Assembly: GCA_030770535.1 (NCBI GenBank) | Contig: JASVEC010000013.1 | Coordinates: forward strand, 372,001 to 436,000 | Direction: 5' to 3' | DNA from: Batkoa obscura | Taxonomy: Eukaryota | Length of the DNA stretch: 64,000 bases | Shown here: in pieces, positions 1 to 64,000 of the stretch | Numbering within the stretch: the stretch's first letter is position 1 | Layout of the letters: the number at the start of each line of letters is the position of its first letter | The notes under the pieces: model-generated | What the model was told of the DNA's origin: nothing | What the model saw: only the letters and a program-made list of their open reading frames with translations | The model's database searches: none | Program-made: the position numbers and the translations under genes

Positions 1-565
1 TAAAATTCTTAAAAGAGCTTACACCACTAACTAGTTTATTAACAAATTATCAAAATAAATTAACATTTACAGTATCTAAAGAACCATTATGTAATAAGAA
101 GCATGGTAGATTTAGCGGAAATTTATACAAATAATGATACATTGGTAGTCTACATATAAATATTTTTTATTCTTTTATGTTGTTTTGATCTATTTAATTT
201 TTTCTGAAATTCGGTTAATCCAAAATAGTCATTTATATTTATCCTATAATTTAAAAGCGGCATTAATGTAGATTTCTGTGTAGAATATCTTCGCTAGCAG
301 TAATGCATTCTTGATCTAACATAAAATCTAAAGATCATGAGGAATTTAAGCTCAAGCTTACTTGATATTTCGCTAAAATAAAATTCACTTCCAAGTGATT
401 GGATAAAATTATTCTGTTAACATTATTAAGATTTAGTATAGCTTAACTTAATATTATTTCATTTTGTGTTGAATTAATATTTAAAAATAAGCTTTTTAAC
501 AATAGCTTTTTGTATTTTATTTGTAGAACTTTACCATCTATCAAGCTCAATTAACAACTATTCTA

Positions 566-1468
566 ATGGAAATCGATTCCTATAATTCATTTCATTATAC
601 AGCCGTAGGATTAATTTTTGCAGCTATACTATTAAATACATTTTTGATATATTTTTGCCTACGTATAAAGACATTAACCAGAGATTTAAAATTAATAATT
701 GCTATAGCAGCAGCAGAGTATTTTGTACCAATAGTAGTATTGATTGATTATATATACTATTGCATCCATGAAGAAAGACTAATTCACATAAATTTAGGAT
801 GTCAAGTCCTTGGATTTTTAACAACAATTATCTATTATTTTGAAATTTTATTAAACGTTTTTTTAGCTGCTGAAAGGTTATGCAAAGTACTTGAAGTTAG
901 ACTACCTACTTTTGTATATTTTGTGTTATATTCAAATACCCTAGTTTTTTTGTTCCTTTTATCCTATTGTACATCTCAAAATTTAATGATACCGGCTACT
1001 TCCGAATTAACTTGCGTGTTAGCTGTAACTACTTCAATACTTGGCTCAATTACTTATCATTATCTTTTATTTGGATTTTTCTTAGGAATTGTAATAATAT
1101 CCTTATGTTATTATAAACTAGCCAAAAGCATAACCAATTTGAAAAATTTTATTGAAATCGAAGCAATTTCAAACCGAAGTAAGCAAGTGAGCAGTGTAAA
1201 CCCAAAGTATAATTCGGCTTCAATTAGAATATACATTATATTAATATTGTATACTATCTGTATGTTTGGTTCAATTTTTTTCCATTTATTAGAAAGCTCA
1301 CTCCATTATACATGGGGTAAAATAAATCAAACAATACTTATTACAAATCAAGTAGCCCAAATCTTATTTATCATTGGGATATTGACCAATTCAACGTTAC
1401 TTTTAACTATACATACTGGTATAAGAAAAGAAGTGACCTTCTTTTACAGACATATGAAGTGCTGGTAG
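566..1468 (+). CDS. Rhodopsin-like (class A-type) 7TM GPCR
   Basis: 300 aa with seven hydrophobic segments, Cys at the start of TM3 (GCQVLGF), ERL at the DRY position (LAAERLCKV), ECL2 Cys (ELTCVL). Confidence 0.7.
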   Translation: MEIDSYNSFHYTAVGLIFAAILLNTFLIYFCLRIKTLTRDLKLIIAIAAAEYFVPIVVLIDYIYYCIHEERLIHINLGCQVLGFLTTIIYYFEILLNVFLAAERLCKVLEVRLPTFVYFVLYSNTLVFLFLLSYCTSQNLMIPATSELTCVLAVTTSILGSITYHYLLFGFFLGIVIISLCYYKLAKSITNLKNFIEIEAISNRSKQVSSVNPKYNSASIRIYIILILYTICMFGSIFFHLLESSLHYTWGKINQTILITNQVAQILFIIGILTNSTLLLTIHTGIRKEVTFFYRHMKCW

Positions 1469-1886
1469 TCAGCTATAGTATCATATTTGATATCCGTTCA
1501 CTTGATTAATATTAGTTCAATCACTTGGTTAAATTACTCGCCTTATTTCATTATCCATTTCATCATTTTACTAATAAATCCGAAAATATTACCCATTTTA
1601 CCTTTGAATTTATTTAAACTAATCCTGGTAAAATAGGTAAGCATAGTTAAGTTCCTGTTTGCGCTTCATATGCATGTTAAAATTTAATTCATCAATATAG
1701 TTGTCACTTGTAAAAGATAATGATACTATTTTATATTTAAACATAGATTTTACTTTCTAATTGAAAATTAGAAAATGCTTTCAATTGATTTGTAAAAACA
1801 AAGTTAAAAGTACAAAAAAATAGGTTATATATTAATTGCTACATTAGAATTCAAGCAACTAATCTCTTCGAGAATTGCCCAAAAAT

Positions 1887-1959
1887 GGTCCCGTGGCCCA
1901 ATGGATAAGGCGTCTGTCTACGGAACAGAAGATTCCAGGTTCGATCCCTGGCGGGATCA
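1887..1959 (+). tRNA. tRNA-Arg (anticodon ACG)
   Basis: 73 nt GGTCCCG...CGGGATCA; D-arm TGGCCCAATGGATAAGGC; anticodon arm TCTGT-CTACGGA-ACAGA; T-loop GGTTCGATCC; downstream T-run (Pol III terminator). Confidence 0.95.
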
Positions 1960-2449
1960 TTAAATTTTTTTGAATTTCTCCCAGTTTTAACTACTTGGGT
2001 ATCATGAGCAACCCATGCCCAGCAAAATTAAACTATGACAAATATTGCTATGCGAAAATTATTCTTCAATAATCAAAAGATGGATCAAAAATCGCGATCC
2101 AATCAAACGGAATTTTTTAAGATGTTTGGTACTCAAAGGGCTAACTTCAAAGTCGTTTAAACTATTGATTGATACTTAATTTTTATAACTAATTACTTTG
2201 TCTGTTTTCTATTTTCATGACTATATTGAGTTCAACTTAACCTTTGTTATAATATTTTAGTTAAATTTTAAGCTTTTAAGTGAATATATCAATAGTATAT
2301 TTATAGATCAAAATTGCTATAGTTGAAATTAAAATTTAATATAATAGGTGTTTTTTTTTAAAATTCAAGTTTTACAGTTTTATTGATAGTGATATAGCAA
2401 TAAAAGTATACTAATAATTAAAGTGGTATAAACAGGAATGAAAAAAGTC

Positions 2450-3100
2450 TTTTAAGAAGAAAAGATGTAATTTAATAGAATTTTTAAATAAAAAAAAGTG
2501 TTTAGGTAAATTTAGGACCAAAGGACTTTAATCTAAAGAATTTAGGATATACAATAAAAGAAGTTTTTTTTAACATCGAACTATTATGCCCCAGAAAGGC
2601 TGGAGTTAATTAACTATAAAAGATAAAGCATTTTTTTTTAAAATTGTAAACTTTAAGCGATTTTATTCTAGTATTTATGGATATACAAGCATTTTTCAAA
2701 ATTTTATTTAAATGATTCTAACAGCTTCATCCAACACTTAATCTTTAAACACTCTTACGCTTTCCAAGTACTACTTTTGCTCAAATATTAAATAAACATC
2801 AAAGATTAGTTTATCTTATATCTTATTATTTAAGGTTTTTGATACTCCTATACCTTCATATTGAACCTTGAGCTTTACTGATCTAAATTTCGAATGTTGT
2901 GTTTTAATACTATTTTAGATACTTCTTGATGTAGCAAAAGCACTTGTAAATGTTTTAATTTCAAGTAACCTAGTTCATCTACCTGGCTTTTGAATAAATT
3001 TAGTATAAATTTATCACAACTCCTCATCTTATGTCAATAATATTTCTAGAATAGAAAAATCTTTTTGCAACAGAGCTATAATGATTATACAAAACAAGCC
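2450..3100 (-). mobile_element. Possible highly degenerate Tc1/IS630-like transposase remnant
   Basis: Minus-strand fragments resembling the DNAxIH and LWGIIV motifs; no intact ORF; boundaries approximate. Confidence 0.25.
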
Positions 3101-3207
3101 TTATACATGAATAGATAGCCTAAAAAAACCATTCTTAATATTATTTAAAATTATTTAATAGACTATCGTTTAGAGTTAGGTAATATATAACAGAACTATC
3201 AGTATAT

Positions 3208-3305
3208 GGTGATGTTTTTTTGACTTCATCACTTTTTCCATTTTTTAAGCGCTATTTGAGCGGAAAGATTGTTAGTAAAATTCTTAAACAAAAAAATATA
3301 TCCCT
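3208..3305 (+). mobile_element. ~98-bp MITE (Sola-like family A)
   Basis: Matches the 11 other copies; ATAT on both flanks. Confidence 0.85.
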
Positions 3306-3613
3306 ATATTTTGGTTAGAAGTTAGTTTATACTTTAGTATACTTAGTTTAAATTATAACATTAAACCATTTCAAAGGGATCGTTCTTGAAAAATCATTAT
3401 TTAACTATATCAGAGGAATTGGCATTCAAAAAACCACTTTAAGTAGTTCAATGTTTTGTTCAATTAATAAGAAACTATTATTTTATTTATACCACCTATC
3501 AGGATAAGGAGAGTATAAATAATAATTTGAATAAAAGTTTAGCTTAAAAAAAATAAAAAAGGTAATAAATTTATATGAATTTTATTAATATATTATTAAT
3601 TGAAGTTATAACT

Positions 3614-5236
3614 TTACTCTTTCTTCTTTTTGATAGTATAAATTAACTTTTTAGATTGAAATCTTAAAAATAATTTATAAAATGTATAAATAAAAAAAAC
3701 AGAGATAATAATAATTGAAGTCAATAAAAACCCAATAATATCTAAATAATAATCTTTCCATAAATTACTTTCTGATTTAGATAAATGTGCATTATAACAA
3801 GTAGAATCTCTATTACATAATTTAGTTAGTTCTAAATGAGCTTCTACTAAATCTGCTGTTTGACTTTTCATATTTTTTCTATTCTTAATAATATTATTTA
3901 CTCGGTTTAAATTCGTTTCAAATTTATTATTATTTAATAATTGATTCATTTTATGATGAATTTGTTTTATAGTATTTTGGTGAATATCAATACTTAATCC
4001 TACATTCATTTGAATAACTTTTTGAGAACTGCGTGGTTGATCTGCTAAAAAGGGATGACATAGCAATGGTTTCTTTGCACTTAAAGATTCAAATGTAGAT
4101 TCTAGTCCACAATGAGATAAGAATAATTTTGTATGTTTATGGTTTAATATAGCTTGTTGTGGTGCCCAATTTAATAATCTTATATTTGGATGTTGATTTT
4201 CAATTAATTGTTGTGTTGTATAATTAAAATTGTTAATATTTAATTCAAAATTTAATTTACTTAATCCTAATCCAAATATAATGCCATTATATAATCCTTT
4301 ATTTAGTCCTTCTATTAACGTTGCCATAAATTTAGTCATTATCTCATTACCTAATAATACATTGGAACCAAAAGCAATATAAACTATATTATTATGTTGA
4401 TTTAAAAATATATCTAATTCATTTGATAATTGAATATAATTATTATTAAAAATAGGACCAATCATATGAAAATTAGGTTGAATAGGTAGAATTGGTTCGT
4501 AAGGAAAGAAAGTGTTAGCTAAAGCTAGATCTTTATCCCAATCTCCTAATGGGTTATTACTTTGTGGAATGTTAAATTTAGTTCTTAATTGTTGCATTTT
4601 ATTAATAAATGGTAAAAAGTAATATATTTCTTTTAGTTTTAAATAAATCATTTCATATAGTCTTATAGTAAAATTACATTGATTTAAATACATATTACTT
4701 AAACCAAATGAATTACTTATTACTCCGTTACTCTGTAATCCATACATATCTGCATGTTGAAAAGTATTAATTATTGGTACATTCAATGATTTACCTATAT
4801 CTCTACAAACAGGGGAAAAAAAATCACAAAACAACAAATCTGGATTTAACTCTTCTAATATTTCTTTAAAAGAAACAAATGAATCTTCATAAAGGGCCGG
4901 TATCAAGGTACCAATAATTGAACTTGCAACTCCAAATCGATCAATTGGTTCATCAAATCCATTAATTCTTTTTGTTACAGCATCTAAATTCCATTTATCA
5001 TTATCGATCCTTCCACTTGCTAAAAAAGTAAAATTATATCCAGTTATAAAGTTAGCATTTTCCTTTGGTGCTACATAATATATTTCATGACCTCGTAAAT
5101 TTAATTCTTTTCCAATTTCCAACATGGCTTTAATATGACTTTTACCACCAGCGCCACTATGTAATACAATTTTATCACATAGACTTAAGTGGATATAGAA
5201 ACAAAAGAGTATACGTTTTATTAATGAAAATATCAT
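3614..5236 (-). CDS. Membrane-bound UDP-glycosyltransferase (GT1/UDPGT family)
   Basis: Signal peptide, GKSH catalytic His, UGT signature WAPQQAILNH...FLSHCGLES...P...DQ, C-terminal TM and KKKE ER-retrieval-like tail. Confidence 0.92.
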   Translation of the reverse strand: MIFSLIKRILFCFYIHLSLCDKIVLHSGAGGKSHIKAMLEIGKELNLRGHEIYYVAPKENANFITGYNFTFLASGRIDNDKWNLDAVTKRINGFDEPIDRFGVASSIIGTLIPALYEDSFVSFKEILEELNPDLLFCDFFSPVCRDIGKSLNVPIINTFQHADMYGLQSNGVISNSFGLSNMYLNQCNFTIRLYEMIYLKLKEIYYFLPFINKMQQLRTKFNIPQSNNPLGDWDKDLALANTFFPYEPILPIQPNFHMIGPIFNNNYIQLSNELDIFLNQHNNIVYIAFGSNVLLGNEIMTKFMATLIEGLNKGLYNGIIFGLGLSKLNFELNINNFNYTTQQLIENQHPNIRLLNWAPQQAILNHKHTKLFLSHCGLESTFESLSAKKPLLCHPFLADQPRSSQKVIQMNVGLSIDIHQNTIKQIHHKMNQLLNNNKFETNLNRVNNIIKNRKNMKSQTADLVEAHLELTKLCNRDSTCYNAHLSKSESNLWKDYYLDIIGFLLTSIIIISVFFIYTFYKLFLRFQSKKLIYTIKKKKE

Positions 5237-6242
5237 TTTTTTGTTTTGTTAAATTATAAAAAGTATAAAATAAAAAATCATCAAAATTGATTTTTTATAT
5301 ACTTTTTCGGGTTAATCAAATTTAACCGATTGTTTATCAGGTGTTCTTCATTATCCAATTTCACACCGAAAGTTAACTTGTTTTGGGCGAATAAACTAGA
5401 TTATTTAAAATTTTTATTACTAAGGGCATATAGTAAAATTTTAGAACAGTAGCAATGATAAATGATATAACTTAGTTTTTTGAAAAGATTCAACATCTCG
5501 GGTTCGGTTAATTTTTTGTTGTTTTTTTTTGGCTAGTAATTAAAATCTAGAGGTATTTATGATGGATAAATGCTAGCTTTAAACTAGAGTAAAGCTCATA
5601 TGAAATGGAGTTAAAAAATGAGTTAGACAATGATTATTTAATACTATTTGTACAGCATTTTATCCACTATGTAATATTACTTTAGACTATACACATTTGT
5701 TTCAACATATTCAAATTGTTTTAATTATGATCTATTTTTAAAATCCTATTTAGTTTACTAAAAATGAATTTTTTTTAATTACAACAGCTTTGGCACAAAT
5801 TTGTATATAAAGTAGATTAGGAAATGAGTTAGACACTTGCGAATCCTTTATTCCCCTCTATTTTGTTTCCATTTATTATAAAATGATGCTTTAAGTTATT
5901 CCCATTTATTCTAACATATCGAAATCTTTTGAACTATAACTTACCTTTAGAAAGTATATTTAGTTTACCAAAAATTAAATTTTATAGTTGAAGTGACTTT
6001 AAAACTGAGTTCGTACTTGCTATTTTAATTTGTAAATATCAGATATGGCTTCAAATATGTTATCAAAGTAACTAATATTTCTCATAAATAATTGTCTTTT
6101 TTATATCAATTTGCTAAGAGTATAGAACTGCAATAATAAAAAGATTAAAAAAACTATTAGTGAGAAGAAAAATTACTACTGTGACCAAAGATTTTGACAT
6201 TTACAACCTAACTAAAAAATATTAAAGATGCAAAAGGTCACA

Positions 6243-6315
6243 TGATCCCGCCAGGGATCGAACCTGGAATCTTCTGTTCCGTAGACAGACGCCTTATCCA
6301 TTGGGCCACGGGACC
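6243..6315 (-). tRNA. tRNA-Arg (anticodon ACG), identical to the 1887-1959 copy
   Basis: Exact reverse complement of 1887-1959; about 60 bp of 5' flank also shared. Confidence 0.95.
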
Positions 6316-7480
6316 ATTTTTGGGCAATTCTCGAAGAGACTAGTTGCTTGAATTCTAATGTAGCAATTAATATATAAATTGTTAGTTTTTGTGTACTGCC
6401 TTTGCTATTCAATATTGATCCAGTCCAGTATAAAAGTGAGCTGAGCATTTAAATTTGTAATATTGGACATAAATATAGATAAAATTGACATGATTAAATT
6501 TAGAAGACGCAGATTGAAGATGCCCAATTTACGTTTAAATTGGATTAGTAGTAGTTAAGGTTAAATGTATAAATATATTTTGAATATTGTATATTTTATA
6601 GTAATATTAAAAAATGACCTTGCATGTAATGAATAAATTAAACAAATAAATCATTTTAACTTTCTGTACTCAAGTTTATTGTTTGTGTTTATTTTACTTT
6701 TTTTGGTACATCCAAAATAATTTTACTATTTAAAAGCATAATAATATACTAATTTTTATGATTATTTGAACTTTTAAATTGTCAAACTATTAGTAGTTTA
6801 AAAAAATATACAAATGTGTCAAGGTACTACTTTAAAATTAATATTTATAACGATTGAAAATAAGCGATAGAAGAATTAAAAATATAAAAACAAAGCTTTA
6901 TTACTTTATCATAGCACAAAGACTTTCATCTATATGCTTTAGCTAAAGGAAGTGAGCTAAACCCATACGATTAGGAGGAAAAGATCAAACAATAATTTAT
7001 TATCACATCCAGTAGCTGATACATTTATTATACTAGTATTACTGTCCCCAAAGAAATAATAGACAATGGTTTTAGGATGGACTCCTTGTATACTGGGTAG
7101 GGATTAGATTGTAATTTAAAGTATTAAAAATATGATAGTTTTACAGACATAATATAAATAGGATGATGAATTTTCATTATTTATCTAGAGTTTAGCCCTA
7201 TGCATTTTAGATACTTTTCCGGAGTAAGTTTTTAATTTGAATGCATTTGATGTAATATAAATTCGTCTTTGGTGGAAGACAAAGATGGTAAATGCATTAA
7301 AAAGTGAAAGTGCTAAGGTGTTCTTCAGTAGGGTTTCCCGCTCAAAGAATAGCCCTCATACTGGCCAAGGCATAAGGCGATGCTCAACTTTTTTGATTTT
7401 AATAGAGATAATTATCTTTATTTTGGCTCCACCTAAACTCAGTATAATCCTTAAATATTAATAAGATAAGCTTCCTGTTT

Positions 7481-8860
7481 TTATTCATAGATGATTCTAT
7501 TTGTTATAAGTTCTGTTTTGATAGGCAATGTAGTACTATGATTATCAATTTCATGAGAATACCTAAAAAAATCTGTATTATAATAATTGTATTTATCGTC
7601 TAATGAATAAATTGACCCAATGATTATAGGGTCCGTTATGATACTAGGAGACCTGCTCTTTTTTAGCTTATATTTATAAAGTAATAATACTATGGTTGCT
7701 AATATTAGTATAATCCCCCCTAACCCTATTGCAATACCTTCAATTATTGTATTCTCACAATTGGTATAATTTATTTTTTCGCCATAATTACTATCATTTA
7801 TTGACGAAGGTAAACGATCCATTTGTTCCCAATTAGTTATGCTTATTAACAAGATTTTATTGGAGCTTTCCACAGACCTTTCGTTTCTGTAATTAATATA
7901 ATATAATCCAAATAAATTTATTAAATAATCATTATAAACAGCAAAACAACCATTATTATTTATTCTAATTTGTTTGGTTTTTTTAAATGAAAATGGAGTT
8001 AATGTTAACTCATAAACATCACCCAAAAAGTTAGCATCTTCACCTTTTTCATATCCGATAAAATAAACGGATTGTCTATATTTTATCATTTCGAAATAAT
8101 CATTATGTTTGATTTTAATGCCATATTCTTTTATACTCTTTGTTATTAAATCCAATTCATATAATTTATACTGACCACTTTTCCTGCGATCTTCTAGCCT
8201 TAGATCTAGAAAATAATAAAATTTGTTATTTGAAGTAAATAATTGATGAATTATCATATTATGGGATATTTCAGTTATCAGTTTCAGCTCCTTGGTTTCA
8301 ATATCGAATGATTTCAGCTGGAAAGGTGTTGTTACTTTGGAATTTTTATTGTAGGAATAACCAGAGATATAAAACAGATTTTCATTTTTTTCATCTTGTA
8401 AAATAAAATAGTTTTGAAAGGATGTTCCATTTTGACTATCATTTGTGATTGACTCCTCATATAAGTCTCTAATATTATACTCATTGTACCATTCATTTTT
8501 CTCAATATCGAAATATTTGATTGATAATAGTTTACTTTCCATATGTTGATAAAAGCTCACAATAGCTCTAGTTCCATTTTTAGTTGTAGAATAAATATAT
8601 GGACCCCAGCTCATTATTGGATGATTACTCGTTTCATTCTTTTCCCATTCTGCTGAATTGTCTATTACTTTGAGCCCATTTTTTAAATCCAATGTAAACA
8701 AATCATGATTTGGTTCCTCTTCTTTTAAATTTGGCATAAGTATATTTCCACCTAAATAATACACTTTATCTTCGATTACAATACAGCCTCCATTTTGTAC
8801 CCTTGGTAAATAAGCACTAACTTTGTAAAATAAAAAAATAAATAATAAAAGGTTGAACAT
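7481..8860 (-). CDS. Single-pass cell-surface kelch/beta-propeller protein
   Basis: Signal peptide (ATG at 8860; the ORF-track start is TTG), kelch blade GGCIVIEDKVYYLGG, TM GIAIGLGGIILILATIVLLLY, cytoplasmic FRYSHEI motif. Confidence 0.8.
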   Translation of the reverse strand: MFNLLLFIFLFYKVSAYLPRVQNGGCIVIEDKVYYLGGNILMPNLKEEEPNHDLFTLDLKNGLKVIDNSAEWEKNETSNHPIMSWGPYIYSTTKNGTRAIVSFYQHMESKLLSIKYFDIEKNEWYNEYNIRDLYEESITNDSQNGTSFQNYFILQDEKNENLFYISGYSYNKNSKVTTPFQLKSFDIETKELKLITEISHNMIIHQLFTSNNKFYYFLDLRLEDRRKSGQYKLYELDLITKSIKEYGIKIKHNDYFEMIKYRQSVYFIGYEKGEDANFLGDVYELTLTPFSFKKTKQIRINNNGCFAVYNDYLINLFGLYYINYRNERSVESSNKILLISITNWEQMDRLPSSINDSNYGEKINYTNCENTIIEGIAIGLGGIILILATIVLLLYKYKLKKSRSPSIITDPIIIGSIYSLDDKYNYYNTDFFRYSHEIDNHSTTLPIKTELITNRIIYE

Positions 8861-9910
8861 TAAAAAACAAAAAAACAAGCAATTCTATCTTTGTTTGCGT
8901 TATTTATAAACTTTGGTATATCATGAACTAATTATTGTATATGATCAAATATTGTACACTTGTAGAAGTTAGCCAGTAAGCTCCATCATCTCACAAGAAT
9001 AGGGTACAAATGTTTTTATTTCAGATTAAGTTACAATCCAATTTCTGTAATTTTTTTAAATTTTATTATTTGCTATAAATAGGCAGGAGTGCGATATTGA
9101 ACTGGGTAACTTTGATTAAATTTTGATGAAGAATTAATTTTTATAGCACAAAAAGTGGGTAATAAGCTAAAAGTATAAAAACCTTGACATTAGCACTAAA
9201 GATACTCTACTCTAGCTTTGGTCAATCACAGCACCTACATTGAGTTAATATGAATTTCCACTTTCATATAAATCTTTACTTAAAGCTGGTGTAAAACCAT
9301 TAGCTCCTCAAAAGCTAACTGTGACTGCTTTTTTAATTCAATTGACATTTATTTTGATTAGACTTTGACTAAAGTTACTATTCTTTGTTATGAAGCTGGT
9401 ATAAAATCTTTCAGTCTAATAGTGTACCACCGCTAATAAATAAATAGTTTATGTAAAATATAACATGTAGAAAACTATTCATTAAATTAGCTAGCTATTT
9501 TTTAAGTTATCAAATCCTATAATCAAAAGCGTTTAATAATACTATTGCAGTTGTTGATAGATTTTCAAGGTTCTAATAAACATTATAGAATGACAACATA
9601 AATTTACATCATTACTGATTTAATGGTAATCTCTTAAACCATTAAAGTCAACTAAAAAAGATTTACAAAAAATTTCTTACGTGTATAAACATTATTATAT
9701 TAAAATAATATCCTAGTTTTGTATCATAACTACTATTATGTTAAAGTTTGATAATCTTTAAATGGTACTTCATATTGTTTTGAATAGCTACCATAATCAA
9801 AAACAGTGAGAATTATACTAATTCTGTATTCTATTGATAGTATTTAAGCCTTAAATTAATCTAATATAATTTCAAATTCAAAACAATGATAAAATAAATA
9901 ACTATATATA

Positions 9911-11443
9911 TCAAAGCTTTAATTTAAAGCTATTGTAACAACAATAGAGCCCGAAATAAACTTTATTTTCTTTAATCATACCCATCCCCCTTAGAGCTTT
10001 GTTATGTGATTTTCCAGGTATTATAGGAATAGCATCATTTTTAATTTCGTGAGAATGATTAAAAATATCAGTACTACAATAGTCATTGTTAGTATCTAAT
10101 AGATTTATTGACTCAATATGGATTAGTTCAAGTATGGCACTTGGAGGCCTTTCTTTTCTTAATTTATACTTATAGAATATAAAGAACAAAATCAATGCTA
10201 CTAAAATAAATCCTCCTATCCCGCCTATCAATTTGCCCTTACTTAAATCGCTTGTGGTCTCTATGGTTGCTAGTATTTTTTTTAAATTAATAGTGGTAAA
10301 TAATCAGCTTGTTCCCAATTAGCTATATCTATTAATTGGACTTAATTTGTATTTTGAGAATTACCTAAACCTATGTTTTCAATTAAATATAAATCAAATA
10401 AATTTATAATATAATTATCATAAACATTAAAACATCTAAATTGATTTATTTGTAAATTTCTAGACATTAATTCTAATTCTAATGAAGCTGTTTTTGGCTT
10501 ATAAATATCAACTAAGAGGTTCCTTGTTTGATCAAACCCAAGATGATGTATCGTTTGGTTATATCCAACTACTTGAAACGCAAGACACTTATCGAAATTA
10601 ACTTCATGTAAGGCTTTTTGCTTTGTTGTTAAGTCAAGTGCATATAGTTTATTATAGTTGATATTAAAAGGAAGTTCAATGGTAGCCGGCACTTCAAAAT
10701 AATATACTTTATTGTTTAAAACGAATAATTGATAAATTTACACGTCATTTGGTGACTTGTATAGTTCCAGCTTTCTTAGTTTGAGTATCAAATAGATTCA
10801 AATGAAGGAATAAATATTTAGATGGACTTAGTTGAAATAAAAAACCTGAGATATAAAACTGATTTTTACTGTTTCCATTTTGTAAAACGTAAAATCTTTG
10901 CGTGCTTTTACTTTTCTGATCATCATTTAACTTGTACTCTTTAAATAAATCTTTAATACCATACTCATCGTACCGTTTGCTATCCTTGATGTTAGAGTAA
11001 TTAAATAGGAAGCTTTTATCAGCACCATTATCATATACATTTATTACATCATTACTATCATTCATATAAAATAACTTTGGTGTGTTCATTGTTTTTCGCG
11101 GATTTATTATATTAGTTTCATTTCATTCCGCTTTATTGTTAATTATTTTAACTCTCTTTAAATTCATATGGGGGTGTATTTTTTTGTTTAAGAATTTTAC
11201 TAATAATCTTTCCGCTCAAATAGCACTTAAAAAATGGAAAAAGTAATGAAACTAAAAAAAACATCACCATATGGAATACTTTATCATTATCTTTTCCATT
11301 GACTTGTACGTTTGATATATAATTTCATTGCCCAAATAATACAACTTATCTCCAATAACTAGATAACCCCCTCTAATTAATCTAGGTGAGACAGCGTTGA
11401 TTCAATAAAGTAAGGAACTAATGCTTAACAGTAATGATACCAT
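9911..11443 (-). pseudogene. Disrupted paralog of the kelch-TM protein
   Basis: Collinear with 12381-13781 but has an early stop, frameshifts (fragments 10745-11089, 10342-10692, 9911-10231) and a MITE at 11170-11268. Confidence 0.85.
11170..11268 (-). mobile_element. ~98-bp MITE (family A) inside the kelch pseudogene
   Basis: GGGGG terminus, ATAT both sides. Confidence 0.9.
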
Positions 11444-12380
11444 CTTAAAAAAGCATATTGATTCTGTGAGTTATTTATATCCTTTACTTTAGGGACAAAG
11501 CTCTGCTTTAAAATATACTTGAACAATATAACTCTGAAATTTCCATATTAAGGAGGTGAAATAAATTAAACGCATAGTTTCCTCACCTAAAATTGCTATA
11601 AAAGGCATATATCTATTTCACATCAGTTTATTATCTTCTTTAACTTCTCTTATAAATTTAACACATTTATTCATCTTAGTTCTAGAAATAAACCAGATGA
11701 AACTGATTGGCCCTTTCGAGATTTATAAAATTTTAAACATACCATAAAGTAACTTGCAAGTAAATTTTTATCAAATGTTCCATATTAAAGGCCCCAGGTT
11801 GATATTTTAAATATCGGTGAAAATAAATTAAAGCATTATGGGTATTTCGATATAAGACAAATAATGGATTTTTACCAAAATTGGTAAGTTACGTTTAAAG
11901 GGGGGCATCACTAACTAATTACTAGTAAACTTTACTACCATGAACTCTTAAGAAGAAGAATATAGTATATAACGATTTACATGTAGTATTAGCCATTTTG
12001 TATCAAAATTTTTTATCGCTATTAAGAGTTGGTGGTAAAAAAGAATTGTACTTTACTTTTTAAAAGCTTAGCAGTTTACAAATGATAATAAATTATGTAA
12101 AGTTAACTTAGATTCACAATTAATACTTTTAAATTATAACTTATACGTTATTTGCAGAATCATATGTATGATAAAGCTTTTAAAAAATATGAGTCTTTTT
12201 TGATTGCTAGCTTCTAAAAAAAAGTTAAAAGAGTATGAAAGTTATGTGAAGTTGATATATTAAAGTAGGTCATTTTCATTTATTAAAAAGACGTATAGGA
12301 AATTGTAAATAAAAATAAACTAATTTCAATTTAACTTAGCATCTTTAAAATATGAAAGTCTTAGCTGAAATTTATTTCCT

Positions 12381-13781
12381 CTAATTATAAATGTTTCTAT
12401 TTGCTTTAAGCTCTGTTTCTATAGGCAACATACTATCATCATCATCAATTTCATGGGAATGATTAAAAAGATCGGTATTATGATAATCGTTGTTAATGTC
12501 TAATGGATCAATTGGCTCAATAACAATAGGATCGATTATAATACTTGGAGGTTTTTTCTTTTTTAATTTATATTTATATAATATAAAGAATACAATTGCT
12601 GCCATTATTATAAAACCAATTATCCCGCCTATGATCCCACCTATTAATGCGCCATTATTTGACTCTTTGTCATTATCGTTAATTCCATCGTCAGTTTTAT
12701 CATCAATGTTATCTTCTTTAATTGATGAAGGTAAATAATCCACTTGTTCCCAATTACTCATATTATATAATTGGATATAGTTTGAACTTTGAACTTTACC
12801 TGGGTTTTTATCATTTATTAAATTTAAACCAAACGAATTAATTGCATAATTATTATAAGTAATAAAGCATCCAATTCGACCTATTTGAATACCTTCAAAT
12901 ATCTTCTCAAATGAAAATGGATTCATTTTTAATTTGTAAATATCTGCCATATGTGCCTTTTTTGGATCTAGCCAAAGATAATATACGTCTTGATTGAACT
13001 TGATTGTTTGAAAACCAACATATTTATCAAAAGCAACTTGATATGACTCTATTTGTTTTGTTGTCAGATCAAATGCATGCAATCTACTAAAACTAGTGTG
13101 ATAAGCAATTTCGTTGGTTGCTGGTATTTCAAAATAATACAATTTATTATTTAAAATGAATGATTGATAAATATACACATTGGCTAATGGTTTATATAAT
13201 ATCTTAACTTTCTTAGTTTGAATATCAAATTGTCTTAAATGAAGTGGAAAATATTTAGCTGAACCATATTGAAATAAAAACCCAGATATATAAAATTGAT
13301 TTTTATTGTTTTCATTCTGTAAAATATAAAGTGTTTGTGAACCTTTGGTTATCTCTTCATCTGTTAATTTGTACTCCTTGTATAAATCCTTGATAGTATA
13401 CTCATCATGCCATTTACTTTCCTTGACGTTAAAATAATTGAATGATAACCTTTTAGCACCACCGCTATCATATACACTTATTATATCATTACTATCATTT
13501 GTATAAAATAACTTCGGTGTATTCATTGTTTTTGGTACATTTATTATATTAGTTTCATTCCATTCCGCTTCATTATTAGTTAGTTTAAACCCTTTCTTTA
13601 AATTTAAGTGAAATGCCTTATCGTTGTCTTTTCCATTAATTTGTATATTTGGCATAAATATTTTACCACCTAAATAGTATAATTTATCTTCAACAACCAG
13701 ACAACCGCCTCTACTTAATCTAGGTGATATAGCACTGACTTTATAAAATGAGAAGCTAATGATTAATAATAATGGTATCAT
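12381..13781 (-). CDS. Single-pass cell-surface kelch/beta-propeller protein
   Basis: Signal peptide, GGCLVVEDKLYYLGG, acidic stalk, TM with GxxxG repeats, cytoplasmic FNHSHEI motif. Confidence 0.85.
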   Translation of the reverse strand: MIPLLLIISFSFYKVSAISPRLSRGGCLVVEDKLYYLGGKIFMPNIQINGKDNDKAFHLNLKKGFKLTNNEAEWNETNIINVPKTMNTPKLFYTNDSNDIISVYDSGGAKRLSFNYFNVKESKWHDEYTIKDLYKEYKLTDEEITKGSQTLYILQNENNKNQFYISGFLFQYGSAKYFPLHLRQFDIQTKKVKILYKPLANVYIYQSFILNNKLYYFEIPATNEIAYHTSFSRLHAFDLTTKQIESYQVAFDKYVGFQTIKFNQDVYYLWLDPKKAHMADIYKLKMNPFSFEKIFEGIQIGRIGCFITYNNYAINSFGLNLINDKNPGKVQSSNYIQLYNMSNWEQVDYLPSSIKEDNIDDKTDDGINDNDKESNNGALIGGIIGGIIGFIIMAAIVFFILYKYKLKKKKPPSIIIDPIVIEPIDPLDINNDYHNTDLFNHSHEIDDDDSMLPIETELKANRNIYN

Positions 13782-15069
13782 TTTTATAATAAAATTGTTG
13801 GATTTTATCCGTTATTTATACTTTATTTTTATGAATAAAACTCTATTAAAAAGATTGGAATAGCTTATTTCTGAATTCCCATATTAAGATGTCAAATTTA
13901 TTAAATTATGGTATATTTCTATTCATAGTCATTACAAAGGAGCTTACCATACTTTTATAAGTATCAATCCTTTCATCTGTGACTCTTAACCACTTTAATG
14001 TAATCTTTACAATTTACTTATAGAGATAGACTGATTGAAACTAACTGCTTTTCAAGTGTTATAAAAATACAAAATAAACAATGTAAATGAAGATATAATT
14101 AGCTTTCTATCGGGAGTTGTACACCAAAGACTCCAGGTTAGTATTTCAAAATATCTTTGAAAATAAATTTGAATTCTCACGGCTATAACTTTAACGTGAT
14201 TTATATGATAAATTTTTACCAAGAATGGGCAAGAAGTTTAAAACAACAATAGGTAGTTTAGTGCTAATACTTTTTTTAGTATGGCTAGCTAATATGTATA
14301 GTCTAGTATATAATGTTTTATATAGGCATTGACCATTTTCATTCAAACAAATTTTATTGTTTTTAACAGCTTATCGTAAAAAAATAATTAGAATGGTAAA
14401 AAAATCAATATATAATTTATAAAAACTTAAGCACTTTTACAAGTGATAATAAATTTTATAAAGCTTTTTTAAATTCATAATTTTTTATACTATATTCAAA
14501 TTATAAGTTATTAAATTTCTTGGAGAATATTTTGTAAACAATAACAAGTTATACTTTTAATTTCACTGTTGAGAAAATTATTGTTTAGCTTGAAGCAAAT
14601 AGCTTTTAAAAATTATAAGCTAGTCTTTAAATTTCTATCTGTTAAAACACCATTTTAAAGGTATACATAGCATATAATATTAATTGTAGAGCTTTATATA
14701 TTAGGATAGCTTAGCTTACCTTTATTTAACTATTATATATTTTAGTTTAATAATATCAATAATTTCGATAATTTTAGTTTGTGAATTTTACTTGAATTTA
14801 ATTGATTGGTGTAGAATTGAACAAATTTCGATCATTGTATAAAAAAATTCCTGGATAAAAATTAAAATTCAGGCAAGTCAAGGTTTATTGACATAATTTA
14901 TGTAAGCTTAGGTCAAATTTAAATGAATTGGCTTAGTGACAGTTTTTAGATTGATATCAAAATGGGTTCTATAAAGTGCTATTTAACTTATTGAGCAAAG
15001 TGAATAATATTTAACCTAGAAGTTGTAAACTATACCTAAAATAACAAATGATATAAGCTAGAATAAGTC

Positions 15070-15528
15070 TTAAGCATCATTAATACTTTGGTAACTAGGA
15101 TTGGGTATCCCACGGGTGACAGAAACAGAGGCTTCATCAACTGGAGGTGGTGATGTGATAAGGTAAGGTGAAGTTTCACTTTTGAAGTAAAATGAGGACC
15201 CAAAAGTGAATGTTCCAAAAAGACTAATTAAAATGGTACTTAGAATACCATACCAAGTATCTGAAAAACCTAGCAAAGCACAAATAAAATACGTTAAAGC
15301 CCTGCCAAAAGGATACATAAAAAAGCGGAAATGCTTCACATAAAATCCTTGCATAGGCGGAATTTCTGAAAAAATAATAAAATTTGCAAATACATATCTT
15401 ATTGCATCCAACACTATTAACCTCTCTGTTAATGGATGTCTCCCGTCATGATCAAAAACATTATACCCCAATATCCCCGCTGCAAGTACATTAATACATG
15501 AATTGAAAATCCTTAACTTGTTGGGCAT
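15070..15528 (-). CDS. Tvp15/COPI-associated-like small Golgi membrane protein
   Basis: 152 aa, 3-4 TM, motif FRFFMYPFGRALTYFI typical of the COPI_assoc family. Confidence 0.65.
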   Translation of the reverse strand: MPNKLRIFNSCINVLAAGILGYNVFDHDGRHPLTERLIVLDAIRYVFANFIIFSEIPPMQGFYVKHFRFFMYPFGRALTYFICALLGFSDTWYGILSTILISLFGTFTFGSSFYFKSETSPYLITSPPPVDEASVSVTRGIPNPSYQSINDA

Positions 15529-15998
15529 TATAGTTAATTAGATACTTTTTAAATTGACTATATTGGATATAAAAATTACAATTGAAGTTTGAAAACAAAT
15601 TTCTCCTAAATTTACCTGATGGTATATAAATAGAGTTGAAATCCTATAAAATAATTGTACAAATTTAGTTATTTCGGAACACTATTTAAACTATGATATT
15701 GAATAAGAGTTGCTTAAAAAACTACTTACTTATTTTTGTTTAAATTTAATTACTATTTACCTTTATTCTGTGTTGATTTACACTACTCGTTAAAAGCTTT
15801 GTATCTTAAACTTTTGTTGAAATTGTGACTATCAAATTAAAAAATATTTTTGGTTTAGTTTTTATGCATTTATGGTTTTTAAAATTTGCAAATATAAAAT
15901 TCGCAATATTCATAACTTTTGACCAATAATAACTAATTATTAGAGTAACTTACAACATTGGGACAGACATCAAATATAGATGTACAAGTTTATTATAT

Positions 15999-16096
15999 GG
16001 GGGTGTTTTTTTGGCTTCATTATTTTTTCCATTTTTTAAGCGCTATTTGAGCGGAAAGATTGTTAGTAAAATTCTTAAACAAAAAAATATATCCCC
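15999..16096 (+). mobile_element. ~98-bp MITE (family A)
   Basis: GGGGG...CCCC termini, ATAT both sides. Confidence 0.9.
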
Positions 16097-16755
16097 ATAT
16101 AGATCCCTTTTAGAAAAATATTTAATGTGTACAAATTACACCTTATTTTATCTAAATGGTTAACGATGCTATTTAATGAAATTTTTTTAATAGACTATAA
16201 CATATATAGCTTCAATGTGATAGTAACTTAGCTCTAATTAATCCTTTTGTTTGTACCTTTAATAATTTAAACAGTCAATATTGCTGCTTAACTATTAAAT
16301 TAGAACAATACTATGTATATTTATTTAAAAATCCAAATCTTTTGATCCTTGTGTTTATTCAGTTAATTTTTCTATTAAATAGTTTCATTAATCTGAACTC
16401 AATAAGTTTATTTAGCCTGAAAATATAGAAATGTGTTTATAGTAAATTTACCGTTAATATTATCCAAAGATTTTATTCCTTCCAGAAGAATCTAGGCAAT
16501 TTGTGGAAGTTTTACTAATCCCACTTTTATCCTCCTAAAAAAATATCAATATACATATACCCTTTCCTCACAACTACTGAAAATCGGTTTGAAGGTTGAT
16601 CAGAGCAACTTATAAAAATTTACCACAACTCTTTAAAGCAGGAAATAAATGGGCTCATAATATATTCTACAAAAAAGTCTAGTCTGATGGATAAACCCCC
16701 TACGTTGACTGATGTGTGTTTTTTTTCTTTTTTATAATGGTATACAAAGTATTTG

Positions 16756-17027
16756 GGTAAAGGTAATGACCAGGTAGGTGTATGGCTTTTAAGTGCAAAT
16801 AAATTTCCAATTTTAGGTAAAGTTTAATTTCAATCAAAAAACTGCTAATTGAATTAAAAAAATACTTACTATTAAAAGTTAATAAGGTTAGTTCAGCGTT
16901 AGGTTAGGGCTATTTTAGAGTTGGAGATGTAGATTTTTATTTTATTAAGTTTTACTAGCAATCCATTTCACAAGAATTTATACTCTTTCGAAAAAAATAT
17001 GTTCCTACCTGGTCGCCACCCTTTACT
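16756..17027. mobile_element. ~270-bp MITE (family B)
   Basis: Imperfect TIRs GGTAAAGG..GACCAGGTAGG / CCTACCTGGTC..CCTTTAC; internal TTAGGTTAGGG; similar to 21456-21716 and 51432-51679. Confidence 0.65.
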
Positions 17028-17414
17028 GTTCAAGCATTAATGTTAAATTTGTCTTAAAATCATCAATCAAAATCATACTTTAATAAAATAGTATACACCC
17101 GCTATCTGACCAAGTCCCTCGAAAATAATACCTTGTTGTTTCTGGCCAGATCTTTTCTAAAAAAAATTTCCAGTTTTTTTAATTATCAGCCTTTGCTCTT
17201 CAGTTTATGGAAAATTTATTGTCCCTATATCAAAATTTCCTTTGCTAAAGAACCAAAAAACCACAACTAATCTATAAACTGTTCCCAATGTGTATCAAAG
17301 TACTTAAATTTATTAGTATTGAGATAGTTTATTTTAGTCTCAGATCTAAACTAAAGTGATGTAAAATTTAAAAGGGTTAAAAAAGCAAAAAAAAAGAACA
17401 TATATATCATCGTA

Positions 17415-18697
17415 TTTATTTCTAAGTAATATTTCTCTAGTAGTTGTCTAAGGTCTAGTTTAATGTTTAAGGCCAGTGACCACGAGTTTCAAAGCCATAG
17501 GATTTGTTAGCAGCTGGTTGATTATTTACTGGAACTGAAGTGATTGCAGACAAGATGTAAACAGTGTAAGCGATGAGTAAAGTAACTTGCATTTCGTTTA
17601 TAAGTAATTTGTATCTAAGGTAGTTTAAGTCAATTGAATGATAAAGCACCACTATTTATACTCCTTGATTATAATACATACTTGTATATAAATGTTGATT
17701 TGGTTTTTACAATGGATACCTCAAGTTAAGCTCAATGGTTAGCCTCATTTGTAACCTAATTTACATTGACAACACATGGTAGGTATAGCACATTGTCGTT
17801 GATTAAATAATATTTGAAATATATTAATAATATAGCACTTTTATTATCCATCCTTTATTTGAACTTTTTACGATTATATTCTCCATAGACCTAAATAGAA
17901 GAACTCTATTCTATAAATTATTATACACACCTTTTAAAAAATACTTAAAATTTTAGAGTCTGTTTACTTTTATAAACATTATATCATATACCTTTTAACT
18001 AATAAATTAAAATAACCATTACGTTGGGTACTTTTATTTATAACTTACCATTATATTGTTATGATAAAACAATCATACAATTAATTAAATAGCTTTTTGC
18101 CTTGTTGCTGTCGTTATGAAGTATACAACATTTAACTGTTTATTAGCTATTATTATTATGATATTATTTTTATTTTCGACTTTATTCAAATATTTATATA
18201 ATATAAATAAATGAACATTTTAGATAACATCACAATAAATGTGAAAAGATCTTTAACACATATTCATAAGTAGACTAAAAATGAGCAAATTAAATTAAAG
18301 TGCAGTCTAGTAATAAATAAATCAGGGATACTATTATATTGAATCCCTTTAAAATTTAACTCATTTTGGGATTTACCTTTTGTGAGTAAACTTGTCAAGT
18401 AAATTTACTAAATTAAATGTTATCCAAAAAAAACTTGAATTATATATTAGTTATTTTCATAAAAAGGTTCTCCAATATAAAAACTAGATAGCCTATACCT
18501 TTGAAATTAAAATTGTGGAGTATGAACTTAGTTAATGTAACAGCAGATGATACCCCAGTAGCATGGTAGCAATGGTAAATAACGTTTAGTAATACTTTTT
18601 AAGTAGTTTTTTTTATTAAATATATATTTATGTAATAATTAATTTAACAAGATATGAATTAACCAAGTATAGCATCATATTGAATGAAATAAAAATG
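17415..18697 (-). repeat. 1283-bp apparently identical inverted duplicate of 25575-26857
   Basis: End points give the same length and the inspected interior matches; contains the peptide gene plus ~1.1 kb upstream. Confidence 0.9.
17467..17592 (-). CDS. Secreted HWP-peptide precursor copy 1 (MQVTLLIAYTVYILSAITSVPVNNQPAANKSYGFETRGHWP)
   Basis: 41-aa ORF; TATAAATA ~70 bp upstream; AATAAA ~45 bp downstream; one of seven equal-length paralogs. Confidence 0.85.
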   Translation of the reverse strand: MQVTLLIAYTVYILSAITSVPVNNQPAANKSYGFETRGHWP

Positions 18698-18969
18698 GGT
18701 GCTATAGAGTATCTTTATTTTAGACCTTCGCTAATATGAAAATCCTATTATATTTAAACTCTCTATAAATAGTTTTAACTTATAATTAAAGATGGATTCG
18801 GCCTAGTCCTATTAAAGTCAAGTCTATGATTAATGCTCCCCAGTTGTTCGTCGATCTATTCCGTTAATACAATTAATGAACCACGAGTTGAAGTTCAAGT
18901 CTAATTATAACCCAAATGTAACAGAGTGGTAATTTTATTAAATTCGAGTTTGTATGGTAGAAGAGAGCA

Positions 18970-19780
18970 ATAAATCAAATAAATTGTGCCTTTTCAAATA
19001 TTTTGAACGTTTTTTTTCTTTTGGGTATCGGTTCCAAATATTTTGTTGAATAAGAAAAATCTTAAATTTCTAAACCAATGGACTTGAAGGGCTGAATCAT
19101 TTATGGCAGCCTGTTTAGGAGTTCAACGATATAGTCCAGCTCATTCTTATCCTTGGTTGATATAAGAAGGTAAAATAACAATCACTTCATTTTAGTTTAT
19201 GGGGAGCATCTCAATGAATGAGAAGAGGGTTGTAATTATAAGGGAGTGATGGGATTGTCGGTACATTAAGTGAGTTAAAGTGAAACTTTTATGTAAAGCC
19301 CATAGTCCTGTAGAATAGATAAAGGCTCTTACCAAAAAGCCAACTTAAAAGGTGAGAAGATTGAGAAAAAGCTAGATAAGTGGTGGGAGGAATGGGATAA
19401 GTCAAATGTAGATAGTAAGTGGGATAATAAATGTAACACAAGGATTCATTAGGGAAACTCATGAAAAGGTGAAATTTATTAGGAAATAATGGTAGCAGTT
19501 AATTGAGACGGACTCAAATTCGGCAATGATATTTAAAAGAATAAATTTTATGTATGCATCTCCCCAGGGTTTATAATAAACATGTATCTGAGGTTTTTAG
19601 CTGAGAAAGGTTAAAAAGGTAAATCGACAAAAAGAGCTTAGATAAAGATAAGTCTATATTTTTTATTAGAAATGTAAATACAATCTTATTGAAAGTATCG
19701 GATGGGGAGGATGATTTGAGCTTTTTAATCAAATTAAGGTGGTTTTTGAGGCTCTAATCGAATAGGCTTAACAATTTATA
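18970..19780 (-). mobile_element. Possible degenerate non-LTR retrotransposon (RT region) remnant
   Basis: Locally higher GC and broken RT-like peptide fragments (e.g. IIAEFESVS); no ORF; boundaries approximate. Confidence 0.3.
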
Positions 19781-19953
19781 TAAAGTACACTAAATTATTT
19801 TTATCATACGTTTTGAGATTTATACTAGAGTTCATCCTTATTTCAAACTAAGGTTTGAGTTGGATAGTTACAGAACTATTAATTATGAACTTTCAAACTA
19901 ATCGTGTTAAATTTTATAGTTAACTAAATAATAAACTAAAAAATTTGATATAT

Positions 19954-20049
19954 AGGGACGTATTTTTTTGTTAAAGAATTCTACTGGTAGCTTTTCCACT
20001 CAAATAGCGCTTAAAAAATGGAAAAGTAATGAAATAAAAAAACACCCTC
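19954..20049 (-). mobile_element. ~96-bp MITE (family A), ~150 bp upstream of the GPCR
   Basis: Similar to other copies; ATAT both sides. Confidence 0.8.
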
Positions 20050-20202
20050 ATATCATGTTCCATAATAAATTATATTAATTAATTTGAAAAATCAAATAGA
20101 ACATAAAATATAAATTAATCAACTAAATAAACCAAAGTCATGAAATATAAAGTATAAAAAAATAAACAATTTGCTTTTAACTTTTAACTTTTAACTTTAA
20201 AG

Positions 20203-21096
20203 ATGTATATCTCTTCTGAATTTAATAGAAATTTAATTAATTTTTTTTCTAATTCAATATCATTAATTTTCATTCTATTCTGTTTTTTTTTATTTACAAT
20301 TATATCATATTGTAACAAAGAGATCAACCATTCGATTACTTACAGATTGTCATTATGTATACTATTAAGTGACTTAATCTATAACTTAAGGTTAATATCT
20401 GAGAAGGTACTTTATGAATATGGATCGCCATCAGCTTGTTATTTAAATTTATGGATAATTTCATTTGGTATTTCAAGCTCAATGTTATACTCAATAGCGA
20501 TAGCAGCGCTCTATTTAATCAATATAAAATATCAATACAGAATCACAAAGTTAATCCAACGCTTGATTCTTATAACACCAGCATTGATATCGTTGGCAAT
20601 AAGTCTATCACCTATTGTATTTAATAAAATTGATGCTACAGAAGAAAGTTGTAAATACAGAACTAAAGAGGGGGGAGGGTATTGGTCAATAGTATGTAAT
20701 TTTTCAACAGTATTTGTAGGGATAACAGTAATACCAATTATATATATAATATTAATTTGTCATCTAATAAAGAAGAAAAGGGAGCTAAATAAAACAAATA
20801 GCAAATTAAATAGAAGTGGACTGGATATTAGCTATTACACTCTTTCTAGATTAGTTTTATACCCATTAATACCAATCGCTACTCATAGCGTTACTATCTA
20901 TATATCAATTGGTGCCCTTTTGGGGATCTCAATCGATGCTTACTCTGGGAATATTTTAGTCTTAATTTTAACTTTCTTTTCTGGTATACAAGGATTTATA
21001 AACTCAATTTTATATCTTACTAACTCAATTTTCTTAAAAGAGATAAACGTTCTTGTTGATAAGCTATTTGGATCTGAATATTATAAATCATTATAA
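20203..21096 (+). CDS. cAMP-receptor-like/Git3-type 7TM GPCR, paralog 1
   Basis: 7 TM; ITYRLS..ILLSDL, TM3 Cys, RLVLYPLIP, SGIQGFINSILYLTN. Confidence 0.8.
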   Translation: MYISSEFNRNLINFFSNSISLIFILFCFFLFTIISYCNKEINHSITYRLSLCILLSDLIYNLRLISEKVLYEYGSPSACYLNLWIISFGISSSMLYSIAIAALYLINIKYQYRITKLIQRLILITPALISLAISLSPIVFNKIDATEESCKYRTKEGGGYWSIVCNFSTVFVGITVIPIIYIILICHLIKKKRELNKTNSKLNRSGLDISYYTLSRLVLYPLIPIATHSVTIYISIGALLGISIDAYSGNILVLILTFFSGIQGFINSILYLTNSIFLKEINVLVDKLFGSEYYKSL

Positions 21097-21356
21097 TTAG
21101 TATAATTTTTTTAATTGATAATAGATTCGATTCTCACCCAAAAAGTATAATGTTCCTATTTAATAGATTAGGATCCTAAGATCAACTTCATATGATATAG
21201 CCAATCTCGTACAAACGTTTCAATTCTAATATTTTATCTATAACTCTTTTTGTATTTCTTCTTTAAATAAAGTACTAAAAATTATTTATTGTTTATACAA
21301 ATCATGAATCTGAACTTAGCAAGAGGTTTTTAAATCATGTACACGATTTATTATTT

Positions 21357-22290
21357 TAAACTTTTATCATTTATCCTGACAACTTCACTTTAAATTGACA
21401 ATCTTTGTGTAGCGAATTTCATAAACAAGTAAAATGTGATTTTTTTCGTTGAGATGGTAGGGGTTACTGATTGATTAGGTGGATTTTTTTCACTGTAAAT
21501 AAAATTCCTATCTTAAAGTTTTACTTTAATTAAAAAAGTAGTTATTTGAATTAAAAAACAACTATTAAAGATATTTAATAAGGTTAGGTTTGGGAGATTA
21601 TGGTTATGATTGGTGTTAGTGTTTATATTTAGTTAAATACAATCAGTGATTTCTTTGGTAAAAATTAATACTTTACTAAAAAAATTATTACCTACCTAGC
21701 CAGAGTACCCCCTACCTTTTTTCTGTGATTTGTGCCATGTCTTCTTTATACCAAAATCATGCATAAAGACAATATCTAAGACTATGGAGCCTGTTAGAGC
21801 TGCCGATGTCATTTCTATAACCCCAGACCACTTTTCTGATTATAATATCGATATCAATGTATTTTTACTTTAGCCACTGGCTCAGGTTCAAGTAAAGAAT
21901 TAAATGCTTATTTAGGTCCTGTTAGCAATAAATTTGCAAGATTTATTTTTACAGTATGTCAAGGAAGTAAATATTTAACAGCAGCTAGTTTATCTGATAG
22001 TAAAAAAAGCTACCATTAATAAAGGCCTTTTTAGTATTAGGACTGATAAATACCCAAATGTTCAATGATAATGTCAAGCTAAATTAACTTATGATAGCAA
22101 GCTTGTAACTTCTTCTGGTGCTGCTGTTGGGTTAGATAGAGTTTTCTGTTTAATTAATGAAGTTTATAATCTATATGCATCTACAAAAATTTCTAAAAGA
22201 TCAATAGAGTTGAGTACCAAGCCCAAATATATTGATAATTTTACTGAGATAGAAAAGAATTTCCATTTTTTAAGCTCTAGTGTTATTTGA
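21357..22290 (+). pseudogene. DJ-1/PfpI pseudogene (paralog of 43716-44435)
   Basis: Recognisable FIPKS..IKTI, ITPDHF, TVCQGS, YPNVQ*, TSSGA with stops and frameshifts; family-B MITE inserted; 5' boundary approximate. Confidence 0.8.
21456..21716. mobile_element. ~260-bp MITE (family B)
   Basis: TIR GGTAGGGG..TACT / AGTACCCCCTACC; internal AAGGTTAGGTT. Confidence 0.75.
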
Positions 22291-22542
22291 CAATAAGCAC
22301 TAAACTTTGTAATATTTTTTTATAAATTATTTATACTATATATCTATTAAAATTTCTTTAATAAAGCTTCGATATGGGGGTGTCCAAATTGGTTTCAGAA
22401 TTTAACTAGAAATTAATCCAAATTTTAAGTTTTTAAATTTGTAAGTCTTTAATGTATGATCAGCTAAATTTAAAAAGCCTAAAATTAAATATAAAAATTT
22501 AGCTTAAAAGACTTATTTATTTTATTTTTTTAATTATATGTT

Positions 22543-22899
22543 TGTGAAAGTTGGTACTCAGTGATTGAAGTTAAAAGCAGTCCTAGCTTAATTAACTGGC
22601 CGTAAGTCAAAAGGCCTTAGTTTATGTAACTAAGATAGACTTAAATTAATAGGAATAGTGCGCAATAAGCTACGAACTATATAAAATAAATAGAATAGAA
22701 GGTACTACTATAAAATCTACGTAAAATACTATAAGACTTAGTGGCTTTATTAAAAGTATAATATTAGGGAACAATTTAATTAAAAAGCCTCGAGCTATTA
22801 TGTTGAAGAATTCCTTTTATACTCCAACTAGTTTTGTAAACAAGTTAAGTGATTATTATACGATAAGCAATCATGGAGCTGATAAAACGATATTTCACA
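22543..22899 (+). mobile_element. Solo-LTR-like insert within the transposon 5' region
   Basis: TGTGAAA...TTTCACA termini; homologous to the free copies at 30553-31011 and 59629-60096; flanks ATGTT/GTGTT. Confidence 0.65.
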
Positions 22900-22992
22900 G
22901 TGTTTTGTATTTTTTTTATTAAATGTTTAATAGATATATAAGATGTAAATATATAATTATTTGACTTTGTTTTTTATTAAAATAAAAGCAAA

Positions 22993-24699
22993 ATGCAAGC
23001 TTTTATAACTAAACTTCGAAATGGAATTTCTAAAAACTTTAATATGGTAGGGAGAAGCACATTGTATAAACATTGTAATTCATTTACATCAATTTTAGCA
23101 ACTATTCACAATAACCCAGAGTTTATGGAATTTTATAATAAAACAAAAAAAAGAAAAGAAAAGTTATTAAATTTTACTATTAATAATAACAAACTTAATC
23201 AAGCAATGTATAAAATTAGTGCTTTAAAGGAAACAGGAAATAAAAACCAATGGGTAGTATTATTATCGATTATAGCTTCAATATATTCTTTTGATGAATG
23301 TAAAAGTTTTGGATTTAATAGAAATAGAAATCAATATGATTATTCAAAAATAATTAATAATAATAATAAAACACCAACATTACAACCTATTATTAAAAAT
23401 ACAAAAAAAATTAGAGATGAGCAAATTGAGATTATTATACAATATTTACTTGATAATTCAACTATTTCACCAAGATTTAGTAAAAAAAATAATGATAAAT
23501 ATTTGTCAGAGAATATATATATATTAAATAAAAGTAGAAGAATGATATACAGTAAATATTTTAATGATTTAAAAGATAAAGCAGTAGCTAGGTCAACATT
23601 TTTCAAATATATACTAAATAATTTTAAAAATCCAGCAAGAAAAACAGATTTATGTAATATATGTGCCCAGTATACAGTTAGAAAAAAGTTATTTGAAAAT
23701 AAAATAAATATGGCAACAAAAAATAAAGCAGAGATAGAAGAATCTTTTAATAAAGAAAAAAGGTTATATAAATTACATGAATTTTGTGTTGATACTCAAA
23801 AAAACATACTTAATGAAACTATCAAAAAATTAAATAATAGAAGTTGTATAATAATTTTAGACTTTAAACAAAATATGGAAATAGGAACAAGACCAGATCC
23901 AATAAACTTAGACCATTATAACAAACAAGCTATATCAGTATTAGGATTTGGCGTTTTGTATTTAAAAAACGATAAAACAATAGGCAAAATTTATTTTGAT
24001 TATTTATCTGAAATACTAAATCATGATTCAGCATATGCAGGGGATTGTTTAATTGATTTAATATCTAAAGAGCCTTTACTCAAAAAGTTTACAAAAATTA
24101 ATATATGGGCAGATATAGGATATCATTTTAAATCTCAAGAGTTTTTATATTATACATTTGAAGAAATTTATAAAATAAATAGTAGTTTAAATATTGATCT
24201 TAATTTTTTTGCCGAGCATCATGGAAAAAGTATAATTGATGGTCATTTTGGAAATCTTTCACAGTGGAAAAATAATCTTGAAGCATTAAGTAAAATAGAA
24301 GATATTGATCAATTAATTTCAAAATTTGTGATTTTTATTCGTAAACATAATATAATTAATAACTCAACTGTCAATAATGGGAAAACAGATATAATTTTTA
24401 AAAAGTATGAAAGAAACAAAGATACAAAAATAATAATAAAAATACAAGGCATTAGAAAGTATTTACATTTTATTAAACGTGATAATAAACTACACTGTTA
24501 TCCAGTATCTGATAGATCAAAAAAAAGTGATATAATTCCAATTAAAGTTATAGAGTCTATAGAGAATAGAAAAATTAAAAGATCAACTCCAGCTTATCTT
24601 ACAAAAATAACAGAAAATTTAAAAGTTTCAATATTTAGTAGGCAAGTAAGTAGCTTACTAAACGATAGAAATCAATTATTAAATGTTGATATTACTTAA
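22993..24699 (+). CDS. Transposase (Sola-like)
   Basis: CxxC (DLCNIC), candidate catalytic acidic residues ILDFKQN, WADIG, HHGKSIIDGHFG; lies between TIRs. Confidence 0.85.
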   Translation: MQAFITKLRNGISKNFNMVGRSTLYKHCNSFTSILATIHNNPEFMEFYNKTKKRKEKLLNFTINNNKLNQAMYKISALKETGNKNQWVVLLSIIASIYSFDECKSFGFNRNRNQYDYSKIINNNNKTPTLQPIIKNTKKIRDEQIEIIIQYLLDNSTISPRFSKKNNDKYLSENIYILNKSRRMIYSKYFNDLKDKAVARSTFFKYILNNFKNPARKTDLCNICAQYTVRKKLFENKINMATKNKAEIEESFNKEKRLYKLHEFCVDTQKNILNETIKKLNNRSCIIILDFKQNMEIGTRPDPINLDHYNKQAISVLGFGVLYLKNDKTIGKIYFDYLSEILNHDSAYAGDCLIDLISKEPLLKKFTKINIWADIGYHFKSQEFLYYTFEEIYKINSSLNIDLNFFAEHHGKSIIDGHFGNLSQWKNNLEALSKIEDIDQLISKFVIFIRKHNIINNSTVNNGKTDIIFKKYERNKDTKIIIKIQGIRKYLHFIKRDNKLHCYPVSDRSKKSDIIPIKVIESIENRKIKRSTPAYLTKITENLKVSIFSRQVSSLLNDRNQLLNVDIT

Positions 24700-25574
24700 A
24701 TTATTGATAGCTAAGTTAATAAATAGTCAAAGAACAAGTAGCTGTAATAATAAATAAAAACTATTACTACATTGCTTACATTATATGAAGATGGCTAATT
24801 ATAGTTTAGGGTTGATTACTCCCTTTTATGCAGCTATTTATTAACTTGGCGATATATTAACAATATAATCATAACATTAAAATTAAAATTATTTATTTGT
24901 TTAATAGCAAATTTCCAATATTGGTTATAAAACAGTTAATAATAAATATTTCTCAATGAAGTTTTATCAAAGTATCTATTTATTTACATAATACAACTTT
25001 GGTTAATATCAATATATAAGTTATATTATTAAAAGCCTTATTAATCCGGGGATTTCTATTAAATTTAGTAAAAATTCTGCTAACTTATAATATAAACTAT
25101 AATAAAATAATTTAAAACTGTGTTAGATACCTTTGGTTTTTAATAAATAATTTATTTTTATAAAATTTTAAGCAAAGCCTTTAAAATATAAAATATTTAA
25201 AAATTGGATAAAAAAATGAAACCAATTCAGATATCCCCATATACTTACTAAGATTTCCTAAAGTGACTTCCAATGTTAAAAGACAAATTTTATCAGATTC
25301 ATTAGTATTTGTCTCTCTATAAGCATAGCTTTATCAAATAAGTTGTTGCTGCATCCAGGCTGATATTAAGCCATGTACTTTACCACGTGGTTCATTAATT
25401 GTATTAATAGAATAAAGTGGTAAAGGATTAAGTGGTATTAATCACAGAGTTAACTTGGATAGGACTAGGCCGAATACACTTTCAAATATAAGTTAAAATT
25501 ATTTATAATGGGGCTAAAGTATGATAAAAGTTTTATATTGGGGAAATTATAAGATAAATATATTCCATACTGTT

Positions 25575-26857
25575 CATTTTTATTTCATTCAATATGATGC
25601 TATACTTGGTTAATTCATATCTTGTTAAATTAATTATTACATAAATATATATTTAATAAAAAAAACTACTTAAAAAGTATTACTAAACGTTATTTACCAT
25701 TGCTACCATGCTACTGGGGTATCATCTGCTGTTACATTAACTAAGTTCATACTCCACAATTTTAATTTCAAAGGTATAGGCTATCTAGTTTTTATATTGG
25801 AGAACCTTTTTATGAAAATAACTAATATATAATTCAAGTTTTTTTTGGATAACATTTAATTTAGTAAATTTACTTGACAAGTTTACTCACAAAAGGTAAA
25901 TCCCAAAATGAGTTAAATTTTAAAGGGATTCAATATAATAGTATCCCTGATTTATTTATTACTAGACTGCACTTTAATTTAATTTGCTCATTTTTAGTCT
26001 ACTTATGAATATGTGTTAAAGATCTTTTCACATTTATTGTGATGTTATCTAAAATGTTCATTTATTTATATTATATAAATATTTGAATAAAGTCGAAAAT
26101 AAAAATAATATCATAATAATAATAGCTAATAAACAGTTAAATGTTGTATACTTCATAACGACAGCAACAAGGCAAAAAGCTATTTAATTAATTGTATGAT
26201 TGTTTTATCATAACAATATAATGGTAAGTTATAAATAAAAGTACCCAACGTAATGGTTATTTTAATTTATTAGTTAAAAGGTATATGATATAATGTTTAT
26301 AAAAGTAAACAGACTCTAAAATTTTAAGTATTTTTTAAAAGGTGTGTATAATAATTTATAGAATAGAGTTCTTCTATTTAGGTCTATGGAGAATATAATC
26401 GTAAAAAGTTCAAATAAAGGATGGATAATAAAAGTGCTATATTATTAATATATTTCAAATATTATTTAATCAACGACAATGTGCTATACCTACCATGTGT
26501 TGTCAATGTAAATTAGGTTACAAATGAGGCTAACCATTGAGCTTAACTTGAGGTATCCATTGTAAAAACCAAATCAACATTTATATACAAGTATGTATTA
26601 TAATCAAGGAGTATAAATAGTGGTGCTTTATCATTCAATTGACTTAAACTACCTTAGATACAAATTACTTATAAACGAAATGCAAGTTACTTTACTCATC
26701 GCTTACACTGTTTACATCTTGTCTGCAATCACTTCAGTTCCAGTAAATAATCAACCAGCTGCTAACAAATCCTATGGCTTTGAAACTCGTGGTCACTGGC
26801 CTTAAACATTAAACTAGACCTTAGACAACTACTAGAGAAATATTACTTAGAAATAAA
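25575..26857 (+). repeat. 1283-bp inverted duplicate of 17415-18697
   Basis: Apparent identity; weaker similarity continues ~190 bp further upstream. Confidence 0.9.
26680..26805 (+). CDS. Secreted HWP-peptide precursor copy 2 (identical to copy 1)
   Basis: ATG at 26680, TATAAATA at ~26612, AATAAA at ~26852. Confidence 0.85.
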   Translation: MQVTLLIAYTVYILSAITSVPVNNQPAANKSYGFETRGHWP

Positions 26858-27282
26858 CATGACGATATAGAAATAATACTATTTTGAATATCTTTAAATA
26901 ACAATTTCTATTTATTATAAATCATAAAATTAAAAAGATTATTATTTTATTAACAACAGGGTATGTAAATATATAGATATATTATTTTGTTCATTCTTTA
27001 TGCATAGTAAAATTGAATAAAATTGTATCAGACCTTAAACATATTTCTACATCAAAAATAATATTGAATTTGCTTTATCCTAATACAACTTGATGTGTTA
27101 ATGAATATGTTTAAGGTTTTGGTCATATAAAACTTTAATGTGCTAAAACAAATAAAATATTTATAAGTTTAAAATTCTAATAAATCCATCTTTACTAATA
27201 CTAATTTATTATTTATTATTTTACCACTTCACTGAAATATCTCTGCGCTTTGACTTCTATATCTTTAAACAGAATTCCATAT

Positions 27283-27381
27283 GGGGGTGTTTTTTTTGGG
27301 TTCATCACTTTTTCTATCTTTTAAGCGCTGTTTGAGCGGAAAAATTGTTAATAAAATTCTTAAGCATAGAAATACATCCTC
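27283..27381 (+). mobile_element. ~99-bp MITE (family A)
   Basis: GGGGG terminus; ATAT both sides. Confidence 0.85.
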
Positions 27382-28808
27382 ATATTCTATTGTAATAATT
27401 AATATTTCGTATCTCATAAAAACTCAAGGTTTAGAAAATTACACCATTGTTGCATCTAGAATATCATAGACTTACACCTCAACTCGTGGCTCATTAATTA
27501 TATTAATAGGATAAAATAGTGAACAATAAAGGAGTATTAAACATTGAATTAACTTGAATAGGACTAAACCGATTACATTTTTAAATAAGTCAAAGTTATA
27601 TACATGGGACTAAACCTTATTAGATATTTTATATTAAGGGGAATTTATGATTAATTTATTCTTTAACGGTCATTTCTTGCTTTAACTGTATGAAACTAAG
27701 CCTGGCTAACCCAAGTAACTTGTTCAATACCTTTTATTATTATACTTTTTCTAAAGCTAAATAAAGAATCCCAATAAGCGTTGGGTATTATTATCACTTT
27801 GTTGCTGAGGTATCATTTGTATTTTATTGATTAAAATTATTATTGTAATCAAAGTCTTATACCTTGCGCTTTTAGCTCTAATGATACAAATAATTCATTT
27901 TAAATATCGGTAATTTTTTTAAAAAAATATCAAATAGATTATACTAGTTTTTTATGGATAACCTATTAAATTTAGTAATTTGTACTCCAATTTTAAGTAC
28001 AAGAGCTAAATTCTAAAATCAGTTAAATTTCAAAGGGATTTAATTTTATAGTAAACTCAACTTTTTGTTGGACTGTAGTACTTTAATTATATTTGATATA
28101 TTTATGAATATTTCTAAAGAAACACACACTAAGAGTTTCTTTAACTTCAATGTCTGTACTTTTTTCTAATTTCGTTATCACTTGAGCTGAAAGTTAAATA
28201 ACTGTAAAATAGATAATGATGTCAAGATAATAATAATTAATACGAGATTAAATAACATATAATCAATAATTCAAAGCAACAAGTTACTAATAGTTAAATA
28301 TTTTATGATGTCAAATTGCAATGAAAATAGTTTTATATAATAATAACATGAAGATGAGTAATAAATACAAAGTGGCCCAAAACGGCTATTAGTTTCTTCC
28401 TATAGGTCAACGCATATGAGATAGGTATTTATAGAGTTGAAAAAACCTAGATTTTAAATATATTTATTAGAAGGGTGTATAAAAATATGAAAAATCTAGT
28501 TTTTTTATTCAAATTATAAAATATAAACGTAAAGTTTTTAAATTAAGGATAACTAACAAGAATGATACATTACAAATGTAAATCAAGTATGTATTTGGTC
28601 AACCGTAATGGGCTATATACCACGAGCTATTGATATAAATCAAGTCATAAACGAATCAATCTATAAAGTTTAATTCGAATTGCCACCGGTAGTAACACAT
28701 CTAATATTTTTAATATAGTTCCGTGATTTACCAAAAAATATAAATAGTAGTATTTCTACCATTCTTATAAAATTTAATTACGTTAGATACTTCTCAATCA
28801 TAAATAAA

Positions 28809-28934
28809 ATGCAAGTTAGTTTACTCATCGCTTACACTGTTTACATCTTGTCTGCAATCACTTCAGTTCCAGTAAATAACCAACCAGCTGCTGAAAAATT
28901 CTTTAATAGTGGAACTCATCGTCACTGGCCTTAA
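28809..28934 (+). CDS. Secreted HWP-peptide precursor copy 3 (MQVSLLIAYTVYILSAITSVPVNNQPAAEKFFNSGTHRHWP)
   Basis: Manual translation; TATAAATAG ~70 bp upstream; AATAAA downstream; not in the ORF track. Confidence 0.85.
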   Translation: MQVSLLIAYTVYILSAITSVPVNNQPAAEKFFNSGTHRHWP

Positions 28935-29349
28935 ATTCTGAACCAAACATTAGATTATTATTAGAACTGCACTTATTCATAAATAAACTAAATAATTTGT
29001 ACTTTTTATATATAATGATTATAATATGCTATTAATTGTAATAAATAAAAATCTCTTATTTTTTATGAAACAAAATCCAAAAATATTTCTAGTAAATTAT
29101 TGAGGTAAAAAAACATTCTAAATAATGAAAATATATTTTTCAAATATAAGGCAGTGATTTATTCAAAGAAAAAGTTAAAAGAAAGATCGAGAAATAGCCC
29201 AAGCTTTTGACCTCTGGGGTAAGGAAGTATGGCCTTCGTATTGTTACCAGTTTAGAATGAGGGGATGAGCGTAGGGGCATGTTTTCCTCTGCAAAGAACC
29301 AAGGCCTTTCATTCCTGATGAAAATATTAAGTTCATCTTTTCTCTATTT

Positions 29350-29448
29350 GGGGATGTTTTTTTTGGTTTCATCACTTTTTCCATTTTTTAAGGGCTATTT
29401 GAGCGGAAAGATTGTTAGCAAAATTCTTAAACACAAAAATACATCCCC
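29350..29448 (+). mobile_element. ~99-bp MITE (family A) with ATTT duplication
   Basis: ATTT on both sides, supporting a true 4-bp target-site duplication. Confidence 0.9.
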
Positions 29449-29616
29449 ATTTATTAGTATGCTATGATACAAGCAACTGTCTTACAAAACTTTAATAGTT
29501 GGGCAACCGCAAAATTAACTTTCCAATCCATTTATAGTCAAAGTCTAGGGCTTTATAAACAAATATTCCTACTTGAATATCTTCAACAATGAGTTACTAT
29601 TTTAGCTCTACTATAT

Positions 29617-30552
29617 GGGGGTGTCCGAATTAGTCATTTTTTTATCCAATTTTTAAATTATTTTGTTATAATTTATATTGTAGGTTAGCGGGATTTCTAT
29701 CAAATTTAATATAAATTCCTGAATTAGCAAGGCTTTTACCAATATAGCCTATATAGTGATGTTAATCAAAGTTGTAATATGTAAATAAATATATATATTT
29801 ATAAAACTTTATTAAGAAATATTTATTATTAACTGTTTTATAACCAATATTGGAAATTTGCTATTAAACAAATAAATAATTTTAATTTTAATGTTATGAT
29901 TATATTGTTAATATATCGCCAAGTTAATAAATAGCTGCATAAAAGGGAGTAATCAACCCTAAACTATAATTAGCCATCTTCATATAATGTAAGCAATGTA
30001 GTAATAGTTTTTATTTATTATTACAGCTACTTGTTCTTTGACTATTTATTAACTTAGCTATCAATAATTTAAGTAATATCAACATTTAATAATTGATTTC
30101 TATCGTTTAGTAAGCTACTTACTTGCTTACTAAATATTGAAACTTTTAAATTTTCTGTTATTTTTGTAAGATAAGCTGGAGTTGATCTTTTAATTTTTCT
30201 ATTCTCTATAGACTCTATAACTTTAATTGGAATTATATCACTTTTTTTTGATCTATCAGATACTGGATAACAGTGTAGTTTATTATCACGTTTAATAAAA
30301 TGTAAATACTTTCTAATGCCTTGTATTTTTATTATTATTTTTGTATCTTTGTTTCTTTCATACTTTTTAAAAATTATATCTGTTTTCCCATTATTGACAG
30401 TTGAGTTATTAATTATATTATGTTTACGAATAAAAAGCTCAACTTTTGAAATTAATCGATTAATATTTTTTATTTTACCCAATGCTTTGAAATTATTTTT
30501 CTAGTATAAAAGATTTCCAAAATGACCATCAATTATACTTTTTCCATGATGC
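29617..30552 (-). mobile_element. 5'-truncated Sola-like transposon (3' TIR plus transposase C-terminus)
   Basis: TIR at 29617; ORF 30069-30482 matches the transposase C-terminus; in-frame stop upstream; ends at the LTR-like element. Confidence 0.85.
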
Positions 30553-31011
30553 TGTGATTGTTGGTACTCAGTGGTAGGAGTTAAAAGCAGTTATTGCTTG
30601 ATTAATTTGCCTTGAGTCGAAAGGCCTTAGTTTATATAACTAAGATAGACTTAAATGAGTAAGAATGATATGTAATAAGTTACGAACTATGTAAAATAAA
30701 TAGAATAGACAATACTACTGTAAAATCTACCTAAGATGTTGTCAGAAAGGCTTAGTGACTTTATTAATGGTACGATATCAGGGAGTAACTCAGTTAAAAA
30801 GCCTCGAGTTATCATGTTGAAGAATCTCTTTTATATTCTTTGCAATATGAAGTTAGAAATTCTCACAGCAAATCAAAACAAGAAACTTTGGATTGATTAT
30901 ACCACATTATTCACGGTCAAATTGATTACAAGACTACCACTAGCTTTGTAACCAAGTTCAATGATTGTTATGTTATAATTAATCCGAGAGCTGATAAACC
31001 AATATTTCACA
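30553..31011 (+). mobile_element. Free solo-LTR-like element
   Basis: TGTGA...TTTCACA, 459 bp, homologous to 59629-60096; no clear TSD. Confidence 0.6.
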
Positions 31012-31032
31012 TAGCATTTTTAATATCAATAT

Positions 31033-31130
31033 GGGGGTGTTTTTTTGGCTTCATTACTTTTTCTATCTTTTTAGCGCTATTTGAGCGAAAAAATTGTTAG
31101 TAAAATCCTTAAACGCAAAAATATATCCCC
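31033..31130 (+). mobile_element. 98-bp MITE (family A) abutting transposon copy 2
   Basis: Shares ATAT 31131-31134 with the transposon. Confidence 0.9.
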
Positions 31131-31134
31131 ATAT

Positions 31135-34003
31135 GGGGGTGTCCGAATTGGTTTCATTTTTTTATCCAATTTTTAAATATTTATATTTTAAAAACTTTGC
31201 TTAAAATTCTATAAAAATAAATTCTTTATTAAAAGCCAAAAGTACCCGACACAGTTTTAAATTATTTTGTTATAATTTATATTGTCAATTAGCGGAATTT
31301 TTATTAAATTTAATATAAATTCCTGGATTAGTAAAGATTTTACTAATATAGCCTGTATAGTGATATTAGTCAAAGTTGTAATATGTAAATAAATATATGC
31401 TTTTATATAGCTTTATTAAGAAATATTTATTATTAATTGTTTTATATTCAACACTACAGATTTGCTATCAAATGAATAAATTATTTTAATGTTATAATTA
31501 CATTATTAATATATCGCTAAGTTAATAAATAGCTGCATGGGAGGGAGTGGTTAGCCCCAAAACTATAATTAACCATCCCTATGTAATACAAGCAGTGTAT
31601 TAATAGTTTTTACTTATTATTACAACTACTTGCTCTTTGACTATTTATTAACTTAGCTATCAATAATCTAAGTAATATCAACATTTAATAATTGATTTCT
31701 ATCATCTAATAAGCTACTTACTTGCTTACTAAATATTGAAACTTTTAAATTCTCAGTTATTTTTGTAAGATAAGCTGGGGTTGACCTTTTAATTTTTCTA
31801 TCCTCTATAGACTCTATAACTTTAATTGAAATTATGTCGCTTTTTTTTGATCTATCAGATACTGGATAACAGTATAGTTTTTTACCACGTTTAATAAAAT
31901 GTAAATACTTTTTAATACCTTTTATTTTTATTATTTTTTTTGTATCTTTGTTTCTTTCATACTTTTTAAAAATTATATTTGTTTTCCCATTATTGACAGT
32001 TGAGTTATTAAATCTATTATTTTCACAAACAAAAATCTCAAATTTTGAAATTAATTGATCAATATCTTCTATTTTACCTAATGCTTCAAGACTATTTTTC
32101 CACTGTGAAAGATTTCCAAAATGCCCGTCAACTATACTTTTTCCATGATGCTCAGCAAAAAAATTAAGATCAATATTTAAACTACTATTTATTTTATGAC
32201 TTTCTTCAAATACATAATGTAAAAACTCTTGAGATTTAAAATGATATCCTGTATCTACCCATATATTAATTTTTGTAAACTTTTTAAACAAAGGCTCTTT
32301 AGATATTAAATCAATCAAACAATCTCCTGCATATGCTGAATCATGATTTAATATTTCAGATAAATAATCAAAATAAACTTTGCCTATTGTTTTATCGTTT
32401 TTTAAATACAAAACGCCAAACCCTAATACTGATATAGCTTGTTTGTTATAATGATCTAAGTTTATTGGATCTGGTCTCGTTCCTATTTCCATATTTTGTT
32501 TAAAGTCTAAAATTATTATACAACTTCTATTATTTAATTTTTCAATAGTTTCATTAAGTATGTTTTTTTGAGTATCAACACAAAATTCATGTAATTTATA
32601 TAACCTTTTTTCTTTATTAAAAGATTCCTGTATCTCTGCTTTATTTTCTGTCGCTGTATTTATTTTATTTTCAAATAACTTTTTTCTAACTGTATACTGG
32701 GCACATATATTACATAAATCTGTTTTTCTTGCTGGATTTTTAAAATTATTTGGTATATATTTGAAAAATGTTGACCTAGCTACTGCTTTATCTTTTAAAT
32801 CATTAAAATACTTACTGTATATCATTCTTCTACTTTTGTTTAATATATATATATTCTCTGACGAATATTTATCATTACTTTTTTTACTAAATCTTGATGA
32901 AATAGTTGAATTATCAAGTAAATATTGTATAATAATCTCGATTTGCTCATCTTTAATTTTTTTTGTATTTTTGATAGTAGGTCGTAATGTTGGTATTTTA
33001 TTATTATTAATTATTTTTGAATAATCATATTGATTTTTACTTATATTAAATCCAAAACTTTTACATTCATCAAAAGAATATACTGAAGCTATAGTCGATA
33101 ATAATGCTACTTGTTGGTTTTTATTTCCTGTTTCCCTTAAAACACTAATTTTATACATTGCTTGATTAAGTTTGTTATTATTAATAGTAAAATTTAATAA
33201 TATTTCTTTTCTTTTTTTTGTTTTATTATAAAATTCCATAAACTTTGGGCAATTGTGAATAGTTGCTAAAATTGATGTAAATGAATTACAATGTTTATAT
33301 AATGTGCTTCTCCCTACCGTATTAAAGTTTTTAGAAATTCCATTTCGAAGTTTAGTTATAAAAGCTTGCATTTTGTTTTTATTTTAACAAAAAACAAAGT
33401 CAAATAACTATATAATTATATATTATATAGCTATTGAATATTTAATAAAAAATACAAAACACTGTGAAATATCGTTTCATCATCTCTGTGATTGATTATC
33501 GCATAATAATCACTTAACTTGTTTACAAAACTAGTTGAGTATAAAATAGATTCTTCAACATAATAGCTCAAGGCTTTTTAATTAAATTGTTCCCTAATAT
33601 TTTACTTTTAATAAAGCCACTAAATCTTTCTGATAATATCTTATGTAGATTTTATAGTAATATCCTGTATTCTATTTATTTTACATAGCTCGTAGCTTAT
33701 TGCGTATTACTCCTATTGATTTAAGTCTATCTTAGCTACATAAACTAAGGCCTTTTGACTTACGGCCAGTTAACTAAGCTAGAGCTGCTTTCAACTCCAA
33801 TTGCTGAGTACTAACTTTCACAAACATATAATCAAAAAAATAAAATAAAATAAAATAAATAAAATAAGTCTTTAAGTTAAATTTTTATATTTAATTTTAA
33901 GCTTTTTAAATTTAGCTAATCATACATTAAAGACTTACAAATTTAAAAACTTAAAATTTGGATTAATTTCTAGTTAAATTCTGAAACCAATTCGGACACC
34001 CCC
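31135..34003 (-). mobile_element. Full-length Sola-like DNA transposon, copy 2 (2869 bp)
   Basis: Perfect TIRs GGGGGTGTCCGAATTGGTTTCA, ATAT both sides; internal LTR-like insert 33463-33822. Confidence 0.9.
31668..33371 (-). CDS. Transposase (Sola-like)
   Basis: 567 aa, nearly identical to 57348-59051. Confidence 0.88.
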   Translation of the reverse strand: MQAFITKLRNGISKNFNTVGRSTLYKHCNSFTSILATIHNCPKFMEFYNKTKKRKEILLNFTINNNKLNQAMYKISVLRETGNKNQQVALLSTIASVYSFDECKSFGFNISKNQYDYSKIINNNKIPTLRPTIKNTKKIKDEQIEIIIQYLLDNSTISSRFSKKSNDKYSSENIYILNKSRRMIYSKYFNDLKDKAVARSTFFKYIPNNFKNPARKTDLCNICAQYTVRKKLFENKINTATENKAEIQESFNKEKRLYKLHEFCVDTQKNILNETIEKLNNRSCIIILDFKQNMEIGTRPDPINLDHYNKQAISVLGFGVLYLKNDKTIGKVYFDYLSEILNHDSAYAGDCLIDLISKEPLFKKFTKINIWVDTGYHFKSQEFLHYVFEESHKINSSLNIDLNFFAEHHGKSIVDGHFGNLSQWKNSLEALGKIEDIDQLISKFEIFVCENNRFNNSTVNNGKTNIIFKKYERNKDTKKIIKIKGIKKYLHFIKRGKKLYCYPVSDRSKKSDIISIKVIESIEDRKIKRSTPAYLTKITENLKVSIFSKQVSSLLDDRNQLLNVDIT

Positions 34004-34449
34004 ATATGTTTAAAGACTTACTAGGAGCTTAAAATTATATTTAACAATACTAATATGATGCGAGTTCTTAAAACCTTTTGGCATAAGAATTCTATATTAC
34101 TTTTTAAATTTTATTTAATAATTAATTTTGGAATAAGTACTTATTAGAATTCTTTTCAAAAAGCGCAATTTAATATACAAATTTATCTGAAAAATTTTTT
34201 TATTTGAAATTTAACTAATGGTTTATTTGAGTTTTATACCATAAAAAAAGGGACAAAACAAAAAAAGCGTTCACATATTTTATAAAATAACTGATAGCTT
34301 CAAAACAATAATAAATTTATTAAAAGCAAAAAATAAAGAAACAGAACCAAGATATTTAGGTCATAGCTACATCTATGGGTCTATCAAAATCTCATTTAAA
34401 AGTGCTTTTGACAGCATAAAATTATAGTATTCTAACTATTTTTATAATC

Positions 34450-35866
34450 AACGCTATCTAGAATTTTCGTAGTGCTACTTCAATTTCATGAGAATGTTTA
34501 AATAAATCTGAATCATTTATATTTTTAACACCAAACGATGGGTCCTCTAGTTTAATAAAATAGGCTGGATTATGATAGTTGAGACTCTCTTCTTTTTTAA
34601 TTTATATTTATAGAATATAAATAGCACGGCTGCTATCATTAATATAAATCCACTTAGTCCTCCTATGGCACCATCTATTAGTGCTTTATCGTTGCTATCA
34701 CTTACATTTGCAGCGTCTTCTATGTTCTTATCGTTCTTATCATTGTTAGTACCAATGTCAATATTTGTGTTAATTTATTGTGTTAGTGGTATGCCTTTAC
34801 TTCATCCCGTTTATCACTATCCAGTAATTGGGTTCCATCTGGACTTTCTATATTAAATTTATATTCAGGATAAATGGAATTAATAGTTCTCTTGCCAAAA
34901 GAGTTAATTGTGCATTTATTATAGTTAGAAAAACAATCCCAATATCTAAAATTAAAATTTTTCTTTATAATAGTGATATTAAATGTCTTTATATTTAATT
35001 ATAGAACATCTCCAGATATGTTATGGTTCTCCATATTTCCATTACACGTCATAAAGTATACCAATTGACCCAATTTTAGGATAGTTTCATAAGTTGATAC
35101 ATTCAGACTACTTTTATTTAAACTGTAGGTTTTGGCTTTGTTTGTTTTTAAATTAAACTCACAATATACTATAATCAGCGCCATGCTTAGTTTTTTCTAC
35201 TTTATTTTCAAAGTAATAGATTCTATTATTTGAAATAAATGGATCTGTATATAACCTATCCCTTGAATTTCCTATGATGACTTATAAATTACTTGTATTA
35301 ATATTAAATAATAATAATGGAAATGATAATGTACTCTGTAGTTTATAATTTTATAGATATGGCATTATACAAAACCGCTTTTAATTACTATTACTTTGCA
35401 AAATCTTATAATGTAGCTTACGACTCGTTGTGTTCTTATCTTTATAATCAATGTTATGAATTAAGTTTTCGATTATTTGTTCTTTTACCGTTGATTTTTC
35501 TGAATGTTATAATAGCAACAACTTAGTCTATGATTTATACTGCTATAAAAACTTATTATAGATTTACTATCTTTAATTTTGATATAAAAAGTAGATGAAG
35601 GTAATACATCCTCTGATTAATTTATAGTATCATTCCTTTCCCATGAGATTATATTGACACTTGATTTAAAACCTTTCTTTAAATCTAATTTAAATACTTC
35701 TTTGTTGGAAAGTTCATTTTTATCTATTGAACTTTTGCTATCAATAATACCACCTAAATAATACAATACATCATCAATTACTATGTATCCACCATCACGA
35801 GCTCGTGGTAAGATTTTGTTAACCTTATAGAATAACAAGAAAATAAAAAAATAAGTGAACTATCAT
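34450..35866 (-). pseudogene. Degenerate kelch-TM paralog
   Basis: PRARDGGYIVIDDVLYYLGG at the 5' end, TM remnant and DLFKHSHEI motif at the 3' end; many frameshifts; boundaries approximate. Confidence 0.75.
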
Positions 35867-36689
35867 AGTTAATAAATATGAAAAGTAAAATTGTGATTGA
35901 TTTTAATATTCATGTTATTTTTTTGAATTGCATTAAGTTGATTTACTGGCTACTTCTATTGAATTAATTTATCACTTATTTATTAATATCTATTATGTAA
36001 CATATTCCCAAGTGTAATCCTTATAACCAATTTTTTTATGTAAGAAAGTGGGAGCTTCAAATAGCTTATTTCTAAAAATAAAAAATAAAAAGTAAAAATT
36101 TTAAATAGTTAGCTTAAAGGATGCATATATCAACAGATATGCCCTACAAAGGTTGAGATTGGAATCAATACATTTGTGTATTTTTCGAAAAAGGAAAACA
36201 GTGAAGTGAGATCTGTTTTGCTTTTGTCTTTCAGAGTGATATTCATTGGCATAATAAAGGATAGGAATTAAAAAAGATGAGTTATCAATTCAAGATGTCA
36301 TATTTGATGGCTTTAGAGTTCTCATAAAGGGTTCGCAGATCAATAGCAATAATGGGTTCTCCAAATTTATTATTTCATCAATCAAATCAAGAAACTTTCT
36401 GGGCAAGTGCCATAAAAATTTAATATGTATTTAATGGTCTACCTACCACTTTAAAAGAAAAGGCTCAAAGGAGTAATAAAGCATCGGAAATAGAAATAAA
36501 TTAAATAATAATAATAATACCAGCAAAATGAGCAATACAGTGTGTTTGATTCAGTCCTTGTAATATATATTCTTCATAGGATTGATAGTTCATTATAAAA
36601 GCAAGATGAAAAAAATTACCCAACCAATCTAATCATTGTCTGCATGTTGTAAAAACATCAAACAAATTTAAAAAAATACAATCCCATAT

Positions 36690-36788
36690 GGGGGTGTTTT
36701 TCTTGGCTTCATTATTTTTTCCATCTTTTAAGCGCTATTTCAGCGGAAAGATTGTTAGTAAAATTCTTAAACAAAAAAATACTTCCCC
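36690..36788 (+). mobile_element. 99-bp MITE (family A)
   Basis: GGGGG...CCCC, ATAT both sides. Confidence 0.9.
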
Positions 36789-36952
36789 ATATTAAATATT
36801 ATAATTTTTTCTTAATAAAACAACAAGCTTTTATACTATCACTAATAAGAGATAGGAGCTAGAATAAAAACATGTTTTAAAAAAATCAATGTATTGTTTA
36901 ATTATTTATGGAGAAATAACTTTTAATAATAGTTTGATGTTTAATCTAAAAT

Positions 36953-37078
36953 CTAAGGCCAATGAGGGTGAGTTCCAAGATGAGAGGCATTATGAGCAGC
37001 TGGTTGGTTATCAACTGGAACTGAAGTAATTGCGGACATGATGCAAATAGTACAAGTAATAATAAAAGTAAGTTGCAT
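36953..37078 (-). CDS. Secreted HWP-peptide precursor copy 4 (MQLTFIITCTICIMSAITSVPVDNQPAAHNASHLGTHPHWP)
   Basis: Manual translation of the minus strand; TATAAATA upstream (~37139-37146); AATAAA-like signal downstream; not in the ORF track. Confidence 0.85.
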   Translation of the reverse strand: MQLTFIITCTICIMSAITSVPVDNQPAAHNASHLGTHPHWP

Positions 37079-38996
37079 TGTACTTATAAATGATTTGTAT
37101 TTAATCTAATTTTATTTTATAGAATGGCAAAACTACTTTATTTATACTTTTTAAAAATACAATATAACTGTATTATAAATGTTTGATAGGTTGTTACCAG
37201 GGACAAATCAATTCAAACTTTGAGGAATGGCTCGTTTATAACTTGATTTATATCAATGACACATGTTATACATTGCATATTGCCGTTGATTAAATACCAT
37301 ACTTAATTTACATTTGTAATATGACATTTTTGTTACTTATCCTTAATTTAAACATTTTACATCTATATTTTATAATTATTTGAATAAAAAAATCGCCTTT
37401 TCTTGTTTTATATACCCTTTCAATAAACACATTTGAAATCTAGACTTATTCAATTTCATAAGTATCTATCCCATATTTATTGACTTATAGAGAGAAAGTA
37501 ATAGCCGTTTTGTGTTACCTCTTATTAGTTACTCATCTTCACACTGCTGTTAGGAAACAGTATATAATACTCAATGTTGTAAAATATTCAACTATTAGTA
37601 GCTTACTGATTTAAACTATTGGTTATATGGTATTTAATTTGTTATTAATTATTGTTGCTTGACATCACTATCTATTTTATAAAGTTAAATAACTTTTAGC
37701 TCTAGTAACGGCAAAATTGGTAAATAGTATAGATACTGGAGTCAAAAAAACTCTTTATATTTATTTTTTTAAAAACTAAACATAAATATACCAAATATAA
37801 TCAATGTATGATCTAACACAAGGTCACGTCTCCAATAAAATTGAATCCTTTTAAATTTAACTTGATTTAGAATTTAACTCTTATAAACAAATTTGTTAAG
37901 TAAGCTTACTGAACTTAACAATACTAACCACAAAAAACTAGTATAATATATTTGCTTTTATTGTAAAAATAATGTAATCTATTTAAATCAATAGATGACT
38001 TGTGTCTTTAAGATTGATGTCATGAAGAATAAATTTTCATTTAAAATAATAAACTTAGTTAATAATATGGCTGATACTACCCTAGTGGCATGGCATTAAC
38101 AATAAATAACGTTTAAAAATACTTTAAGCCACTATTTTCAACAAAATATGTAGCTGAAATATGTTATTGAGTAATTTATATAAATTATTTAAGTCTTGTT
38201 TCGTATAGATAAAAACGACTATAATCACTTCTAAATAGAATTATGCAAACCCATATCCGTAATAAAATGTCTATTATACTTTAACTCCTTATGAATAGTT
38301 TCCTTCAGCATTTTTAAAATGTATTTAGTTTATCCCTATTTAAACTAATTTTACGGCTTATATCCCTTTATTTTTTATCCTTTTACTCTATTGATATAAT
38401 TAATGAACCACAAGTTGGAGTACATGTACTCATAATAAGTCAGATGGGATAATATTATTACATACCCAAGCTTATACAATGTAAAGTATCATCTATTTAG
38501 ATAAAATGTGGTTTTTCAACATCAAAGGAGCTGCAATTTTCAAACAAATCAGAAATAAATAGCAAATGTTTACAGTTGTTTCATCTCTTTTTTAAATTAC
38601 TTAACGTTGAGTTTTACAGTTAAACAGCTTATATAGCTTATTTTTTAAAGTATAATCATTATGTTTTAGTCAATATTCAAAAAAGTTTACTCTAAAATAA
38701 GCTGTGCAATAGTATATAAAGCGAAATGAAACATCTATAATTAAATTTTAATATTTTGTTTTATTTTTAGTAATAATAATTGAAAATAAAAATTAAATTC
38801 TATTAACAACACCAAGCTTGAGCCAAACATTTAATTATTTTGTTCTTGTCTTTTACCCAGCCTTTTAGTATAGCTTTTATATTATCAATAATATAATGAC
38901 ATTCAAATAATAACGATATAACACAATCAATTCAGCAGCAACCATTATTATTTTATTATTTAGCTATATACCTTAGTTACTTGCTATAAAAGATAC

Positions 38997-39533
38997 TTTT
39001 TTTTAAATATTGTTGGAAGGGCGGACCCCAAGCGGTTTGTTCAAGTATAATCATTGAACAAAAGAAGGTAGGATAATAAGCCCAATATTTGAGAATGTCC
39101 TGGCCTTTTTTACCAGAGGAAAGACAGGCTATTGAATATGAGAAGTCTAAGTTCCATAGAATTTTCCATTCCACCACAAGAGTGCTCACAGAAGGAAAGT
39201 TAGGAGAAGCGGCAAAGCCAAGCTTGCCATGGTACCTATAGACAACCAAATGACCGAGCAGCAGAAATTAGCTATAAACTTCTCATCTAGTCGAGGGAGA
39301 GACAACTATATGTCTTCAATATTAGAACAGTGTAATGAGGGCCATAGTTCCAAGTAAATAAACACTCATACCAGGCTGAAGAAATAACAGTACAGGTAAA
39401 GAAACGGTATTGAATGCTATCTTCTAACAAGCCACAAAATCGGCATTCAGGAGTTACCTCCGGTTTATGTTTGTGAATTTTCACTTTAGTGTAAAAGAAG
39501 TTATCGACTAGGCGCCACATGATAGGTCGATGT
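38997..39533 (-). mobile_element. 5'-truncated non-LTR retrotransposon (L1/Tx1-like) 3' end
   Basis: zf-RVT-like WRLV...CRFCG..EDSIQYRFFTC....AW, frameshifted continuation, short A-run at the 3' end, higher GC. Confidence 0.75.
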
Positions 39534-39722
39534 TAAAAGATGTATTTTTTTAAATCGACATTTATTTAATCAAATAACTTATATAATATGTACAATTGCC
39601 TTTTATATTATGGCTATAAGAACCAATAAATTCAAAGAGCACATGTTAAATGGTTCTACAAGGTGTGCTATAAAAACAAATAAAATAAAATAAAATCAAA
39701 AGTTGAATCTTTTTTTACTACG

Positions 39723-40634
39723 ATGAAAGTAGGCTTTCGTGGAGCTTTCATTATCAGCTTTTCTAATACAATATCAATCACTGTTATATTGTTTTCACTT
39801 ATATTATGTATGGGCGTTTCATTTATCAATAAAGAAATAAATAAATCAATCACATATCGTATTTCTATTTTAATAATTATAGGCGATTTACTTTACAATA
39901 TTGGAGGCCTAATAAAGCTCCTTCCGATAGTCTACACAAATTCCTATTTATGTTATTTCGCTCAATGCGCTAATACTTTCGGTTTCTCAATTTCAGTGTA
40001 TTATTCAATAGTAATAGCTATAATTTATCTCTTAAATATTGTGTACCAATATAAAGTTAGAAAGGTGATGAAATACGTTATATACATAGTACCGTTTATA
40101 TTATCAATTGTCTCCTCCTTATTACCAATAATATTCAAGAAAATAGATACGGATAATGAATGCTCATATTACGATGACCTTGATGGAGACTTATGGTTAG
40201 CTTTCTGCAATAGTATTTCAATGGTTATTGCAATAATAGTAACACCTGTGATATATATTATAATAGCCAATTTTTTTGTCAGAAAAACAATGAAAAAAAA
40301 GGCAAATTTGAATTCAAGTGACCAAAAGCAAAGTAATCGTTCAGCTTTGTCAAGGCTACTTAGCTACTCTTTACTCCCAATTATAACTCACTCTTTGATG
40401 GTCTTTTTGATATTTTTTGTGTTATCTGAAAAAATGATAGATAACACAATATTTAAAATTTTAAAGATCAGTAGCGTTTTTCTTATTGGATTACAGGGCC
40501 TATTAAATTCCATTTTGCTTTTAACCAACTCAATATTAACTAAAGAATTAAATAATGCCTATAACAAGGTATTTGGATTGAGAGGATTGGGTGACCTTTA
40601 TAGAATAGGCAGATTTTCTAAAATACAGTGTTAG
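39723..40634 (+). CDS. cAMP-receptor-like/Git3-type 7TM GPCR, paralog 2
   Basis: 7 TM; NKEINKSITYRIS, RLLSYSLLP, GLQGLLNSILLLTN; clear paralog of 20203-21096. Confidence 0.8.
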   Translation: MKVGFRGAFIISFSNTISITVILFSLILCMGVSFINKEINKSITYRISILIIIGDLLYNIGGLIKLLPIVYTNSYLCYFAQCANTFGFSISVYYSIVIAIIYLLNIVYQYKVRKVMKYVIYIVPFILSIVSSLLPIIFKKIDTDNECSYYDDLDGDLWLAFCNSISMVIAIIVTPVIYIIIANFFVRKTMKKKANLNSSDQKQSNRSALSRLLSYSLLPIITHSLMVFLIFFVLSEKMIDNTIFKILKISSVFLIGLQGLLNSILLLTNSILTKELNNAYNKVFGLRGLGDLYRIGRFSKIQC

Positions 40635-42139
40635 CTTCAAAATGCAAATGCAAATCCAAAGCATAAAGAAATAAAATACTTTAGAAGTACATCGGCTTTA
40701 TCAAATTTTATTTCGATACTTGTAGTATTAAGGATACAAGCTACCGGCTAAACGCATAACTAGTCTCTAGATAATATAAACTTTTCAATAAAGCCTACCT
40801 TGCTAAACATTTAATAAAATACGTTAATCTGATCTAAAATGTAAGTTTTTTAGCTATTTCTAAAATGATCATGTATATCTAAATATTGAAGACATTAAAA
40901 TCATTAAATAGCCAGTAAATACCATTATTTTGATGATATTATTATATTGTAAATTTATATCTTTAGGGCTAATAAAGAGTGCTAAAAAGTTTTTTTATTT
41001 AATTTTCAACTTTTAATTTAGTTGGGTAAAGCTTTTGTACAGCTTGAATTTTTTTTACTAATAATGGTCGCTATCGGTTTGGAAGAGTAAGAGTATTTTG
41101 ATTGTATGGTAGTTTTTGATCAAGCTTTTTGGGCAAATATATTTATATATTTAAATTTTTTAATAGTTTCAAAAAACAGATAAAGTAGAATTTAACAAAA
41201 AAATTCACTCCTAGAATTATAGAAAAGTATTATACACCTTGTTTATTTGTCAAAGTTCTATTTTCATTTGTCTTTTAAAACCCAGTAAAAAACCTGAGCA
41301 TGTAAAATCTACCTAATAGAATTGTTACCATTTGTTTATTTTTTACAGAAAACCATTTCGTTCTTAGACATAAAATTTTTTTATGTTACAATCAACTGCT
41401 TTTGTCATAATTATAGTCAAAAAGTTAGATGATTTTGAAACTACCTTATAAAAACAGAAAGTTCAAATTTTTACTAGTTGCAATTATATACCGCCATATT
41501 GCTGGATTTGCCCAAAAAAAAAGACTGAACTTAGAAAACCTAGTATTTTCGAATATTTCTTTATTTGGAAATCGTATCTAGGACTCCCAAATTTGTAGAA
41601 TATTTCACAAATATGATAAATGATAGAAATTTATTCGAATAGCCCTGTAATAGTGTATTATGACAAAAGTTGGCTTTCAATAGATTAACAAATTTTTAAA
41701 CACAAGATGTAAATTTTATTATAGAAGTGAATAATGAGCTATTTAGCAACACTCTCAATATAACAATGTATGAAACATAATTTCTTAAAATAGCTCTCCT
41801 TTTTCTTGTAACTCCCTTTCCTTTAGGGTATTTCACTTTAAAGCTGATTTTATTTGTTATTTATGAGCATAACTAGTTTATTTACTATAGCTTTTAAGGC
41901 ATCAGTTAAGATAATTAAAGTTTATAAAAAAGACTTTTAATTAATTTATTTAATAAATTAATAAATTTGTATGCAAAATTTAAATATATATTTTCATATT
42001 TCTGGTATAAAATGTTATTAGAGGGGTAACTAATATTCTCAATTTAACCAATTAATTTTAATTTTTTGGAGCAGAAAAATGTTCTATAATTTGAGTGCAT
42101 CTAAAAGCTGTTACCTAAAAAAAAATCTCTTTGTCTAAA

Positions 42140-43267
42140 ATGAACTTATTTACTTTATTTATAATAAATATCTTCTTATGCGCTATAGGGCTAATCCAAA
42201 GAACTAAAGGAGAAACCTGCTTAGTTGTCGATGATGCTTTATATTATATGCAAGGAGAATCACTCGTACAAAATAATCAAGGAGTTCAAAACAAAACAGT
42301 TATTTACCAGTTAAACTTAAAGGATAAAGGAATGAAATGGAGAACAATAGAAACTACAACTTTAGCACCAGCCATGAACAATGCAGCTTCTTATTATTTG
42401 AAGGACAAAAGGACCATTATAAACTTCTATAAAAATAAAGGTATTTTAGATACATCTTATTTTAACCTTGAGAAAAAAATATGGGAATTAAAGTCAGAGG
42501 ATTCTACCATTTTAGGTTCCTCAAAGGAAAGTGGATCCAATGAACTAAATAAAACCAGTAACATCAATATGAAGGTAATCCAAAACGACATAAATGCAAA
42601 TCAATTTGTGTACCTCCAAATGTATTCAACAGATGATTTATCTTTAATCAAAAAACTTAATATCGATGGAATTACAATTGTTATAACTGATATGCTAAGC
42701 GGAAAGACCACTAAAGCAACCATTAATGTACCCAATTTTATAAGTCCAGAAGCTTTTATGTTTAACGGGAAACTATTTTTAATGGGTGGCTACGATTCAA
42801 ATGAAAAAAAATTCAAAAACAATATAGTAACCGAGATCAACCTTGATACTTTAAGTGGAACTACCCATAAGTTGAAAGGAAAGATACCAGGCTCAGAGCA
42901 AAATTTCAAACTTTTAACAGCTGATAATTTGGTCTATTTCATTGAAAAAGGAACTGTGGACTCAAATGTAGTTTATGAATTAGATTTGAAAGCGTTTACA
43001 TTCAAAATCAAGTTAAACAAATTTAAAATTAACGTTGATGGATGTTTAGCTTATTACAATAATAATATTATATCTCTAATCAGTGAAAATAGCTCTGAGG
43101 ATCTTCATTTTTTCAACACTGGTACTTGGATGCTCGAAAATCAATTCCCAAGTTTAAAATCTTTCTTGAAAAGCGAAAAAACAGGAAGTTCATCAGGTCT
43201 TAAACTAAACCATAGTAAAACGATGCTACTATATGGGATTATCGTAGGAGTATTATTCTTATTCTAA
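42140..43267 (+). CDS. Kelch/beta-propeller protein, probably GPI-anchored
   Basis: Signal peptide (ATG 42140), TCLVVDDALYY and LFLMGG kelch motifs, C-terminal SSSG-spacer-hydrophobic tail with no cytoplasmic domain. Confidence 0.75.
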   Translation: MNLFTLFIINIFLCAIGLIQRTKGETCLVVDDALYYMQGESLVQNNQGVQNKTVIYQLNLKDKGMKWRTIETTTLAPAMNNAASYYLKDKRTIINFYKNKGILDTSYFNLEKKIWELKSEDSTILGSSKESGSNELNKTSNINMKVIQNDINANQFVYLQMYSTDDLSLIKKLNIDGITIVITDMLSGKTTKATINVPNFISPEAFMFNGKLFLMGGYDSNEKKFKNNIVTEINLDTLSGTTHKLKGKIPGSEQNFKLLTADNLVYFIEKGTVDSNVVYELDLKAFTFKIKLNKFKINVDGCLAYYNNNIISLISENSSEDLHFFNTGTWMLENQFPSLKSFLKSEKTGSSSGLKLNHSKTMLLYGIIVGVLFLF

Positions 43268-43715
43268 TTAATAACTTTTTTATATCATAATAAAATATAG
43301 TACTTAATTTACATCTGTGATAATTTATTAATTTTTACGGTTTTTTTAAAAAAAGTTAGTATTTGATGTGGAAATGTTTCTTGGTTTAGGAAATTGTCCA
43401 TTTTTTATTTAATACAGACTGAAAAAACATTTTATTGAATGTTGCTATTGGGCAAGTCCAAAATTAGTCTTAAATCATTTTAGCCAGAATTTAAAGTTTT
43501 ATGAACAAATTTTTGCTCAAAAATTTTCGGGAATGCTGATTATTATCACTATTAAATGCTCAAAATAAGACTTATGCATACTTTATTTTGGGAAGTAAAT
43601 TTATAAATACTATAATACATCATAATAGCATTTGAACTAATTTGGAATTTATTATAAGCTTATTGAACAGATTTAACATTTAATATAAAAAATAATTTAG
43701 TAGATTTAACGTTTA

Positions 43716-44435
43716 TTATGAAATAGTACTAAAGTTAGGAAATGGGAATTCTTTTTCTACATCAGTAAAGTTATCGATACTTGGATCCTGTATCCAGTTA
43801 TATTCATTACACTTAGAAATTTTTATAGCTGTATCTAAATCGTAGACCTTGCTAATTAAATAGAAAACGCCATCTAATCCAGCAGTAGCACCTGAAGAAG
43901 TTATAAACTTACCATCATGAACAAATCTAGCTTGACGTTGCCATTGAACATTTGGATATTTAGCAGCGCTAATACTAAAGAGTCCTTTAGTGATGGTAGC
44001 TTTTTTATTGTCTAATAAACCTGCTGCAGCTAAACATTCGCTTCCTTGACAAACACTGAAGAAGAACTTAGTTACCTTATCACTAACGCGATTTAAGTAA
44101 GCATTTAGTTCTTTACTTGGACCTGAACCAGCAGCTAAAGTAAGGATATCTATATCGATATCCTCATCAAAAGAATGATCTGGGGTTATAGTAATACCAT
44201 CATAAGTTTTAATAGGTTCTTTGGTTTTAGCAATTGTCTTAATACGTGATTTTGGTATAAAAGATAACATGGTACATGCAATAGAGAAATCAAATGTATC
44301 TAAACCATTATCAATAACTGCGATTACATTGAGCTCTTTATCAGGCATGGGAATTTTGAACCATGTACTGTTAAACTGGTCCTTTTGCTCTAGAGTAAAG
44401 TTGCTAAAATCTGAGATTTCTTTATTATGAGTCAT
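43716..44435 (-). CDS. DJ-1/PfpI (ThiJ; isonitrile-hydratase-like) family protein
   Basis: SVCQGS nucleophile elbow, LAAAGLLD.KKAT, FVHDGKFITSSGATAGLD. Confidence 0.88.
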   Translation of the reverse strand: MTHNKEISDFSNFTLEQKDQFNSTWFKIPMPDKELNVIAVIDNGLDTFDFSIACTMLSFIPKSRIKTIAKTKEPIKTYDGITITPDHSFDEDIDIDILTLAAGSGPSKELNAYLNRVSDKVTKFFFSVCQGSECLAAAGLLDNKKATITKGLFSISAAKYPNVQWQRQARFVHDGKFITSSGATAGLDGVFYLISKVYDLDTAIKISKCNEYNWIQDPSIDNFTDVEKEFPFPNFSTIS

Positions 44436-46861
44436 ATTTATTATTTTTGGTTTTTAGTTTTTAGTTTGGATATCTGTTTACTCTTTGCTTATATAGTTTT
44501 TGATGATCCAGTTATTGTCAAGCCATTTACAAAGTTGATAATAAATTTGAATTGAAGTGATGTGTATAATCTAATTTAAAAATAATCTATGAACAACCTA
44601 TAAAAGGAAAGTTTCTAGAAAATTTTAAATATTATATCTAAGATCATCAGACTTCAAGGAGAAAATGTATCGTTATACCTACTACATACTTTACTGACTA
44701 AAACTATTTTTAGGTCTGGTTTATTAGCTATCTTATGTATTATGTTGTTATATTTAATCTAATAAAAGTCAAAATTTAAAGGTGGTAAATTCAATAATAC
44801 TTTAGTTAAACATAAGGCTCAACTCGTTTTCCGATTTTAATTTGCATTTTTTTCCGAGGTTGTCATTACAAATTGAGTTTTTGTGTTTTTCTATTGGAAA
44901 AAATGATTTGGCAGGAAACAAAAAAAGTAATTCATGTTTCTAGCAGTCATTACAAAATGCTTGGTAGTGGTACAAAATAAAGAAAGATTCTCATCAAAAA
45001 ATAGTCAACTTTATACAAAAAAACATATGGTTGAAGCACTCCGCTATTTAAAAATTAAATATCTATTTTTAGATTTGATTCATAAGATTTCTTTAAAACT
45101 CATGGTTTTTTTTAAAAGGTTCAGAGCAAACTAGATTTTAAATGAATCTATGATCTTAGATATAACACAACCACTTTGTTTTTTATATACTAAAAAATAT
45201 ATATTTACTGTTGCTTAAACACTATCAAATTTTATAAAAAACAATATATTACAAAGTAAAAATAAATTACTGATCGATGATTTATGTGCATTACCATTTT
45301 ATTTTTTAAATTAGTTTAAATTTGTTATTCATATTTCTAACACTAATAAAGCACTTAGGGTTTATACCCTTTTCAGGATTTTAAAAAATGTTATTTATTG
45401 AAAATGGCTCATTTTCATTGATTATAATTTAAAGTATCCAAATTTAAATAATCAATCAATAAAAATATATATTTCTTTTAAGAAAACAGAGTTTATAAGA
45501 TAAAAATAATATTTTTGAATCTTTGTACATCAATAAAAAAGTTTTTAGATGAATTAAGATATCATGAACATTAGGATCAATTAAAGGCTTAAAAGTGAAT
45601 CAGTTTCTATAAACATATTAATGATATGAACAATGGTTGGTATCAATAAGTATAAAATTAATCTAGAAATCGTGTAATAGTCAACTTTAAGGTCTTTTTT
45701 ATTTAGCTCCACTTTTTCTTTACTAAGCGATGAATTAATATTGTATATGTAATTAGTATAACTGTTATGGGAGCAAATACAAATTTAAAAGTATATGTCA
45801 TTAACTAACATGTTCTACCGCTTTTAATTTTTTAATATCGATTATAAAATGTTAACTTTTCCAAAGTAAATAAATAACTGATTATCACTTAAATCATAAA
45901 TACAAATAAAATTTTATACTACACGATTTTACTCCTGAAAATGTAAGTCATCTATTTTTCTATAATGATAACGTGCTTGTAAGTAATAATATATCATATC
46001 GCCTTTTTGTGGGTGGATTATTAAATTTAGTAAATTTTTTGACAAATTTGCATAGAGATGTTAAATTCTAAACTAAGTTAAATTTTAAAGGGAATCAATT
46101 TTACTAAAAACCAGATTTGCTCATTAAAGTACACATTAGTTATATTTGGTATATTCAATTTTAGTACTTTAAAATTGGAGGTTAAGAGTTTTTCACACTA
46201 ACATTTAAATACTAGTAAAGTAATTTATACAATTAAATCAAAAGTTGAATAAAGTTATAAAACATAAGATAACTTGAAAATAATAATAACTAATACAAAA
46301 CTAATTTCATATAGCCTATAAACCAGCAACCAATTATCGATAGTTGAATGATTTATTGTTTGGTATGACCATCTATGATACTTTTCCATAAGAAATGTAA
46401 AGTTGAATAGTAAGTAAAAAGCACTCTGAGAATTTTATAATTTTCTCTTTATTAGTTAAGAAATCCGCGATAAAATATTTAAAAATCAAGTAGACTCTAG
46501 ATTTTAAAAATACTTATTGATAGGGTGTACAATAATACAATCAAACCAATTTTTTTATTTAGAAAATTATTAAAAATCATCGTAAAAAGTTTAAATTAAG
46601 AATAAGTAACAAAAGTATTGTAATATAAAAATATTTTAATCTCTACTCAGCTAACGACAATATATTATAACACACCATGTGTTGTCTATACATTTAAGTT
46701 ATAAACAAACCGATCCATTAATCTTAAAATAATACATCCGTGTTAGCAACTCATTTAACGTTTGTAGTATGATTAGATACTATTAACAAGAAGTATAAAT
46801 AGTAAGGATTTTACTATACTACAAAATTATATTACATTAGATACAAATTACTATATACAAA

Positions 46862-46987
46862 ATGCAACTTACTTTCCTTATCGCTTACACTGTTTACATT
46901 ATGTCTGTAATCACTTCAGTTCCTACTAACAACCAACCAGCTGCTGATAAAGCCAAAGTAGTTGAAATTCGTCGTCACTGGCCTTAA
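46862..46987 (+). CDS. Secreted HWP-peptide precursor copy 5 (MQLTFLIAYTVYIMSVITSVPTNNQPAADKAKVVEIRRHWP)
   Basis: Manual translation; TATAAATAG ~46794; AATAAA ~47035; not in the ORF track. Confidence 0.85.
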   Translation: MQLTFLIAYTVYIMSVITSVPTNNQPAADKAKVVEIRRHWP

Positions 46988-48845
46988 ACATGGGGTCAAA
47001 CCTTAGACTACTATTGCCTGGATATTTACCCATAAATAAACATAATAGTTAACACATATTCTCTTATTTTTAAAATTTTATAAAATAATTTATATTTACT
47101 ATCAATGATGGAAAAATAATCATTCACCATTTAAAAAAAGACATTCTGTTTATTTGATTATTCATTTTTAACCAGAGTAAAGTTTAGAAAACGTTTGTAA
47201 AATATATAACAAAACATACATTTCCATATTACAAATAATGTTAAAAACTGCCTTATATTAAAATGATCAAAAGATTTCATATATTGTATATATGAATTTA
47301 ATACCTAAAGCTCAGGGATTTATCATAAATAAAAGTTTTAAATTTAGATTTTATATAGGTTCGCTCTCGTCAGTCCTAATTATTACACATTACTTTATAA
47401 AGCAGCTCAATATTTAGCTTCTTTAATAACTTGAAAAAACCAACTTTTTACTTAATTTTTAACATTTGGAAGACATAAAATTAGCTTTGGTGGAATCACA
47501 TCATTATTCTAATTAGGTAGCTATTAGATCAGGTATCTCAACTCATGACTTATTATTTGTATCCTTAAAACAGAGTACTAAATGGTAAAGAAATATTAAT
47601 CATAGGATTAACTTGAATAAGGTCAATTTCGAAGATATTTTTAAACGTAGCTAAGGCTATTAATAAGGGGTAAAAGTTGATAAACGATTTGCAATCGAGG
47701 ATATTCAAGATGAGCGTATTTCAAATCCGTTATTTCTAGTTTTATTTCATAAAAAACTAGCTTTGGCTAAGTTAAATAATCAATTCAACAATCATTATTT
47801 GAACAACGTTTAACAACATTAATAATAAAAATATTATTGAAATATCTAATCAATGACTATTTTGATACTGGGTTATCATCAGTTATTTTATTAACTAAGT
47901 TTATAGTCATAAATGGACCTTTTCACCCCCATAAATATACATTATCGATTTTATTATACTGTACCATACTTTACTGATTATCAAATGTATAATATTTATT
48001 TTTAAGTGTGTAGTAAAACTAAAGTTAGTAAATTTACATGACAACTTCATTTATGAAATTTAAATTCCGAAATGAGTTAAATTTTAAAGGGATTCGAATC
48101 TATTGAAAACCCAATTTGGTAAATTACGCATATATTTTTTTGCAACATTGGTTTTTAGTTTCTTTTAAAGAAACTATTAATACAAGCTTTTCAGCTTAAT
48201 ATATATCTGTTGCTAAAGGATTTTATAATCAATTGAGTCAAAACTGAAATAAAATGATGAAAATATAGCAACGCTAAAGCAATAATAACTCATAAGCAAT
48301 TAAATATTATATGGCTCATAACTCAAAGAAATAATGTTACCGATACTTGAATTAGTTGCAACACTCTATAACTGTTTATGATATCTTATAATAATAAAAA
48401 TTAGTAAGTTACAAAAAAATATTATTTTATCCTTATTAGTTATCAATGCTGTGATACAATATTCAAAATTAGATAGACTCTAATATTTTGCTTTAAGTAT
48501 TAGTAGGGTTTATAAAAGTATATAATAAAAACTCTTATTTTTAGAAAATTATTAAACATTATCGTAAAAAGTTTAAATTAAGAATAAGTAACAAAAGTAT
48601 TGTAATATAAAAATATTACAAACATATTACTCAGTTAACGGCAATATATTATAACACACCATGTGTTGTCTATACATTTAAGTTATAAACAAACCGATCC
48701 ATTAATCTTAAAATAATACATCCGTGTTAGCAACTCATTTAACGTTTGTAGTATGATTAGATACTATTAACAAGAAGTATAAATAGTAAGGATTTTACTA
48801 TACTACAAAATTATATTACATTAGATACAAATTACTATATACAAA

Positions 48846-48971
48846 ATGCAACTTACTTTCCTTATCGCTTACACTGTTTACATTATGTCTGTAATCACTT
48901 CAGTTCCTACTAACAACCAACCAGCTGCTGATAAAGCCAAAGTAGTTGAAATTCGTCGTCACTGGCCTTGA
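48846..48971 (+). CDS. Secreted HWP-peptide precursor copy 6 (same protein as copy 5)
   Basis: Identical coding sequence with TGA stop; tandem unit ~1.98 kb. Confidence 0.85.
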   Translation: MQLTFLIAYTVYIMSVITSVPTNNQPAADKAKVVEIRRHWP

Positions 48972-50737
48972 ACATGGGGTCAAACCTTAGACTACTATTG
49001 CCTGGATATTTACCCATAAATAAACACAATAATATTATTTATATCTATTATACATTTTCATATTATGATTTATATCTATTATCATTGATAGTAAATTGAA
49101 TTTTTTTTTATAGCAACAGGATATTTAAATATAGGGTTATCTTTTTTTTTATTTTATCCATTTTTTATGTAGCCTAAAACTAGAAAAACATATTAGTAAA
49201 TTATTGAAACAAAGAACATGTCTTTAGAAAATGATATCAAAAGTTACTCTATACTAATGTGATTGAGGTTTTTCATAAATTACATAAAGGCTCAAGTGAT
49301 TTGAATGATTAAAAATTTTACATAAAGCTAGTATTGCTAATTTTCATCGATTATTTACTATCATTAGTTTAAGTCTTCGATATAATAAAACTTGGTTTTG
49401 AAGTAACTACATTATTGCTATATCTAGTTCATTCCAAAGATCTGTACTTCAACTGACGAACAGCTGATTACATTAGTGGAACAGAGTACCTACTAATAGA
49501 TAAATATAAACCATAGAGTTAACTTTAATAAGGTTAATTCCAAATACATTTTTAAATCTAGTATGAATTATTTATAAGGGGATTGGGGTGTGATAGACGT
49601 TTTGCAATGGAGGATATTTAAGATAAGTGGATTTGAAACCAGCTATTTTTAGTTTTACTTCATATAAAACTAGCTTTGGTTGACTTATATAACTAGTTTA
49701 GTTAGTTATTACTTTAAATTCTGTTTATAAATGTCATTAAGAGTCGTATAATATTAACATTTTGTTACTGGGGTATTATCAGCTATTTTATTGACTTGGT
49801 TTATAATTGTAATAAAGTTTTGTACTCCACGATTTTATTATTAAAAACCTTAACTTTTTTTAAATATTTTATAGCTTGTTTATAAAAATATCAAATGTAT
49901 TTAATTGATTTTAAGCGTGTGTGGTATGATTGAGTTTAGTAAACTTATTTGAAGAATTCAGTTATGAAAGTTAAATTCTAAATAGAGTTAAATTTAAAGG
50001 GATTCAATTTTGTTGAAAACCTGATTTAGTAAATTACACATTAATTTTACTAGATATTTTTGAGCCCATTTAGCTTTAGTTTTTAAAAAATAGAACTAAG
50101 AGCCTTTGACTTTTAATACTTGTATAACTAGCAGGTGATTTTTTATATAATTGTGGCCGAAACTTGAATAAAATTGTAAATCTTATGGTGTCAAAGAGAT
50201 AATAGATTATATACAATCAATTGTCATTTAACTCATAATCTAATACAGTAAGTTGCTGATACTTAAATAACTTATAAATTTATGTAACCATTTGTATCAT
50301 TTTAATATAATAACAGTATGCAGTTGAATAACAAATAAAAGCACTCTGAGATTTTAGTATTTTCTACTTATTAGTAAAAAAGGCCGCAATAAAATATTGA
50401 AAAATAAATAAACACCAAATTTCCAATGTATTTATGGGAAGGGTGTATAACAATGTGGATAAAGAATAGCTATTTTATTTTGATAATTCTTAAGTATAGG
50501 CATGAGTAGTTCATTAAATTACTTGGCCGTTGATAATGTGCTATAACTTACCATGTGTTGTCTATACATTTAAGTTATAAACAAACCGATCCATTAATCT
50601 TAAAATAATACATCCGTGTTAGCAACTCATTTAACGTTTGTAGTATGATTAGATACTATTAACAAGAAGTATAAATAGTAAGGATTTTACTATACTACAA
50701 AATTATATTACATTAGATACAAATTACTATATACAAA

Positions 50738-50863
50738 ATGCAACTTACTTTCCTTATCGCTTACACTGTTTACATTATGTCTGTAATCACTTCAGTTCCT
50801 ACTAACAACCAACCAGCTGCTGATAAAGCCAAAGTAGTTGAAATTCGTCGTCACTGGCCTTGA
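50738..50863 (+). CDS. Secreted HWP-peptide precursor copy 7 (same protein as copy 5)
   Basis: Identical to copy 6; tandem unit ~1.89 kb. Confidence 0.85.
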   Translation: MQLTFLIAYTVYIMSVITSVPTNNQPAADKAKVVEIRRHWP

Positions 50864-51104
50864 ACATGGGGTCAAACCTTAGACTACTATTGCCTGGATA
50901 TTTACCCATAAATAAACATAATATTAAAAATATATATATTTTGTCCTTTTTATATCGAAATTTTTGTCTGCTGCTGCTTATAATATATAAACGTTACTAT
51001 TTTAATGACAATAGATCATTCAAATAAGGGAGCTTCTACACTTTATAATTTTTATTATAGGGCCTAAATTATAAACTTTACTATTCAACTAAAAAATGCT
51101 TATC

Positions 51105-51912
51105 TAATTGCAGCTGGTTCCTAAAAAATTGTAATTTACCGCCATGAATAAATTTGACTTAACATTATCATTGATCATTGGGATATTTAGAAGCACTGAT
51201 ATTAAAAATTGCTTTAGTAATTGTGTCCCTTCTATTATCTAATAAGCCAACAGTTACAATTAATCGTTCACTTCCCTAACATACAGTGAAAATAAAGCTG
51301 TTCACTTTATTTTTAACATACTTTAAAAAGGCACTCAATTATTGACTTAAATCTAATCACCAGGGTAATTTAAGATTGTTGATATCTATGTCTTGTTCAA
51401 AAAAAAGGTCTGGGGCTATAGAGATCCGTTTGGTAGGAGGTACTGACTAAGTAGGTAGTTTTTTATACTGTAAAAAATTCCTATTTTGGACAGTTTTGTT
51501 CCAAATAAAAAAATTACTATTTAGAATAAAAATACAGCTATTATACGCTTTTAATAAAGTTAGGTTAGGAAGTTTAGGGTTAGGGTTTATATTTAGTTAA
51601 ATTTAACCAGCGATTTGTCTGATAAAAATCAATACTTTGCCAAAAAAAAATACTATCTACCTAGTTAGTGCCCCCTATCATGCGCTCAACAGTTTTAATA
51701 TGTTCTTTGATTGTAGCGATTGCCTTTACACGTGATTTAGGTATAAAAGATAACATGGTACATGCAATTTAGAAATCAAGATTATATAAGCCAGTGCTAA
51801 TTACAGCAATTATAGTGAGTTATTTTTCTGATAATGGAACTTTGAACCAGATACTGTTAAATTAATTCCTTTGCTTTGAAGTGAAGTTTTTGTAATTTGT
51901 TTCCACTGAGTC
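51105..51912 (-). pseudogene. DJ-1/PfpI pseudogene
   Basis: NFTSKQ..FNSIWFKVP, CTMLSFIPKSR, TVC*GSE, GLLDN; stops, frameshifts and a family-B MITE; boundaries approximate. Confidence 0.8.
51432..51679. mobile_element. ~250-bp MITE (family B)
   Basis: TIR GGTAGGAGGTACT / AGTGCCCCCTATC; internal TTAGGGTTAGGG. Confidence 0.75.
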
Positions 51913-52715
51913 AATCACGTTTGTTGTAATTTGTTATTTTAAATTGATGTTTACTCTTATTTTATATAGTGTTTAATGAGACAATTGCATTAATTAAAGT
52001 TGGTTATCAAGCTTTTTTAGATTACTCCTCCCTATCGAAGATTTGGTTTGTTTAAAAAAATCAAAGGTGAGAAGAAAGGAAATAACCAAATAAAAAAAGA
52101 ATTGAGCAGGAGACCTATACCTGTTAGGGATTAGTAAAATACCTGTTTTTCTCCAGTCAAACGATTGAAAAGAAGAGAATTGATTATTGGAGGAATTGAT
52201 TTGGTTACGAATGAAAAAAGTATTTCATATAGTAGTCCTTTCCATCCAAAAACTAGAACTTATTTAGATGATGAAGAGATAAATTATTAAATTAGCTTAT
52301 TAAAAGTCCTTTAAATAATTTACGCAACATATGAAACTATAAAAAGTTTATCAAATTTGTCTAATTTAATAAATAAGATATGAATAAAGTCAAGAGATAA
52401 TGACCATGATAGAAGAGAATTAAATTCAATGTTAAGAGCAAAATCACAGGCATAGTAGAAACTTTAGACGAAAGAACAAGGTATGAAGTTATGTTTTATA
52501 TCCTAATCAAAAGTAAGTAGAACAAAATATTAAACTACTATTAATTTTAAAAAAAATCTCGAAATAAGACAAGTCTTAAATGGTTTATTATTTCGGTTTT
52601 AAAGCTAAATGCAAAGAATGGATAAAGGAGATAGTAAGACATAGACAGAGAACGAAAGAGATCTAATATTATTTATTTTAATTTAGTAGATGTTTATTGT
52701 CTTTGATCACAATCT

Positions 52716-53600
52716 TCATATCGGTTGTTTTTTAGGATGTATCTTTTCAGGTGATTGAATCAAACTTTTATTAAAATCGTGAGAATATCGGAATGTAACT
52801 GACTTTTCATTATTATTATATGGATTGAGTATATCAGGGGATTCAATTACAACTGGATCCGTTATTAATTCAAGTGGTTGATTTCTTTTTATTCTTTGTT
52901 TATAATAGATTAATAAGATTAAGAGTATTAGAAGAATCACATCTACAGAGCCACCTACACTAAGTCCTACTAGTTTACTAGTATCAATATTATCCTTAAG
53001 GTTGTTTTCTGTTGCTGATGTATAGTCTTTGATTTGTTATTTTTTGTTATTTAGAGCTGGTAAAGTATTCACTGTATTCCAAGTATTAATATCAACTAAT
53101 TGAATTCTACCACTGTCAATAAATCCAAGTGATTGTAATACGCCATACAACCAAAATTTAAAATGGAAGTAAAGTTTGCTTCTTTGAGATTATAGGAACT
53201 GATGTTTAATTTATAAATGCCTAAATTTTCAGCAACCGTAGATTGAAATAAATAAATAAATAGAATTATCCGCTTTCATTCTTTTAGCTGTTTCATTCTT
53301 TCTTAAATAATTATTAAATTTATGACTAGTTAATATGTTATTTGATGAATTATATTTATATAGTTGATCAGAATTTGTTCGTAATTAATAATCAGACTCA
53401 CTCTTTGATTCAAAACAATAAATCTTATCATTTAACGTGAACATTTCACCTCCGATAACTACTCCAATATTAAATAGTATATTTAATTCATTTGTTTCAG
53501 TATTATATAACATTAATGGCAACGTTTCAAAGTCCTCTCCCCTTATTATACATACCACTAACATAAAATTGGTTTAAATTGAAATCATCTTGTATATTGA
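52716..53600 (-). pseudogene. 5'-truncated, degenerate kelch-TM paralog
   Basis: TM and tail ELITDPVVIE...FRYSHDF match the family; upstream part frameshifted and ends at a MITE. Confidence 0.7.
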
Positions 53601-53618
53601 AAGTATAATGATATATAT

Positions 53619-53717
53619 GGGGATGTATTTTTTTGTTTAAGAATTTTACTAACAATCTTTCCACTCAAATAGCCCTTAAAAAATGGAAAAAATGATGAAG
53701 CTAAAAAAAGCACCCCC
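53619..53717 (-). mobile_element. 99-bp MITE (family A)
   Basis: ATAT both sides. Confidence 0.9.
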
Positions 53718-53891
53718 ATATCATCTGCTATCATACTAGGATCATTATTCAATTTAGTAATATGATTAATTATGTTATATTGATATCAGCTATTTTTATT
53801 AATATTATAATAACTAACAAATGACCCTTTATTTTTAAGTTGATGAAAGTTAATAATTGTATTATTTTCTTTACCAAGATAGTAAGAATAA

Positions 53892-53991
53892 GGGGATATG
53901 TTTCTTTGTTTAAGGATTTTACTAATAATCTTTCTGCTTAAATAGTGCTTAAAAAATAGAAAAAGTGATGAAACCAGAAAAAACAACCTTC
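53892..53991 (-). mobile_element. Degenerate MITE (family A)
   Basis: Internal similarity to the family; termini eroded. Confidence 0.7.
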
Positions 53992-54666
53992 TATGTTTAA
54001 ATTTTAAATCAATTTATCAATATTAAATTAATATATTTATACTATCAACTTCAACTAAGGTTTTATTATAAATATATAATATCATTAAAAGTATAAATAG
54101 TAAATATTTTATTATCTCATAAAGTTATATTATATCATATATATTACTTATAAATCCAATATAACTTACTTTTTTTACTGCTTGTATTGTTTATATTATA
54201 TCTATAATCATTCAGTTTTTATTAATAGCTAACTAGCTATTAATATAGCCAATATAGTTGAAATTTGTTATCACTGGCTTCAAACATTAAACTAAACCTT
54301 GTATTATCATTAATTAAATATTTTTAATTAAATAAATAAAATCTTTTATAAAACTAAATTAATTTAAAAATCTTTCTATAAAGGTATTTGTGTATTATTG
54401 ATAAATATAACATGATATTTATAAAAATTTTTAAAAAAAGAATTCTATATTTAAATACTGAAATATATTTTTTTATTTCTATTTGTTTATTTTTTATATA
54501 ACATAAAATTGATCAAATCTTTCAGTAAAATAGGATGTTAAAAATAAATATTTTAATTAGCTATAAATTTTTAATATTTAAAATAATTTATTAACTTATT
54601 AAAATAAAATAAAATAAAATCAATAATAAATTTTTGAAAAATAACTAATAATAAGAATCAAAAAGT

Positions 54667-56073
54667 TTATTTTAAAATTTGATTAATAAATTGTAATATT
54701 TTTTGTTTAGCATCTACTACTTCTAATTGATCATTGCTATTCGGTTTATAAATATCCATTGAATGCGAACCATTAATAATGTTAATAATTTTCATTGAAT
54801 CATACGTTGAATTGATAATAGATAATGAAGACCAAGGATCTAATTGACCATTAATTAGTAGTAAATTATTAACTTTGATATTTTTACTATTATAATTTAA
54901 ATTTGTCTTTGTTACATTTAATATTAAATTATTATTAATCCCGAATGTATTTTTACAATAGAATTCCATATTAAAATTAATAGTTAATAATTTCGATCTT
55001 ACTGGTAATTGGTTTAATGGGGCTATTTGCCAATATCCGAATTCAGTACAACATTGATACATCCATTGTCTAAAAGCATCTCCACGATTTGGTTTTTCAA
55101 TTGAATTATATTTTAAATAATTAAAATCCTCCCCACATTTGTTATCATTTAAACGGAATTTAAAATCTCTAATAAAATCTTCAAACTTTTCTTTTGATGT
55201 CCCATTTAACATTAATGAATTACAGTAATTTTTTAAATTGTCTTTTTCATTATATTGAACTAAAGCGGATAAATATAAAAAAGCTAAACCAAATTCATCA
55301 TCTTCAATAGTTTCACATGTGAATTTCTTTTTCAATTCATACTTCTCTTCTATACTTCCATTCAATAATATATTGTTAATAAATTGAAAGTTTTCTAAAT
55401 GATAATTCAAACATGATTGTCCCCCATGAATTAATAATGCTTTTTGAACCATTAAATCATACTCAAAGAAATCTATTTTAGCTTCTAATGCAGCCGATGA
55501 AGCAATGGCCCCATGAAATGTATCCGGATATTTGTATTTTGCCCAAGCAGCTAAATTCCCTGCATAACTAGCACCATATAAAATCCACTGAGTATTTTTA
55601 TTTTTCTCATCTATATTCTTAACAAAATTAACAATATCTAAAATAGCTAATTCAGACGTTAAATATTTTAAACTATTTAAAGATAAATCTTGTTTTGGAT
55701 AAGATTCACCATAAAATCGATGTTCTAATGCATAGATAATACCTCCTTGTTGTTCTGCTGCCGTTGTTAAGATCGAATTAGTTGCCCAATAATCCCCATA
55801 TAATTCTCCTTCCGCACCAATAAATAAGAAAGCTGGTCCTCCAGGACGATAATATTGATCATTCACAAAATAACGTTGGGACCAATAACCAGATTCTAAT
55901 TCAGAATTATTATGGGATAAAGATTGATTAAACCATAATTGTTGTACTGAATTAAGTAATCGACTATTATGGATTAATTGACTAGGTGATGGATCTCTGT
56001 ATTTAAAATATAAGAAATTGCTATGAATGAAGAGTGGAAATAAAAAGAAAAGGAAATTATAAATTGAATTCAT
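54667..56073 (-). CDS. Secreted/vacuolar peptidase family S28 (prolylcarboxypeptidase/DPP-II-like)
   Basis: Signal peptide; QRYFVN, ALEHRFYGES, GASYAG (Ser), DPW (Asp), HSMD (His), QCCTEFGYWQ. Confidence 0.93.
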   Translation of the reverse strand: MNSIYNFLFFLFPLFIHSNFLYFKYRDPSPSQLIHNSRLLNSVQQLWFNQSLSHNNSELESGYWSQRYFVNDQYYRPGGPAFLFIGAEGELYGDYWATNSILTTAAEQQGGIIYALEHRFYGESYPKQDLSLNSLKYLTSELAILDIVNFVKNIDEKNKNTQWILYGASYAGNLAAWAKYKYPDTFHGAIASSAALEAKIDFFEYDLMVQKALLIHGGQSCLNYHLENFQFINNILLNGSIEEKYELKKKFTCETIEDDEFGLAFLYLSALVQYNEKDNLKNYCNSLMLNGTSKEKFEDFIRDFKFRLNDNKCGEDFNYLKYNSIEKPNRGDAFRQWMYQCCTEFGYWQIAPLNQLPVRSKLLTINFNMEFYCKNTFGINNNLILNVTKTNLNYNSKNIKVNNLLLINGQLDPWSSLSIINSTYDSMKIINIINGSHSMDIYKPNSNDQLEVVDAKQKILQFINQILK

Positions 56074-56614
56074 TTTTTTAAATTTTGATTTTAATTAATA
56101 TAAATCAATGCAATTTGAATTCATTTTTATATTAATTTATATTAATTTATTAAAACTTATTGAAATTTAGATTCCTATTTATCTTATTCTTTAGGTGAGA
56201 AAGTGACATCTTTTATAATTAGATTACTTGTTTATTCTACAAAACACAACAAATTATTAAGCTTGTGCTTGTATCTTCAGTCTATATTAAAAGCGATAAT
56301 TAGTTATTATAGATAAATAGTAACATTTACTACTATATTGAATCATCAATTGGATAATAAGCCTACAATTTTATGTAATAAAAATAGTTCGCGTTTTATT
56401 ATCTTAGATTTGGCAAGGGATTGATTCCTGTTTTTATTCAATTTATAATTAACCGTTTTTATGAATTTTTTTTAATATTCTTAGAACTTATCTAAAACGA
56501 CTGAATCGCTTTTTGTATTTATCTTATCACAAGTGTAAATGATTAGAAATTAAAAACTAATCCTTGAAAAAGGAATTTTATTATTTGATTTAATATTAAA
56601 TAGTTTAATAATAT

Positions 56615-56711
56615 GGGGGAGTATTTTAGTTTCACCACTTTCTTCATTTTTTAAGCGCTATTTGAGTGGAAAGATTGTTAGTAAAATTCTTGATTACAGA
56701 AATATACCCCT
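56615..56711 (+). mobile_element. 97-bp MITE (family A) abutting transposon copy 3
   Basis: Shares ATAT 56712-56715 with the transposon. Confidence 0.85.
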
Positions 56712-56715
56712 ATAT

Positions 56716-59584
56716 GGGGGTGTCCGAATTGGTTTCAGAATTTAACTAGAAATTAATCCAAATTTTAAGTTTTTAAATTTGTAAGTCTTTAATGTATGAT
56801 TAGCTAAATTTAAAAAGCTTAAAATTAAATATAAAAATTTAACTTAAAGACTTATTTTATTTATTTTATTTTATTTTATTTTTTTGATTATATGTTTGTG
56901 AAAGTTAGTACTCAGCAATTGGAGTTGAAAGCAGCTCTAGCTTAGTTAACTGGCCGTAAGTCAAAAGGCCTTAGTTTATGTAGCTAAGATAGACTTAAAT
57001 CAATAGGAGTAATACGCAATAAGCTACGAGCTATGTAAAATAAATAGAATACAGGATATTACTATAAAATCTACATAAGATATTATCAGAAAGATTTAGT
57101 GGCTTTATTAAAAGTAAAATATTAGGGAACAATTTAATTAAAAAGCCTTGAGCTATTATGTTGAAGAATCTATTTTATACTCAACTAGTTTTGTAAACAA
57201 GTTAAGTGATTATTATGCGATAATCAATCACAGAGATGATGAAACGATATTTCACAGTGTTTTGTATTTTTTATTAAATATTCAATAGCTATATAATATA
57301 TAATTATATAGTTATTTGACTTTGTTTTTTGTTAAAATAAAAACAAAATGCAAGCTTTTATAACTAAACTTCGAAATGGAATTTCTAAAAACTTTAATAC
57401 GGTAGGGAGAAGCACATTATATAAACATTGTAATTCATTTACATCAATTTTAGCAACTATTCACAATTGCCCAAAGTTTATGGAATTTTATAATAAAACA
57501 AAAAAAAGAAAAGAAATATTATTAAATTTTACTATTAATAATAACAAACTTAATCAAGCAATGTATAAAATTAGTGTTTTAAGGGAAACAGGAAATAAAA
57601 ACCAACAAGTAGCATTATTATCGACTATAGCTTCAGTATATTCTTTTGATGAATGTAAAAGTTTTGGATTTAATATAAGTAAAAATCAATATGATTATTC
57701 AAAAATAATTAATAATAATAAAATACCAACATTACGACCTACTATCAAAAATACAAAAAAAATTAAAGATGAGCAAATCGAGATTATTATACAATATTTA
57801 CTTGATAATTCAACTATTTCATCAAGATTTAGTAAGAAAAATAATGATAAATATTCGTCAGAGAATATATATATATTAAATAAAAGTAGAAGGATGATAT
57901 ACAGTAAGTATTTTAATGATTTAAAAGATAAAGCAGTAGCTAGGTCAACATTTTTCAAATATATACCAAATAATTTTAAAAATCCAGCAAGAAAAACAGA
58001 TTTATGTAATATATGTGCCCAGTATACAGTTAGAAAAAAGTTATTTGAAAATAAAATAAATACAGCGACAGAAAATAAAGCAGAGATACAGGAATCTTTT
58101 AATAAAGAAAAAAGGTTATATAAATTACATGAATTTTGTGTTGATACTCAAAAAAACATACTTAATGAAACTATTGAAAAATTAAATAATAGAAGTTGTA
58201 TAATAATTTTAGACTTTAAACAAAATATGGAAATAGGAACGAGACCAGATCCAATAAACTTAGATCATTATAATAAACAAGCTATATCAGTATTAGGGTT
58301 TGGCGTTTTGTATTTAAAAAACGATAAAACAATAGGCAAAGTTTATTTTGATTATTTATCTGAAATATTAAATCATGATTCAGCATATGCAGGAGATTGT
58401 TTGATTGATTTAATATCTAAAGAGCCTTTGTTTAAAAAGTTTACAAAAATTAATATATGGGCAGATACAGGATATCATTTTAAATCTCAAGAGTTTTTAC
58501 ATTATGTATTTGAAGAAAGTCATAAAATAAATAGTAGTTTAAATATTGATCTTAATTTTTTTGCTGAGCATCATGGAAAAAGTATAGTTGACGGGCATTT
58601 TGGAAATCTTTCACAGTGGAAAAATAGTCTTGAAGCATTAGGTAAAATAGAAGATATTGATCAATTAATTTCAAAATTTGAGATTTTTGTTTGTGAAAAT
58701 AATAGATTTAATAACTCAACTGTCAATAATGGGAAAACAAATATAATTTTTAAAAAGTATGAAAGAAACAAAGATACAAAAAAAATAATAAAAATAAAAG
58801 GTATTAAAAAGTATTTACATTTTATTAAACGTGGTAAAAAACTATACTGTTATCCAGTATCTGATAGATCAAAAAAAAGCGATATAATTTCAATTAAAGT
58901 TATAGAGTCTATAGAGGATAGAAAAATTAAAAGGTCAACCCCAGCTTATCTTACAAAAATAACTGAGAATTTAAAAGTTTCAATATTTAGTAAGCAAGTA
59001 AGTAGCTTATTAGATGATAGAAATCAATTATTAAATGTTGATATTACTTAAATTATTGATAGCTAAGTTAATAAATAGTCAAAGAGCAAGTAGTTGTAAT
59101 AATAAGTAAAAACTATTAATACACTGCTTGTATTACATAGGGATGGTTAATTATAGTTTTGGGGCTAACCACTCCCTCCCATGCAGCTATTTATTAACTT
59201 AGCGATATATTAATAATGTAATTATAACATTAAAATAATTTATTCATTTGATAGCAAATCTGTAGTGTTGAATATAAAACAATTAATAATAAATATTTCT
59301 TAATAAAGCTATATAAAAGCATATATTTATTTACATATTACAACTTTGACTAATATCACTATACAGGCTATATTAGTAAAATCTTTACTAATCCAGGAAT
59401 TTATATTAAATTTAATAAAAATTCCGCTAATTGACAATATAAATTATAACAAAATAATTTAAAACTGTGTCGGGTACTTTTGGCTTTTAATAAAGAATTT
59501 ATTTTTATAGAATTTTAAGCAAAGTTTTTAAAATATAAATATTTAAAAATTGGATAAAAAAATGAAACCAATTCGGACACCCCC
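56716..59584 (+). mobile_element. Full-length Sola-like DNA transposon, copy 3 (2869 bp)
   Basis: Perfect 22-bp TIRs, ATAT both sides; internal LTR-like insert 56897-57256. Confidence 0.9.
57348..59051 (+). CDS. Transposase (Sola-like)
   Basis: 567 aa intact; DFKQN / WADTG / HHGKSIVDGHFG. Confidence 0.88.
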   Translation: MQAFITKLRNGISKNFNTVGRSTLYKHCNSFTSILATIHNCPKFMEFYNKTKKRKEILLNFTINNNKLNQAMYKISVLRETGNKNQQVALLSTIASVYSFDECKSFGFNISKNQYDYSKIINNNKIPTLRPTIKNTKKIKDEQIEIIIQYLLDNSTISSRFSKKNNDKYSSENIYILNKSRRMIYSKYFNDLKDKAVARSTFFKYIPNNFKNPARKTDLCNICAQYTVRKKLFENKINTATENKAEIQESFNKEKRLYKLHEFCVDTQKNILNETIEKLNNRSCIIILDFKQNMEIGTRPDPINLDHYNKQAISVLGFGVLYLKNDKTIGKVYFDYLSEILNHDSAYAGDCLIDLISKEPLFKKFTKINIWADTGYHFKSQEFLHYVFEESHKINSSLNIDLNFFAEHHGKSIVDGHFGNLSQWKNSLEALGKIEDIDQLISKFEIFVCENNRFNNSTVNNGKTNIIFKKYERNKDTKKIIKIKGIKKYLHFIKRGKKLYCYPVSDRSKKSDIISIKVIESIEDRKIKRSTPAYLTKITENLKVSIFSKQVSSLLDDRNQLLNVDIT

Positions 59585-59628
59585 ATATATTATTTCTTTT
59601 ACTTTATCTTACCAAATACTAATTAAGG

Positions 59629-60096
59629 TGTGAAAGTTGATACTTAGTGGCCGAAGTTAAAAGCTACTCTTGCTTAATTAACTTGCCTTGAGTCGAAGGG
59701 TCTTAGTTTATATAACTAAGGTAGACTTAACTTAATAGAAATAGTATGTAGTAAGCTACAAATTATGTAAAACAAATACAATGGAAGATACTACTATAAA
59801 ATCTATATCAGATGTTGTCAGAAAGACTTAGTGACTTTATTAATGATACGTTATCAGGGAGTAATCCAATTAAAAAAAAACCTGGAGTTATCATATTGAA
59901 GAATCTCTTTTATACTCCAATAAATATGGATATTAATACGAGAGGATGTTATTCCTTGCAATATGAAGTTAGAAATTCTCGCAGCAAATCAAAATAAGGG
60001 ACTCTGACTTGATTGTATTTGAACTTGAGAACACAGCAACTTAAGTGATTGTTGCGTTATAATCAATCCGAGAGCTAAATAAAGCAATATTTCACA
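59629..60096 (+). mobile_element. Free solo-LTR-like element (468 bp)
   Basis: TGTGAAA...TTTCACA termini, AAGG on both flanks, AATAAA near the 3' end. Confidence 0.7.
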
Positions 60097-61579
60097 AAGG
60101 TGTCATTTATTATATGTTTATTGATAGAAATAGTTTATCAGTAAAAATGTGATATCATCCTATTTAAATATTTATATAATAATATGATATAAAACTAACA
60201 ATAAAAAAATAAAATTAATTAATATTTACTTTATTAAAAAAAATTTAATTAAATAACTTAAGTACTTTTCTTAATTAATTAGCTTTTTTTTAAAAAATTA
60301 GAAACTATTATAAGTTCAGTATAAATTTTTGTAATTTTTTATTAAAAAGATTAAAAAAATAGCTAAAAAACAATATAAAAGTATAACTTAATATTTTTTA
60401 AAGTACAAAAACAAATTAAAACATGCAAAAGTAAGTTAAATATGAAATTCAGAGTATAATGTAGTTTTTTAATTGCTTATGATAAAAATTAAATTCAAGC
60501 TATTCTTTTATTATTGACTTTGTAGTGATAAGTGGTAGCTAAGCTACTATTACTTTTAAAGCATTTCAACTTAGATATTAAAAATCTTTTTGGTTTTAAT
60601 AAAATAATAAAATGTCATCTTGAAGTTAGTTTATTAAACTTTTTAAACCCATATTTTTTAAAAATAGTTAGTTTGAAATAAATAAAGAGACTGGTTGACG
60701 TGGAGTAGAATGAACTATTGTACTCATCAGATCTATTCCAATAATCAATTTATCTTGAGTCAAAGCAATAGCTTTAAAATTAAAGAACCAGTAACTGACG
60801 ATACATTAATAATATTCTATAAAAACTATTATTTTTTTAGATAATTAGAAAACTTCAACTACATTAATAATGTTCAATATTTTCAATATCTTACTACAAC
60901 TCCACGTTATAACATCAACATTCTAAGCAAAGTAAATATACATTGAATTATTTTAAAGTAACGTGGTATTGAAAAATTCAACTTAAAAACCAATGAAATA
61001 AAAGGTTTAAAATTAAGGTTTTTATTCTATAAAATAGTATTAAGTATTAATAATAAACTACTTCAACTTGGACCTCTCTTTTTATAAATAAAAGTTGATT
61101 TATTAGATGGCATTCTTTGTAGCAGTAAAAGAAGTTAACTCAATTGTATATTACTTATCTTGTTAAGTTTATGGGCTTAAGATACGTTGAGTTGGTATTA
61201 TTTTAATAATAAAATATAAGTTACAGATAACAATAGTGGATAAATTAAGTTCTTAGTTTAAAGCCAAGTAATGTTATAATATTATTAAAAACTAATAAGT
61301 ACTAACCTTGATATTATAAGCTTAACATTCAATTTAACAACTTTAATAACATTAAAAAATTAAAAATATTTTATATAATAATAATGGGGTGTATCAATAT
61401 TTAATAATACAAATGTTATTTCTAAATACAATTTAAATGTTCGCAAAACAACGATAGTAATAAATTCAATTAATTAGTTAAATTCAATTACTAAATTAAG
61501 CTTTTATAGAATTTCAATTCATTAATTGAACTATACTATAAATAAAAAACAAAAGAAAATTAAGAATCCATTTTTACTA

Positions 61580-62488
61580 ATGTTTGAATCACCATTTAAA
61601 ACGTATATGTTAGAATATTATGCTAACTCATTATCTATAATATTAACATTATACTCATTATTTTTATTTATTACTGTGTCTTTTATTAACAATAGAATCA
61701 ACAATAATATACCTTATTTAATTTCCATATTTATATTAATAAGTGATTTGTTATATTCAATATGTCAAATAGGATTTGCATTTGTTACATTACCACCAAT
61801 AGCATGTAAAATCTATCAATGGGTGGAGATGTTATCTATATCCTTATCAATGTTTTATGCAGCTACTATATCAATTATATTTTTATTAGCAATCAAATAT
61901 GAACTAAGATTAACTTTAACAATGAGGATATTAACGTATAGTATAGCACCAATATTATCTATAATATTAAGTACATTACCAATAGCTTTTGATAAGATAA
62001 GGACAACGGATGGATGTGGCTTTAATATGAAAGGAGATGGGGTTATTTGGATTTTAGCTACCAAATTTGGAGCTACTTTTTTTACCGTGTTTATATGTCC
62101 CATTATTTATATTGTAATTATCTATTATCTAGCATTAAAGAAACGTATGTTAAGTCGATCAGGAATCAGTAGTGGCAGTAATGGCTCTTCGATACGATAT
62201 AGAGCCTTTATACGATTATTCATTTATCCATTAATACCTTTAATTAGTTATGTATTTTATATGGTTGTATTTCTGTTTGCTATCTTTAAAATTAAAATGA
62301 ACAAGACGACCGTTTCTACTATTGGTGATATTGGCGCCTTTTTTTCTGGTTTACAAGGTTTTTTTAATTCATTATTATTTTTAACTAATAGTATCTTCTT
62401 AAAAGAAATTAATCAAGTGGGAGAATGGTATAGTGATTCTTCCTTCTTTGATAAAACTTATTTTATTAAATTGAAACAATCTAATTGA
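61580..62488 (+). CDS. cAMP-receptor-like/Git3-type 7TM GPCR, paralog 3
   Basis: First ATG 61580 (ORF-track start is TTG); ILISDLLY, RLFIYPLIP, SGLQGFFNSLLFLTNSIFLKEIN. Confidence 0.8.
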   Translation: MFESPFKTYMLEYYANSLSIILTLYSLFLFITVSFINNRINNNIPYLISIFILISDLLYSICQIGFAFVTLPPIACKIYQWVEMLSISLSMFYAATISIIFLLAIKYELRLTLTMRILTYSIAPILSIILSTLPIAFDKIRTTDGCGFNMKGDGVIWILATKFGATFFTVFICPIIYIVIIYYLALKKRMLSRSGISSGSNGSSIRYRAFIRLFIYPLIPLISYVFYMVVFLFAIFKIKMNKTTVSTIGDIGAFFSGLQGFFNSLLFLTNSIFLKEINQVGEWYSDSSFFDKTYFIKLKQSN

Positions 62489-62694
62489 TTAATATCAATA
62501 ATAATTTAAAAGCTGGCCCTTAAATTATTATTATTATCATTATTGTTTAGATTTAAATGATACAATTTTCCACAACATTTAGTTAAAGTAAAGGAGAATT
62601 AAAAATTCAAATATCTCAATACACCATTATTTTGGCTCCAAGTTACATTGTAAAGTATGCTTATAATATCTCAATTTCATTTCAAATAATATAT

Positions 62695-62794
62695 GGGGAT
62701 GTATTTTTTTGTTTAAGAATTTTACTAACAATCTTTCCACTCAAATAGCCCTTAAAAAATGGAAAAAGTGATGAAATCAAAAAAAAACATTCTC
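62695..62794 (-). mobile_element. ~100-bp MITE (family A)
   Basis: Matches the family; flanks ATAT/ATAC. Confidence 0.85.
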
Positions 62795-64000
62795 ATACAT
62801 TTCTTCTTTTTCATATAACTTTGTTAATAAATATTGAATATTTATATTTATTTATTTTGCTTACTTATTTTACAAAATAAATTTTCTATTGAAATCCCGC
62901 ATATTGTTTTAAGTTCATTATATCCTTTAATAAATGTTAAATAAAATCATCAATGAAATCATTATGAACTTATTTTTTATATTATATAGGAATGAGTCTA
63001 AGGAAATTGAACATTGATTTAATCTAATTTTAACTTAGAATCATAGTTCAGATATCAATGTATTTTAGCAACAAAGATATTTTATAAATAACTAGTTTCA
63101 TAAACTAAACAAAGCTGGTATTCTTTTTATTCAAATGGGATAGAGCTAAATAATTTATAAGCTGAATACTCGTTATAAATAAAAGCAGTTAATCGAGATA
63201 ATGAACTACTAAATGTTATTATCACCTCAATTTTATAAAAAATTGGAAGCAAATCCAATTTCTTTTTAGAAGTACAGTACAGCCAATTTTACCATTTAAC
63301 TATCGATGATTTTGACTATTTTGCTAATAATCCCCCATAATACTACTAGTAATACTACAACAAAGTGGCTTATTTCAGAGAAGATATTTTGCGAATCTTG
63401 CTCCATGAAAATGTAAAAAGTATGCAACTGTTTTTATGAAGCAATTGCATTGATTAGTCCAGTTAATAAAAAAGAAATTTTTTATGATGAGACGCAGGCC
63501 CAAAAGCCATTAGCTAAAAATAGTGGACAAGAGTATTTTGATTATTAAATTGGAAATATCAATATATGTATATCCTATTTTTTCTTTTAGGGAAAATAAA
63601 ACCTTATTAAGTTATGGAGTTCTACTTGAAACGGTATTTCAAGTCCCGCTTTTATTAGCAGTTTAATAGATAGATCATGAGCTGTTCAAGTCCACGATAG
63701 AAAGTAAAAATTAATATAAAATAAATAATTTAAAAATTTCCATTTAAAAGGTACAAAAAATGATAAATTAATATGTTTTATTAGAAATTTCAAAAGGCAA
63801 TTTACAAATCAAACATACAAAGTAAATCAAGATTTCATAGCTTTTAAATCCATTAAAAATTATGGTCTAGGAAATTTGAACCTTCAATGGATATATCAAT
63901 TTTATACTGAGTTTAGTTAATGGCAGATCGCTTCATCACAAAGATAGAACTATACTAGATCACATTTATTAACTGGCCCATTTTGTAAAGTTAAGATAGG

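Follow-up and report, generated by a model that had tools for sequence, protein, structure and literature searches.

Here we describe a gene cluster within a 64,000-nucleotide stretch of the Batkoa obscura genome (contig JASVEC010000013.1), which we refer to as the window. The host is a close relative of Neoconidiobolus thromboides and belongs to an early-branching fungal group (Entomophthoromycotina), some members of which infect insects. The window carries three intact genes for seven-transmembrane (7TM) receptors, designated G1 to G3, and seven intact peptide genes, each of 41 codons and together representing four types, plus one decayed copy, interspersed with kelch, DJ-1/PfpI and S28 peptidase genes (Table 1). 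The coordinates given in a preliminary description of this DNA hold for the first kelch-TM gene, the peptide genes divergent from 7TM genes some 2.6 kb away, the DJ-1 remnant, the kelch pseudogene at 34479, the kelch gene at 42140, the five plus-strand peptide genes and the third 7TM gene. That description was also right in counting three intact receptors, but it overlooked a fourth, truncated G1-like copy.

Table 1. Genes and other features of the window, numbered from its first nucleotide
Feature	Position	Strand	Remarks
Kelch paralogue	7481-8860	-	
Kelch pseudogene	near 9983-11443	-	
Kelch-propeller single-TM protein	12381-13781	-	Neighbour; kelch propeller fold
Peptide type A	17467-17592	-	41 aa; core NKSYGFETRGHWP; head-to-head with G1
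Peptide upstream block, ~1.35 kb	17593-18950	-	Common to the peptide gene units; TATAAA at -68; conserved island near -780
7TM receptor G1	20203-21096	+	297 aa; Cys79 and Cys150; predicted ECL2 hairpin
DJ-1/PfpI pseudogene	21731-22287	+	Downstream of G1
Peptide type A, second copy	26680-26805	+	Part of an inverted duplicate of 1.5 kb (25363-26869), 96% identical
Peptide type B	28809-28934	+	Core EKFFNSGTHRHWP
Kelch pseudogene	near 34479-35859	-	
Peptide type C	36953-37078	-	Core HNASHLGTHPHWP; head-to-head with G2
7TM receptor G2	39723-40634	+	303 aa; Cys77 and Cys147
Kelch paralogue	42140-43267	+	
DJ-1/PfpI gene, intact	43716-44435	-	Follows the receptor remnant within the inverted G1-unit copy
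G1-like receptor remnant	about 45210-45882	-	Truncated, decayed, with 3' flank; abuts shortened upstream block of peptide D1
Peptide type D, copy 1	46862-46987	+	Core DKAKVVEIRRHWP; head-to-head with the receptor remnant
Peptide type D, copy 2	48846-48971	+	
Peptide type D, copy 3	50738-50863	+	
Kelch pseudogene	near 52743-53595	-	
Decayed peptide gene	54159-54287	+	Start lost, stops, frameshift
S28 proline-specific peptidase	54667-56073	-	Neighbour; candidate processing or degrading enzyme
7TM receptor G3	61580-62488	+	302 aa; Cys76 and Cys146; no head-to-head peptide gene
S28 peptidase pseudogene copy	63018-63974	+	

Peptide genes

All seven intact ORFs encode precursors of identical length and common layout, in which a predicted signal peptide is followed by a short pro-region, a variable core and an invariant C-terminal HWP; secretion is predicted solely from the hydropathy of the N-terminus, which is hydrophobic. 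The peptide cores had been called diverged and they do vary, but they fall into four types rather than seven, as the three type D copies encode one peptide and the two type A copies another. The signal and pro part of type B matches that of type A at 82 of 84 nt. Each of the seven carries TATAAA between -68 and -70 and, 46-47 nt past the stop, an AATAAA-like signal; omega outside the core is 0.29-0.40, consistent with purifying selection, with no amino-acid change in HWP among the peptide genes. The shared length, the common signals and the purifying selection outside the core indicate that these are real genes rather than chance ORFs. The substitution pattern further indicates that frame, length and ends are held by purifying selection and that the cores evolve fast. 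Positive selection on the core does not appear robust: a test with shared branch lengths gave p values of 0.0007-0.014, the core alone gave 0.41-0.57 and omission of type B gave 0.27, for a core region that was picked after the alignment had been seen.

NQPAA is invariant in the precursors, placing QP-AA before every core, and no site that would expose QP-AA was identified. Across the seven genes there is no conserved dibasic (Kex2) site for core release; a dibasic pair is found in one of the four types, type D, where RR lies inside the core directly before HWP. None of the seven peptides ends in a CAAX motif. Over 1.3 kb, likeness among the peptide units is 63-74%. No 8-mer containing at least two G/C occurs in all six peptide upstream regions, and no sequence block is shared upstream of the receptors.

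Receptors

G1, G2 and G3 share 33-39% identity, with synonymous sites at or near saturation, in agreement with the strong divergence reported in the preliminary description. A pair of cysteines in TM3 and ECL2, which would form a bond, aligns in all three. An AF2 model of G1 has seven helices and a helix 8 (pLDDT 69.8, pTM 0.72). Foldseek counted 448 of 500 matches to this model at E<=0.001, and the matches listed are GPCRs or GPCR-fold domains; VIA-align gave Z 22.8 and rmsd 4.1 over 277 aligned residues, tied with other class A receptors. The model covers G1, from which the fold of G2 and G3 follows by homology, and the three intact genes are thus predicted to encode proteins with the GPCR fold, GPCR topology and a helix 8. 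The Foldseek and VIA-align matches listed contain no Ste2 or Ste3 structure, though other matches may include them. All three receptors, as well as the members of a six-member set, lack a Pfam match to STE3 (PF02076), and the window receptors lack one to STE2 (PF02116). The genes are intronless, and the host group grows in culture.

For the label "cAMP-receptor-like" the support consists of Atlas feature neighbours at 0.96, a measure without alignment or E-value, which include Dicty_CAR, 7tm_2 and GPR157 clusters as well as an unnamed 97-member cluster with Zoopagomycota members. Pfam yielded no Dicty_CAR (PF05462) match at E<=10 in a search where the HMMER filters let few matches above about 0.1 through. 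A 7tm_1-like gene at 566 was considered as a further member of the clade and ruled out (hhalign probability 0.1%).

Relatives in other genomes

A search of 5.8 billion proteins, which needs shared 5-residue words, returned three receptor relatives, all from N. thromboides, and no smut protein; scans of 556 metagenome and 188 viral stretches returned none. With three matches from one species, the receptor clade appears small rather than a large scattered family. G3 is 91% identical to its relative P0001, and the receptors have changed more quickly in their outer than in their inner halves (83% vs 96% for G3/P0001, p=0.0004); outer halves of GPCRs commonly change faster. Over the same stretch, G1 and P0002 are 80% identical vs 92% for G3 and P0001 (p=0.0002). 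No G2 orthologue was found among the N. thromboides FSU 785 matches, although a 94% orthologue of the next gene is present there. The FSU 785 relatives sit on contigs of 6.6, 14 and 22 kb, so the absence of G2 may reflect a gap in assembly or annotation; P0002 is N-truncated and may be a decaying copy. Synteny read from accession numbers was dropped, as P0001, P0002 and P0004 each come from a separate short contig. That the assembler had joined two alleles was also considered and rejected, given the FSU 785 relatives of G1, of the kelch gene beside G2 and of G3, and the 67-74% likeness of paralogous neighbours.

No peptide homologue was found in the protein collection (among proteins of 22-72 aa) or in the Atlas, exact look-up found none of the four peptides, and a Pfam search with them gave a single match at E=0.18. 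A DNA pattern for the peptides occurred in seven metagenome stretches, none of which encodes such a peptide; its seven matches in the window vs none in 100 shuffles are circular, the pattern having been derived from those same genes.

Organisation and growth of the locus

For three of the four receptor copies, a peptide gene lies head-to-head no more than 2.7 kb away (A/G1, C/G2 and D/remnant); type B has no receptor. The near-equal spacing of the two intact pairs was correctly noted, at 2611 nt from ATG to ATG for 17592(-)/20203(+) and 2645 nt for 37078(-)/39723(+), but just half of it is homologous, namely the 1.3-kb peptide upstream block. The receptor-proximal 1.3 kb of the two spacers, which holds retroelement remnants, gave no alignment above shuffled controls. 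The preliminary description had read the region as a direct repeat of a kelch-peptide-GPCR-DJ-1 module, which does not survive closer inspection: strands and order differ, there is no kelch gene after G1, and the second DJ-1 gene, placed there in direct order, lies on the minus strand in an inverted peptide/G1/DJ-1 copy. The first kelch gene and the first peptide gene are separated by a COPI-associated gene. The arrangement indicates that a single peptide-receptor-DJ-1 unit was duplicated in inverted orientation, that the kelch genes are neighbours outside this unit, and that peptide units were copied and homogenised afterwards. The sequence shows that the locus grew through birth-and-death turnover of a head-to-head peptide/receptor unit.

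Not all of these pairs arose independently: A/G1 and D/remnant stem from one duplication, leaving at most two events. Since the peptide units remain alike and the receptors are saturated, the units were copied later and could have landed beside receptors by local duplication in a transposon-rich region. Co-phylogeny of peptides and receptors was dropped as evidence, there being three pairs, one receptor decayed, and signs of gene conversion.

Interpretation and alternative explanations

The predicted GPCR fold, the peptide genes with kept ends and a fast core, and the head-to-head arrangement of three of the four receptor copies point to a linked peptide-ligand/GPCR self-signalling system with putative pairing, to which we give an even chance. 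The small receptor clade, its faster outer halves and the survey count of no Ste2 or Ste3 in N. thromboides speak for it as well. Against it speak the common origin of two of the three pairs, the later copying of the peptide units, the lack of a partner for G3 and for type B, the absence of any block shared upstream of the receptors or 8-mer shared upstream of the peptides, and positive selection that is not robust. Linked ligand and receptor genes had been proposed for this DNA before, and that part of the proposal is still the best reading; the mating role suggested with it is weakened by homothallism. The function would likely be pheromone-like cell-to-cell signalling, and we found no description of its kind in these fungi. 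There is precedent elsewhere, as a neighbouring secreted-protein/GPCR pair in Ustilago is reported as a proven ligand and receptor (bioRxiv 2025.09.26.678928), and autocrine density sensing through Ste2/Ste3 is documented in Fusarium oxysporum (PMC6339444; PMC13308352).

In the mechanism we propose, the secretory pathway would take up the 41-aa precursor, and loss of about 19 residues would give a 22-mer, possibly trimmed after NQPAA to a 13-mer. The C-terminal HWP would be an activating end common to all types, the variable residues before it would set which receptor responds, and the receptor would signal via a G protein. Against this, the RR before HWP in type D is a possible Kex2 site at which the proposed ligand would be cut. 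All peptide types and receptors occur in a single genome, so the signal would most likely pass between cells of one clone or of closely related ones, in density sensing or in the pairing of hyphal segments that precedes zygospore formation, rather than serve a two-allele mating switch. A mating-type role is also less likely because sexuality in the host's group is described as exclusively homothallic (PMC3734969), yet a survey of N. thromboides FSU 785 counts 0 Ste2, 0 Ste3 and 0 class V receptors (PMC12842992 Table S3).

Several other explanations deserve weighing. The peptides may be outward effectors aimed at insect hosts, or antimicrobials aimed at competitors, with receptors that sense other things and were brought together with them by local duplication in a transposon-rich, fast-evolving region; we consider this somewhat unlikely. 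Kelch-TM, DJ-1 and S28 genes have likewise been multiplied in this region, where four transposon copies and about ten MITE-like repeats are found, the peptide units are younger than the receptor split, and the three homogenised D copies suggest selection for dose. The 22-mers, however, have a net charge of just -1 to +2 and no cysteines, in which typical antimicrobial peptides differ from them, and it is a rare receptor clade that stands head-to-head with the peptide genes. The description of N. thromboides as a broad-host-range pathogen (PMC9409958) would suit outward peptides.

A role in partner recognition, whether mating or self/non-self, would make the locus an independently evolved pheromone/receptor supergene of unmodified HWP peptides and non-Ste2/Ste3 GPCRs with strain-specific receptor sets, which we regard as unlikely. 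A multiallelic mating-type or allorecognition locus, with peptide and receptor sets that vary from strain to strain and peptides that act on non-self receptors alone in the manner of basidiomycete P/R loci, seems to us quite improbable. Several diverged receptors do lie beside several peptide types, as in mushroom B loci, and the absent G2 orthologue and the uneven identity of the two receptor pairs hint at strain differences, and the survey counts no Ste2 or Ste3 in N. thromboides; but the G2 absence may be a gap and P0002 a decaying copy, a single haplotype has been seen, and the homothallism of the group counts against it. Finally, a host-gated sensor like Pit2/Gpe1, in which insect or substrate proteases would trim the 22-mer and the product would report host entry via the linked receptor, is very improbable in our view. 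The adjoining gene pair and TM3-ECL2 cysteines recall Gpe1, and the fungus has no conserved dibasic site for releasing the core itself, but a 41-aa precursor is too small for a Pit2-like folded scaffold, and the linked S28 peptidase and QP-AA dipeptides offer a possible self-processing route.

If any peptide activates a linked receptor, a GPCR clade would be deorphanised, a peptide signal outside Dikarya would be established, and linked ligand/receptor genes would have one more independent origin among fungi. Were the locus indeed one for partner recognition, Zoopagomycota would gain both a first peptide pheromone system and a first compatibility locus.

Comparison with known systems

Ligands of class V cAMP-receptor-like (Dicty_CAR) GPCRs are given as small-molecule or unknown in the relevant part of PMC13308352, where peptides are not named, and the survey count of class V receptors in N. 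thromboides is zero (PMC12842992 Table S3). Clusters of this class are among the Atlas neighbours of the window receptors, which have no PF05462 match.

In yeast, the genes for alpha-factor and Ste2 are unlinked, whereas the putative ligand and receptor genes are linked here. Alpha-factor precursors release their peptides by Kex2 at dibasic sites, often repeated; the window precursors carry one peptide each and no conserved Kex2 site, and the receptors have no STE2 match. The likeness to alpha-factor would lie in an unmodified short peptide, a precursor with a predicted signal peptide and possible Ste13-type X-Pro/X-Ala dipeptides before a 13-residue core (PMC6339444; PMC13308352).

Basidiomycete P/R (B) loci, as described, have receptor genes adjoining small peptide genes, with several diverged receptors and peptide types per cluster (PMC13308352). 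The same physical linkage is present in the window, between genes whose identity as ligand and receptor we infer. In contrast to P/R loci, the window receptors have no STE3 match and the peptides no CAAX end; P/R precursors are CAAX lipopeptides without a signal peptide, whereas one is predicted here; and the window is known from one haplotype of a group described as homothallic. Pit2 and Gpe1 (Pit1) of Ustilago maydis are similar in that a non-Ste2/Ste3 fungal GPCR with TM3-ECL2 cysteines adjoins the gene for a secreted ligand precursor (bioRxiv 10.1101/2025.09.26.678928). Pit2 is described there as a folded 120-residue protein opened by host proteases, with one pair per locus, whereas the window holds a multi-copy array of 41-aa precursors that would keep about 22 residues once the predicted signal peptide is removed and that carry the peptide C-terminally. 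The locus would work like the basidiomycete P/R loci and Ustilago Pit2/Gpe1, but appears to be a member of neither.

Peptide genes and receptors

The window (GC ~25%) carries a genuine, unannotated family of predicted secreted peptides, whose genes are interspersed with those of a small orphan GPCR clade; the genes under study are single open reading frames. The peptides are encoded by seven ORFs of exactly 41 codons sorted into four types (see table), and genes this short frequently go unannotated. Each of the seven starts with a hydrophobic stretch of ~19 residues (judged by hydropathy only), continues with a short pro-region ending in an invariant NQPAA and a variable ten-residue core, and closes with HWP at the C-terminus. 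Every gene has TATAAA at -68 to -70, and an AATAAA-like signal follows the stop by 46-47 nt. C-ending codons account for 23 of the 34 C/T-ending codons counted in types A, B and D, compared with 4/15 in type C and 9-38% in nine long genes, a preference that may reflect high expression. Searches of the protein collection, Atlas and Pfam, an exact look-up and a metagenome DNA pattern search found no peptide homologues beyond the window. A conserved island (TAAATT...AGTTAAA.TTT.AA.GGA, e.g. 46050-46100) lies ~780 nt upstream of the peptide ATGs in 6/6 aligned upstream blocks and is a possible regulatory element.

The peptide ends are under selection, with omega of 0.29-0.40 outside the core. Core omega was 2.9-3.9 (p 0.0007-0.014) across six tree and frequency settings, 1.5-1.8 (p 0.41-0.57) for the core alone, 1.67 (p 0.27) with type B removed and 2.68 (p 0.038) with type A removed. 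Because the high value weakens under these controls, we describe the core as evolving at or above the neutral rate at constant length; the data hint at diversifying selection without establishing it. Gene conversion among the peptide genes is evident from two alignments: identity between type D copies is 99-100% across the coding region plus 190 nt of upstream sequence and falls to 56-62% beyond, and types A and B match at 82 of 84 nt of the signal and pro part, with flanks 62% alike.

As the preliminary description had it, the three intact receptors (G1 at 20203, G2 at 39723 and G3 at 61580) are strongly diverged, with pairwise identity of 33-39% and synonymous sites at or near saturation. 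Outer receptor halves diverge faster than inner halves in all eight pairs compared (significant in seven), and the TM3 and ECL2 cysteines are conserved in all three. A Pfam search assigned G1-G3 to no GPCR family, and 7tm_1 matched one of six aligned clade members at E=0.0003, which fails the curated cut-off. The AF2 model of G1 (pLDDT 69.8) has a predicted GPCR fold, with seven long helices, a short ECL2 strand pair and helix 8, and matches GPCRs in Foldseek and VIA-align (Z 22.8, rmsd 4.1, 277 aligned); peptide receptors make up most of the best-ranked VIA rows but tie with aminergic receptors and LYCHOS, and a ligand class therefore cannot be read from the fold. Atlas neighbours at 0.96 included the Dicty_CAR, 7tm_2 and GPR157 clusters and an unnamed 97-member cluster with Zoopagomycota members, and "cAMP-receptor-like" accordingly denotes a resemblance rather than established membership. 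A further 7TM gene at 566-1468(+) was rejected as a relative, since profile comparison to the clade gave no match; it is rhodopsin-like (7tm_1 E=0.00018, failing the cut-off).

Features of the peptide/receptor locus
Feature	Position	Strand	Remark
Type A peptide	17592; 26680	-; +	
Type B peptide	28809	+	
Type C peptide	37078	-	
Type D peptide	46862; 48846; 50738	+	
Decayed peptide copy	54159	+	
Decayed fourth receptor	~45210-45882	-	aligns with G1 from 20607 through its 3' flank
Six kelch-propeller genes/pseudogenes	7481-13781; 34479-35859; 42140-43267; 52743-53595		most with C-terminal membrane segment
Third DJ-1 copy	51037-51979	-	decayed, split by ~250 bp insert
S28 peptidase	54667-56073	-	similar to DPP2, Aspergillus prolyl endoprotease, Pro-X carboxypeptidase
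S28 pseudogene	63018-63974	+	brackets G3 with intact S28 gene
zf-RVT remnant	39287-39520	-	peptide-G2 gap
RT-like fragments	near 19000-19800	-	peptide-G1 gap; by eye
DNA transposon, 2.87 kb	22372-25243; 31131-34007; 56712-59589	+; -; +	fragment 29612-30553
MITE-like repeats, ~110-130 bp	11166; 15997; 19950; 27280; 29347; 31031; 36687; 53600; 53888; 62691		
tRNA-Arg(ACG) pair	1886-1960; 6242-6316	+; -	mutually inverted, either side of UDP-glycosyltransferase gene

Locus architecture and history

The decayed receptor directly adjoins the shortened upstream block of the first type D gene and is followed downstream by the intact DJ-1 gene, which shares its strand, just as G1 is followed by the DJ-1 remnant; from this mirrored arrangement we conclude that peptide, G1 and DJ-1 were duplicated in inverted orientation and that a later deletion removed the 5' half of the copied receptor. 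The direct four-gene kelch-peptide-GPCR-DJ-1 module proposed initially is not supported, the copy being inverted and kelch a neighbour. The ~250-bp insert of the third DJ-1 copy recurs immediately upstream of the remnant at 21731.

Three of the four receptor copies stand head-to-head with a peptide gene (spacings 2611, 2645 and 1073 nt), representing at most two independent events; G3 has no such partner, and the nearest peptide gene upstream of it is the decayed copy, which shares its strand and lies 7421 nt off. Peptide units have a common upstream block of up to ~1.35 kb (63-74% identity; alignment scores 888-1284 versus 374-565 for unrelated blocks), but the 1.3 kb nearest to each of G1, G2 and G3 aligns no better than shuffled controls. 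The matching ~2.6-kb spacing noted earlier thus holds as a measurement and is partly coincidence. Both gaps contain minus-strand non-LTR retroelement remnants, from different element parts.

Kelch-TM (propeller fold), DJ-1 and S28 proline-specific peptidase genes are also multiplied in the locus, amid DNA transposons, and we treat them as neighbours of the peptide/receptor system. The peptides are rich in proline at either end, which makes the S28 peptidase a candidate for processing or degrading them. Terminal inverted repeats of the transposon begin GGGGGTGT; its 567-568 aa ORF has no match in Pfam or NCBIfam, and its motif HHGKS..DGHFG presumably resembles Sola-type transposases. Two copies are 99.7% identical, indicating recent movement. 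The MITE-like repeats have ends similar to the transposon's, and some interrupt kelch pseudogenes.

Relatives in Neoconidiobolus thromboides

None of 16 window proteins was present in the protein collection by exact-sequence look-up, and the sole protein relatives of the receptors and kelch genes found there were from N. thromboides FSU 785: P0001 (91% identity with G3), P0002 (80% with G1), P0003 (KAI9298432.1, on a 221-kb contig; 28-30% with G1) and P0004 (94% with the kelch gene at 42140). P0004 alone was found for kelch, with nothing close to the two long intact kelch genes. By these protein matches we place the window close to FSU 785, in the Entomophthoromycotina (Zoopagomycota). P0003 is a fourth receptor-clade member with no counterpart in the window. 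A G2 orthologue was not found among the FSU 785 matches, and the kelch gene adjoining G2 does have one; the relative of G1 is truncated at its N-terminus and has diverged further than that of G3 (170/213 versus 196/212, p=0.0002). These differences fit receptor turnover between strains and, equally well, fragmentation of the assembly, with contigs of 6.6, 14 and 22 kb.

Discussion

We regard the cluster as a probable ligand/receptor locus that arose independently. The precursor would be secreted and processed to a 22-mer or 13-mer, which would bind the linked receptors and signal through a G protein. That peptides and receptors are paired in some form seems to us fairly probable, and for self- or kin-signalling, the role we favour, we judge the case evenly balanced. 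A compatibility locus is improbable: according to PMC3734969, sex in the group is exclusively homothallic. A host-gated sensor is less probable still. Unrelated families that simply co-accumulated in a locus where other genes have also multiplied are an unlikely explanation, though the likeliest of these three.

The PMC12842992 survey counts no Ste2, Ste3, Git3 or class V receptors in any of four species rows (C. coronatus, Z. radicans, B. meristosporus and C. thromboides FSU 785); for FSU 785 it gives 26 receptors of the rhodopsin class, and its supplement contains 33 sequences from that strain. Contrary to these zero counts, the available text of PMC13308352 places class II receptors in most early-diverging fungi. 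Pheromones are largely unknown for most early-diverging fungi in the accessible part of PMC6339444, and the word "pheromone" is absent from that of PMC11105155. For Neoconidiobolus, PMC7136305 records that two conjugating segments give rise to the zygospores. The survey's filters may overlook divergent receptors. In our literature search, which covered few subscription papers, neither this peptide family or receptor clade nor any pheromone or mating locus of Entomophthoromycotina was described.

Basidiomycete P/R pheromones end in CAAX. At their loci the pheromone genes are linked to STE3 receptors (PMC13308352), whereas the window locus has neither STE3 receptors nor the CAAX ending. The best functional precedent is Gpe1/Pit2 of Ustilago, a proven pair of precursor and GPCR that are encoded by neighbouring genes and act outside mating, the receptor having a TM3-ECL2 disulfide (bioRxiv 10.1101/2025.09.26.678928); the precursor design differs in the window locus.

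Follow-up and report, generated by a model that had tools for sequence, protein, structure and literature searches.

The window, the whole 64-kb stretch of DNA that was analysed, contained a family of seven intact 41-codon peptide genes of four types, together with one decayed copy (Table 1). We propose, with a probability of roughly 0.4, that the four peptide types are secreted precursors from which a C-terminal peptide is released to activate a linked GPCR; HWP would be the common end and residues 29-38 the address. Secretion, processing and receptor binding of the peptides are all inferred. Much more secure than the receptor link is the conclusion that the 41-codon ORFs are genuine peptide genes on which gene conversion has acted.

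Table 1. Peptide genes, their elements and the GPCR-fold genes of the window
Feature	Position	Strand	Description
Copy 1	17467..17592	-	Identical to copy 2 from -1105 to +52; type A
Copy 2	26680..26805	+	41 codons, 126 nt; C-terminal 13 residues NKSYGFETRGHWP; type A
Copy 3	28809..28934	+	126 nt; C-terminal 13 residues EKFFNSGTHRHWP; type B
Copy 4	36953..37078	-	HNASHLGTHPHWP; type C
Copy 5	46862..46987	+	DKAKVVEIRRHWP; type D
Copy 6	48846..48971	+	Type D; matches copy 5 exactly between -204 and +55 save the stop codon; outer flanks diverged
Copy 7	50738..50863	+	Type D; matches copy 5 exactly between -188 and +60 save the stop codon
Decayed eighth copy	54082..54342	+	Matches copy 5 with its flanks at 187 of 264 aligned positions
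Predicted signal peptide, codons 1-19 (copy 2)	26680..26736	+	Mean hydropathy 2.1 over residues 3-17
Pro segment, codons 20-28 (copy 2)	26737..26763	+	Invariant VP and NQPAA; purifying selection
Variable segment, codons 29-38	26764..26793 (copy 2), 28893-28922 (copy 3)	+	
Invariant HWP and stop (copy 2)	26794..26805	+	
TATA box TATAAATA (copy 2)	26612..26619	+	In 7/7 copies; at -68 in six, at -70 in copy 3
AAATAA polyadenylation-like signal (copy 2)	26851..26856	+	+46/+47 past the stop in 7/7 copies
GPCR a	20203..21096	+	297 aa; seven-helix GPCR fold (predicted model)
GPCR b	39723..40634	+	303 aa; 39-41% identical to GPCR a
GPCR c	61580..62488	+	302 aa; belongs to the family of GPCR a and b; shares 91% identity with a Neoconidiobolus thromboides protein
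GPCR 3' remnant	45421..45792	-	Closest to GPCR a

A family of 41-codon peptide genes

The window had a G+C content of ~25% and its genes were of the eukaryotic type. By sequence type, copies 1 and 2 belonged together (A), as did copies 5, 6 and 7 (D), and copies 3 (B) and 4 (C) were single representatives. The 41-codon ORFs are real genes, as judged from their shared TATA box and AAATAA signal, purifying selection and C-ending codons. Specifically, 27 of 49 codons counted in the peptide genes ended in C versus 271 of 1329 in ten neighbouring genes, the four peptide genes not being independent of one another. The decayed eighth copy lacked a start codon and had stops in frame.

The predicted precursors shared a common layout. 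Residues 3-17 were hydrophobic in every type (mean hydropathy 2.1-2.3), and signal-peptide cleavage is predicted before VP. The variable segment was 10 codons long and HWP formed the C-terminal end in all seven copies. We took codons 29-41 as the putative mature peptide; the four types had no conserved dibasic site, and this predicted mature end is a guess.

Copies 2 and 3 aligned without gaps and differed at 14 of 126 nt. The counts given in the original prediction were exact: the two copies differed at 2 of the first 84 nt (nt 11 and 72), at 12 of the next 30 (nt 85-114, changing 8 of 10 residues) and at none of the last 12. This clustering had a Fisher p of 1e-6 at the boundaries of that prediction, and finding 12 of 14 differences in any 30-nt window had a p of 3.5e-5 (scan, 200,000 random placements). 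That diversification is confined to the predicted mature part, as had been claimed, held for these two copies but not across the family: copies 2 and 4 differed at 8 of 19 residues of the signal part. In the independent pair of copies 4 and 5, amino-acid change was enriched in codons 29-38 (9/10 versus 8/28 residues, p = 0.002).

Probable gene conversion between copies

Pairwise distances between flanks were crude and close to the shuffled baseline (0.32), so trees and score-against-shuffle tests were used instead. Among 82 informative upstream sites, copy 3 paired with copy 4 at 56, with copy 2 at 15 and with copy 5 at 11. All four informative sites of the prepro part paired it with copy 2 (Fisher p = 0.003 for upstream versus prepro, with the 11 copy-5-pairing sites dropped). 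Upstream, the AU test rejected the grouping of copies 2 and 3, with p values of 0.019 for the first 300 nt and 0.048 for nt 300-900. For the prepro part, the same test rejected the grouping of copies 3 and 4 (p = 0.037), but the KH and SH tests did not (p = 0.079). The variable segment and the 3' flank favoured the grouping of copies 3 and 4, non-significantly.

Conversion of the prepro part, one of two explanations offered in the original prediction, was thus supported for copies 2 and 3 by the tree conflict and the AU tests. Copy 3 is therefore related to copy 4, but its first 28 codons have likely been replaced with sequence from a copy-2-like donor, and copies 2 and 3 would differ at so few of the first 84 nt because of this conversion. 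Copies 5-7 were identical over about 370-385 nt, the stop codon aside, within diverged flanks, a second sign of conversion. Conversion can therefore mimic the pattern of a conserved prepro part and a hypervariable mature part that is usually taken as positive selection.

Selection on the variable segment

In codons 29-38, mean pN was 0.46 and mean pS 0.25, as compared to 0.11 and 0.27 in the prepro part, and pN exceeded pS in all six pairs, which are not independent. In a codon model of four sequences, ω of the segment was 1.5-2.0 and did not differ significantly from 1 (p = 0.33-0.58). The tree length of the segment was 1.24 versus 0.92, 1.31 and 1.34 for non-coding flanks. Positive selection was thus not demonstrated, because ω was not significantly above 1 and the tree length lay within the range of the flanks; the data are suggestive only. 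Diversifying selection, the other explanation originally offered, accordingly kept the excess of pN in its favour and had the codon model and the flank-like divergence against it. Its authors had named ω at or below 1 together with divergence matching neutral flanks as the outcome that would speak against it, and half of this was observed.

The remainder of the gene was constrained. The prepro part had an ω of 0.29 (p = 0.006-0.008, best prepro tree), indicative of purifying selection. For the pro segment and HWP together, ω was 0.07-0.12 (p below 0.007), which bears out the proposed fixed HWP anchor.

These values raise the question of whether codons 29-38 are a weakly constrained spacer that changes at an approximately neutral rate, the contrast with the rest of the gene arising from conversion and from constraint on the prepro part and HWP as the working parts. 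Such a spacer would fit an ω compatible with 1, a tree length like that of the flanks, and the 2 differences in 84 nt for which conversion accounts. It fits poorly with the fixed length of the segment, with the excess of pN over pS in every pair, and with contigs from another strain that carry many synonymous and few replacement changes in the segment. We consider it very improbable.

Type conservation in another strain

The contigs came from run X1, which represents a related strain with about 96-98% likeness across long unique stretches. Eight X1 contigs aligned to copy 2, three of which covered the whole segment; variants were read by matching depth values. In codons 21-38, contig 1 carried 7 synonymous changes and 1 replacement (S31A) relative to copy 2, and its variants recurred in run X2, from another study. 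Contig 2 differed by 9 synonymous changes and 4 replacements, with residues 32-34 and 36-38 kept, and contig 7 by one replacement (S31A). Differences at contig ends were unlisted, such that 10/21, 10/24 and 3/6 were unseen, and the 80% likeness cut-off favours similar copies.

Within types, the changes numbered 4N:5S versus 23N:3S between types (p = 0.015, an optimistic value given that types were grouped post hoc and captured at 80% likeness). Contig 1 alone gave p = 0.04-0.08 against neutrality. Judged from these contigs, codons 29-38 are not a free or neutral spacer: the copy-2 type is kept while synonymous sites change. The picture suggested is one of distinct types, each maintained by selection and set apart from the others by bursts of change. 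Runs X2 and X3, which are only guessed to be RNA, contained contigs identical to copy 2 and contigs like copy 5, and document presence rather than expression.

Two further features of X1 were noted. Contigs on 20527-21250 indicated that GPCR a exists there in two versions, with likeness of about 97% and 85%, and a type-D-like contig on 26700-26741 reached a depth about sixfold that of a single copy. The number of receptor and peptide genes may thus vary by strain, depth being a poor measure of copy number.

Linkage to GPCR-fold genes

Three peptide genes lay head-to-head with genes or remnants of one receptor family: copy 1 with GPCR a (2610-nt spacer), copy 4 with GPCR b (2644-nt spacer) and copy 5 with the GPCR 3' remnant. 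The similarity of this remnant to GPCR a agrees with the flank tree, which joined copies 1 and 2 with copy 5. Copies 2, 3, 6 and 7 lacked a receptor partner, and no peptide gene lay beside GPCR c in the window. The original prediction had called codons 29-38 a specificity segment. Within-type conservation in another strain and the head-to-head receptor genes, neither of them part of that prediction, lend support to this designation.

The model of GPCR a had a pLDDT of 69.8 and a pTM of 0.72. Its listed fold matches (Foldseek, VIA) were GPCR-fold proteins with Z of 20-23, the best having a Z of 22.8 and an rmsd of 4.1 over 277 aligned residues; such lists bring up other GPCRs and cannot exclude a family. 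None of six receptor-family members matched the Pfam models of Ste2 (at E up to 10), Ste3 or Dicty_CAR. The family nevertheless resembles cAMP-receptor-like and GPR157-like GPCRs in the predicted seven-helix fold of GPCR a and in the atlas look-alikes of GPCR b, which include cAMP-receptor-like (Dicty_CAR) clusters at 0.96-0.97 (language model). The receptor profile hit only three N. thromboides proteins (3 of 7995 candidates scored), and a PDB sequence search with it returned only E values of 0.26 or worse. By the N. thromboides hits, the window comes from a Neoconidiobolus-like fungus, either N. thromboides itself or a close relative.

GPCR c and its N. thromboides counterpart differed at 22 of 135 outer-face positions versus 6 of 167 others (p = 0.0002). 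No such excess was found between GPCR a and its N. thromboides relative (20/86 versus 23/127, p = 0.39). Variability on the outer face is common among GPCRs. A fourth seven-helix gene, at 566-1468, had a weak rhodopsin-family hit (E 2e-4) and no detectable kinship to the three clustered GPCRs.

The linkage itself may be passive. The blocks that carry the peptide-GPCR units also contain duplicated Kelch-membrane and DJ-1 genes, and the linkage may therefore reflect block duplication. Homology between the peptide-GPCR spacers was restricted to the peptide-side half, and no promoter homology common to the three GPCR genes was found. The Kelch-like family (secreted or single-pass) occurred at 7481-8860, 9983-11407, 12381-13781, 34479-35859, 42140-43267 and 52776-53114; two to three genes were intact and several broken, and their co-duplication with the peptide-GPCR blocks makes them possible co-receptors. 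DJ-1/PfpI was represented by one intact and two partial or broken copies (43716-44435, 21745-22287, 51132-51900), each downstream of a peptide-GPCR block.

Passive linkage would suit peptides that are host-directed effectors, acting on insect peptide receptors or immunity and diversified by host, with the fungal GPCRs as uninvolved members of a duplicated block. Small multi-copy genes whose secreted products have variable ends are a typical form of effector gene, and both transposons and duplications abound in the region. Moreover, the nearest named relatives are from N. thromboides, described in PMC11105155 as a generalist insect pathogen. Against this stand the head-to-head GPCR arrangement in three units, types that are conserved across strains rather than polymorphic, and a peptide for which our searches found no match in any known peptide family. 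We judge an effector role unlikely. If the peptides do act on insects, they would represent an effector class too short for standard gene calling.

Proposed function and comparison with known systems

In the favoured reading, receptor activation by the secreted peptides, the predicted signal peptide (residues 1-19) would be removed on export and an extracellular protease would trim the pro part near NQPAA, freeing a peptide of ~13 residues. HWP would be the activating end common to all types, and residues 29-38 would decide which receptor responds. Duplication of a peptide-receptor unit followed by a burst of replacements would yield a new type. Selection would then maintain each type, and conversion would keep the export part, and whole genes of the same type, alike. 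The role would most likely be cell-to-cell signalling within the fungus, either to sense density or to recognise a partner ahead of zygospore formation. The locus offers four short, synthesisable candidate ligands and three candidate receptors. If receptor activation is correct, an orphan family of fungal GPCRs would gain a peptide ligand, and there would be a handle on how insect-killing fungi form spores.

The peptide/GPCR locus would work like a pheromone/receptor cassette, yet its features place it outside both the alpha-type and the a-type. The features of alpha-type pheromone and KEP precursors, including a mature size of 9-24 residues, are set out in PMC6339444. The present system resembles the ascomycete alpha-type/Ste2 pair in its predicted secretory-route precursor, its predicted mature size of ~13 residues and its proposed GPCR sensor. 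It differs in that the pro part of all four types lacks a KR, RR or KK Kex2 site, RR being confined to the type D variable segment. Similarly, VP follows the predicted signal but the succeeding dipeptides are not XA or XP, and each gene has one core, whereas KEPs are defined by three or more. Finally, the receptors have no Ste2 Pfam match, the phylum is different, and peptide and receptor genes are linked.

The clustering of several types of peptide gene with receptor genes by unit duplication recalls the B (P/R) cassettes of basidiomycetes. In those cassettes, the pheromones are lipopeptides that bypass the secretory route, end in CAAX and are read by Ste3. According to PMC6339444, basidiomycetes have a-type pheromones only. 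By contrast, the present peptides have a predicted signal peptide and a cysteine-free HWP end in 7/7 copies, and the receptors have no Ste3 match.

A third comparison is with Qsp1 of Cryptococcus, an 11-residue peptide that leaves the cell as a pro-peptide, is processed by a serine protease and is taken up through Opt1 (PMC7537855). By analogy, the present pro-peptides could be trimmed outside the cell, re-imported by an oligopeptide transporter and act inside, with the GPCRs uninvolved. Both have the layout of a short, single-core pro-peptide (secretion and trimming being predicted here) with a mature size of ~11-13 residues; Kex2 repeats were unseen here and a dibasic site is absent. However, Qsp1 uses Opt1 and no surface receptor, whereas four types and linked GPCRs are present here, and four coexisting types would better fit discrimination by receptors. 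In addition, no oligopeptide transporter gene was present among the long ORFs of the window. Our searches, which ran the peptide against databases rather than against Qsp1 directly and readily overlook such short precursors, found no sequence link to it. Re-import is therefore quite improbable in our estimation, although the secreted S28 serine peptidase gene at 54667-56073 would suit it. This predicted peptidase gene adjoins the decayed peptide copy and is a candidate for the processing enzyme. Some members of the S28 family cleave beside proline.

A broader proposal is that the window holds a multi-specificity peptide-GPCR recognition locus of Entomophthoromycotina, built from duplicating, diverging head-to-head units that combine non-Ste2, non-Ste3 receptors with a non-Kex2 peptide. 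We regard this as somewhat doubtful. If correct, fungi would have a third pheromone-receptor system, independent of the other two, and the locus would offer a direct handle on mating or self-recognition in Zoopagomycota, whose mating genetics are "still not well understood" (PMC10386755). PMC8588673 suggests that Entomophthoraceae are homothallic and reports nuclear fusion in Conidiobolus thromboides.

Homolog and literature searches

A word-index search with one copy against proteins of 22-72 aa found no homolog of the peptide, and alignment to proteins of 73-2000 aa gave 56 candidates, none at E 10. Pfam had no match to the peptide, and exact look-up of 10 window proteins found none. The peptide pattern picked out 124 stretches of metagenome contigs, none confirmed, and the DNA pattern picked out none. 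A search of 1.84 billion sequences returned 2 hits, both repetitive proteins without the peptide layout, which were rejected as chance. These blanks are weak evidence because gene callers skip 41-residue genes.

Titles and abstracts, drawn from a collection with few subscription papers, yielded nothing on such a peptide family and no peptide-receptor signalling system for this fungal group, and "pheromone" had 0 occurrences in the portion of PMC11105155 searched. Likeness to GnRH, corazonin and alpha-factor motifs was dropped, as the common residues were unconserved over the four types. A POP-cyclised, MSDIN-type peptide was likewise considered and dropped, as the final proline has no follower.

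Transposons in the window

A 2.87-kb element with terminal inverted repeats (ATATGGGGGTGTCC...) was present at 22372-25243, 31131-34007 and 56712-59589, with a partial copy at 29651-30553. It contained an ORF of 567-568 aa without a Pfam match and is likely a DNA transposon of an unassigned family; its contig depth in run X1 was very high. Two copies were 99.7% identical, and the element was therefore recently active. Approximately 12 MITE-like elements of 107 nt carried the terminal repeat of this transposon, at 3203, 11166, 15994, 19950, 27276, 29343, 31026, 36686, 53615, 53888, 56608 and 62690.
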